Assembly (NCBI GenBank): GCA_052327205.1
Contig: JBMRGM010000035.1
Coordinates: 100,564,001-100,628,000, forward strand
Origin: Somniosus microcephalus
Lineage: Eukaryota
Reading direction: 5' to 3'
Length of the DNA stretch: 64,000 nucleotides
Position 1 is the first letter of the stretch, and the number at the start of each line of letters is the position of its first letter. Position numbers and translations under genes: made by a program. Below, one piece after another: positions 1 to 64,000 of this stretch. The notes under the pieces are model-generated. The model worked only from the letters and a program-made list of their open reading frames with translations, was not told the DNA's origin and searched no databases.

Positions 1-384
1 GAGGTGTACAAAATTATGAGGGGCATAAATAGGATGGATACTAAGGAGCTTTTTCCCTTAGTAGAAGGGTCAATAACTAGGGGGCACAGATTCAAGGTAA
101 AGGGCGGGAGGTTTAGAGGGGATTTGAGAAAGAATTTTTTCACCCAGAGGGTGGTTGGAGTCTGGAACTCACTGCCCGGAAGGGTTGTGGAGGCTGGAAC
201 CCTCACAACATTCAAGACGCATTTGGATGAGCACTTGAAATGCCATAGCATACAAGGCTACGGACCAAATGTTGGAATATGGGATTAGATTAGACAGGGC
301 GTGATGGCCGGCGCGGACATGATGGGCCGAAGGGCCTCTATCCGTGCTGTATAACTCTATGACTCTATGACTCTATGATTCTAT
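1..384 (+). mobile_element. CR1 LINE 3' end (ORF2 C-terminus, 3' UTR, microsatellite tail)
   Basis: ORF 4..288 carries the CR1 ORF2 C-terminal motifs (TRGH..K, FFTQRVV..WNSLP). It ends in an (ACTCTATG)n tail at ~353-384 that abuts the endonuclease region of a minus-strand CR1. Confidence 0.92.
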
Positions 385-2680
385 TACATAATACCCTGTC
401 TAAGATGACCTGATCTCTGGTTGGTTCCTGGACATATTGGTGCAAGAAACCATCCCGTATACACTCCAGGAATGCCTCCTCCACAGTATTATTACTAATT
501 TAGTTAGCCCAATCTATATGTAGATTAAAGTCACCAATGATAACTGCTGTGCCCTTATTGCATGCTTCTCTAATTTCCCTTTTAATGCCATCCCCAACCT
601 CCGCATTACTGTTTGGAGGTTTATACACCACTCCCACTAACGTTTTCTGCCCCTTGGTATTTTTCAGTTCTACCCATACAGATTCCACATCATCAGAGCT
701 AATGTCCTTCCTTACAATTGTGTTAATGCCCTCTATAACCAGCAATGCTACCCCACCTCCTTTTCGTTTTTGCCTATCTTTCCTGAATATTGAATACCCC
801 TGGATGTTGAGGTCCCAGCCTTGGCCACCCTGGAGCCATTTCTCTGTAATCCCAATCATATCATATCCATTTACCTCTATTTGTTCCACTAATTCATCCA
901 CCTTATTACAAATGCTCCTCGCATTAAGACACAAAGCCTTCAGGCTTGTTTTTTTAATGCTCTTACAACTTTTAGAATTATTATTTACTGTGGCCATGTT
1001 TGATTTAAATCCTTGATTTCTCTGACTGCCATGTTTGCTTTTATCCTTTCTGTCTTTTGCTTCTATCCGTGTTTTCCTTTCCTCTGTCTCCCTGCACACG
1101 TTCCCAACCCCCTGCCATTTTAGTTTAAACCCCCCCCCCCCACAGCACTAGCAAACACTCCCCCTAGGGCCTCGGCCGAGATTCTGCCCAGGTGTAAACC
1201 GTCCGTTTTCTACTGGTCCCACCTCCCCCAGAACCAGTTCCAATGTCCCAGGAATTTGAATCTCTCCCCCTTGCACCATTCCTCTAGCCACGTATTCATC
1301 TGAAATATCCTTCTATTTCTATTCTGACTAGCACGTGGCACTGGTAGCAATCCTGAGATTACTACCTTTGAGGTCCTATTTTTAAATTTATCTCCTAACT
1401 CCCTATATTCAGCTTTTAGGACCTCATCCCGTTTTTTTACATATCTCGTTGGTACCTATATGCACCATGACAACTGGCTGTTCACCCTCCCCTCCCAAAA
1501 TGCTCTGTAGCCGTTCCTAGACATCATTGACCCTTGCACCAGAGAATCAACATACCATCCTGGAGTCTCGTTTGCGGCCGCAGAAAGACCTATCGATTCC
1601 CCTTACAATAGAATTCCCTATCACTATAGCTCTCCCAATCTTTTTCCTCCCATCCTGTGCACCACCCACGGTGCCAGGAAGTTGGCTTCTGCTGCCTTCC
1701 TCTGATAAGCCGTCTCCCTCACCGATATCCAAAGTGGTGTATCTGCTTAAAAGGGGGATGGCCACAGGAGACCCCTGCACTACCTGCCTGCGCCTACTAC
1801 TCTGCCTGCTCGTCACCCATTCTCTTCCTGCCTGTGCATCCTTTACCTGCGGTGTGACCAACTCCCTAAATGTGCTACCCATGTCGTCCTCAGCATCGTG
1901 AATGCTCCAGAATGCATCCATTCGCAGCTCCAGCACCACAATGCAGTAAGCCAGTAGCTGCAGCTGGATACACTTCCCGCGCACAAGGTCATCAGGGACA
2001 CAGCATGTGTCCCTGATTTCCCACATAGTGCAGGAGGTGCATACAACAGCACCAAGCTGTACTGCCAGTATTTAATCTTTAATTAAATCAAATTAAATTA
2101 AATCAAATCAATCCCACCAATTACAGTACAATTAAATGATATAATCAAGGGCCCTTGTTTAACAGCAGTCCCTGCTACACAACAGAGACCCTAGAAACTA
2201 TAAACCACAAAACTTATGTTTGGAAAAAACGAGAAAGAGAGAAATACTCACCAAGCAATCACATACCTGCTTTCTGGGGACGTCACACTTCGATTACTTT
2301 TTCTTGTCTCTCACTTTCTCAGAGCTCTGAGATTGTTAAGCCTACCTGTGCCTCGAGCTCTGCATTTATCGCGGCGCCACCTCGCCACTCCTCTCAGGTC
2401 CGCACTGCCTCTGCTGCTGCTGTGGGGCCTACCTGCGCTTCAGGCTCACCTTTTATTACCGCTGCCACTACTCCCAGGTCCGTACTGCTGCTGAAGCTGC
2501 TGTGGGGCCTACCTGCGCCTCGGGCTCGCCTTTTATCGCCACCGCTGCTCCTCCCAGGTCCGTACTGACGCTGCTGCTGCTGTGGGGCCAAACTGCACCT
2601 TGGGCTCACCTTTCTCAATGCCGCCGCTCCTCCCAGGACCACACTGCCGCTGCTGCTGCTTTTTGTTTTTTGTTTCTCGA
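385..2680 (-). mobile_element. CR1 LINE 5' half (5' UTR, ORF1, ORF2 APE endonuclease), interrupted by the CR1 at 1-384
   Basis: ORF 500..1099 has APE motifs LNARS, GITE, GGGV, VYKPPN, IGDFN. ORF 1547..2026 has a Cys-rich N-terminus and the esterase start (IVIGNS). Homologous to the CR1 at 47.7-51.9 kb. The 5' boundary is approximate. Confidence 0.88.
2340..2660. repeat. ~80-bp tandem repeat (about 4 copies) in the putative CR1 5' UTR
   Basis: Recurring CTCCCAGGTCCGTACTG...GCTGCTGTGGGGCCTACCTGCGC...GGCTCACCTTT units. Confidence 0.75.
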
Positions 2681-2799
2681 TAATTAAATTTCATAGCTCC
2701 TCTCATTCGTTATTAGAATTCATGTGATATGTGTGATATGTGTGATATGTTTATAGATAAATTTATTAATTGTGTTTGCCATATTTTGCTATGTCTCTC

Positions 2800-4449
2800 A
2801 TTTCACTGTCTAGCCCAGGAGGATGCAGTGATATGGCGGGTGACAGGGATGTGATGAGCTGCGGGAATCTGGAGTTTCATTCATGTGAATCAGTGTCTGC
2901 TGATCCTGTCATGGACAACCCGTCTGGATGGCCGATAGTCTCTCTGCCTCCACCGTACCTCCTGTTCCTCCTCCTCCTCACCCTCGTCCTCCTCCTCCTC
3001 ATACTCTTCCTCCTCGTCCTCCTCCTCATGCTCATCCTCCTCTGCCTCGTCATCCTCCTGACGTGGTCACACAATCACTGCTGGTTGTCGAGCATGCAGC
3101 AGACAAACAGGAAATTGGACATCCATGCCCGCGAGCACTGGAGGGCTCCGACTGAGCGATTACGGCAGCAGGAACGTTGCTTCAGTTGTCCGATGGTCTG
3201 ATCGATGATGTTCCTGGTGGCAGCTGTACACGAGCGATGGGTTTGTGGAGGGGAGACATGAGCCAGGTGAAAAGCAGATAGCCTTTGTCACCGAGCAGCC
3301 AGCCCCGAGCTTGTCCTGGTGGCTGATCGGTTGCAGGCACAGGATGAAGGCCTCATGGCTGGTGCTGGGATAGCGGGCATTGACGTTCAGGTTTTGCAGT
3401 GCGTGGTCACACACCAACTGCATATTAAGTGAGTGGTAGCCTTTGTATTTACAGTTGATCTCAGGATTATGCATTGGTCAAAAATCCACCTGGGTGTCGT
3501 CAATGGTGCCCTACACCAGGGGGAAGCCCGCTATCCTGGCAAAGCCACATGCATGCTCGTCCTGCTTCTGTCTGGTGATTGGGAAGCCAATGCAGTCCTT
3601 TCTCCCGCTGCAGACTGGAAGTATCCGCTGGCGAAGATATTGAGTGCCACGGTGACCTTGACCACTGGGAGAGCCGTGGTCACCCTGACCTGAGGCGCGA
3701 GGTCAGGTTGCAGGAGGTGGCTGAGTTCTACGACCAGCTCTTTGGTGTGGCGGAACCTCCTAACACACGTTGCTTATTTGAAGGTAGGAGGTGTGCTGTC
3801 AGAAGACCGTAGGAGGGGAAGGCCTCCTGTTGATAGCCCAGATGGACCTCCTCCTCCCTCTGCACACATGATTGCATCTTTCTCACTGCCTTTGTTCCCA
3901 TCGCTGTAGATTCTGGAGGGTGACGTCGACTGCCATTGAGCCCCATGAATTTTCGCAAGTGTTGTAGTTTGAAGTGTTTCCAAATATTGAGGGAGTTTTG
4001 CACTCGCCAGAAGACTCCCTGACACCAAGTAACATTGCAATAATTATTGAAAGCTTTTGCAGTAGCAGGGATTAGCACACAGCCACTCAAACTGCAAAAC
4101 ACTGTCAGTTGAGAGTGAGTGGTTATGATCCCTTTAAATAGCATCGCTGGAGCCGGCTTCCTGCTGCTGCACAACACCTCAACCTGTCATTGCTTTCTCC
4201 AGTCGGTAAGTTCAATGCCCAAAACCAAGTTGGGAAATCTGGCGTCAAGTGAGCGTTGCACACTCAGTGACTTCATGGTCTTTATGATTGTGATGTCCCT
4301 TTCAACAGAGTTTTCCAACAGTGCTACCCGCGAGACGGATGTAGCATGCCATGCTGGAACTGCCATCAGCTGGTGGTAGAGCTCTGAATGGCATTTTAGC
4401 ACCATCTCTTTGCGCTAACGTGTGGGTCTAAACACACGAATTTCTCCCC
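2800..4449 (-). mobile_element. Decayed PIF/Harbinger transposon with transposase pseudogene
   Basis: Minus-strand fragments such as KGYHSLNMQLVCDH..VNARYPSTSHEAFIL (3160..3474) match the intact transposase at 26093. Acidic tail encoded at ~2960-3060. TIR-like GAATTTCTCCCC at 4438-4449. The other end was not found. Confidence 0.8.
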
Positions 4450-4931
4450 TCTATAACCTACTGATGACTGTTACGATCCTCCTCATTTTTCACGATGGCG
4501 CTGAAATTGCAATTGTAGAATTCCCACGGAGGTAGCCTCCGACTAGCAAAAAAGATATGCACATACCTGCAGTTTATGTGCCCAGGGAGAGTTACGCTTT
4601 CATCGTGAGGAAGCCTGGGCAGCTTATGATGTGGGCGGAAACTGCAGCTTCATTCGTAGGGGCGTCCCGCCCACAAGTCCTGTCAAAATTTATATTTGCT
4701 AAAGCCATGCCCCCGATTGTTTTTTTTACTTCTCCAGAGCCTTCACCATTGCAAGCTGTTAATCTTAATGGTAAGTTATTTCTTAATAGTTTTTTAAAAT
4801 TTATAATCTTTTAAATTGGTTTGCAGAATTTTAAATAGTTTTTAAGGCTTTGAAAGTGATTTAAAGCAATTTAAAGAGTTTTAATACCTTTGTAATAATT
4901 TTCATTACTTTTAATTAAACAGCAAAGTGAA

Positions 4932-6411
4932 ATGGAAGGACCTAGGATACTTGTGCTGATGAATAGAGCTCAGAATTTCACTGACGATGTCATCAGCAAA
5001 CTCCTCAATGAGGTTTAGGTGAAGCACCTGCGGATCATTGGGAGCGAGAAGTCCAGAGCGCCGTGCAAAGGACAAATGACAGCATGGACAGAAGTTGCCC
5101 ATGCTCTTAGCGCGAACTCTACCATTTCATGGCCAGCCGAACAATGCCGCAGTCAATTGAATGATTTGATTCAATCTACTGAGGTTTGTACAGATATTAG
5201 CAAAGTAAAATGTAAAATTTGTTAACTGTACTATTTTAAAACATGATTAGTTGCATAGCTCTTTTAAAGTGACTTCCTTATCCAGGCACCTGAGCTAGTC
5301 GTAAAAGGTTATGGCTTTGGTACAAGTCAGGGTCATCCCTTGTGCACTTAAAAATCGTTTCTGTACTCCACAGATTTGAGGTGTGAAATTTCAATTAGTG
5401 AACAACACTCTTTCTCCAAAGCAGCATCTGGTGCTATTTCCAAAACAAGTGTTCGGGTGGGCTCTGTAGGAAAAAATGAAGTTTCTTTTTTATTGCTGTT
5501 TTTAATGCAGCGTTAAATGGTACACAACGCCAGAGAGTGTGACATAACATGCGGTGGTGTTGCCACTCTTTTGGCATTATTGGAGCAAGAGGAAAGGGTC
5601 ACGCACTTGCTTGGAATCAGTCGTGGCTGTTCAGTGTCTGGTGCACAATCAGACATTGGGGTAAGGAGAGGTGAGTTGGTCTGTCCAGCTCTATATTTAA
5701 AACTGTTAGGTGTGCGTTGAATATCAACTTCTGTAATGTGGCTGATCGTGATTTGCCTTTGTAACTGTATTCTGTTTCCTTCCCACAGATGGACAGCTGT
5801 CTTCTCACACATGGGATGAACAATGTGTTGAGTCTGCGGTTGCAGAGGTCACAGGGGTTACAGATGCAGTCCGAGCAACAGGTAAGGCGCAGGAGGAGGA
5901 ATTTGTGGAGTATCAGCTAGTGGAAAGGGCGTTTATGGACTATGAGTGGCATAACACCACCTCACCATCTCCTGGCCCCACTGGTTCTGTGCTAGGCACA
6001 GATGACTGTCGTTCCACAGTCAGACACCAACCTGATGCAGCAGAGCAGTTGGGAGAAGCAGCAAGATGTTTAAAGCAACAAAATGCCATAGAAACTCAGG
6101 TGCAACATGTTGAAGGGTTGAGGCAAGATATGGTTACTCTTGATGCATGGAAACATGACTCTCTTGCCTCTATTAGACAGGCAATTGATATAATGGGCAG
6201 CAATATATGCCGTAAGTTGGACATAGTTGGAAAAGAACTCGCCAATGTTACTTTGGCGCTTAATCAGATGAACGAGTCTCTCATTCAACTATTACATTTA
6301 AAGACATCAGGTTCTGCTGCCATTATTTTGACTCCCGCAGAACCCCCCTTAACTGCTTCCAGCACAGACACTGTGCAGGCCCAAAATACAGCAGCTCCGC
6401 CAATTATGTAG
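4932..6411 (+). pseudogene. Harbinger Myb/SANT-like DNA-binding protein, 3 exons (~4932-5183, 5511-5660, 5789-6411), disrupted
   Basis: RAQNFTDD..L..V(stop)...AWTEVA..LSA....W.AEQCR..LNDL is Myb/SANT-like. Exon 2 (HNARE..TCGG....L.EQEERV..LLG) is homologous to exon 2 of the elements at 14.6 and 25.5 kb. GT/AG boundaries are present. Confidence 0.7.
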
Positions 6412-7076
6412 GAAGCAAATTTTGCCTTTCAGCAGCAGCAGCAGCAGCCCTATCACGAGCCAGCTGCTGCAGGGCAAGAGATGATACACAGGGGCATTTC
6501 ACTTGGCATGAGAGGGCACCAGTCACGGGGAAGGGGAATGCGCAGGAGACAGTAGGGTACTGCCTTTAGCACAATTCATCTCCTTCGACCCTCAGGCACA
6601 GATACGAGGGGGCATATCTGTCAATTCTTTAATGTTTGCTGTTATTTAAATGTTGGTGTTGTGTTATTCTTGAAATTTATAATTTTGACTGATAGTGCAT
6701 TTAACCAATTCGTTTCTTATGTATTGCCTGAAGTCAGTTTTAAAACATTTCAACTTTTTTCATTAACAACCAATTGAACAGTACAACTGTTTTTAAAGGA
6801 GAAAATAGCCAATTTACATCTTGAATGTCTTTATTGCACTAACAAACCCAAAAAAGTCATTTTATACTTTTAGCATTTCTTTATCAACCAATTCATCATT
6901 TGCAAAAGTTTACGAAGTAGAAAATTGCCAGCTAACAATTTGTAGTTAAAGAGTAAGAACATCAAAATAGTACATCAAAAGTCTTTGATGCTGCAATAAA
7001 AGTTCACTGCTTCACTTCAATTTGAGTGTGTTTTTACAGTGCGTTGCTGGGGAAGAGGAGATATAAGGCAACACTA

Positions 7077-7375
7077 TCACCACCTCATGAACGTGTTGGC
7101 TACTAACTGTTCCCTGGCAGCTTTGTTTTCGGCGGCACTTGGCTCATCCCCATCAGGCCTGGCCACAGACACATTGGCATCATGCATGTCCACCATTCCA
7201 GCAGGGAGCTTGTCTGCAGGTTTAAGGGTCAGTCCTTCCCACAGGGCATGTTTATGCAAAGCGTAACAGGCCACCACAATCTTTGACACTTTCAGAGGAG
7301 AGTACAGCAAAGTCCCCCATGACCTGTCCAGGCACCGGAAACTTGATTTCAGAACCCCGATTATCCTCTCAGGCC
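7077..7375 (-). pseudogene. Harbinger transposase C-terminal remnant
   Basis: ERIIGVLKSSFRCLDRSWGTLLYSP.KVSKIVVACYALH matches the catalytic-E region of Harbinger transposases. Confidence 0.8.
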
Positions 7376-10044
7376 TCCTGCCCAGGTGATGGTGATGGTT
7401 CCCCAGTCTTCTTTGTTGTTCCCTGCTGTTTTCAATTCTATTTTCCAGAATCACACCGAGGATTCGGGCAACATCGTCAAGAGGCATGTTTCTCCCTCAC
7501 AGGCTTCCTCTTTAAACAGATGAAGTATATGTAGGGAAAAAAATGGAAAGTGTTGTAAAAGTCATATTAATAAAGTGAGTAGGTGGAAATTCAAGTCGGG
7601 CTGTGCTGAGAAACAGGTGGTATCGGATCGGTCATGCATCATACCTGCCTGATGAATATCACCGCCTGAGATGAATTTCTAAGAACATTAACATTTTCAC
7701 AAAGTCATACATAGCATTTTTAAACAGCGTAAAAAAAAGTTAACATTTAAATAATTCATATATTCAGGTATAATTATTTTAATATTAGTAAACGTGAAAT
7801 AATTCATTTTTAAAGTCATTTTCAAATTTAAAATTAAATGAAATCTAATTAAATAGAATGATTACCTTTCCCACAGCGAGAGGTCCTCTTTAAGTTATCT
7901 ACACTCCTCAAAACAAGATCCAAAACCAATTAAATATTTAATGAAAGTAAAGTTGTTAAAAACTTACATCAGGCTTTGTGCCAATAACTTTGTACAGTTT
8001 CACCGCTAAAACTGTCCCGTTTCCCAGCCCCCTGCTTTCCAGGTCTTCTTCCTGCTGCTTCTTCAGATAGAATGTAGGCTGCATGCCTGATTTTATCTGT
8101 CTCAGCTCTTTCATACGTAGCTGGAATTCAGTAGATGACAAATTCTCGCACATCTGTGCCGGCAGTACTACTTCTCCTGCACATGCGGATGATCTGTCAA
8201 ATTATTCTTGACAGATTGCAAGTGCCTGGTTTCTGCGCATGAGCTTCACATTCCCAAACCCGGGACTGGCACGATCCCTACAAGTGTGTGGGCACCTCGT
8301 ACGCACAAGTGGGGGTCGCAAAATATGGGCCAATGTCTCTGATGAGCAGAGCATTTAACAGTAAACTCAAAACCAATGGAACCTTTAGGGTTAAAATAGT
8401 TTCTATCACAAAACTCTACCTATACACTTAAGCTAGAAAAGCTTTATATTATATAGCAAGAACATGATACTTTCTCAATTATTTCAGAAAGTTCATATAC
8501 AAAGTATATTGCAATATTTTTTGAAACGCTCATGGAACAGACTGCTGCTATAACCACAGCTGCATTGTCTTCAGTTGTTTGCAACTTTGGCAGCAAATGG
8601 TCCAAACCGGTCAAAGGTGAAAGTGACAGTTAACTAGACAGAAAATCTGACATTAGTAAAAATTAGGACGGGATTGAGACAGCAAATGGGAGCATAATTC
8701 AAGAAGAAATATGGACGATAAGCAACTTCAATCCCATATACTACTACATCAGATATCAGGACCAGTAGAACCATCACAGCCAGGTAACGCATGCTGCATT
8801 TGGAGAGGCCGTAACCTCCACGGGAGAGAATCACAATTGTAACTAAATTATCTGCAAAAACGATGCAATGACTTTACTAACTCTCCTCATGTTGAGAGGA
8901 TGATCAATCGACAGTTATTTCTATGAAAATTCCTGCACACTTTATCTTGTCCCTCCAAAGCCTCTGTCGCTAATTGTAACCGTAATTGCAGGGTGGGAAT
9001 CCCGCAGAATCACAGGAACACTGGTTTTACACCACATCCAATATTACTCTCCAGTAGATTCAGTGAGTCGTGTCTCAACTATTTAAACCAATATGTATTA
9101 CAGGCTGCCTTTTAACCCAGAACACATTTAAGAAATTATTTCCAATTTATCATTTGCTTGCTCAGGGTTTGATGTGTGAAGCAGAATTTTCCTGCGTTCA
9201 GTTTGCCAGAATAACAATAATTAAAATAAAGATCTGCCCACAAGTTGAGTAAAATCACTTATTTTTTTATGTATTTACTGCCTTGTCTTACTAAAGTGGA
9301 AGAAAGCAGAAGCGGCAGAGTTTATCTCCAGCGATACTTTACTGGGTAGAATTTCGGAGGTTGGAGGTTCTACTGACCCACGGCCGTAACTTGGGCCATT
9401 CAGGCCGTCTCTCCCAGCAGATCTCGGCAACTCTTCCTAATGGATAGTTTCTGGTTTTCTGTAATAATGACCAACCAGAAGAAAGCTGCGATGCTAATAT
9501 TTGGATCTGACTGAAAATTGCAAGACTTTCTACAAATGAGACAAAATCCACAGAAACTGTTTAATTTAAAACTTCAGAACAAATTGTGCTGCCCATTCAG
9601 TTATTACATGGAGAATATGTCGGAAACTGAGTTTTCTAATTGTTATTTATTTGCTTGCGGTAATGAATGTCTGCACATCAACCACATCACAACAAGCAGC
9701 TAATATTATTACACCAACAACAGGAGCAGTGAGACAGTCAAATACTGCTAAATGTCAATATTAAGTGATTATAAGCGGCATACCCCGAACACCAACTTTG
9801 TCAAGAATATGGCAGTATCTTTCTATCTGTATGATTATTACCGACGGTCCAATTTTCGGAGAGAAACGACGCTCTCTGTCAGTGCTAAGGACACACAGAT
9901 TTTCTGCTTTCAAAATGAGGATACATTAAGAGTTGAAAGAAACCCCATGTGACAAAAGTGGTTGCAGAATTGGCAACAGTTAAAGTAATTTGCACAAACA
10001 GATTAAGCCGAGCCATGTTTGCTCCTACTGATCAGGGAGCAGAC

Positions 10045-10527
10045 AATAGGTGTGTATTACAAATGTGACCCAGTCAGTTGGGTCTTCTAATAATTCAAAT
10101 CCAGGCAATGGGTGTTTATGACATTTCACGCCAAGTCAGTGGGGCCTACGGATAATTCAGACATAGACAGTGGGTGTTTATCTTAATTCAGACCAAGGCA
10201 GCGGGTGTTTATGTTAATTCAAAACCAGCCAATGATTGTTTAAGATAATACAGACCCAGGCAATGTGTTTTTCCCCATAATTCAAACACAGACACTAGGT
10301 TCTTCTGATAATTCAGAGCCTAACAGCGGGCCCTTCTGATTGGTCAGACCCAGACAGTGAGACCTATTGATATTTGACGCCCAGACAATCGGTGTATCTT
10401 ATAATTCAGTTCCAGACAAGCATTGCTTCTGATAATTCAGACCGAGACAGGGGGTGTTTCTGAAAATTCAGTCCCTGAAAGTCATTGCTCCTGATATTCA
10501 GATATAGGCAGTTGTTTCTGATAATTC
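10045..10527 (+). repeat. 31-bp satellite, left edge of the array (diverged monomers)
   Basis: TCTGATAATTCAGACCCAGACAGTGGGTGTT-like units. Confidence 0.88.
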
Positions 10528-11183
10528 AACTCAATTCAATTCAATTTCAATTCAATTTCAATGTTATTTGCCATATTTAACTAGTACAATGGAATGCTTA
10601 CACCCCGATCACTCCCACAATAAGCTGTGGGAGCTCACAGAGACATTGCTATTCTCCAGCGCCATTTTCAGAAAAAGTCAATTCAATTGCATCCAATGGC
10701 AGTGGGAACGCAATGTTCCTCAGCCGCTCCGTCACCGCGGCCTCCTCCTCACTGTTGCTGGCTCCACGATGTAGTGGCCTGCTTCACCCGCTCATGGTCC
10801 GGCCTCTGGCCACCATTTCCGGCTCTCCCTGACTCGCCAAACACATCGTCGAGATGTATAAGCTCTGGTCACTGCGGCCTCCTCCTCACTGTCACTGGCT
10901 CCACGGTCCGCTGGCCCGGGGCCTGCTTCTCCCAAACATGGTCCGGCCTCTGGCCGCCATGCCCAGCTCCCCTCCTCCCAGTCGGAACGCGAGCTTCCCG
11001 CCGAGGTGCTGCCAGCTGACGTGCTGTAGCGGGTCAACGTGGCTGCTGCTGCTGCTTGTTGCTGCTGCGCTGCCTCCGCCCGACTCGCCGAACACATCGC
11101 TCTGGCAGTGGGAGTGGGTGGCGGGGAGCGTGCCATCCGAAGCAGGGAGAGCGCTAACCTCCAAACCACCTCGGTCGCCATCT
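10528..11183 (-). mobile_element. Short non-autonomous retroelement (SINE-like or internally deleted LINE) inserted in the satellite
   Basis: On the minus strand it begins AGATGGCG and ends in a (TTGAA)n tail (plus 10525-10562). GC-rich body with internal duplications. Satellite resumes on both sides. Confidence 0.6.
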
Positions 11184-11259
11184 AAGCCAAACAGTGGGTT
11201 TTTCTGTTAATTCAGACCCACATAGTGGGTTTTTCTGATAATTCAGACACAGACAGTGG
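11184..11259 (+). repeat. 31-bp satellite (about 2.5 monomers)
   Basis: Direct match to the monomer consensus. Confidence 0.85.
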
Positions 11260-14200
11260 GTCATAGAGTCATAGAGTTATACAGCACAGAAAGAGGCCCT
11301 TCGGCCCATTGTGTCCGCGCCGTCCATCAAGCCCTGTCCAATCTAATCCCATTTTCCAGCATTTGGTCCATAGCCTTGTATACAATGGCATTTCAAGTGA
11401 TCATCCAAATGCTTCTTGAATGTTGTGAGGGTTCTAGCCTCTACCACCCTTTCACGCAATGAGTTCCAGACTCCAACCACCCTCTGGGTGAAAAAGTTCC
11501 TCCTCAAATTCCCCCTAAACTTCCTGCCCCTTACCTTGAATCTATGCCCCCTTGTTATTGACCCCCCTACTAAGGGGAAAAGTTCCTCTTTATCTACCCT
11601 ATCTATGCCCCTCATCATTTTGTACACCTCAATCAGGTCCCACCTCAGCCTTCTTTGCTCCAAGGAAAACAACCCCAGCCTGTTTAGTCTTTCATCATAG
11701 CTGAGGCACTCCATCCCAGGTAACATCCTGGTGAATCTTCTCTGCACCCTCTGCAAAGCAATCACATCCTTCCTATAGTGAGGCGACCAGAACTGCACAC
11801 AGTACTCCAGCTGTGGCCTTACCAGCGTTTTGTACAGCTCCATCACAACCTCCCTGCTCTTATATACTATGCCTCGGCTAATGAAGGCAAGTATCCCATA
11901 TGCCTTTTTAACCACCTTATCTACCTGTTCCGCTGCCTTCAGGGATCTATTTACATGTACACCAAGGTCCCTCTGAGCCTCTGTACTTCCTAGGGTCCTA
12001 CCACTCATTGTGTATTCCCTTGCCTTATTTGTCCATCCAAAATGCATCACCTCGCACTTTTCAGGGTTAAATTCCATTTGCCACTTTTCCGCCCATCTGA
12101 CCAACCCGTTTATATCGTCCTGTAGCCTGAGGCTATACTCCTCGCAATTTACCACCCCACCAATTTTCGTGTTATCTGCGAACTTACTGATCATACGTTT
12201 TACATTCTCATCCAAATCATTTATGTAGATCACAAACAGCAAGGGACCCAGCACCGATCCCTGAGGTACCCCACTCGACACAGGCTTCCAGTCACAAAAG
12301 CAATCTTCGACCATTACCCTCTGCCTCCTGCCACTTAGCCAGTTTAGGATCTAACGTGCCAAGGCACCATGGATCCCATGGGCTTTTACCTTCTTGACCA
12401 GTCTCCTATGCGGGACATTGTCAAAAGCCTTACTGAAGTCCATGTATACCACATCCACAGCATTTCCCTCATCCACACACCTAGTCGCCCCCTCGAAAAT
12501 TTCAATCAGATTGGTTAGACATGATTTACCCTTGACAAAGCCATGCTGACTATCCCCGATTAATCCTTGCCTCTCCAAGTGGAGACTAATTTTGTCCCTC
12601 AGAAATTTTTCCAAAAATTTCCCTACCACAGATATTAGGCTCACTGGCCTGTAATTCCCTGGTTTATCCCTGCTACCCTTCTTGAATAATGGTACTACGT
12701 TAGCTGTTCTCCAGTCCTCTGGTACATCCCCTGTGGCCAGAGAGGTGCTGATAATTTGTGTCAGAGCCCCTGCAATCTCCTCCTTTGCCTCACACAGCAG
12801 CCTGGGATACATCTCGTCCGGGCCTGGGGATTTATCCACTTTTTGGCCTGCTAAAACTGCTAGTACCTCCTCCCTCTCGATGCTAATATGTTCAAGTATA
12901 TCACAGTCCCCTTCCCCGATTTCTATGTCTACATCGTCTTCCTCCATAGTGAACACAGATGCAAAAAATTCATTTAAAACCCCGCCTACTTCATCTGGCT
13001 CTACACACAGATTGCCACTTTGGTCCCTAATGGGCGCTACCCTTTCCCTGGTTATCCTCTTGCCCTTAATATGCTTATAAAACATCTTAGGATTTTCCTT
13101 TATTTTGCTCACCAGTGTTATGTCATGGCCCCTCCTCGCTCTCCTAATTTCTTTTTTAAGTATGCCCCTGCACTTTTAATATTCCTCTAGGGCTTCGTCC
13201 GTCTTTAGTCTTTTGTAACTGCCAAAAGCCCCCCCCCTTTTTTCCCAATGCATTTTTGTATATCCCTTGTCATCCAAGGTTCCCTTTGCTTGTTGGTCCC
13301 ACCCTTGACCTTTACGGGAACATGTTGGCGTCGTACTCTCTCTATTTCCCTTCTGAAAGTCTCCCATTGCTTTGATGTGGATTTTCCTATAAGTAGCTGC
13401 TCCCAGTCCACTTTGGCCAGATCCTGCCTTATCATATTAAAATCGGCCTTCCCCCAATTTAGAACCCTTATTTCCGGGCCGTCTTTGTCTTTTTCCATGA
13501 CCACCTCAAATCTCACCGAATTATGGTCACTGTCGCCAAAATGCTCTCCTACTGACACTTCCACCACTTGCCCGGCTACACTTCCTAGAATTAGGTCCAG
13601 TACCGCCCGCTCTCTTGTAGGACTTTCTACATGTTGGCTCAAAAAGCTCTCCTGGATGCACTTTAAGAATTCTGCACCCTCTAAGCCTTTCACACTCTGA
13701 CTATCCCAATTAATATTGGGGTAGTTGAAATCCCCCACTATTATTACCCTATTATTTTCGCACTTCTCTGAGATTTGCCTACATATCTGTTCCTCTATCT
13801 CCCCCTGACTGTTTGGGGGTCTATAGTCCACTCCCAGCAAAGTGCTTGCCCCCTTTTTGTTTTTATGTTCTACACATATAGCCTCATTAGAGGAACCCGC
13901 TAATATATCATCCCTCCTTACAGCAGTAATTGACTCCTTAATTAATATTGCAACACCCCCTCCTCTTTTACACCGCCCTCTGTCTCTCCTGAAGATTCTA
14001 TACCCCGGAATATTGAGCTGCCAGTCCTGACCCTCCCTCAACCATGTCTCCGTGATAGCAACAATATCGTACTCCCATGTGTTCAACAACAACTTCAGTT
14101 CATCCACCTTATTTGCAAGATTCCTTGCATTAAAATAAATGCCTTCCAGCCTTGCCATCTTCACTTTTGCCTTCACATATTTGCTCTGCCTTCCCAGCTG

Positions 14201-14585
14201 ACTTGTTTTTTTCCTCTGTATTTGGCTGTAAATCACCCCCTACTATAGCTCCACTCTGTATCCCATCCCCCTGCCAAGTTAGTTTAAACCCATCCCAACA
14301 GTGCTAGCAAACCTCCCCGCAAAGATATTGGTCCCCCCCTGGTTCAGGTGTAAACCGTCCGACTTGTACAAGTCCCACCTTTCCCAGAAGCAGACCCAGT
14401 GATCCATGAAACTAAAGCCTCCCTCCTACACCATCCCTTTAGCCACGCATTCATCTGTTCTATCTTTCTATTCCTATACTGACTAGCACGTGGCACCGGG
14501 AGTAATCCAGAGATTACAACCTTTGAGGTCCTGCTCTTTAATCTTCTACCTAGCTCCCAAAATTCTTGCTGCAGGACCTCATCCC
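11260..14585 (-). mobile_element. CR1 LINE, 5'-truncated in ORF1, ORF2 frameshifted
   Basis: ORF2 in pieces: 13205..14236 APE (FNARN, AITETW, YRPPN, GDFN, SDHN), 12351..13112 and 11343..12314 RT (YRPVSL, QHGF, GVPQGSVLGPLLF, FADN). (CTCTATGA)n tail at 11260-11280. Esterase remnant at ~14290-14585. Confidence 0.95.
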
Positions 14586-15110
14586 TAGAGCCCTAGAGTC
14601 AATGGCCTAGAAATTCAGTTGGCTGCGCCAGCCGTTAGCACCTTAGGAGGAGCAGATCTCGAGCGCTAGGCGCTTAGCCCCCGGGCGCAGCACGATCTGC
14701 GCCTCGCCCCAACTTCAGCAGACATTTAGCGCCGACGCAATGTCTTTGCGCGCGCTCAGCTGCGCGCGCAGATCATGACGTCATTTCGTCGTGCAACGCC
14801 CTTTGTGCGCCCGTAACCGGAACTTCACTCGCGCCGCCCCATTGTGCACCGGGCGGCCCTAACGACTGTGAAGTGGAATGGTACACAGCCAAGGCGGGCC
14901 GCGGGGAGCGCAATTTAAAGGGCGCTTACCCTGCACTATAAAGGCCAGCCATTTTGCAGCATTCACTCTTGTGCAACGGATTTTTGGAGAGAGACCAAGG
15001 AAGAGAGCTTACTGCTTTGGCCCAACACTAGGACAGGTATTTTTGGCTTCAGGCCAGAGCTTTGCAATTATCTTTGCCTTCATTGAGATCTCAGTGTTTG
15101 CCAGCATATT

Positions 15111-16256
15111 ATGGGGGCTGCATTGGGTGCCAACGCTGAGTTTCAGCCTTATGTCCGAAGGGCTTACAGACGCTGTGAGAGAGTGGCAGCTCTGGCTAGG
15201 CGCAGAGGGGGCAACAGGCTTCGCCAAGTGAAGCCTTTCCCACCCAGGGTATACCACCAGCAGTTCTCCTATCTCAACATGTCTGCCGCGCAGTGTGTTA
15301 GGAGGCTGCGATTCAGAAGGGAGGTGGTTGCAGACATCTGCCAGCTGCTTCACAGAGATCTGCATCCACTGCTGATGCGCAGAACGTCTCTGTCGGTGGC
15401 AGTGAAGGTGACGGTGGCTCTCAACTTCTATGCCACCGGCTCCTTCCAATCCGCTGCTGGGGACATCGCTAAAATCTCCCAGTTCGCCGTGCATTGCTGC
15501 ATCCGCCAGGTGACCAATGCCCTTTTCAGAAGGAGACGTCAATTCATCTCCTTCCCCATGACCCTGGACAAGCAGCAGTAGCGTGCAGTCGGATTTGCAT
15601 GTATAGCGGGCTTCCCCATGGTGCAAGGCGCCATTGACTGCACGCATGTGGCTTTGCGGGCACCTCTGGAGCATGCCGAGGATTACTGCAACCGGAAGGG
15701 CTACCATTCCCTCAACGTACAGCTGGTGTGTGACCACAGGCAGCGCATCCTAGCTGTCAATGCCCGCTTTCCAGGCAGCAGCCACGATGCCTTTATCCTG
15801 CGACAGACAACTGTGGCTGACATGTTCCAGGCACAGCCTCACCCAAGAGGATGGCTTATCGGGGACAAAGGCTATCCTTTGTGTACCTGGCTCATGACCC
15901 CACTCCGCGCGCCCATGACCATTGCTGAAGAGGCATACAACGAGAGCCATCAAGCGACCAGGAACCTCATCGAACAAACAATCGGCGACCTGAAGCAACG
16001 GTTCCGCTGTCTTGATCGCTCCGGGGGAGCCCTCCAGTATTCGCAGGAGCGAGTCTCCCAATTCGTCGTCGTTTGCTGCATGCTGCACAACCTGGATATC
16101 CGCAGGACTCAGGCACTGCCACCTCATGTTGGACCACCACCTCAGGAGGAGGAGCAGCAGGAGCATGAGGAGGACGAGGACGCGGAGTACCAGCCCAGGA
16201 GGGAGGCAGAAGGTCCAAGGGCCACCCGTCGGCGGCTTATTGAACGTCAATTCTAG
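15111..16256 (+). pseudogene. Harbinger DDE transposase (HARBI1-like family) with one nonsense codon
   Basis: ORFs 15111..15581 and 15618..16256 share a frame and are split by TAG at 15579-15581 (CAG in the 26-kb copy). Motifs GAIDCTH, GDKGY, RNLIEQTIG. Confidence 0.92.
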
Positions 16257-16559
16257 GCCCCCTGTCAGGGAATGGCTTGTGCCAATGAAACAACATGATT
16301 GCAGCCGCTCCGCAAGCCCTCAGCCGGTTAAGGCAACAAACACTTCAAAGATCAAACATGGACAATGTGAATAAATAAAATGGTTTATTGTACAAATTCG
16401 GGGCCCTTCCCACATGAAAACCAAGAACACACGAAACCCCCAAAAAACACTCACACACATGAGTCACTCCCACAACCTGGGGAAGATTAACAAAGATGTA
16501 AACAAAAATGGCCTCATCCTCGGCCTTCAAAAAACAACCATTACAAAAAACACAACATT

Positions 16560-18568
16560 TGGACACACCCTCTACTTTGCGTCCCGCGAGGGCGATGCCC
16601 GCTGCAAACTTTTCCGGCTCCTGGACGCCCTGTGCTCCTCCTCAAAGTGAGGCCAGTGGCTGCTGCAAGGCTGGGGGAAGGCTCCTGAGGGGCACATGTC
16701 GTGACGGCAGATGCCTTTGGGGGTCGGCCTAGACGAGGTCTGGCCCTTGAGGGGCTGGCTGGTGAATGCTGCAGCTGTGGCTGGCCAGCATCAGTCGCTG
16801 CAGCAGCTCGTGGCAGCTCAACTGGGGGAGTGGCAGTGGCGGCTGGAGGAATGGGGGGCAAGCTGGCGGATGGCAGGTGCTCGCTGGTCGCCTGAGACAC
16901 TGGCACTCGCCCGGGCCAGCACTGCAGCATGCGCAGCAATCTGCCAAGGGACAGACCTCTGTGCTGCTGCAGCGCGCCGGGTGCCCTGGCGATGCCGGGC
17001 TAACACAGCGAGTGTGGCAGCAGTGAGTGCCTGTGTTGCCCTGTTCTGTGACCACATCAGAGCAGCCAGTGAATGCACGGCACCACTGATCACCTGGCCA
17101 GTCGCTGCCAGAGAGGCCCCGAATTCGGTGACACTCCGAGACAGGGACTCAATGGCCTCAGGCATCCGTCCCACTACCCCCATGAGCTCTGTGTGCCGGC
17201 GCTCTGAGTCTGCTGACATGTTCTCGAGGCAGCGCATCTCCTCGGCGTTGACCGCCTCCGGAATGGAGGCCGGACTCTCCATCTGGGGAGAAGGCCGCCG
17301 AACTGGCCGACCCTTCCTGCGTTGATGGATGCCACTGTGCCCAGCAACTGGACTCCGCTCCGACCCTTCCCCCCTCTGGGGAGAAGGCCGCTGAGCTTCC
17401 ACCCCCTCCCGCGTTTCTGCAGGCCGCTGGTCCCAGGAGCTACACTCCTCTCCGACACTTACCCCACGCTCCCCTCCAGGGAAGATGTCTCCCCTACAGT
17501 GGCATGGCTTGCCGTGGCTGAGGGTTCCCCTGATGGGCCGCCTTCCTCTTGCTCCTCCTCCTCCTCCTCTTGTGAGGGGTTGTCACTGGCAACTTCAGGG
17601 ACCTCCTCCTCACCATCTGAAAGCAGGAAGGCACAAGAGCAGCTTTAGAGTGAGGAGAGGCCATCAGCGAGGGATGCATGAGTGGTGGCATTCAGCGCAT
17701 TTGTCGGAGAGTCGCAAAGGATGTAGATCTGATGCGCAAGTGGGACGAGAGAGGTCCAAAAGGTGATGTCCTTACCATTGGTGCCCAGAACAGGGTCGGC
17801 ATCTCCAGATGCAACGGGGCCAATCACCCGGGCCCCCATGATGCGCTCCACGCGCTGTTGCAGCTCGGTGAGCGGCTGGATCTGGGGCCCGCCTCCCCTG
17901 GTCACAGTCCGGCTCCTCTTATTATTGGCCAGCTTGGCCTGCAAGAGAAAGGACGGCCTCTAAGTACAGTGTGTAGACCTGATCTTGTGTGCACTGCCTC
18001 CCATGGTGGAATAGCCTGGCCAGTGTGTGGCCCTGATCTTGTGTGCACTGCCTCCCATGGTGGAATAGCCTGGCCAGTGTGTAGCCCTGATCTTGTGTGC
18101 ACTGACTCCCATGGTTGAATAGCCTGGCCAGTGTGTAGCCCTGATCTTGTGTGCACTGCCTCCCATGGTCGAATAGCCTGGCCAGTGTGTTAAGTGCACA
18201 ATGTGCAATTGATGCTCATGACTGTCCCATAGCTGCTACATGAGGGCTGGCCATTAGGGCTTTCAGGTCCCTTTGCCCATAATGTGAGGTGCACATGCAA
18301 GGATGAGGAGGACAATGGAAAGGGTACTCACCCTGACAATCCTGGCGAGGTCATTGAGCTTTTTGCGGCATTGTACAGCGCTCCTGGGGACCTCACTGTT
18401 GGATGTCACCCTGGTGGCGACATGCCTCCAGGCTTTCCGGTAGACGCGGGCCGGCGGCTTCCTCCCATTGTCTGCGAACAAAATATGGCGTCTCTTCTCC
18501 ACAGCGCTAACCAGCACCCTCAGATCATGCTCTGAGAAGCGCTGCGCTCGTTCATGGGCCTTCTCCAT
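16560..18568 (-). pseudogene. Harbinger Myb/SANT-like DNA-binding partner gene, 3 exons (18568-18332, 17938-17776, 17616-~16560)
   Basis: MEKAHERAQRFSEHDLRVLV..V......LF....W..VA.RV......RSAVQCRKKLNDL. Donors GTGAGT and GTAAGG, acceptors TTGCAG and TTTCAG. In-frame TAA near 17460. The 3' end is approximate. Confidence 0.82.
17968..18190. repeat. 54-bp minisatellite x4 in intron 1 of the Myb gene
   Basis: CCATGG recurs at 18001, 18055, 18109, 18163. Confidence 0.93.
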
Positions 18569-18929
18569 ACTTTGAGGCGCTATTTGGGTCCAGCAGCAGT
18601 GTTCAGGCCTAGCTGGAGGGCTCCAGTGTCCAGGGCGTGGCAGCAGACCAAGTCGACCCTTCCCCCTTAAGAGCTGGACGGCGCCAGGGTGTCTGCTGCC
18701 AATCAAGAAATGGCCGCACCTGCGCAGCACCCGGCCTCGGCGGTATCGCTCAGCACCTCTGGCTTTGCGCCTAAAGATAGCCTTGCATCGCCAGTTTTAG
18801 CGCTCGAGCAAACTCTTAAGGCGAAGCTAATGAATATCGGCGAAGTGGCCTTGAATTTGCGCCGGGCGCAAACTTTAGCGGCCGCCCGACTTTACCGCCC
18901 CAAAAGTGGCTATAATGAATTTCTAGGCC

Positions 18930-20640
18930 ATAGTGTCTTAACGGCGCAGAATGAGGCCATTCGCCTCATCGATTCAGTGCTGGCTCTCTGTAGAGAAATC
19001 CAGTCAGTCTCATTCCCCCGCTCAATCCTCGTAGCCCTGCAAGTTTATTTCACTCAAGTTCCTATCCAGTCTCCCCTTGAAAACATTGTGTGTGGCCGCT
19101 TCCACCACTTCCATCAGCAGCGAATTCCAGGTCCTCACCAGTCGCTGTTTATCGAAGCTTTTCCTCACACCCCCCCGTATATCTTGCCCAAAACTTTATA
19201 TCTGTGTCCCCTGTGTACCATCAACTAATGAGATCAGCCTTTGCCCATCTAGCCTATCCAAATCCGTCATAATTTTGTACACCTCTATCAAATCACCCCA
19301 CAACCTCCTTTGCTCGAATGAAAACAAATCCAGCTTCTCCAAACTTTCCTTGTAGCTAAGATCTCCACCCCAGAAGCAATCTCATCTGCACCATCTCAAG
19401 TGCCTTCACACCCATCCTAAAGTGTGGTGACCACAACTGGACGCAATGATCCAGTTGTGGCCTAACCAGTGCTTTATAATGGTTCAGCATAACTTCTCTA
19501 CTTTTTTTACTCAATACCTCTATTTATGCAGCCCAAGATCCCATATGCTTTGCTAACCACTCTCTTAATATATCCCACCACCTTCAGGGACTGCATTGGA
19601 GGAAGTTCCGAAACGATTCACTAGGTTAAGTCCAGAGATGAGGTGGTTGACTTATGAAGAAAGGTTGATCAGGTTGGGCCTATACGCATTGGAATTTAGA
19701 AGAATTAATGATGATCTTATTAATCATACAAGACACAGAGGGGACTCGACAAGGTAAATGCAGAGAGGACTTTTCCCCTCATGGGGAAATCTAGAACTCG
19801 GCGGCATAGTTTCAGATTAAAGGCTCGCCCTTTTAGAACTGAGATGAGGAGGAATTCCTTCTCCCAGAGGGTCGTAAATCTGTGGAATTCTCTGCCTCAG
19901 ATCATTAAATACATTTAAGGTGGAGATAGACAGAGTTATGCATGATATTGGAGTGAAGGGTTGTGGGGAGCGGGCAGCGAATTGGCTTTGAATCCAACAT
20001 CAGCCATGATCTTATTGAATGGCAGAGCAGGCTCGAGGGGCCAAGTGGACTATTCCTGATCCTATTTCTTATGTTCTTATGTTCTTAAGCACATTAACTC
20101 CCAGGTCCCTCTGACCCTGCACACTCTTTAAAACTGCCCCATTAAGTGTATTATGCCTCTCCATGATCCTTCTGCTAAAATGCATCACCTCACACTTCTC
20201 TGTATTAAATTCTGTCTGCCACTTGTCTGCCCATCCTGCTAGCCATTCTATGTCTTGTTGCAGTCGATTGGTGTCATCCCTGTTTGCCACACCCCCAAGT
20301 TTGGTGTCATCGGCAAATTTAGAAATTATACACTGTATTTCAATATCCAGGTCATGTATATATCTAAAAAAAGGCAGTGGCCCCAGCACTGACACTTGGG
20401 GAACACGACTGTCTACCATCCTTCAGCCTGAAAACAGCCATTTACCACAACTCGCTGTTTTCTGTCCTTAAGCCAATTCCTTATCAAAGCTGCCACTGAC
20501 CCACCTATTCCATGAGCCTCAATTTTGTTACCCAGCTTTTATGTGGTACTTTGTCAAATGCCTTCCTAAAATCCATGTAAACGACATCCATTGCTTTCTC
20601 TTCATTAATCCACCCTGTTACTGCATCAAAAAACCTATTA
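18930..20640 (-). mobile_element. Old CR1 LINE 3' fragment (RT), split by a nested CR1
   Basis: ORF 20069..20419 VPQVSVLGPL..FADDTK. The 3' region continues at 18930-19590 and the tail remnant (TAGAGTC) lies left of the Harbinger at ~14586-14603. Confidence 0.82.
19592..20086 (+). mobile_element. Short 5'-truncated CR1 LINE nested in the opposite-strand CR1
   Basis: Homologous to 61490-62135 (TATGAAGAAAGGTTG, GAGATGAGGAGGAAT). Ends in (TTCTTATG)n at 20066-20086. Confidence 0.85.
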
Positions 20641-20644
20641 GATG

Positions 20645-23600
20645 ATTAGTCCTTCTGATAATTCAGACACAGACAGCTGTCCTTTTGATAATTCAAACCT
20701 AGGAAGTTGGCCATTCTGAAAATTCAGAGCCAGACAGCGGGCCCTTCTGCTTGGCCAGACCCAGACAGTGAGACCTATTGATAATTCAGGCCCAGACAAT
20801 GGGGAATCTAATAATTCAGACACAAACAGTCGTTGTCTCAGCTAATTCTGCCCCAGAGATTAATTGATTCTGATAATTCTGAATGAGATAGGGGGTGTTA
20901 TGAAAACTCAGTCGCAGAAAGTGGTTGTCTCGTAATGTTCAGTCCCAGAGATTTGTTCCTTCTGATAATTCAGACACAGAGAGTGGGTGCTTCTGCTATT
21001 TCAGGTCCAAAATGTGTATCCTTCTGATACCTAACTTCTTACAGTGGGTGTTTATGACGTTTTACACCCAGAAAGTGGCAGCCGAGGAAATTAAACCCAG
21101 ACAGCGGGTGTTTGTGTTAATTCAGAGCCAGAGAGTGTATGTTTGTATTAATTCAGACCCAGATAGTGGGTGCCTCGGATAATTCAGCACCAGACAGTCG
21201 TTATTTCTGCTAATTCAGACGGATACAGCAGATGATTCTGATAATTCAGACACACGCAGTCTGCCATTCCGAAAGTTAAGACCGAGGCCGTGGGTGATAA
21301 TCATAATTCAGACACAGAGAGTGCGCCCTGCGGATAATTCATATTCAGGCAGTGGGTTCTTATGATAATTCAGACCCAGACCGTGGGTGTCCCTGATGAT
21401 TCAGATTAAAAAGTCAATGTTTCTGATTAATCAGACCCAGACAGTTGTTTCTGATAACTGAGGCCCAGACAGTGGTTCTTTCTGATCAGTCAGGCCCAGA
21501 TAATTGAGTGTTTCTGGAAATTCAGGCGCAGCCTGTGGGTGTTTCTGATCATTCAGACCCAGAGAGTCGATGTTACTGATAATTCAGATGCAGAAATTGT
21601 TTGTTTATCATAAGTTAAACGCAGACAGTGGGTGTTTCAGAAAATTCAGGCCCAGTAAGTGGCTGTTTCTGATACGTCAGAACCAGAGAGTGGGTGTTTC
21701 TAATAATTCAGATCCAGGCCGTGTTCCTTCCTGATAATTCACAACCAGACAGTGGGTGTTTCCGATATTCCAGACCCAGTTAGTGTGTGTTTCTGATACT
21801 TCAGAGCCAGACAGTGGGTGTTTCTGATAATTCAGGTCCAGGCATTGCTTTTTCCTGATAATTCACAACCAGACAGTGGGTGTTTCCGAAAATCCAGACC
21901 CAGTCAGTGGGTGTTTCTGATACTTCAGTGCCAGGCAGTGGGGCCTAGAAATTGAGTTTGCCTCCACCAGGGCTGTAGCGCCCGAAATTTAGCGCCAGCG
22001 TTAATTGCCGCTGCGCCTGGCAAAAATTCAGCTGCGCCGTGCCCAGATGGCTGCGGGCGCTAATGGAGGGTGTTAGCGCCTCGCAATGGGCGCTGAATGC
22101 AGGATTGCGGCACTAATCCCCCGCTGCAGCACCCGATGCAGTGCGGCAGGCTGGGGTACTGCAGGCCTCCTCCTTCTGTTAAGGAGGAGCTGCCTGCAGC
22201 CGACCGCTGGCCGGTGGAATCGCACGAAAAATGAGCCCGGCACCTCGGAGAAGTGCCGGGCTCGAGGCCCACACACATCTGTGCCACGGGGGGGTGGTGG
22301 AGGAGTCTGGGGAGGGAGGTGCGGGCAGGCGGCCGCCGGGAAAGCGGCCGGCCGCCGCGCCACATTAATGCGCCGGCGCTAAGTCCAGCAAGAAACTTTT
22401 AAAAATCGTTGGTTGCGGCTGCCACGGGCGAGGTGGCCGCAAATGAATTGCGGCGTCCGGCTGCATTACCACGGCAACCGGGACGCTGCGCACACCGATG
22501 ACGTCATCGGTGCCAGCGCAGCGCTACCGGCTAACGCCGATGGTAGGGCCCAAATCAATTTCCGAAGCGGCTATAATTCCGGCGCAAGGCCCTCTAGTGC
22601 CTCTAATTGGGCGCTAACCCCACTCAATTTCTAGGCCTGGGTGTTTCTGATAATTCAGGTCCAGGCACTGTTATTCCTGGTAAGTCACAGCCAGACAGTG
22701 GCTGTTGCCGATAATTCAGACCCAGATATTGGGTACTTCTGATAATTCTGTGCCAGAGAGTGATTATGTCTAATAATTCAGACCCAGACAGTGGGGCTTC
22801 TCAAAATTCAGAACCAGACAGTGGGTGTTTCTGATAATTCAGAACCAGAGAGATTGTGTTTCTGATACTTCAGAACCAGACAGAGGTTGTTTTTGATCAT
22901 TCAAATCCAGAGAGTGGTTGTTTCTGATAATTCAGACCAAACGGTGTTTGTTCCTGATAATTCACATCCAGACAGTGTGTGCTTCTGATAATTCAGGCGA
23001 GATGGGTTTTTTTTCCCATTAATTAACACCCAGAAATTGGTTGCTTTTGATAATTCAGTGCCAGAGAGTGGTTATTGCTGATAATTAGGACGCAGACATT
23101 GGGGGTTTATCATAATTCAGACACAGACAGTGCGACCTTCGGGTAATTCATATTCAGACAGTGGGTGTTTACGTTAATTCAGAGCAAGACATTGGGTGTT
23201 TCTGATAATTCAATGCCAGAGATTTGTTACTTCTGATAATTCTGAGCCGAACAATGGGTGTTTCTGATAATTCAAACCCAGACAGTGGTTGTTTCTGATA
23301 ATTCAGACAAGACAGTGGGTGTTTCTGATAAATGAGGCCCAGACATTGGGTGTTTCTGATAAATCAGAACTGGACAGAGGATGTTTCTGATTATTCAGAC
23401 GCAAACAGTGGGTGTTTCTGATCATTCAGACCCAGAGAATCATTTTTTCTGATAACTCAGTGTCACAAAGTCGTTTCTGATAATTCTGAGCCAAGCAGTG
23501 GGTAATTCTGAGAATTCAGACCCAGACATTGGGTTCTTCTGATAATTCAGACCCAGGCAGTGTGCGTTTCTGATAATTCAGACAGAGACAGTGGTTGTTT

Positions 23601-25521
23601 CTGATAACTCAGGCCCAGATGATTGGGTGTTTCTGATAACTCAGACCCAGACATTGTTTATTTCTGATAAGCAAGAAGCAGACAGTGGCTGTTCTGAAAA
23701 TTCAGCTACAGACAGAGGGTGTTTCTGATAATTCCGACCCAGACAGAGGGTGTTTCTGATAATTCCGACCCAGACAGTGGGTGTTTCTGATAATTTCGAC
23801 CCAGACAGTGGGTGTTTCTGATAATTCCGACCCAGACAGTGGGTGTTTCTGAAAATTCGGACACAGACATTGGGTGCTTCTGATAATTCAGTGCCAGAGA
23901 CTGGTTATATCTCATAATTTGGAACCATACAATTGGTGTTTCTGATAAGTCAAACCTAGACAGTGGATGTTTCTGATCATTCTGACTCGGACAGTGAATG
24001 TTTCTGATAAGTGTGACGGAGGCAATACTCTATTCCGAAAATTAACTCCGAGGCAACGGGTGCTAATGATAATTCAGACACAGTCAGCGTCACCTTTGGA
24101 TAATTCATACTCAGGCACTGGGTGTTTATGATAATTCAGACCAGACAGTGGGTGTCACTGATAATTCTGAAACAGAAGTAATTGTTTCTGATAATTCAGA
24201 CCCAAAGAGTTGTTTCTGATCATTCTGAGCCAAACAGTGGGTGTTGCTGATGATTCAGACCCAGAAAGTTGGCGTGTCTGACAATTCAGACCCTGACAGT
24301 GGGTGTTTGTGATAATTGAGACACAGATAGTGGGAGTTTCTGATTATTCGGGCCCAGACAATGGGTGCGGCTGATAATTCAAACCCAGGCAGTGTCTTTT
24401 TTGTAATAATTCAGACCAGACAGTGGGAGTTTTTGGTAATTCAGGCCCAGACATTGGGTGCGGCTAATAATTCAGAAATGGAACGATTCGTGTTTCTGAT
24501 CATTCAGAAATAGACAGTGGTTGTTTCTGAACTTCGAGACGCAGACAATGGATGTTTCTGATGACTCAGACCCAGAACATCATTGTTTCGGATAATTCAG
24601 AGCCAGACAGTTGTTCCTGTTAACTCTGAGCCGAACAGTGGGTGTTTCTGATAATTCACCGCAGACAGTGGGTGTTTCTGATAATGCACCCCAGACAGTG
24701 GATGTTTCTGATAATTCAAACCCAGACATTGGTTATTTCTGATAAGTAAGACTTAGATGATTGGATGTTTCTGAAAATTCAGATGCCAGCATTGGCTATT
24801 CCTGATAATTCAGACCCAGACAGTGGGTGTTTCTGATAATGCAGACGCTGACATTGTTTGATTCTGACATGTTAGAAGCAGAAAGCGAGTGTTCTGATAA
24901 TTCAGACGCAGACAGCATGTGTTCTGATAATTCAGACGCAGAAAGTGTGTTTTTGGGGTAATTCCAATGCATATCGTGTGTTTTTCTGATAATTCAGACA
25001 TAGACATTGGTTGCTTCTGATAATTCAGAGCCAGACAGTGGGTGTTTCTGATTAGTCAAACCTAGACAGTTGATTGGTCTGATAATTCTGACCCAGATAG
25101 TGTTGTTTCTGATAACACAGACCCAGGTGATTGGGTGTTTCTGATCATTCAGATCCAGATATTGTTTATTTCTGATAATTCAGACGCAGACAGCGAGTGT
25201 TCTGATAATTCAGACGCAGACAGTGGGTGTTTCTAAAGATTAGGACACAGACATTGGGTGCTTCTGATAATTCATTGCCAGAGATTGATTATTTCTGATA
25301 ATTCAGAACCAAACAATGGGTGTTTCTGATGCGTCAGACCTAAACAGTGGATGTTTCTGCTAATTAAGACCCAGACAGTGGCTGTTTCTGATTAATCAGA
25401 CTTATGTTAATGCTTACTCAGAGAATGCATTTTTAGCATAACACGCACCCAGACAATGGTTTTTTATGAAAATGTAGGCACAGACAGTGGGCACTTCTAA
25501 TAATTCAGACCCAGACATAAG
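20645..25521 (+). repeat. 31-bp satellite array (contains one MITE)
   Basis: 31-bp period is directly visible, e.g. near-identical units at 23721-23850. Confidence 0.96.
21942..22637. mobile_element. Harbinger MITE (696 bp)
   Basis: TIR GGCCTAGAAATTGAG / CTCAATTTCTAGGCC. TSD TGG at 21939-41 and 22638-40. No transposase. Confidence 0.93.
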
Positions 25522-26092
25522 GGGGGAGAAATTCAGTGGGTTGCGCCAGCCGCTAACGCCATAAAAGGGCTATATTTCCGGCGCTAGACACTTAGCACCT
25601 GAACGCAGTCCGATCTGCGCCGATGCCCAAATTCAGTTGACATTTAGCGCCGGCGCAAAGTGTTTGCGCCCACTCAGGTGCGCGCGCAGCTTATGACATC
25701 ATGTCGTCGCGCAACGCTGATTGTGCGCCCCAAACCGGAAATTCAGTGGCGCCCGCCCAATGTGGGCGTGGCGCTGCTAAGAACTGTGAGGTTGGATGCA
25801 AAAGAAGCCCTGTGGGCCTCGGGGAGCGCTAATTAAAGGGCACTTACACTGACCTATATAGCCCAGCCATTTTGCTGCAATGACTTTTCTGCTTTGGATT
25901 TCTGGACAGAGACCAAGGGACAGAGTTACTGATTTGGGACAACATAGGAGAGGTATTTTTGGCTTCTGGCCAGTGCTTTGACATTGTGATTTATCTGTTC
26001 TCAACTTTATTATGGGGGCTGTATGGGGGGCCAACCCTCAGTTGCAGCATTATGTGTGAAGGGCTCGCAGACGCTGTGAGAGAGGGCCAGCC

Positions 26093-27148
26093 ATGCCTAG
26101 ACGCAGAGGGGCCATCAGGCGTCGGCAACGTAGGCCTTACCCACTCAGGCAATACCGGCAGCAGGTGTCCTATCTCACCATGACTGCGGCGCATTGTGTG
26201 AAGAGGCTGCGCTTCAGAAGGGAGGTGGTTGCAGAGACCTGCCAGCTGCTTCACACAGATCTGCGTCCACAGCTGATGTGCAGGACGTCTCTCTCGGTGG
26301 AAGTGAAGGTCACGGTGGCTCTGAACTTTTATGCAAGCGGCTCCTTCCAAGCCGCTGCTGCGGACATAGTGAACATCTCCCAGTTTGCCGCGCATCGCTG
26401 CATCCGGCAGGTCACCGATGCACTTTACGCGAGGAGACACCAATTCATCTCCTTCCCCATGACCCGACAGAGGCAGGAGCAGCGTGCAGTCGGATTTGGC
26501 AGGATCGCGGGCTTCCCCATGGTGCAGGGCGCCATTGACTGCACGCATGTCGCTATGCGGGCACCCATCCACAATGCCGAGGATTACCGCAACCGGAAGG
26601 GCTACCATTCCCTAAATGTACAGCTGGTGTGTGACCACAGGCAGCGCATCCTAGCTGTCAATGCCCGCTTCCCAGGAAGCAGCCATGATGCATTTATCCT
26701 GCGCCAGACTACTGTGGCTGACATGTTCGAGGCACAGCCTCCACCAAGGGGATGGCTTATCGGGGACAAGGGCTACCCTTTGTGTACATGGCTCATGACC
26801 CCGCTCCGCGCGCCCAGGACCCCAGCGGAGGAGGCATACAACGAAAGCCATCAAGCCACAAGGAACAGCATCGAGCAAACGATAGGCATCCTCAAGCAAC
26901 GGTTCTGCTGCCTGGATCATTCCGGAGGATCTCTTCAGTATTCGCCGGATAGAGTCTCCCAGTTCGTCGTCGTGTGCTGCATGCTGCACAACCTGGCTAT
27001 CCGCAGGACTCAGGCACTGCCACCTGGCATTGCACCACCACCTCAGGAGGACGAGCAGGGGGAGGAGGAGGAGGAGGAGGACCAGCCCAGGAGGGAGCGA
27101 CAAGGGCCAAGGGACGTCCGCCGGGGGCTTATTGATCGATACTTCTAG
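26093..27148 (+). CDS. Harbinger DDE transposase (351 aa open frame; ancestral ATG at 26012 followed by TGA at 26057)
   Basis: HTH-like region (RLRFRRE, VTVALNFYASGSFQ), catalytic GAIDCTH / GDKGY / RNSIEQTIGILK, acidic tail. Confidence 0.88.
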   Translation: MPRRRGAIRRRQRRPYPLRQYRQQVSYLTMTAAHCVKRLRFRREVVAETCQLLHTDLRPQLMCRTSLSVEVKVTVALNFYASGSFQAAAADIVNISQFAAHRCIRQVTDALYARRHQFISFPMTRQRQEQRAVGFGRIAGFPMVQGAIDCTHVAMRAPIHNAEDYRNRKGYHSLNVQLVCDHRQRILAVNARFPGSSHDAFILRQTTVADMFEAQPPPRGWLIGDKGYPLCTWLMTPLRAPRTPAEEAYNESHQATRNSIEQTIGILKQRFCCLDHSGGSLQYSPDRVSQFVVVCCMLHNLAIRRTQALPPGIAPPPQEDEQGEEEEEEDQPRRERQGPRDVRRGLIDRYF

Positions 27149-28084
27149 GCCCCCTGTCAGGGAATTGCCTGTGGCAATGAACGCACCTGAGGCAGCTGCT
27201 CCGCAAGCCCTCAGCCAGTTAACGCAACAACCACTTCAAACTTGACACCTGGACATGCTGAATAAATCAAAAGCTTTATTTCACAAACTCAGGGCCCTTC
27301 CCACATGAAACAGAAAAACAGACAAGACCCCCAAAAAACAGTCAAAAACATCTGTCACTCCCAAAACCTGGGGAGGACTAACAAAACTTGCCCATCCAAA
27401 AGGCCTTCAACAGCGGCCTTACAAAAATAAGCCCCCCCCCACAACAGAGACACCCCCATGAAAACAAAAAATGCCTTGATCCTCGGCCTTAACAAAATAA
27501 TGCCCCCCACAACACAAGCCCCCCAATATAAAAGAAACCGCTCTCACCACACTCTAATGGGTGTGCCGAGAGGGCGAGTACTTAGACAGGCTTCTCCGGC
27601 CCCTGGCCGACCTGCTGCTCCACCTCAACCTGGGCCCTGCGGGTGTGGCGAGGCTGGGGGAAGGCTCATGAGGGCCACAAAGCGTGTTGGCAGATGCCCT
27701 TGGGGGTAGGCCTAAACGAGGCCTGGCCCGGGAGGGGCCGCATGCTGACTGCTGCAGCTGTGGCTGGGCAGCATCAGTCTTAGCAGCAGCTCGTCGCACC
27801 TTGGCTGGGGGAGTGGCAGTGTTGACAGCACCATTGGGGGCAAGCTGGCTGATGGCAGGTGCGCGCTGCTCGCCAGAGACACTGGCACTCGTCCGGGCTG
27901 GCACTGTAGCAAGCGCTGCAATCTGGGGGAGGCCAGACCGCTGTGCTACAGCAGGGTGGCGGGTGCCATGGCGATGCCACCGTGCCACAGCGAGTGTGGC
28001 AGAAGTGAGTGCCCGAACTGCCCTGGTAAGTGCCCGCATCAGCTCTGCCAGTGTCTGGACGGCACCACTCATCTCGCGAGTCGC

Positions 28085-28345
28085 GTCCTGCGCTGCCGCC
28101 AGTTGCTGCACACCCGCGTCCTGCGCTGCCGCGAGTTGCTGCACACCCCTGTCCTGCGCTGCCGCGAGTTGCTGCACACCCCTGTCCTGCGCTGCCGCGA
28201 GTTGCTGCACACCCCTGTCCTGTGCTGCCGCGAGTTGCTGCAAACCCCTGTCCTGCACTGCCGCCAGTTGCTCCACACCCCTGTCGTGTGCTGTGGCCAG
28301 TTGCTGGACACCCCTGTCGTGCGCTGCCATGAGTTGTTCGAACCC
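28085..28345 (-). repeat. 33-bp coding tandem repeat (about 8 copies; QQLAAAQDRGV)
   Basis: Visible in ORF 27554..28480 and in the DNA (GTTGCTGCACACCCCTGTCCTGCGCTGCCGCGA). Confidence 0.92.
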
Positions 28346-29214
28346 CCTGGCCTGTGATTCCCCGAAAGCCACCACACTCTGAGCCAGGGACTCAATGGCG
28401 TGAGGCATCTGTTCGCCCACCCCCATGAACTCTTGGTGGCGCCGCTCAGACGCCGCCAACATCTCATCGAGGACGCGCACCTCCTGGGCGAGGACCGTGT
28501 CCGGACTGGAGGGCGGACTCTCCCTCCGGGGAGAAGGCCGCCGTGCTGGCCGACCCTTCCCACGTGCGTCGACCCCACTTGGGCCAGGTTCTGCCCACCC
28601 TCCAACACCTCCCCGCTCTGGGGAGAAGGCTGGCCTGCTGCCGGATCCTTCCCGCGTGCGTCCACCCTACTGGGACCAGCTTCGGCCCTCCCCTCCAACA
28701 CCTCCCCCTGGCTCTCCTGCAGGCCAGACGTCTCCCCTCCATTGCCATCCCCTGGCGCGGAGGAGGGTTCCCCCGATGTGCCGCCTTCCTCCTGGTCCTT
28801 GATGTCCTCCTCCTCCAAGGGCCTGGCTCTCTGCGCTTCAGGGACCACCTCCTCCTCACCAGCTGAAAGCAGGAAGGCACAAAAGTAGCTTTAGAGTGAG
28901 TACAGGCCATCAGCGAGGGAGGCCTGAGTGGTGCATTATGCGCATTTGTCGGTCAGTGGGAAAGGATGTAGATCTGAAGCGCGAGGGCAATGAGAGAGGT
29001 GCAACCGGTCATGTCCTTACCAGTGGGTACCAGTACAGGGTCCGCCACGCCGATCGCGACAGGGCCAGTCACCCGGCCACGCATGAGTCGTGCCACGCTC
29101 TCTTCCAGATCAGTGAGAGCCTGGTACTCGGGACGGCCTCCACCAGTGACAGCCTGGCCCTTTACAGTGCTCACCAGCTTGGCCTGCAAGAGAAAGGACG
29201 GCCTCTAAGTACAT

Positions 29215-29490
29215 TGTGGTGCCCTGTCGCTGTGTGCACTGCCTCCCATGGTGGAATAGCTTGGCCAGTGTGGTGCCCTGTTGCTGGGTGCACTGCCTCC
29301 CATGGTGGAATAGCTTGGCCAGTGTGGTGCCCTGTTGCTGGGTGCACTGCCTCCCATGGTGGAATAGCTTGGCCAGTGTGGTGCCCTGTTGCTGGGTGCA
29401 CTGCCTCCCATGGTCGAATAGCTTGGCCCGTGTGGTGCCCTGTTGCTGGGTGCACTGCCTCCCATGGTCGAATAGCTTGGCCAGTGTGGT
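29215..29490. repeat. 54-bp minisatellite x5 in intron 1 of the Myb gene
   Basis: CCATGG recurs at 29246, 29300, 29354, 29408, 29462. Confidence 0.93.
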
Positions 29491-30352
29491 AAGTGCAGAA
29501 AGTGCTATTGATGAACATGCAAGTGCCATTGCTGCGGCAGGAGGGCTGCCCATTAGGCCTTTGAGGTCCCTTTGCCCATAATGTGAGGTGCACATGCAAA
29601 GATGAGGGGGACACTGGAAAGGGTACTCACCTTCACCATCCGAGTGAGGTCGTTGAACTTCTTGCGGCATTGTTCCCACTCCTGGGGACATCACAGGTGG
29701 ATGACAGCCTGCGGGCGATTTTGCCCCAGGCTCTCCTGTACTGGCTCCTGGGAGCCTTCCTGCCACTGTCCGGGCACAGGATCTCTCTTCTCTTCTCCAC
29801 ACCATGAATGAGCACACTCAGAGCATGCTCTGAGAAGCGCTGCGCTCGCTCACGGGCCCTCTCCATTGTTCCAGGCGCTATTTTGGCACACCAGTAGTGC
29901 TGAGGCCTAGCTGCAGGGCTCCAGTATGCAGGGCGAGGCAGCAGTCAAAGTTGACCCTTCCCCCTTTAAGAGCTGGCCGGCGTCAGGGTGTCTGCTGTCA
30001 ATCAAAACATGACCGCAACTGCGCTGCGCCCGGCTTCGGCATTATCAGGCCGCATCGCCGGCTTAGCGCCGGAACACAGCATTTCAATGCCAGTTTCAGC
30101 GCTCGGCCAAACTTAGGGCCAACTCTACTGAATTTCGGCGATGTGGCCTACACTTTCCGGCGGGTGCTAACTTTAGCGAGCGCCCGACTTTAGCACCCCA
30201 AAAGTGTCCAGACTGAATTTCTAAGCCAAGGTGTTTCTGATCATTCAGACCCAGTCATTGGGAGCTTCTGATAATTCAGAACAAGGCAGGGGGTGTTTCT
30301 GCAAACTCAGTCCCAGACAGTGGGTGTTTGCGATTATTCAGACAGAGACACT

Positions 30353-31054
30353 GGCCTACAAATTGGGTATAGCCCCGCCAGCTCGTTTGCGCCGAAAATT
30401 TTGCGCTGGCCGCAGAGCCAGTTGTGCCCGTCCCATATTCACTTTTAGCACCCCAAGGCGGTACCGGGCGCTGTTCCAGGGTGTGCCCGCCCCCGCTTGG
30501 GGCGCTGACAGTGAATTTCAGCGCTCCCGGTGCCGCTGCGTCACCCGATGCGGTGTGGCAGGCTGCTGTACTGCAGGCCTCCTCCTTCTCTTAAGGAGGA
30601 GCTGCCTGCAACGGCCGGAGCCCCGATCGCGAGTGCCGTCAAAAGAGCCCGGCACAACGGAGAAGTGCCGGGCTCCACGGACACCAGCCGGCAATGCCGC
30701 GGGGGGGTGGGTGGAGGAGGCCGGGGAAGGAGGTGCGGGCAGGCGGCCGCCGAAAAAGCGGCCGGCCGCACCTCCACCTTAAAGCGCCCCGCTAAGGCTG
30801 CAGTAAGGACCCGGTCTCCTGATGTTGTTAGCGGCCACCACGGAAGAGGCGGCCGCTACTGAAGATGGGGGTCGGGGCGGTAGCGGGGCGGAACTGGGGC
30901 ACTGCGCACACCGATGACGTCATCGGTGCCGGCGCAGCGCTACTGGCTACCGCCGCCATTACCGCGGCCCTCAAAATCAGCGCTACCAACCCTACTGGCG
31001 CAGAAGCCCTCTTTGGGCTGTAACTAGGCGCAAAGCCCACTGAATTTCTAGGCC
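30353..31054. mobile_element. Harbinger MITE (702 bp)
   Basis: Ends GGCCTACAAATTG / GAATTTCTAGGCC. TSD ACT at 30350-52 and 31055-57. Confidence 0.92.
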
Positions 31055-31183
31055 ACTGTGTTTTTCTAACAATTGAGACCCAGACAGTGGTTGTATCTGA
31101 TAATTCAAGCCCACACAGTGGGTGTTTCTGATAATTCAGACCCAGACAGTGGTTGTTTCTGATAATTCAAACCCAGAGAGTGG

Positions 31184-31950
31184 GGGGGAGAAATTCAGTA
31201 GGTTGCGCCACCCATTAGCACCTTAAGAGGGCGCTATGTGGGTTGCAAGCCAACTGGCGCCCAGGCGCGGCACTGCCCACGCCTCCCACTAAATTCGGCG
31301 GGACGTTAGTGGTGGCACTAACCGTTAGCGCTGCGCCACTGTCGATGATGTCATTAGTATGCACAGAGCCCCGCTGATGCCCCGGCCGCAATATTTGGCG
31401 GCACCCCCTCATTTGCCGCCGTACGCTATGTCCGACAGGTTGAGGGGGGCCTACCTGCAGCCAGGGAGGCGCAAATTAAAGGTGAGGTGCGGGGCAATCA
31501 TTTTTATTGTTGGCCGCCTGCCAGCACCTGCCTGTGCTCCCGTCCCCGGCCTCCTGAACCCACACCACCCCCCCGCGGAGTGCCGGCTGGTCTCTAAATG
31601 CATGGCAATTCTCTTTAGTGCCGGGCTCTTTTGCCTACACTCCCGATCCTCGGGGGCCCAGCTGGGCCCCAGATCACGCTGCACAAGGCCCCTCCCCTTT
31701 AAGAAGGGGAGGAAGGCCGGCAAAACCACAGCGTGATGTGCCACTGCGCGTGGCGCTGAGGCATGTAGCGCCACGATATTCATTCACAGCGTCCCAAGAG
31801 GGATGCGGTGCACCTCCACTAGCACCATGCTTCCCTTTGGGGCACAACCACTCAACTTCCGGTGCGGGGGCAAGAATGTTTCTGGGGCACTGCGTTTAGT
31901 GACCTGGTGAGTCTGGCGCCCCAAACGGAGCTATACTCAATTTCTCCCCC
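31184..31950. mobile_element. Harbinger MITE (767 bp), opposite orientation to neighbouring MITEs
   Basis: Ends GGGGGAGAAATTCAGTAG / CTCAATTTCTCCCCC. TSD TGG. Confidence 0.92.
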
Positions 31951-32570
31951 TGGGTGTTTCTGAATATTCAGACACAGACAGAGTTCTTTTCTAAGGATTC
32001 AGAGCCAGACAATGGGTGTTTCTGATAATTCAGCCACAAGCATTGGGTGTTTCAGATAAGTCAGACACAGACAGTGGGTGTTTCTGATAATTCACCCCAG
32101 GCCGTTGGTGACTCTAATAATTCCGAGCCAGACACTCGATGTTTCTGATAATTCAGACCAGGCCGTTGGTTCTTCTGATAATTGAGGCCCAGACATTGGG
32201 TGTTTCTGATAAATCAGAACTGGACAGAGGGTGTATCTGATAATTCAGACGCAGGCAGTCGGTATTTCTGATAATTCAGACCCAGACAGTGTGTTTTTCT
32301 GATAATTCACACACAGACAGTGGTTCTTTCCGATAACTCAGGCCCAGATGTTTGGGTGTTTCTGATAATTCAGACCCAGACATTGTTTATTTCTGATAAG
32401 CCAGACGCAGACAGCGGCTGGTCTAATAATTCAGATGCAGACAGAGGGTGTTTCTGATAATTCCGATCCAGACAGTGGGTGTTCTGAAAATTCGGACACA
32501 GATATTGGGTGCTTCTGATAATTCAGTGCCAGGGAGTCATTGGTGCTAAAAATTCAGAACCAGGCATTGG

Positions 32571-33285
32571 GGCCTAGAAATTAGCTATTGCCCCGCCAGC
32601 TAGCTTGCGCCCAGAATTTACCGCTGGGTGCGGAGCCACGCGCGCCCATCCGATATTCAATTTCAGCGCCCCAAGTCGAGGACGGGCGCTGTTCCAGGGT
32701 GTGGCCACCCCCGCTTGTGGCGCTGCAACTGAATATCGGCGCGCTAGTTGCCGCAGCGCCACCCTCAGCGGAGTGGCAGGCTGTGGTACTGCAGGCCTTC
32801 CTACCTCTCTTAAGGGGGAGGTGCCTGCAACAGCCGGAGTCCCGATCGTGAGTGCCGGCAAAAGAGCCCGGCACAACGGAGAAGTGCCGGGCTCCCGGAA
32901 ACCAGCCAGCAATGCCGCGGGGGGGGGGGGGGTGGAGGAGGCCGGGGAAGGAGGTGCGGGCAGGCGGCCGCCGAAAAAGCGGCCGGCCGCACCTCCACAT
33001 CAAAGCGCCCCACTAAGGCTGCATTACGGACCCGGTCTCTGAACGTTGTTTGTGGCCGCCACGGAAGAGGCGGCCGCAACTAAATATGGGGGTCGGGCCG
33101 GTATCGGGGCAGAACCGGGGCACTGCGCACACCGATGACGTCATCAGTGCCGGCGCAGCGATACCGGCTACCGCCGCCTTTCCCGCTGTGCTGAATATCA
33201 GCGCAGCCTCCTCTTTTGGCGCAGAAGCCCTCTTTCGGCGGTACCTGGGCACAAAGCTGGCGGGGCCTTACTGAATTTCGAGGCC
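32571..33285. mobile_element. Harbinger MITE (715 bp)
   Basis: Ends GGCCTAGAAATT / GAATTTCGAGGCC. TSD TGG at 32568-70 and 33286-88. Confidence 0.92.
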
Positions 33286-33319
33286 TGGGTGTTTCTGATA
33301 AGTCAAACATAGACAGTGG

Positions 33320-34005
33320 GGCCTAGAAATTGAGTTTTGGCTTAGCCAGGGCTTTAGCGCCGGAAGTTAGTGCCGGCGCTTATTCCCCCTGCGTGCTCCA
33401 AAAATTCAGCAGTGCCGCGCCCAAACGGCTGCCGGCGCTACTGAAGGGTCTTTGCGGCGGTACATCGGCGCTAACTGCCGTTTCGCGCCGCAATTCCGGC
33501 GCTGCGGCACCCGATGCGGTGCGGCAGGCTCGGGTAGTGCAGGCCTCCTCCTTCCCTTAAGGAGGAGCTGCCTGCACCCGATCGCGGCCCGCGAAAATCT
33601 TTTAAAAAATGAGCCCGGCACCTCGGACAAGTGCCGGGCTTGCTTCTGTTCCGGGGGGGGGGGTGGGGAAGTCCGGGGAGGGAGCTGCGGCCAGGAGGCC
33701 GGCGGGAAAGCGGCCGGCCGCCGCGGGGCCTTTAATGCGCCGGCGCAAAGACTCGTAAGACTCTGTTGCCAGAGTCTTAGTTGCGGCTGTCACGGGCGAG
33801 GCGGCCGCAACTGAATTTCGGCGCTGGGGCCCGTCGGCATGGCAACCGGGACGCTGCGCACACCGATGACGTCATCGGTGCCGGCGCAGCGCTACCGGTC
33901 TACCGCGGCGTAAGGGCCCCAGGCAATATCGGCGCCGGCGCCAAATGCAGCGCTAGGCCCTCTAGCGCCGCAAAATCGGCGCTAAGGGCACTCAATTTCT
34001 AGGCC
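33320..34005. mobile_element. Harbinger MITE (686 bp)
   Basis: TIR GGCCTAGAAATTGAGT / ACTCAATTTCTAGGCC. TSD TGG at 33317-19 and 34006-08. Confidence 0.93.
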
Positions 34006-35856
34006 TGGATGTTTCTGATAATTCTGATCCACAGGGTGGGTGCTTCTGATATGTCAGACGGAGGAGGTTCTCCGTTCCGAAAATTAAGACCGAGGCAGCA
34101 GGTGATAATAATAATTCATACATAAACAGTGCGACCTTCGGATAAATCATACTCAGGCAGTAGGTATTCATGTTAATTCAGATGCAGACAGTGTGTGTTT
34201 CTGATAATTGAGAAGCAGAGAGAGGGTTTTTCTGATAATTTAGACACAGACATTGGGTGTTTCTGATAATTCAGACCCAAACAGTGGGTGTTTCTGATAA
34301 TTGAGACCCAAACCACGTGTCCTTCTGATAATTCAGATTCAGACAATACGTGTCTATTACAACTCTGACCCAGTCAGTTGGACATTCTTATAATTCAGAT
34401 CCAGACAGTGGGTGTTTATGTCATTTCACAACAAGGCAGTGGAAACTTCGTGTAATTCAGGCCCAGACGGCTGGTGCTTATGTTAATGCTTACCCAGAGA
34501 ATGCATTTATAAGATAACACGAACCGAGACAATGGGCTCTTCTAATAATTCAGACCCAGACAAAAGGCGTATCTGAACATTCAGACCAAGACATTGGGAG
34601 CTTCTGATAATTCAGAACAAGGCAGAGGGTCTTTCTGAAAACTCAGATCCAGGCCGTGGGTGGTTGTGATTATTCAGACACAGACAGTGGGTGTTTCTGA
34701 CAATTGAGACCCAGACAGTGGATGTTTCTGGTAATTTAGACCCAGGCAGTGGTTGTTTCTGATCATTCAGACCCAGGCAGTGGTTGTTTCTGATAATTCA
34801 AACCCAGACAGAGGGTGTTTCTGAATATTCAGACCCAGACAGTGCTCTCTTCTAAGATTCAGAGCCAGACAGTGGGTGTTTCTAAAAAGTCAGAAACAGA
34901 CAGTTGTAGTTTCTGATCATTCAGAACAGACAGTTGTTGTCTCTGAAAATTCAGAGCCAGACACTCGGTGTATCTGATATTTCAGATGCAGAAATTGTTT
35001 TTTCCTGATAATTCAGAACCAGCCAGTGGGTGTTTCTCATAATTCAGACCACGACAGTTGATGTTTCTGATAATTCACCGCAGACAGTGGGTGTTTCTGA
35101 TTATTCACCCCAGACAGTGGGTGTTTCTGATAATTCAGACCCAGAGATTGGTTATTTCTGATAAGTAGGACTTAGATGATTGGATGTTTCTGGAAATTCA
35201 GATGCAAACTTTGGCTGCTCCTGATAATTCAGACCCAGACAGTGGGTGTTTCTGATAATTCAAACCCTGACATTGTTTGATTCTGATAAGTTAGACGTAA
35301 ACAGCGGGTGTTCTGACTATTCAGGCACAGACAGTGCGACTTTCGGGTAAATCATACTCAGGCAGTGGGTGTTTATGATAATTCAGACCCAGACAGTGGG
35401 AGTCTCTGATAATTCAGAAACAAAAGCTATTGTTTCCGATAATTAAGAGCCAGACTGTTGTTTCTGATCATTCTGAGCCAAACTGTGGGTGCTTCTGATG
35501 ACTCAGACCGAGAGAGTGGCGTGTCTGACAATTCAGACTCTGACAGTGGATGTTTGTGATAATTCAGACCCAGACAGTTGTTTCTGATTATTCAGACTCT
35601 GACAGTGGGTATTTCTGATAATTCAGTCCCAGTTAGTGGGTTTTTCTGATTATTCAGACTCAGACAGTGGGTATTTCTGATAATTCAGTCCCAGTTAGTG
35701 GGTGTTTCTGATTATTCAGATGCGGACAGCGGGTGTTTCTGAAAATTCATACCCAGGCATTGGGAGTTTCTGATAATTCAGTCCCAGACATTTTGTGCTT
35801 CCGATAATTCAGGACTAGATAGAGGGTGTTTCTGATCATTCACAAATAGACAGTGG

Positions 35857-36560
35857 GGCCTAGAAATTGAGTTTGGGGCGGCCAGCTCGCTCGCGCCCAG
35901 AAATTACCGCTGCGCGCGGAGCCACTTGCGCCCGCCGGAAATTCAGTTTCAGCGCCCCAAGTCGAAGCCGGCCACAAATCAAGGGTTTCGGCACCCCCGC
36001 TTGGGGCGCTGAAAATGAATATCGGCGCGCTAAGTGCCGCAGCGCCACCCGCTGTGGAGCGGCAGGCTGCGGTACTGCAGGCCTTCCTCCCTCTCTTAAG
36101 GGGGAGGTGCCTGCAACAGCGAGATCGCCGATCGCTAGTGCCGGCAAATGAGCCCGGCACCACGGAGAAGTGCCAGGCTCCCGGAAAACACCTGGCAATG
36201 CCACGGGGGAGGGGGGGTGGAGGAGGCCGGGGAAGGAGGTGCGGGCAGGCGGCCGCCAAAAATGCGGCCGGTCGCACCTCCGCCTTAACTCGCCCCACTA
36301 CCGCATCAGTTCGGCCCCGTTTTCTGGTCGCTGTTTGCGGCCGCCGCGGAAGATGCGGCCGCAACTCAATATGGCGGTCGGGCCGGTAGCGGGGCGGTAG
36401 CGGTGCACTGCGCACACCGATGACGTCATCGGTGACGGCGCAGTGCTACTGGCTAACGCCGCCATTACCGCAGCGCTGAATATCGGGGAATGCTCAGCAA
36501 GTGGCACAAAAGCCCTCTTTGGGCGAAAACTGGGCGCAAAGCCTACTGAATTTCTAGGCC
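35857..36560. mobile_element. Harbinger MITE (704 bp)
   Basis: Ends GGCCTAGAAATTGAGT / ACTGAATTTCTAGGCC. TSD TGG at 35854-56 and 36561-63. Confidence 0.93.
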
Positions 36561-39500
36561 TGGGTGTTTCTGAACTTATGACTCAGACAGTGGGTGTTTC
36601 TGATGATTCAAACCCAGACAATGGTTAGTTCTGATAAGTAAGTCCTGGATGATTGGCTGTTCCTGATAATTCAGACCCCGACAGTGGGTGTTTCTGATAA
36701 TTCAGACCCTGACTTTGTTTGTTTGTAATATGTTAGATGGAGAGAGCGGGTGTTCTGATCATTCAGGAGCAAGCAGATTGTTTTTCTAATAATTCCAACC
36801 CATACTGTAAGTTTCTCTGAAGATTCAGACACAGACATTGGATGCGTCTGATAATTCAGTTCCAGAGGTTCGTTATTTCCGAAAATTCAGAGCCAGAATG
36901 TGGGTGTTTCTGATAATTCAGACACAGACATTGGGTGCTTCTGATAATGCAGTGCCAGAGATTTGTTATTTCTGCAAATACAGAACCAGGCGTTGGGTGT
37001 TTCTGATATGTCAAACTAGACAGTGCATGTTTCTCATCATTCTGACCCAGAGAGTGTGTGTTTCTGATATGTCAGACAGAGGAGGTTCTCCATTCTGAAA
37101 ATTAACACCTACGCAGCGGGTGCTAATGATGTTTCAGACACAGACAGTGCGACCTTCGGATAAATCATACTCAGGCAGTAAGTATTCATGTTAATTCAGA
37201 CACAAACAGCCGGTGTTCTGATAATTCAGGCGCAGACAGTGGGTTTTTCTGATAATTCAGACATAGACATTGGGTGCTTCTAATAATTCAGATCCAGACA
37301 GTGGTTGTTTCAGATAAGTCAAACCTAGACAGTGGATTGTTCTGATAATTCTGACCCAGATAGTGGTTCTTTCTGATAACTCAGACCCAGTTGATTTGAT
37401 GTTTCTGATAATTCAGATCCAGATATTGTTTATTTCTGATAATTCAGACGCAGACAGCGGGTGTTCTGATAATTCAGACACAGACAGTTGGTGTTACTGA
37501 AGTTTCGGACACAGACATTAGGTGCTTCGGATAATTCAGTGCCAGAGATTGATTATTTCGGAAAATTAAAAACCAAACAATGGGTGTTTCTGTTAAGTAA
37601 GACCTAGACAGTGGATGTTTCTGATAATTCTGTCCCAGAGAGTGACTGTTTCTGATAAGTCAGATGGAGGCAGTTCTCTATTCCGAAAATTAACAACTAG
37701 GCAGCGGGTGATAATGATAATTCAGACACAGACCGTGCGACTTTCGGATAAATCATACTCAGGCAGTGGGTGTTTATGATAATTCAGACCCAGACACTGG
37801 GTGTCACTGATAATTCAGAAACAAAAGCAATTTTTTCCGGTAAGTCAGAGCCAGTCAGTTGTTTCTGATAATTCTGAGCCACACAATGGCTGCTTCTGAT
37901 GACTCAGGCCCAGACAGTTGGCGTGTCTGACAAATCAGTCTCTGACAGTGGGTGTTTGTGATAATTCAGACCCAGAGAGCTTGTTTTTCTGCCAATACAG
38001 ACCCAAACAGTTGTTTCTGATTATTCAGCCTCAGACAGTGAGTTTTTCTGATAATTCAGTCCCAGTTATTGGGTGTTTCTGATAATTCAGACCCAAAGAG
38101 TCATTGTTTCTGATAACTTAGAGCCACAAAGTTCTTTCTGATAATTCTGAGCCGAGCAGTCGGTATTTCTGAGAATTCAGACCCAGTCATTGGGTGCTTC
38201 TGTTAATTCAGACCCAGACAGTGTGTGTTTCTGATAATTCAGACACAGACAGTGGTTCTTTCTGATAACTCAGGCCCAAATGATTGGGTGTTTCTGATAA
38301 TTCAGACCCAGTCAGTGTTTATTTCTGATAAGCCAGACGCAGACAGCGGCTGTTCTAATAATTCAGATGCAGATAGAGAGTGTTTCTGATAATTCTGATC
38401 CAGACTATGGGTGTTCTGAAAATTCGGACACAGACATTGGGTGCTTCTGATAATTCAGTGCCAGAGGGTGGTTATTTCTGAAAATTCAGAACCAGACAAT
38501 GGGTGTTTCTGATAAGTCAGACCTAGGCAGTGGATGTTTCTGATCATCCAGACCTAGATAGTGAATGTTTCTGATAATTCTGACCCAGAGAGTGGCTGTT
38601 TCTGATAAGTCTGATGGAGGCAATTCTCCATTCTGAAAATTAACTCCGAGGCAGCGGATGATAATGATAATTCAGACACAGACAGTGTGACCTTCGGATA
38701 ATTCATACTCAGGCACTGGGGGTTTATGATAATCCAGACCCAAACAGTTGTTTCTGATCATTCTGTGCCAAACAGTGGGTGTTTCTGATGAGTCAGACCC
38801 AGACAGTTGTCCTGGATGGTAATTCAGACCCTGGCAGTGGGTGTTTGTGATAATTCAGACCCTGACAGTTGTTTTTCTGCTAATTCAGACCCAGACTGTT
38901 TTTTCTGATAATTGAGACACAGATAGTGGGTGTTTCTGATTGTTCAGACACAGATAGTGGGTGCGGCTGATAATTGAAACCCAGGCAATGTTTATTTTGT
39001 AATAATTCAGACCAGACAGTGGGAGTTTCTGATAATTCAGGCCCAGACATTGGGTGCGGCTGATAATTCAGAATTGGACAGATCGTGTTTCTGATCATTC
39101 AGGAATAGACAGTGGTTGTTTCTGAACTTCGAGACGCAGACAATGGATGTTTCTGATAATTCAGACCCAGAAAGTCATTGTTTCTGATCATTCTGAGCCA
39201 GACAGTTCTTTCTGGTAATTCTGAGCCAAACAGTGGGTGTTTCTGATAATTCATCCCAGACAGTGGGTGTTTCTGATAATTCAAATCCAGGCATCGGTTA
39301 TTTCTGATAAGTAAGACTTAGATGATTGGAAGATTCTGAAAATTCGGATGCCAACTTTGGCTGTTACTGATAATTCAGACCCAGACTGTGGGTGTTTCTG
39401 ATAATTCAGACCCTGGCATTGTTTGTTGCTGATATGTTAGAAGCAGACAGCGGGTGTTCTGATAATTCAGTCGCAGACATTGGGTTTTTCTGATAATTTC

Positions 39501-42500
39501 AACACATACCGTGTGTTTGTCTGAAAATTCAGACATAGACATTGGGTGCTTCTTAAAATTCCGTGCCAGAGAGTGGTTATTTCTGAAAATTCAGAGCCAC
39601 ACAGTGGGTGTTTCTGATAAGTCCAATCTACACAGTGGATTGGTCTGATAATTCAGAACCAGATAGTGATTGTTTCTGATAAATCAGACCCAGATGATTG
39701 GGTGATTCTGATAATTCAGACCCAGACATTATTTATTTCTGATAAGTCAGACGCAGACAGCGAGTGTTCTGATAATTCAGACTCAGAAAGGGGCTGTTTC
39801 TGATAATTCCGACCCAGACAGTGGGTGTTTCTAAAAATTCGGACACAGATGATTCAGTGCCAGATAGTGGTTATTTCTGATAATTCAGAACCAGACAATG
39901 GATGTTTCTGATAAGTCAGATCTAGACAGTGGATGTTTTTGATCATTCTGACCCAGACAGTGGCTGTTCCTGATAAGTCAGATGGCGGCAGTTCTCTATT
40001 CCGAAAATTAACAAATAGACAGCGGGTGATAATGGTAATTCAGACACAGACCGTGTGACTTTCGGATAAATCATACTCAGGCAGTGGGTGTTTATGATAA
40101 TTCAGACCCAGACAGCGGGTGACACCGATAATTCAGAAACTAAAGCTATTTTTTCCGATAAGTCAGAGCCAGTCAGTTGTTTCTGATAATTCTGAGCCAA
40201 ACAGTGGCTGTTTCTGATGACTCAGACCTAGACATTTGGCGTGTCTGACAAATCAGTCTCTGACAGTGGGTGTTTGTGATAATTCAGAACCAGAGAGCTT
40301 GTTTTTCTGCCAATACAGACCCAGACAGTTGTTTCTGATTATTCAGACTCAGACAGTGAGTATTTCTGATAATTCAGTCCCAGTTATTGGGTGTTTCTGA
40401 TTATTCAGACCCAGACAGTGGGTGTTTCTGAAAATTCAAACCCAGGCATTGGGAGCTTCTGATAATTCAGTCACAGTCATTTGTGTTCTGATAATTCTTA
40501 TCTGGATAGAGGGTGTTTCTGATCATTCAGAAATACACACTGGGTGTTTCTGAACTTCTGACTCAGACAGTGGGTGTTTCTGATGATTCAAGCCCAGACT
40601 GTGGTTATTTCTGATAAGTAAATCCTGGATGATTGGCTGTTCCTGATAATTCAGACCCCGACAGTGGGTATTTCTGATAATTCAGACCCCGTCAGTGGGT
40701 GTTTCTGATAATTCAGACCCTGACTTTGTTTGCTGGTGATATGTTAGACGGAAGCAGCGGGTGTTCTGATCATTCAGGTGCAAACAGTTTGTTTTTCTAA
40801 TAATTCCAACCCATACTGTATGTTTTTCTGAAGATTCAGACATAGACATTGGGTGCGTCTGATAATTCTGTGCCAGAGGATCGTTACTTCTGAAAATTCA
40901 GAGCCAGACACTGGGTGTTTCTGTTAATTCAGACACAGACATTGGGTGCTTCTGATAATGCAGTGCCAGAGATTCGTTATTTTTGCAAATTCAGAACCAG
41001 GCGTTGGGTGTTTCTGATAATTCAAACATAGACATTGGATGTTTCTGATAATTCTGACCCAGAGAATGGGTTTTTCTGATATGTCAGAGAGAGGAGGTTC
41101 TCCTTTCCGAAAATTAAGACCGAGGCAGCGGGTGATAATGATGATTCAGACACAGACAGTGCGAACTTCGGATAAATTATACTCAGGCAGTAGGTATTCA
41201 TGTTTATTCAGACGTTATAGTGGGTGTTTCTGATAATTCAGAGGCAGAGAGTGCGTTTTTCTGATAATTTAGACGCAGACATTGGGTGTTTCTGATAATT
41301 GAGACCCAAACCACGTATCCATCTGATAATTCAGATTCAGACAATACGTGTCTATTACAAATTTGACCCAGTCAGTTGGACATTCTTATAATTCAGATCC
41401 AGACAGTGGGTGTTTATGTCATTTCAAACCAAGACAGTGGAAACTACGGGTAATTCAGACACAGACAGTTGGTGCTTAAGTTAATGCTTACCCAGAGAAT
41501 GCATTTTTAAGATAACATGCAGCCAGACAATGGGTTTGTCTGAAAATTTAGACACAGACAGTGGGCACTTCTAATTATTCAGACACAGACAGAATGTTTT
41601 TCTGGACATTCAGACCCAGGCATTGGGAGCTTCTGATAATTCAGAACAAGGCAGAGGGTGTTTCTGAAAATTCAGACCCAGACAGTGGGTGTTTGTGATT
41701 ATTCAGACACAGACAGTGGGTGTTTCTGACAATTGAGACACAGACAGTGGTTGTTTCTTGTAATTCAGGCCCACACAGTGGGTGTTTCTGATAATTTAGA
41801 CCCAGACAGTGGTTGTTTCTGATAATTCAAACCCAGAGAGTGGGGGGGGGAGAAATTCAGTAGGTTGCACCACCCATTAGCATGTTAAGAGGGCGCTAAA
41901 TGCGCCGCACGCCAACTGGCACCCGGGCGCGGCACTGCACACTCCTCCCGCTTAATTTCACGGGAAGTTAGTGGTGGTGCTAACCGTTAGCGCTGGGCCA
42001 CTGCCGATGATGTCATCGGTGTGCACAGTGCCCCACTGATGCCCTGTCCATGATATTTGGCAGCACCCCCGGATTTACCGCCGGACGCTCTGTCCGACGG
42101 GTTCCGGGGGTCCTACCTGCGGCTGGGGAGGCGCAAATTGAAGGCGATTTGCAGGGCGGTCATTTTTGTTGTTGGCTCCCTGCCAGCACCTGCCTGCGCT
42201 CCCCTCCCCGGCCTCCTGAATCCCCCCCCTGGGGAGTGCCGGCTGCGCTCCAAGAGCCGGGCACTTCTCTTCGGTGCCGGGCACTTTTGCCTGCACTCCC
42301 GAACTTCGGGGGCCCAGCTGGGCCCCAGATCGCGCTGCACAAGGCCCCTCCCCTTTAAGAAGGGGAGGAAGGCTTGCCAAACTGCAGCGCAACGTGCCAC
42401 AGCATGTGGCGCTGAGGCATGTAGCACCATGATATTCATTCGCAGCGCCACAAGAGGGATGCGGGGTGCCTCCAACAGTGCTGCGCTTCCCTTTGGGGTG

Positions 42501-42589
42501 CAACAACTCAATTTCCGGTGTGGGGGTGCGAATGTTTCCGTGCGCTACTTTTAGCGCCCTGGTGAGGCTGGTGCCCCAAACGGGGCTAT

Positions 42590-42942
42590 TGTGGGAAAGT
42601 CACCAAAGAGACTGTAACTTGTACAATTGTCTTTAATCATTATTATTACCTTATAATGTTTGCCCTGTTTAAGCAGCGCGGGATCTATAATATCGCGATC
42701 TTACGCGATGACGTCATCACGTGGGTCAAGTGACGTTCCCAACGGCGGGGAACGTGATGACGTCACGACGTCAGGGTGAGAGGGCGTTTCCAGTTAGTCT
42801 TCGTGGAGTGAGCTCGTGTACAGGCCTGTTTGGAGTTTCTCCTGCGTTCTTTGTTTTGTAATACTTTCAGTTCATTAAACTAAGTTTGTTAACTACCAGC
42901 TTAGTCCACAGTGTTTTGGTTAGGAGTGCACAGACTCCTACA
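42590..42942 (+). repeat. 5' LTR
   Basis: TGTGGGAAAG...CAGACTCCTACA, roughly 90% identical by eye to 46832-47182. Confidence 0.93.
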
Positions 42943-42943
42943 T

Positions 42944-42955
42944 TGGTGACCCCGA
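42944..42955 (+). promoter_or_regulatory. Primer-binding site, tRNA-Trp type
   Basis: TGGTGACCCCGA immediately after the 5' LTR, complementary to the 3' end of vertebrate tRNA-Trp (...UCGGGGUCACCA). Confidence 0.8.
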
Positions 42956-43000
42956 ATCCTCGTGATCATTTTTCGCGGTGGACACAGAACACAGGCCGAT

Positions 43001-43630
43001 GATGGATGCCAACGCTGTGGCATTGAAGCTCCCCCACTTCTGGGAACAACAGGCGGCCTCCTGGTTTGTGCAGGCCGAGGTGCAATTTGAAATCTGCAAC
43101 GTAGTGCAGGACCAGACCCGATATTTGTACGTGTTCTACGCCCTCGATAGCTCGATGGCATCGAGGATCATCAGCCTTCTGGAGAACCCCCCGAATGCTG
43201 ACAAGTATGTAGCCATCAAGACTCAGCTGCTGCAGGTATTTGTCCTTACCAAGGCGCAGAGCGTTCGCTGCTTACTGACACTACCAGGGTTAGGTGACTC
43301 CAAAAGCCCAGAAATAATGAGCCAAATGCTAACGCTCCTGGGGTCCGATACACCATGTTTCCTGTTCCGCGAGCTGTTCCTTACGCAGCTGCCTGAATAT
43401 GTCCAGGCAGCCCTCGCCAGATTGGAAACCGGGGACCACATCGCGCTCGCCAAAGAGGCGGATAATATTTATGCGGTCCGGCAGCAATTCTGCACCATCA
43501 CGCAAAGCCCCGCCCTGAGGGGCCCGACACCAGCTCCGGCGCCTCCGACAGCCAGTTACTGTTAGTACCACACTCGTTTCAGCCCGAAGGCCCACTGCTG
43601 CCGACCAACGTGTAGTTTCATGCCCAGACC
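43001..43630 (+). pseudogene. gag: Gypsy gag-like protein
   Basis: MDANAVALKLPHFW....SWFVQAEVQF gag N-terminus. Stop within the C-terminal Cys/His region. Confidence 0.75.
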
Positions 43631-43689
43631 GTCGAACAGACCTCTGCGAGTCCAGAACACCGGGTCCGGTGCATCCCCCACGCCCACGA

Positions 43690-46650
43690 TGGTGATCGGT
43701 GACTCCGGGAATATCATGTATTTAACCGATTCCATCTCGGGCCGTCGTTTTTTGTGTGACACGGGGGCACAGTGCAGCAAACTTCCCACCTCGGACCTTG
43801 ACATTCGGACCGGCGGACGGGGTCCCCCGCTCCTAGCTGCCAACGGGGTTACGATCCGCACTTGAGGGAAATGAAGGGTGCAAGTCTGTTTCGGTGGCCA
43901 GTGCTTTACCTGGGATTTCGTCACCGCTCAAATTTCACAGGCCCTCTTGGGCGCTGACTATTTAGGCGCCAACAGCCTGTTGCTGGATGTGAAAAATCGA
44001 TGCCTCTTTCACGCCGCCATGCTCGACGGTATTTCAGGTGTGCACAGCATGGCTGTGCCGCACTCGGTCTCCTGCATGCGGCCACCTCCCGACGACTTCT
44101 CCCGCCTTCTCGGGGACTTCCCCAAGCTGACAAAGCCCCCCTTTTCAGCTTCGACCGCCAAGTGTCGGGTGGAGCATCACATTTTGACAACTGCCTCTCC
44201 CGTCTACTCCAGGGTGTGGCACTTGTAGCCCAGCAATCTCGCGGCAGTGAAGGCGGAGTTCGCCATGATGGAGAAGCTGTGGATTATTAGCCGGTCCAGT
44301 AGTCCCAGGCCTTCAGCTCTACACATCGTCCCAAAGCCCGGTGGGGGATGTCAGCCCTGTGGCGACTATCCTCGCCTCAATGAGATAACAACACCCGACC
44401 GTTACCCCATCCCCCACATACAAGATTTCTCTGCGCATTTGGTGGGGACGTCAATATTCTCAAAGGTCGACCTCGTCCGTGGGTAACATCAGGTCCCAGT
44501 GCACCCCCAGGATGTCCAAAAGATGGCTGTCATCACCCCTTTTGGACATTTTGAATTCCACCGCATGCCCTTTGGGCTTATAAATGCGATGCAGGCGTTC
44601 CAGCGCCTTATTGACTCGGTTCTGCAGGACCTCGATTTTTTGTTCATCTACTTGGATGACATTCTAATTGCTAGCACCACAAAGGATGAACACCTCTTGC
44701 ATCTCCGTGTCCTTATTCGATGGCTTCAGCAGCACAGCCTCATTGCGAACGCAGACAAATGCTGCTTCGGCCTGGCGCATCTAGATTTTCTAGGCCACCG
44801 CATAACTTCCACAGGGGCAAAGCCACTTCGAGCTAAGGTGGTTGCGGTCACAGCATTCTCGAAGCATCAATCCGTGAAAGTCTTACAGGAGTTTCTGGAG
44901 ATGGTTCATTTTTACCACTAGTTCGTCCCCAGGGCTGCACAGCTCACGCGGCTGCTCTACGAGGCCCTCAGGGGCAAGATGGGTAAGGAACCCGTGGTTT
45001 GGTCACAAGAAATGGGGCGAGCCTTCGAGGATGCGAAGTTGGCACTCGCGAACTTGATGATTTTGGCACATCCCCTGCCAGGAGGTATCATCGCCCTCAT
45101 GACGGAGACGTCAGATTATGCTGTGGATGCCATCCAGGAGCAATGGGTTGATGGCGCATGGCAGCCTCTGGCATTTGTTAGCCGCCAGCTGCAACGGCAC
45201 GAACGTCGATACAGTACTTTCCACAGGGAGCTGTTAGCTTTGATTTTGCCCATCCATCACTTCTGATTCCTCCTCGAAGGGCGCCGCTTTACTATGTTTG
45301 TTGACCACAAACCATTGACGTTCGCGATGGCCAAGACAGCTGAACCGTGGTCGGCTCGGCAACAATGGCAGCTGACTTAAATCTCCGAGTTCACCACCAA
45401 TGTCAGGCACGTGGCTGGCAAGGACAACATCATCGCTGATTGTCTCTGCCACGCCGCCTTCCAGGCCATTCAATTAGGCATTGACTTCGCCAGAATGGCA
45501 AATGACCAGGATGCCGACCCGGAGACTCAGCCCTTTCGTTCGGTCCCCGCCAGCCTCCAGCCGAGAGATGTACCATTCCATGTGGCCGGTAGCACTCTAC
45601 TCTGCGATGTTTCGTTGGGTTCACCCCATCCGATTGTGCCGTCCACCTGGCACCGAGGTGTTTTCGACAACATACACGGGCTGTCGCATCCTGGAGTGCC
45701 GGCGTCGCAGAAGCTGCTAGTCTCTAAATTCGTATGGAGAGGTATACGCAAAGGCTTCCGCGACTGGGCGAACACTTGTGTGGTTTGTCAACGGGCAAAG
45801 GTGCAACGGCACATCAGGACCCCTCTTGCCACCTTCGAGGTACTGGAGCGGCGTTTCAACCACATTCATGTTGACCTCGTGGGCCCACTTCCACTGTCCC
45901 ATGGTTTTACGCACCTTCTGACAATGGTGGATTGCACCACAAGGTGGCCGGAGGCGGTTCCCCTGACTTCCACCACCTCTGCGGATGTTGCGCGAGCCTT
46001 CATCTCATCATAGGTAGCCCGGTTCGGTGTCCCTGTGGATAATTCGTCGGATCCCGGGCCGCAATTTTCGTCGGAACTATGGAATGAGGTGGCCTTGGTA
46101 TTGGGCACTAAACTGCACTGCACTATGGATTATCACCCGCAAGCGAACGGCTTGTGCAAGCGGTTCCACCGTTCATTGAAGGTGTCACTTAGGGCCAGCA
46201 TCCTGGATGCAGCATGGCTTGATAAATTGCCGTGGGTGATGCTGGGACTGTGCACGGCACCAAAGGAGGATCTGCAGTCATCGGCCATGGAAATGGTTTA
46301 CGGTCAGCCACTTCGAGTTCCGGGCGATTTCCTGCCATCCCCTACATGGCCGTGGTCGCAGCCAGTCAGCGAGAGGTCCATCGGGACGCGGCTCAGTGTT
46401 TCCGCCCTGTTCCGACCTCACAGCATGGTTTGCCTTCTTCCAACATCCCTGGGGAGCTGTCAAAGGCCAAGTCCGTTTTTGTGCGCCAAGACGGCCATTG
46501 TACCCCGCTCGCACCTCCTTATGCAGGTCGGTTCCAGGTTCTACAGACCGGGGACAAGTGTTTTGCGATCGACATCGGGGGAAGCCTGATCACATCTCCG
46601 TTGATCGCCTCAAACCTGCGCACCTGGACCTCGAACAGCCAGTCTAACTG
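43690..46650 (+). pseudogene. pol: Gypsy pol (protease, RT, RNase H, integrase) with multiple stops and frameshifts
   Basis: FLCDTGA (PR); DRYPIP, RMPFGL, YLDDIL (RT); RYSTFHRELLA (RH); H..SHPG..C..CQ, HVDLVGPLP, SDPGPQF, YHPQANG (IN). Confidence 0.92.
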
Positions 46651-46831
46651 GTGCAGCCTCCGCGCTGGGGCCAACCGCCCGCCGCTGCTACGACTAACCG
46701 CAACGTGCTACCTGCCATCTCGGCAACTGCTCAACCTTTCCTCTCCGGGAATTTAGGAGTCGGTCAAACAGGCTTGTCCGAACTCCTTCGTGATTGACTT
46801 TCCTCATTAAATACAATTATGGGGGGGCGTA

Positions 46832-47182
46832 TGTGGCAAAGCCATCAAAGAGACCCTCACAGTAACTTGTATAATTGTCTTTTATCATTATTGTTACCTT
46901 TTAGTGTTTGCCCTGTTTAAAAAGTGCGGGATCGCTAAAATCGCGATCTGACACGATGACGTCATCACGTGGGTCACGTAACGTTACCAAAGGCGGGAAA
47001 TGTGATGACGTCATGGGGTAGAGCACGTTTCCAGTTAGTCCTCGTGGAGTGAGCTAGTGTACAGACCTGTTTGGAGTTTCTCCTGTGTTCTTTGTTTTGT
47101 AATACTTTCAGTGCTTTAAACTAAGTTTGTTAACTACCAGTTTAGTTCACAGTGTTTTGTTAGGAGTTCACAGACTCCTACA
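46832..47182 (+). repeat. 3' LTR, preceded by a polypurine tract (GGGGGGG at 46821-46827)
   Basis: TGTGGCAAAG...CAGACTCCTACA. Confidence 0.93.
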
Positions 47183-47853
47183 CTATACTCAATTTCTACC
47201 CCTGGGTGTTTCTGAATATTCAGACCCAGACAGTGTTCTTTTCTAAGGATTCAGAGCCAAAGATTGGGTGTTTCTAATAATGCAGCCACATGCATTGGGT
47301 GTTTCAGATATGTCAGACACAGACAGTCATAGTTTCTAATAATTCAGAATAGACAGTGGGTGTTTCTGATAATTCACACCCAGGCAATGGGTGACTCTAA
47401 TAATTCAGAGCCAGACACGCAATGTTTCTAACAATTCTGACGCAGACAGTGTTTTCTCCTGAAAATTCAGTACCAGCCAATGGGTGTTTCTCATAATTCA
47501 GACCAAGAAAGTTGATATATCTGATAATTCAGACGCAGAGAGTGGGGGTTTCTGATCATTCAGAACTGGACAGTTCGTATTTCTGATAATTCATTCCCAG
47601 ACAGTGGGTGCTTCTGATAATTCAGACTGAGACAGTGGGTGATAATAATAATTCAGACAGAGACATTGCGACCTGTGGGTAATTCATATTCAGACAGTGG
47701 GTATTTCTCTATTTTTTAAACTTTAACTCTGTGCTTTATAGTTGCTAAGGTCTTTCTGGTGTAGCGGGGACTGTTGGTAAACCATACAAGCGCCCGAGAG
47801 TTTATCTTTAACTGGTGGTAGTGAATTAATTTAAATTAATTAAAGGGTAAGTC

Positions 47854-48785
47854 ATGTCAGGACAGCCCAGCCCCATGTTATGCTCCTCTTGTTCTCTGTG
47901 GGAATTCAGGGACACTGCCGGTGTCCCTGATGACCATGTGTGCCATAAATACATCCAGCTGCAGCTACAAGCAGACTGGAGCTGCGGATGGATGGGCTTT
48001 GGAGCATTCACGATGCTGACAGGGTCATGGATAACACGTTTAGTGAGTTGGTCACACCGCAGGTAAGGGCTGCACAGGCAGAAGGGAAATGTGTTACCAT
48101 CAGGCAGAGCAGTAGAGACAGGCAGGTAGTGCATGGGACCCCTACGGCCATCCCTCTCTCAAACAGGTATACTGCTTTGCATACTGTTGAGGGGGATGAC
48201 TTACCAGAGGAAGGCAGCAGCAGCCAACTTCCTGGCACCAGGGGTGCTTCTGCTGCTTAGGAAGGGAGGAAAAAGAGTGGGAGAGCAATAGTGGTAGGGG
48301 ATTCTATCATAACGGGAACAGATAGGCGTTTCTGTGGCCGTAGACGTGACTCAAGGATTGTTTTTTGCCTCCCTGGTGCCACGGTCAAGGATGTCACTGA
48401 ACGGCTGCAGGGCATTCTGAAGGGGGAGGGTGAACAGTCAGATGTCGTGGTTTACATTGGGACCAATGACATAGGTAGGAAGAGGGATGAGGTCCTGCTG
48501 CAAGAATGCAGGGAGATAGGTCGCAGATTAAAGTGCAGGACATCAAAGGTTGTAATCTCTGGATTACTCCCGGTGCCACGTGCTAGTGAGTATAGGAATA
48601 GGAGGATAGAGCAGATGAATGCATGGCTAATGAGTTGGTGCAGGAGGGAGGGCTTTAGGTTCCTGGATCACTGGGCCTGCTTCTGGGGTAGGTGGGACTT
48701 GTACAAGTTGGACGGGTTGCACCTGAACCAGAATGGGACAAATATCCTTGCGGGGAGGTTTGCTAGCACAGTTCGGGGGGTTTAA
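47854..48785 (+). pseudogene. CR1 ORF1 (Cys-rich zinc finger / coiled coil + SGNH esterase)
   Basis: CSSC...C.K N-terminus; VGDS, IGTND, DGLHLN esterase blocks; frameshift and stop. Confidence 0.88.
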
Positions 48786-48789
48786 ACTA

Positions 48790-51754
48790 AAATGGCTGGG
48801 GGTTGGGAACCTGAGCAGGGAGACAGAGGAAAGGGAAACAGGGATAAAAGCAAAAGATAGGAAGGAGAAAAACAGAAGTGGCAGTCAGAGAAATCAACGG
48901 TTTAAATCAAACGTGGCCACAGTAAATAATAATTCTAATAGGTCTAAGTGCGTTAAAAAAACAAGCCTGAAGGCTTTGTGTCTTAATGCGAGGAGCATTT
49001 GTAATAAGGTGGATGAATTGGCTGCGCAAATAGAGGTAAACAAATATGATTTGGTTGGGATTACGGAAACGTGGCTCAAGGATGGCCAAGACTGGGAACT
49101 CAACATCCAGGGGTATTCGATATTCAGGAAAGATAGGCAAAAAGGAAAGGGAGGTGGGGTAGCATTACTGGTTAAAGAAGGGATTAATACAATTTTAATG
49201 AAGGATATTAGCTCTGATGATATGGAATCTGTATGGGTAGAATTGAGAAATACTAAGGGGACAAAAACATTAGTGGGAGTGGTATATAGACCTCCAAACA
49301 GTAAGGCGGTGGTTGGGGATGGCATTAAAAGGGAAATTAAAGAAGCGTGCAACAAGGGCACAGCAGTCATCATGGGTGATGTTAATCTACATATAGATTG
49401 GGCCAACCAAATTTGTAACAATACTGTGGAGGAGGAATTCCTGCAGTGTTTACGGGATGGTTACCTGGACCAATATGTCGAGGAACCAACCAGAAATCAG
49501 GCCATCTTAGACTGGGTATTATATAACGAGGAAGGATTAATTAGCAATCTTGTTGTACGAGGCCCCTTGGGTCGGAGCGATCATAATATGATCGAATTCT
49601 TCATTAAGATGGAGAATGAAGTAGTTGACTCAGAGACAAGGGTCCTCAATTTAAATAAAGGAAACTACGATGGTCTGAGGACCGAGTTGGGTAGGATTGA
49701 CTGGGGAATGGCACTCAAAGGGTTGACGGTGGATAGGCAATGGCAAACATTCAAAGACCGAATGGATGAGCTACAGAATTTGTTCATCCCAGTTTGGCAT
49801 AAAAATAAATCAAAAAAGGTGACTCAACCGTGGCTAACAAGGGAAATTAGGGATAGCATAAGATCCAAGGAGAGGACATATAAATTGGCCAGAATAAGCA
49901 ATAATCCTGAGGATTGGGAGCAGTTTAGAATTCAATAAAGGAGGACAAAGGGATTAATTAAGAAAGGGAAAACAGAATATGGGAAGCTTGCAGGGAACAT
50001 AAAAACTGACTGTAAAAGCTTTTATAGATATGTGAAGAGAAAAATATGGGTGAAGTGAAGCGTAGGTCCCTTGCAGTCAGAATCAGGGGAATTTATAATG
50101 GGAAACAAAGAAATGGCAGACCAACTAAATACATATTTTGGTTCTGTCTTCACAAAGGAGGACACAAATAACCTCCCAGAGATGCTGGGGAACATAGGGT
50201 CTGATGAAAGGGTGGAACTGAAAGAAATCAGTATTTGCAGGGAAATGGTGGGACTGAAGGCCGATAAATCCCCAGGGCCTGATAATCTACATCTGAGGGT
50301 ACTTAAGGAAGTGGCCCTAGAATTAGTAGATGCATTGCTGGTCATCTCCCAGAACTCGATAGATTCTGGAACAGTACCCATGGAATGGAGGGTAGCTAAT
50401 GTTACCCCACTATTCATAAAAGGTGGTAGAGAAAAAGCGGGGAATTATAGACCGGTAAGCCTGCCATCGGTAGTGGGGAAAATGCTAGAGTCTATTTTAA
50501 ATGATGTAATAGCAGAGCACTTGGAAAGCAGTGACAGGATCGGACAAAGTCAACACGGATTTACAAAAGGTAAATCACGCTTGACTAATCTACCGGAATT
50601 TATTGAGAATGTAACTGGTAAAATAGATAAGGGAGAACCAGTGGATGTGGTGTATTTGGACTTTCAGAAGGCTTTTGATAAGGTCCCACATAAGAGATTA
50701 GCGTGCAAAATTAAGTCAGATGGGATTGGGGGCAAGGTATTGACTTGGATAGAGAACTGGTTGGCGGACAGAAAGCAAAGAGTTGGAATAAACGGTTTTT
50801 TTTCTGAGTGGCAGGCAGTGAATACTGGGGTACCGCAAGGATTGGTCCTAGGACACCAGCTGTTCACAATATATTAATGATCTGGACAAGGGAATTGGAT
50901 GTAATATCTCCAAATTTGCAGACGACACAAAGCTGGGTGAGAGGGTAGGCTGTGAGGAGGATGTAGTGAAACCCCAGTACGATTTGGACATGTTGAGTGA
51001 TTGGGCAGAAACATGGCAAATGCACTATAATGTGGATAAATGTGAGGTTATCCACTTTGGTGGCAAAAACAGGAAGGCAGATTATTATTTGAATGTCAAT
51101 AGATTGGGAGAAGGGGAAGTGCAAAGAGACCTGGGTGTTCTTGTGCACCAGTCGCTGAAGGTAAGCATGCAGGTGCAGCAGGCGGTTAAGAAGGCAAATG
51201 GTATGTTGGCCTTCGTAGCAAGAGGGTTCGAGTACAGGAACAAGGATGTCTTGCTACAGTTGTACAGGGCCTTGGTGAGACCACACTTTGAGTATTTTGT
51301 GCAGTTTTGGTCGCCTTACCTGAGGAAGGCCGTTCTTGCCATGGAAAGAATGCAGTGAAGATTCACCAGGCTGATACCTGGGATGGCAGGAATGACGTAT
51401 GAGGAGAGATTGTGTCGATTCGGCTTATACTCATTGGAGTTTAGAAGATTGAGAGGGGTTCTCATCGAAACCTATAAAATTCTTTCTGGCCTGGATAGAC
51501 CAGATGCAGGAAGGATGTTTCTGATGGCCGGGGTGTCCAGAACACGGGGTCATAGTCTAAGGATAAGGGGTAAGCCATTTAGGACTGAAATGAGGAGGAA
51601 TTTCGTCACCCAGAGAGTGGTAAACCTGTGGAATTCTCTGCAACAGAGGGCGGTGGAGTCCAGTTCATTAAATATATTCAAGAAAGAGTTGGATATATTT
51701 CTTAAGGCTAAAGGGATCAAGGGATATGGGGAGAAGGCAGGGACAGGGTACTGA
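48790..51754 (+). pseudogene. CR1 ORF2 (APE endonuclease + reverse transcriptase)
   Basis: LNARS, GITETW, YRPPN, SDHN; KSPGPD, YRPVSL, QHGF, DFQKAFDKV, GVPQG. Several stops and frameshifts. Confidence 0.93.
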
Positions 51755-51857
51755 ATTTGGATGATCAGCCATGATCTCATTGAATGGTGGAGCAGGCTCG
51801 AAGGGCCGAATGGCCTACTCCTGCTCCTATCTTCTATGTTCCTATATTTCTATGTTA

Positions 51858-54800
51858 ATTCAGAGCAAGGCAGTGGGTGTTTCTGATAATTCAATGTCAG
51901 AGAGTTGTTATTTCTGATAATTCTGAGCCAAACAGTGGGTGTTTTTGATAATTCAAAAACAGCCAGGTGGTGTTTCTGATAATTCAAACCCTGACAGTGG
52001 TTGTTTCTGAAAATTCAGTCCAGGCAGTTGGTTCTTCTGACATTTGGTGTCAGAACTGGACAGAGGGTGTATCTGATCATTCAGGCGCAGACAGTGGGTG
52101 TTTCTGATAATTCAGACCCAGAGAATCATTGTTTCTCAAAATTCAGAGCCACAAAGTTGTTTCTGATCATTCTGAGCCAAGCAGTGGGTAATTCTGAGAA
52201 TTCAGACCCAGTCAAGATGCTTCTGATAATTCAGACCCAGACGGTGGTTCTTTCTGATAACACAGTCCCAGATGATTGGGTGTTTCTGATAATTCAGATG
52301 CAGACATTGTTTATTTCTGATAAGTCAGACGCAGACAGCAGCAGTTCTGATATTTCAGATGCAGACAGAGGGTGTTTCTGATAACTCCGACCCAGACAGT
52401 GGGTGTTTCTGAAAATTCGGACACAGACATTGGGTGCTTCTGATAATTCAGTGCCAGAGTTTGGTTATTTCTGAAAATTCAGAACCAGACAATGGGTGTT
52501 TCTGATAAGTCAGACGTAGACAGTGGATGTTTCTGATCATTCTGACGCAGACAGTGGCTGTTTCTGTTAAGCCAGACCTAGACAGTGAATGTTTCTGATA
52601 ATTCTGACCCAGACAGTGGCTGTTTCTGATAAGTCTGATGGAGGCAATTCTCCATTCTGAAAATTAACTCCGAGGCAGAGGTGATAATGATATTTCAGAG
52701 AGAGACAGTGTGACTTTCGGATAACTCATACTCAGGCACTGGGTGTTTATGATAATTCAGACCCAGACAGTGGGAGTCTCTGATAATTCAGAAACAGAAG
52801 TAATTGTCTCTGATAATTCAGACCCAAACAGTTGTTTCTGATCATTCTGAGCTAAACAGTGGGTGTTTCTGATGAATCAGACACAGACAGTTTTCCAGGA
52901 TGATAATTCAGACCCTGGCAGTGGGTGTTTGAGATAATTCAGACCCTGACAGTTGTTTTTCTGCTAATTCCGACCCAGACTGTTGTTTCTGATAATTCAG
53001 ACTCAGACAGTGGGTATTTCTGATAATTCAGACACAGATAGTGGGTGTTTCTGATTATTCAGAACCAGACAATTGGTGCGGCTGATAATTGAAACCCAGG
53101 GAGTGTTTTTTTTGTAATATTTAAGACCAGACAGTGGGAGTTTCTGGTAATTCAGGCCCAGACATTGGGTGCTTCTGATGCTTCCGTATTGGACAGATTG
53201 TGAAGCTGATCATTCAGGAATAGACAGTGGTCGCATCTGAACTTCGAGACGCAGACAATGGATGTTTCTGATAATTCAGACCCAGAAAGTCATTGTTTCT
53301 GATCATTCTGAGCCAGACAGTTGTTTCTGGTAATTCTGAGCCAAACAGTGGGTGTTTCTGATAATTCACCCCAGACAGTGGGTGTTTCTGATAATTCAAA
53401 CCCGGCCATTGGTTATTTCTAATAAGTAAGGCTTAGATGATTGGATGTTTCTGAAAATTCGGATGCCAACTTTGGCTGTTCCTGATAATTTAGACCCAGA
53501 CAGTGGGTGTTCCTGATAATTAGACCCTGACATTGTTTGTTTCTGATATGTTAGACGCAGACAGCGGGTGTTCTGATAATTCAGGTGCACACAGTGGGTT
53601 TTTCTGATAATTCCAACCCATACCGTGTGTTTTTCTGAAAATTCAGGCATAGACATTGGGTGCTTCTTATAATTCCGTGCCAGAGAGTGGTTATTTCTGA
53701 AAATTCAGAGCCAGACAGTGGGTGTTTCTGATAACTCCAACCTACACAGTGGATTGGTCTGATAATTCAGACTCAGATAGTGATTGTTTCTGATAAATCA
53801 GACCCAGATGATTTGATGTTTCTGATAATTCAGACCCAGATATGGTTTATTTCTGATGTCAGGTGCAGACAGCGGGTGTTCTGATAATTCAGACTCAGAC
53901 AGAGGGTGTTTCTGATAATTCCAACCCAGACAGTGGGTGTTTCTGAAAATTCTGACACAGACATTGGGTGCTTCTGAAAATTCAGTGCCAGAGACTGGTT
54001 ATTTCTGAAAATTCAGTAGCAGACATTGGATGTTTCTGATAAGTCAGACCTAGACAGTGGATGTTTCTGATCATTCTGGCCCAGACAGTGGCTGTTTCTG
54101 ATAAGTCAGACAGAGGCAGTTCTCCATTCCGAAAATTAACACTGAGGCAGCAGGTGATAATGTTAATTCAGACACAGACAGTGCGACCTTTGGATAATTC
54201 ATGCTCAGGCAATGGGTGTTTAATTAATTCAGACCCAGACAGTGGGAGTCTCTGATAATTCGGAAACAAAAGCAATTCTTTCTGATAATTCAGAGCCAGC
54301 CTGTTCTTTCTGATCATTCTGAGCCAAACAGTGGCTGTTTCTGATGATTCAGATTCAGAGAGTGGCGTGTCTGACAATTCAGGCACTGAAGTGGGTGTTT
54401 TTGATAATTCAGAGCCAGACAGCTTGTTTGTCAGCTATCTCAGACCCAGACAGTTGTTTCTGATTATTCAGACTCAAGGCAGTGAGTATTTCTGATAATT
54501 CAGCCCCAGATAGTGTGTGTTTCTGAATATTCAGCCACAGACAGCAGGTGTTTCTGAAAATTCAAAGCCAGGCAGTGGGAGTTTCGGAAAATTCAGTCCC
54601 AGACATTTTGTACTTCTGATAATTCAGTACTGGATAGAGGGTGTTTCTGATCATTCAAACACAGACAATGGTTATTTCTGATAAGTAAGTCCTAGATGAT
54701 TGGGTGTTTCTGAAAATTCAGCCACCAGCTTTGGCTGTTCCAGATATTTCAGACCCCGACAGTGGGTTTATCTGATAATTCAGACCCTGACTTTGTTTGT

Positions 54801-57800
54801 TTGTGATATGTTAGACGGAGACAGCAGGAGTTCTGATACTTCAGGCGCAAACAGTTTTTTTTTTCTAATAATTGCAACACATATCGTGTGTTTTTCTGAA
54901 GATTCAGACACAGACATTTGGTGCTTCTGATAATTTAGACCCAGAGAATCATTGTTTCTGATAGTTCAGAGCCACAAATGTGTTTCCGATAATTCTGAGC
55001 CAAGCAGTGAGTATTTCTGAGAATTCAGAACCAGACAATGGGTGATCCTAATATATCAGACCTAGACAGTGGATGTTTCTGATAATACAGACCCAGACAG
55101 TGGGTGTTTCTGATCATTCAGACCCTGCCAATGGGAGATTCTGATAACTCAGACCCAGACATTGAGTGCTTCTGATAATTCAGAACCAGACAGTGGGATT
55201 TTGTGTTTCACAATTCAGACCCACACATTGTATACATCTGATAATTCAGGCCCAGAAAAGGGATCCTTCTGATAATTTATGCCCAGACAGTTTAGCCTCG
55301 GAAAATTCAGCAGTAAACAATCATTGTTCCTGATAAATCTGTTCGATACAGAGGTTGTTTCTGATAATTCAGAGCGAGACACTGGGTGTTTCTTATAATT
55401 CAGAAATAGACAGCGAATTTTTCTGATAATTCAGACACCAGACAGTGGGTGTTTCTGAAAGTTCAGAACCAAGCAGAGGCTGTTTTTGCTATTTCAGAAC
55501 AGACAGCGGGTTTTTCTGAATATTAAGATACAGGCAGCGATATTTTCAGATAATTCAGAGACAGACAGCGTGTGTTTCGAACAATTCAGACCCAGACAGT
55601 GAGTGTTCCTGATAATTCAGACACAGACAGTGATAATTTCTGACAATTCAGAGCCAGACAGTTTGTATTTCTGATAATTCAGAGCCAGACAATCGGTGTT
55701 TATGATAATTCAGACCCAAACAGTTGGTGTTTCTGATAATTGAGAACCAAACCGTGTGTCCTTCTGATAATTCAGATTCAGACAATTTGTGTCTATTACA
55801 ACTCTGACCCAGTCAGTTGGACATTCTTATAATTCAGATCCAGACAGTGGGTGTTTGTGTCATTTCACACCAAGACAGTGTAACCTACGGGATATTCAGA
55901 ACCAGACAGTTGGTGCTTATGTTAAGGCTTACCTAGAGAATACATGTTTAAGATAACACGCACCCAGACAATAGGTTTTTCAGAAAATTTGGACACAGGC
56001 AGTGGGCTCTTCTGATAATCCAGACCCAGAAATAAGGTGTTTCTGATCATTGAGACCCAGACATTGGGAGCTTCTGATTATTCAGAACAAGGCAGAGGGT
56101 GTTTCTGGAAACTCAGACCAAGGCAGTGGGTGTTTGTGATTATTCAGACACAGACAGTGGGTGTTTCTGACAGTTCAGACCCAGACAGTGGTAGTTTCTC
56201 GTAATTCAGTCCCACACAGTGGGTGCTTCTGATAATTCAGACCCAGACAGTGGGTGTTTCTGATAATTCAAACCCAGACAGTGGGTGTTTCTGAATATTC
56301 AGACTCAGACAGTGTTCTTTTCTAAGGATTCAGAGCCAGGCAGTGGTTGGTTCTGATAATTCAGACATAACATTGGGTGTTCTGATCATTCAGACACAGA
56401 CACTGGTAGTTTTTGATAATTCAGACCCAGGCAGTTGGTGTCTCTGATAATTCACAGCCAGACACTCGGTGTTTCTGAAAATTCAGACCAAGGCAGTTGT
56501 TTCTAATAATTCAGATCAAGGCAGTGGGTGTTTCTGATAATTCAGACCAAGGCAGTTGTTTCTGATCATTCAGATGAAGACAGTGGGTATTTCTGATAAT
56601 TCAGACCGAGAGAGTTGGTGTCTCTGTTAATTCAGACCAAGGCAGTTATTTCTGATCATTCAGATGAAGACAGTGGGTATTTCTGATAATTCAGACCGAG
56701 AGAGTTGGTGTCTCTGTTAATTCAGACCAAGGCAGTTATTTCGGATAATACAGACACAGACAGTGAGTGTTTCTGATAATTCAGACCCTGCCAGTGGGAG
56801 TTTCTGATAAGTCAGACCCAGACATTGAGTGCTTCTGAAAATTCAGAACCGGACAAGTGGGATTTTGTGTTTGATAATTCAGACCCACACATTGTATACA
56901 TCTGATAATTCAGGCCCAGAAAAGGGATCCTTCAGAAAATGTATACCCAGACAGTTTTGCCTCGGATAATTCAGCAGTAAACGATCGTTGTTCCTCATAA
57001 TTCTGTTCGATACAGAGGTTGTTTCTGATAATTCAGTGCGAGACAGTGGGTGTTTCTTATAATTCAGAAATAGATAGTGAATTTTTCTGATAATTCAGAC
57101 ACAGAGAGTGGGTGATTCTGAAAATTCAGAACCAAGCAGAGGCTGTTTCTGATAATTCAGTGCGAGACAGTGGGTGCTTCTTATAATTCAGAAATAGACA
57201 GTGAATTTTTCTTATAATTCAGACACAGGGAGTGGGTGATTCTCAAAATTCAGAACCAAGCAGAGATTGTTTCTGATATTTCGAACAGACAGTGGGTATT
57301 TCTGAATATTCAGACACAGACAGCCATATTTTCTGATAATTCAGAGCCAGACAGCGTGTGTTTCGAATAATTCAGTCCCAGACATTGGGTGTTCCTGATA
57401 AATCAGTCACAGACAGTGATAATGTCTGATAATTCAGAGCCACACAGTGGGTGTTTCTGAAATTCCAGACAAAGACTGTAGTTTTAATCTGATAATTCAG
57501 AGCGAGACAGCGGGTGTTTCTGACAAATCAGACCCATTCACTGGACGCTTCTGATAATTCAGATACAGACGGTGGGCATTTCAGATAATTCAGAATAAAA
57601 CATTTATTTCTGTTAGTCCAGACCCAGACAGTGGTTGTTTCTGATAATTCAGACACAAATCTTGAGTGTTTATGAAAATTCAAACGCAGAGATTGTTTGT
57701 TTCTGAAAAGTCAGACGCAGACAATGAGTGTTTCTGCTAAATTAAACGCAGCCAGCTTGCGTTTCTGATAATTCAGACCCAGACAGAGGGTGGTTCTGAT

Positions 57801-58935
57801 AATTCTGACCCTGAATGTGGGTGTTTCCTACAAGTCAGACGCAGAAATTGGGATTTTCTGTTAATTCAGATGCAGAGAGTGGGTGTTTCTGAGATTTCAA
57901 ACCCAGGCAGTCTGCCGTTCCGAAAATTAAGACCAAGGCATTGAGTGATAATAATAATTCACATACAGACAGTGCGACTTTCAGACAATTCAAAAACAGG
58001 CAGTGGCTGTTCCTGATAATTCAGACCAAACAGTGTGTGTTTCTGAAAATACAGACCCAGACAGTGGGGTTCTCGAAAAATTCAGACCCAGAATGTCATT
58101 GTATCTGATAATTCAGAGCCAGAAAGTTGTTTCTGATAATTCTGATCCAGACAGTGTGTGTTTCTGAAAATTCAGGCACAGACATTGGCTGCTTCTGATA
58201 ATTCAGAACTGGACAGGGAGAGTTTCTGATCAATCAGGACCAGACAGTGGATGTTTCTGATATTTCAGACCCAGACAGTGGGTGTTTCTGAAAATTCAAT
58301 CCCAGATATTGTTTGTTTCTGATAAGTCAGATGCAGACAGTGGGTGTTTCTGATAATTCAGACCAAGGCAGTTGTTTCTGATAATTCAGATCAAGACAGT
58401 GGGTATTACTAATAATTCAGACCCAGACAGTGATTCTTTCTGAAAATTCAGACCCAGATATTGTTTGTTTCTGATAAGTCAGATACAGACAGTGGGTGTT
58501 TCTGATCATTCAGACCAAGGCAGTTGTTTCTGATAATTCAGATAAAGACAGTGGGTATTTCTGATAACTCAGACCCAGACAGTGGGTGTTTCTGATAATT
58601 CAGATCAAGGCAGTTGTTTCTGATAATACAGACCCAGACAGTGGGTGTTTCTGATAATTCAATCCCTGCCAGTGGGAGATTCTAATAACTCAGACACAGA
58701 CATTGAGTGCTTCTGATAATTCAGAACCAGACAGTGGGTTTATATGTTTGATAATTCAGACACACACATTGTATACACCTGATAATTCAGGCCCAGAAAA
58801 GTGATCTTTCAGATAATGTATACCCAGACAGGTTTGCCTCGGATAATTCAGCAGTAAACAATCGTTCCTCCTGATACATCTATTCGATACAGATTTTGTT
58901 TCTGATAATTCAGAGCGAAACAGTGGGTGTTTCCT
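51858..58935 (+). repeat. 31-bp satellite array
   Basis: Uninterrupted monomers, including a local 90-bp three-monomer duplication at ~56543-56735. Confidence 0.96.
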
Positions 58936-61900
58936 AGAGAGCAAATAATAAAAATGCCAACAGAGAAGGTCTTAGACTGAGGTAGCAGTGGGGAAATTAA
59001 AAACCAGAGCGTGTCAGGAAGGGGCAGAAGGTATGGAGTAAAAAGTAAAGTAATAAAAAGGGCAAAAACAGGATCTAAGTGTCACAAAAAATATTTGAAA
59101 GTTCTCTATCTGAATGCATGTAGCATTCGTGACAAAATAGACGAGTTAATGGCACAAATAACTACATATGGGTATGATCTTGTGGCCATTACAGAAACAT
59201 GGCTGCAGGGTGACAATGCCTGGGAATTAAACATACCGGGTTATTTAACGATCAGGAAGGACAGGCAGGAAGGAAAGGGAGTTGGGGTGGCTATGTTAAT
59301 AAAGGAAGGAATCACTGTAATACAGACAAATGATATTGGGTCAAAAGATCAGGATAATGAAACAGTTTGGATGGAGATAAGGAATAATAAGGGGAAAAAA
59401 CAGTAGTGGGCATAGTCTATAGGCCTCCAAACAGTTGCAAATATGTCGGACGGTGTATCAATGAGGAAATAGTTGAGGCTTGTAATAAGGGAGCATCTAT
59501 AATTATGGGGGATATTATTAATTGGTCAAATCAAATTGGGCAGGGCAGCCTTGAGGATGAGTTCATTGAATGTATTAGGGATGGGTTTCTTGAGCAGTAT
59601 GTAACTGAACTGACCAGGGGGCAAGCAACCTTAGATCTGGTCCTGTGTAATGAGACAGGATTAATTAATAATGTCCTAGTAAAGGATCCCCTTGGAATGA
59701 GTGACCACAACATGGTTGAATTCCATATTCAATTAGAGGGTGAGAAGGTTGGATCTCAAACAAGCGTGCTAAGCTTGAATAAAGGAGACTATGAAGGTAT
59801 GAGAGCGGAATTGAGTAGAGTGGATTGGGAAAATAGATTAAAGGGTAAGACGATACAGGATCAGTGGTGTACATTTAAGGAGTTATTTTACAACTTCCAA
59901 AAAAAATATATTCCACTGAGAAGAAAAGGGTGTAAAAGAAAAGACAGCCATCTGTGGCTAAGTAAATAAATTAAGGATAGTATTCAACTAAACACAAGGG
60001 CATATAAGGTAGCCAAATCTAGTGGAAGGATAGAGGATTGGGAAAACTTTAAAAGGCAGCAAAAAATATCAAAAAGATTGATTAAGAAAGGGAAGATAAA
60101 TTATGAAAATAAATTAGCAAAAAATATAAAAACAGATAGTAAGAGTTTTTATAGTTATATAAAAAGAAAAAGGGTGGCTAAAGTAACTGTTGGTCCCTTA
60201 GAGGATGAGACCGGGAAATTAATGGTGGGAAATATGGAGATGGTAAAAACACTGAATGAATATTTTGTATCAGTCTTTACAGTAGAGGACACTAAGAATA
60301 TCCCAACACTGGACAAACAGGGAGCTATATGGGGGGAGGAGCTAAACACGATCAAAATCACTAAGGAAGTGGTACTCGGTAAAATAATGGGACTCAAGGC
60401 GGATAAATCACCTGGACCTGATGGCTTACATCCTAGGGTCTTGAGGGAAGTGGCGGTAGGGATTCTGGATGCATTAGTAATAATTTTCCAAAACTCCCTG
60501 GACTCAGCAAAGGCCCCAGCAGACTGGAAAACTGCTAATGTAACACCCTTATTTAAAAAGGGCAGTAGACAGAAGGCTGGAAACTATAGTCCGGTTAGCC
60601 TAATATCTGTGGTGGGTAAAATTTTGGAGTTCATTATTAAGGAGACAGTAAAAGGACATTTGGATAATCATAATTTAATAGGACAAAGTCAGCATGGTTT
60701 TATGAAGGGGAAGTCATGTTTGACAAATTTGCTGGAGTTCTTTGAGGAAGTAACATATAGGGTGGATAAAGGGGAACCAGTGGATGTAGTGTAATTAGAC
60801 TTCAAAAAGGCATTTGACAAGGTCCCACACGAAAGATTATTGTTCAAGATAAAAAATCACGGGATTGGTGGTAATATTCTGGCATGGATAGAGGATTGGC
60901 TATCTAACAGAAGGCAGTGAGTTGGGATAAATGGTTCATTCTCAGATTGGCAATCAGTAACTAGTGGTGTTCCGCAGGGGTCAGTGCTGGGTCCCCAACT
61001 CTTTACAATTTATATTAACGATTTGGAGGAGGGGACCGAGTGTAACATATCAAAGTTTGCAGATGATACTAAGATGGGAGGGAAAGTAGTGAGTGAGGAT
61101 GACATAAAAAACCTGCAAGGGGACATAGACAGGCTAAGTAAGTGGGCAGAGATTTGGCAGATGGAATACAATACTGGAAAGTTTGAGGTTATGCACTTTG
61201 GCAGGAAAAATCGTAGAGCAAGTTATTATCTAAATGGCAAGAAACTGGAAAGTACTGAAGTACAAAGGGGTCTGGGGGACCTGGTGCACGAAACTCAAAA
61301 GGTTAGTATGCAGGTGCCGCAAGTGATTAAAAAGGCCAATGGAATGTTGGCTTTCATTGCTAGAGGGATAGAATATAAAAATAGGGAGGTATTGCTTCAG
61401 TTGTACAAGGTATTGGTGAGACCGCACCTGGAATACTGCATGCAGTTTTGTTGTTCATAATTAAGAAAAGACATACTTGCGCTCGAGTCAGTACAAAGAA
61501 GGTTCACTTGGTTAATCCCGGGGATGAGGGGATGGACATATGAGGAGAGGTTGAGTAGATTGGGACTCTACTCATTGGAGTTCAGAAGAATGAGAGGCGA
61601 TCTTATTGAAAAAAAAAGATTGTGAAGGGGTTGGATCGGGTGTATGCGGGGAGGATGTTCCCGATGATGGGTGAAACTAGAACTAGGGGGCATAGTCTTA
61701 GAATAAGGGGCTGCTCTTTCAAAACTGAGATGAGGAGGAACTACTTCACTCAGAGGGTGGTAGGTCCATGGAATATGCTGCCCCAAAAAGCTGTAGATGC
61801 TACATCATTACATAAATTTAAAACAGAAATAGACAGTCTTCTAGAAGTAAAGGGAATTAAGGGTTACGGGGACCGGGCAGGAATTTGGACATGAGTCTAG

Positions 61901-62136
61901 GTTCGGCGTGGACTTGGCCCTGTGGGTACCGGAGCGGGCCCAGGGGCCATGTAGCCTGATCCTGCTCCTATTTCGTGTGTCTAATTCTGTTAGATTCAGG
62001 AGATGGTTCTGTGATAGTAGATTGGCAGTTAGGATCAGATCCGCCATGATCTTATTGAATGTTGGAGCAATCTCGAGGGGCCGATTGGCCTACTCCTGCT
62101 CCTATTTCTTATGTTCTTATGTTCTTATGTTCTTAT
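58936..62136 (+). mobile_element. CR1 LINE, 5'-truncated just upstream of ORF2, disrupted
   Basis: ORF fragments 59011..61894 cover APE (LNACS, AITETW, YRPPN, SDHN) and RT (QHGF, FADDTK). (TTCTTATG)n tail at 62107-62136. Confidence 0.95.
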
Positions 62137-62714
62137 AATTCAGAAATAGACAGCGAATTTTTCTCATAATCCAGACACAGACAGTTGGTATTTCTGAAAG
62201 TTCAGAACCAAGCAGAGGCTGTTTCTGATATTTCAGAACAGACAGTGGGTGTTTCTGAATATTCAGACACAGGCAGCGATATTTTCTGATAATTCAGAGC
62301 CAGACAGCGTGTGTTTCGAATAATTCAGACCCAGACAGTGCGTGTTCCTGATAATTCAGACACAGAATGCGATAATTTCTGATAGTTCAGAGCCAGACAG
62401 TGGGTGTTTCTGAAATTCCAGACCAAGGCAGTGGTTTTATTCTGATAATTCCGAGCGAGACAGTGGGTGTTTCTGATAATTCAGTGCCAGACAGTGGGTA
62501 TTTCTGAAAATTGAGACCCATTGAGTGTTTTTTTCTGATAATTCAGAGATAGACAATGGTGGTTTCTGATAATTGAGAGCCAGACAATGGGGGTTTCTGA
62601 TAATTCAGATCCAGATAATCGGTGTTTATGATAATTCAGACCCAAAGAGTTGCTGATTCTGATAATTGAGACCCAAACCGCGTGTCCTTCTGATAATTCA
62701 GATTCAGACAATAT
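62137..62714 (+). repeat. 31-bp satellite
   Basis: Monomer consensus; paralogous to ~55395-55785. Confidence 0.93.
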
Positions 62715-64000
62715 GGGCCCGATTTCGTGGCTTGTGTGGGAAATGGTCGGATTCCCCCGAATGTGGGGTCCTGACACACAAATAAATGTGTCAGCCAGCT
62801 CTACACAATTTTCCGTAAAGTGGCCAATTAATTCCCAGCATGTGGAAAGCCTTGCTAATTGTCCATTTCTAGTCAGAAATCCCCACAGTATGATGTCATC
62901 ATTCGTGGTGCTTTCAATGTCTATAGCAAGCACTGCATCCTCTGAAAGTTTCCAAGCGAACCATACAGGATGGCAGAGGAGCCTGCAGCAGCTGTGGCCA
63001 GTGCCAGACCCCGAGCTGCCTCCAAATTCGACAAAGCTTCACTGCAGGCATTATTCGATGGGGTTAGGGCCCACAGGCAGGTCCTCTTTCCTAGGTCAGG
63101 CAGGAAGAGGCCTCCCACTGAGACCAAGGCTGCATGGATGCAGGTGTCAGCAGATGTCAACTCGAATGTGCATGTCATCTTTGCATCACATTTCTAACTC
63201 TTTCATTTACTCCCCCACAGTACCATCCAGAGCCCCTGTCGTCACTGTGGCGGAGGAAGAGGCTGTGCAGCCAAACTCCTCAGAGGAAGCTCCAACATCT
63301 GAGGGTGCAGAGTCAGCAGAATTAAGCGCACCCAGCACCAGCGCAGACACTCACACCTCGGGGGGACCTTCGGGACATAGTGTAGTGTTGTCACCTGGTG
63401 TTTCACAGATCACAAGTGAGCCTCAGCAGATTCTGGAGACAGGGACAGCAGTGGAGAGTCCTCATCGGAGGGTGCAGGACCCTGCCAGCTCAGCTCAGCT
63501 GCGCTGCATGTCGCCCCGCTGCCTTTGGGTCCATCCGTAAGATCAGAGGTGAGGGATCTCCATGCACAGATGCAGGAGTCTCTTGCAAGTTTTGTCTCCA
63601 GGGTCGCTGCGAGTGTGGAGCGAATGGAGGAGTCCATAGCGACCATGAGCAGAGCCTTTGTGGAGTCTATGGCACATGAAGACATCACCATGGAAAGGTT
63701 GGCAACCTCCATGGAGGAGATAACTCGCCAGGGTACGGAAAACATGGTGAGTGCTCATAAGAGAATGACATCTATTGAGGAGCGTTGGCCATCGATTGAA
63801 AAGAGAAACCAGATCTTCATGGAAGTCATTCTGAGTAGGACTGCCAGTGCAGAAACGGGTCCCCATGGCCCCCTAAAGCGCAGCAAGCTGCTCCCAAACC
63901 ACTTCCAAGCACTGGCCCCTTCTTGCCTGTGCAGCTTCAGGTGAGTGAGCAGCAGCCTGGTGCTCCTGGTGCTGATCATGCTGCTGCTGCCTCTGCTGCT
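62715..64000 (+). mobile_element. Harbinger element of another family (left end and Myb/SANT gene), running off the window
   Basis: The satellite stops abruptly at GGGCCCGATTTC. ORF 62970..63197 (R.RAASKF....LQALFDGVRAHRQVLFP......AWMQVS..VNS) is Myb/SANT-like. It is followed by acidic/Ser-rich and coiled-coil-like coding segments. Confidence 0.75.

Follow-up and report, generated by a model that had tools for sequence, protein, structure and literature searches.

Why should transposons of different lengths and families interrupt a short satellite at the same base of its monomer? The question is raised by the window, i.e. the whole stretch of 64,000 nucleotides from contig C35 that was analysed here against a searched genome of 6.45 Gb. 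A degenerate 31-bp tandem repeat spans positions 10038 to 62714 of the window, in pieces:

10038..11261, + strand, upstream segment of the 31-bp array (TRF, block map)
20637..62714, + strand, main array of the 31-bp tandem repeat (TRF period 31, block map, identity)

The upstream segment is broken by a 0.7-kb SINE-like insert (about 10530-11186), and the main array is split into segments by insertions and contains paralogous higher-order blocks. Its monomers are about 26/31 identical to the consensus, which we numbered so that the central TGG occupies positions 10-12. An Rfam search of the window gave no match. Nine Harbinger-type elements (H2 to H10) interrupt the array and a tenth (H1) lies outside the satellite. 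They and their recognisable parts are, with the target site duplication (TSD) and the monomer position of the junction:

14604..18929, + strand, H1, full-length Harbinger-type element outside the satellite
15087..16256, + strand, H1 transposase (DDE_Tnp_4, E 3e-38), the frame split by a stop at 15579-15581
18263..18796, - strand, H1 Myb/SANT-like frame (Myb_DNA-bind_5, E 8e-14)
21942..22637, no strand assigned, H2, non-autonomous, 696 bp, TSD TGG, position 10
25522..30227, + strand, H3, 4.7-kb element, TSD AAG, position 10
26060..27148, + strand, open part of the H3 transposase (DDE_Tnp_4, E 7e-38)
30353..31054, no strand assigned, H4, 702 bp, TSD ACT, position 8
31184..31950, no strand assigned, H5, 767 bp, TSD TGG, position 10
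32571..33285, no strand assigned, H6, 715 bp, TSD TGG, position 10
33320..34005, no strand assigned, H7, 686 bp, TSD TGG, position 10, one monomer 3' of H6
35857..36560, no strand assigned, H8, 704 bp, TSD TGG, position 10
41844..47202, no strand assigned, H9, TSD TGG, probable duplicate of H5; a nested LTR retrotransposon accounts for its larger size
42582..47182, + strand, Gypsy-like LTR retrotransposon inside H9, its LTRs sharing 86% identity
62715..64000 (true end 64573), no strand assigned, H10, 1.86 kb, TSD TAT, in the last monomer

The window elements are PIF/Harbinger-type. H1 and H3 carry an IS5/HARBI1-type DDE transposase, and the second, Myb/SANT frame of H1 has a frameshifted homologue in H3. 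The TIRs are short, the duplications are 3 bp long, and the target preference extends beyond the duplication, as seen below in a flank matrix of 144 ends and in genome counts. By tblastn, transposase matches also came from six satellite copies beyond the window and from 12 of 30 loci of a second Harbinger family, whose TIR starts with GGGCCCGATTT and to which H10, ending 573 bp past the window, belongs; this GGGCCCGATTT family has both genes in the opposite arrangement. The triplets match in 9/9 interrupting copies of the window, at 21/26 satellite sites and in 14/18 paired copies on C1, and empty paralogs with the same core exist for H2, H5, H8 and three sites outside the window. The examined H1 and H3 copies are broken (H3 has an early stop in the transposase and a shifted Myb frame), as are the reverse transcriptase and integrase frames of the Gypsy-like element within H9. 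The H3 family is young, with copies on other contigs that are 96-98% identical, and the H5 family is older (85-88% identity to other copies).

The initial annotation of this locus stated that the elements hit a single motif of the satellite, and all ten strings that it quoted are present at their coordinates. Of the eight independent events in the window, seven took position 10 (post hoc P 3e-10 at 1/31); the eighth is H4 (the junction quoted at 30350), whose site at position 8 is two bases off the usual register. The count of eight differs from that of the initial annotation, which treated the junctions at 31181 and 41841 as separate events. We counted H5 and H9 once because their flanks are alike (88/93 and 85/93 identical) and share a private C>G that is absent from two empty paralogs; most likely they represent one duplicated event. 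The elements themselves are 84% identical and have 3 of about 32 non-CpG derived changes in common, and this low identity would mean either an early duplication after insertion or sister monomers struck twice. A further correction concerns the junction at 62712, for which a right flank GTGTCT had been borrowed from a paralogous site: the actual right flank of H10 is TAT followed by ATATAT, outside the satellite. H10 also closes a paralogous array 5 Mb away (the 95.5-Mb array; 91% identity over 3.5 kb), and a different element, D3, which has no assigned duplication, occupies the sister monomer of H10 in another array. Empty paralogs were found for H2 (at window 21815), H3, H4, H5 and H8.

The variable 3-bp duplication described earlier is thus genuine (9/9 true duplications), but the conserved flanks reported with it are, within the array, simply the satellite consensus. 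Because of this, a preference for these flanks needed proof outside the array, and it was found there.

An exact 22-mer of the satellite has 118 matches genome-wide, and the first 100 listed all lie on C35 between 95.5 and 110.5 Mb. We surveyed 664 kb including the window, which covers 106/118 matches and 177,966 bp of satellite (about 178 kb); the other 12/118 fall outside the surveyed stretches. Harbinger-type sites were found at 26 satellite junctions, 21 of them with matching triplets. The count leaves out a TIR at C35:110456665, which sits at the very start of an LTR-like insert and has its other end outside the satellite, and the H10 copy at the end of the 95.5-Mb array, which is a duplicate. 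After merging H5 with H9 there are 25 events, 19 at position 10, three at position 8, two at position 4 and one at position 12, so that an even spread over the 31 positions is not what we see; outside the window, position 10 was used in 12/17 insertions (P 7e-15 at 1/31). Clustering of this kind might be artefactual, one or a few ancestral insertions having been multiplied by tandem or segmental duplication, as the likely duplicates H5 and H9 and the recurrence of H10 where another array ends might suggest. We consider this extremely improbable: families and lengths of the elements differ (pairwise identity 69-96% where alignable), empty paralogs exist for five of the window sites, and flank identity otherwise stays at background (median 0.69, maximum 0.82), apart from H10/D3 and D1/D2, two pairs of different elements at sister monomers. 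A single duplicated ancestral insertion is refuted save for the H5/H9 pair and the second H10 copy. Local hopping was also considered and showed no sign for H3 and one outside copy: 0 of 39 other full-length matches scored are on the same contig and the closest scored relatives (40 of 3,127 and 40 of 5,456 candidates were scored) are on other contigs.

The loading of the arrays varies about tenfold: three arrays have 3.9-4.5 events per 10 kb, and the largest one (112 kb) has 0.45. The monomers of this largest and emptiest array are nearest to the consensus (26.6/31 vs 25.6-25.9/31 in the others), which would fit younger or more homogenised DNA.

Insertions of other types serve as controls. In the window these include three LINEs, whose CR1/L2 type suggests that the host is a vertebrate:

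11262..14570, - strand, CR1/L2-type LINE within the satellite, its tail an 8-bp microsatellite (right end approximate)
47720..51856, + strand, CR1/L2-type LINE near monomer positions 16-20
58920..62135, + strand, CR1/L2-type LINE near positions 17-19 (ends approximate)

The surveyed arrays contain 32 other gaps, many of them LTR- or LINE-like. Their left junctions are spread over 21 positions, with one at the Harbinger position; the gaps were placed approximately, a few of them are short or duplicated, and they are biased toward positions 8-15.

What the elements prefer can be learned from copies away from the satellite. Exact TIR matches genome-wide number 73,869 for a 15-bp pattern, 15,304 for a second pattern (89,173 exact ends for these two together) and 121 for a third, 18-bp pattern. 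A matrix was trained on ends from contigs C1-C3, which hold no satellite 22-mer among the matches listed; of 154 ends, 144 unique ones were left for training once near-identical flanks had been removed (94 to 86, 30 to 29 and 30 to 29 in the three groups). As the training ends come from the top of the match list, most of them within the initial 17 Mb of C1, they are a non-random sample. The preference is a loose palindrome, ARASWC-WWW-GWSTYT, of about 6-7 bits and is common to the three TIR groups, which bears out the earlier suggestion that several Harbinger families share one preference. Its flank shows A at -9 (less marked in the third group), a purine at -8, A at -7 (117/144), C or G at -6, A or T at -5 and C at -4 (103/144). 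The triplet is all-A/T in 72 of the 144 ends and TAT or ATA in 35. TWA, the duplication of the strict PIF/Harbinger group, occurs in 11, CWG, that of the NuwaI / Harbinger3_DR type, in one, and TGG/CCA also in one. The 15-bp preference proposed initially therefore holds as an extended palindrome away from the satellite, but it was overstated, the motif being loose (about 7 bits).

Genome-wide counts point in the same direction. AAACAC-NNN stands upstream of 3,227 of the 73,869 exact ends (about 22 expected), and AGACAG-NNN, the left half-site of the satellite, upstream of 115 (about 17 expected). The host site of H1 is the 8-bp microsatellite of a LINE tail and reads AGAGTC-(AAT/ATA)-GTGTCT, its two duplicated triplets being unlike; the LINE-tail junction AGAGTC-ATA is found upstream of 1,075 exact ends (0.4 expected). 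From these counts the satellite site combines a strong and a weak half with a core that is disfavoured. The earlier idea that the satellite supplies landing sites is thus right in that fixed positions are hit, but the site supplied is a mediocre one (AGACAG at 115/73,869 ends, TGG/CCA at 1/144).

Applied to 3,687 real monomers, the matrix assigns 46.5% of the share to position 10, 26.4% to position 8, 13.6% to position 4 and 7.3% to position 12. These four top-ranked positions are the positions of all 25 independent events. Across eight matrix variants, differing in training set and width, the four positions were within the top five in 8/8, and position 10 ranked first in 7/8 (23-74%). When satellite positions are ranked by score, 24/25 scored sites come out beyond the 96th percentile; the remaining one, without an assigned TSD, is at 92.8. 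With 19/25 events, position 10 was used more often than the pooled matrix predicts (46.5%, P 0.003), a proportion in agreement with the 74% of the 15-bp family-A matrix. The highest matrix score among the 25 sites belongs to the mutated monomer of H4, AGAGAC-ACT-GTGTTT, where two empty paralogs read ACAGAC-AGT-GGGTGT. Judging from these paralogs, the monomer of H4 had acquired a better site by mutation, and the insertion shifted by two bases to it.

The initial annotation had also proposed a flank logo and a comparison of insertion density inside and outside the satellite. The logo gave the preference, and the density is raised 3.9- to 6.9-fold, but occupancy per motif is not. The surveyed satellite (177,966 bp) contains 14 exact TIR ends vs 2.0 expected (6.9x); outside the window there are 7 vs 1.8 expected (3.9x), and the neighbouring non-satellite DNA has 6 vs 5.6 expected. 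The matrix predicts an enrichment of 3.7-11x. The window array, with 7 exact ends of 4 elements vs 0.23 expected (about 30x), exceeds its predicted 4.3x (P 9e-5 with ends treated as independent), the window having been selected for its insertions. The full motif AGACAG-NNN-GTGTTT has 1,494 empty sites, 500 within the surveyed regions and 994 outside. Two are filled per 500 empty in the satellite (0.4%), and about 4.9 per 994 outside (about 0.5%), an estimate that assumes independent half-sites; direct inspection outside found the exact GTGTTT partner in 0/9.

These results bear on the proposal of a dedicated sink or safe harbour, i.e. a satellite that Harbinger families use by preference. Strong position clustering and the 3.9-6.9x enrichment (about 30x in the window) speak for it, and so does the setting of the arrays, as a Pfam scan of 86 of the 229 unmasked flanking frames recognised no host gene and gave three matches, all LINE. 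Yet the genome-wide counts have already largely refuted it, and we regard it as very unlikely. The 25 events stand against 89,173 exact ends of two TIR patterns, and the satellite is limited to clusters on one contig among the first 100 of the 118 matches listed. With about 25 events among tens of thousands of copies, the satellite is no special sink. The LINE-tail site AGAGTC-ATA alone accounts for 1,075 exact ends vs 14 in the satellite, the TGG core and the AGACAG half are disfavoured genome-wide, occupancy per motif is about equal inside and outside, and the enrichment matches the motif prediction while 32 other gaps break the same arrays. Neither a majority of copies nor a raised per-site share, the hallmarks of a repeat-specific 'safe haven' element, is found in this repeat.

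A weaker form, in which the motif preference is joined by extra local attraction in older arrays, e.g. Myb binding to the word AATTCAG or permissive chromatin, is slightly less remote but still unlikely. It would account for the about 30x of the window array and the roughly 4 events per 10 kb in three arrays, and the 7-bp word AATTCAG is indeed common to TIR and monomer (shuffle P 0.03). However, this likeness is marginal and was noticed post hoc, the 112-kb array carries the same word at just 0.45 events per 10 kb, it was for its insertions that the window was selected, and the ends are paired. We would give equally small credence to the idea that older arrays actively recruit the Harbinger complex (e.g. 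via AATTCAG), acting as local traps filled by several families over successive bursts. A derivation of the satellite from the TIR, or a mimicry of it, was rejected, as the 7-bp word is their sole likeness.

The reading that we favour, and hold to be highly probable, is that a shared loose 15-bp preference, ARASWC-WWW-GWSTYT, explains the satellite hits and that the satellite is a passive read-out of it, not a sink. Several abundant PIF/Harbinger-type families would insert by this one palindromic preference. The satellite is likely struck at few fixed positions because each monomer contains one good and three weaker matches. We infer that the transposase-Myb complex reads the two palindromic half-sites directly, around a 3-bp staggered cut, as reported for other superfamily members, and that the presence of such a site in each satellite monomer is coincidental. 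Additional attraction by chromatin or selection would be unnecessary, and the uneven loading of the arrays may reflect array age, homogenisation and block duplication. The pattern is real and is explained by a published property of vertebrate Harbingers, namely their extended 15-bp preference. Its value is that a preference learned from dispersed copies predicts insertion positions base by base in an unrelated tandem repeat, including the two-base shift in the mutated monomer of H4. The LINE-tail microsatellites suggest a landing class far larger than the satellite. The pattern should help with annotation and could be exploited in a simple integration assay; knowledge of the superfamily is unchanged.

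It is instructive to compare this locus with known systems. We found no report of position-locked Harbinger insertion into a satellite in the literature searched, most subscription journals being outside the search. Dada, Pokey and R2 are 'safe haven' elements that occupy a fixed position in a repeated unit and reside mostly within their target repeat. In contrast, of the tens of thousands of copies in this genome, about 25 are in the satellite described here. The plant PIF/Pong elements and their Tourist MITEs (mPing) resemble the present families, by their descriptions, in that autonomous elements are accompanied by numerous short, non-autonomous derivatives (about 0.7 kb here) and the preference extends past the duplication, over 9 bp in plants (PMC2836001, PMC4482050). 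They differ in the TWA core (11/144 here), and the informative flanks are longer here. The NuwaII group of the PHIS superfamily is described as having a C|TNA|G target, TIRs starting with GG and a length of about 4.7 kb (PMC4482050). As far as this description goes, our elements are alike in the C before the duplication (103/144, with G after it by symmetry), in GG-starting TIRs, in a length of 4.0-4.7 kb and in DDE and Myb/SANT frames; they are unlike in the core, which is TNA in 16/144 ends and most commonly TAT/ATA (35/144).

The closest comparison is with zebrafish Harbinger3_DR, whose target consensus is given as AAACACCWGGTCTTT with the left hexamer AAACAC (PMC3016246). According to the published description, mobilisation of Harbinger3N_DR requires both proteins, the Myb-like protein binds the TIRs, and the extended target preference, 9 bp long in plants, reaches 15 bp in vertebrates (PMC2836001). 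On these accounts the two systems share the two-gene PIF/Harbinger layout, the 3-bp duplication, the palindrome-like 15-bp target and half-sites of the type A-R-A-S-W-C. The likeness to zebrafish noted in the initial annotation stands for the AAACAC half-site, strongly enriched here (3,227/73,869 ends vs about 22 expected), but does not extend to the CWG core, which was seen at 1/144 ends; the core here is AT-rich and variable and the preference loose (about 7 bits). The AAACAC-type half-site of zebrafish would thus seem to be common to large families of another lineage.

The 31-bp satellite is not the only repeat in which Harbinger elements land, and a much larger landing class is the LINE/SINE tail microsatellite of the TATGACTC type. 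H1, the full-length Harbinger-type element that lies outside the satellite (14604-18929), is inserted in such an 8-bp tail repeat. Genome-wide, 1,075 exact terminal-inverted-repeat (TIR) matches are preceded by AGAGTC-ATA, and tail-type sites account for 12 of the 144 sampled element ends (the first listed on contigs C1-C3, not a random draw). The features of the window that are considered here are as follows.

Further features in the window (window positions; those given as "near" are approximate)
near 3084-3773 and 7203-7400: transposase fragments, older Harbinger-type remnants
near 4965-5192: Myb-like fragment, older Harbinger-type remnants
10530-11186: SINE-like insert in the satellite
14586-14603 and 18930-18940: 8-bp tail microsatellite flanking H1
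47720-51856 and 58920-62135: LINE-like inserts in the satellite

The older remnants, at about 3100-7500, are likewise outside the satellite. Elsewhere in the genome, a dispersed-repeat site is shared as a target by two Harbinger TIR groups, at separate loci and with an identical triplet (L005/L006 and L187/L188; L002 and L189). Repeated Harbinger insertions were also seen in two further tandem repeats on C1 (L007-L016, 1.43-1.47 Mb), where part of them were duplicated along with the host repeat, and GGGCTAGATTTTCAG ends are densely clustered at 16.55-16.65 Mb of the same contig (L206-L216), with at least 24 matches in about 100 kb.

Some insertions on C35, the contig of the window, are rearranged or composite. 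At L084-L085 (110312240-110324611) an inverted 12-kb satellite segment is flanked by two Harbinger ends with a TGA duplication. These ends look like those of one insertion, and the position of the segment between them suggests an inversion that had a breakpoint inside or beside the element. At L044-L045 (100385694-100391561) short elements are stacked on the right TIR of an element resembling H3, the 4.7-kb Harbinger-type element at 25522-30227, and end-to-end abutting of elements was found at other places as well.

Where the SINE-like and LINE-like inserts meet the satellite, their tail repeats (AATTC-type, TTCTTATG-type) resemble the monomer, a likeness that points to microhomology at the 3' junction. 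Several LTR-like inserts starting with TGTA enter the monomer directly 3' of AGAC (C35, 110.39-110.46 Mb), hinting at a weak positional bias for a second element class. As for the monomer itself, every copy contains the near-palindrome TCTGA-TAAT-TCAGA, and the 7-bp word AATTCAG is common to monomer and TIR (shuffle P 0.03, noticed post hoc).

No host gene was recognised beside the arrays in a Pfam scan of 86 flanking reading frames. A G/T-rich second tandem repeat lies downstream of two of them (L048, L049), and the 31-bp arrays are paralogous blocks scattered across 15 Mb of C35.
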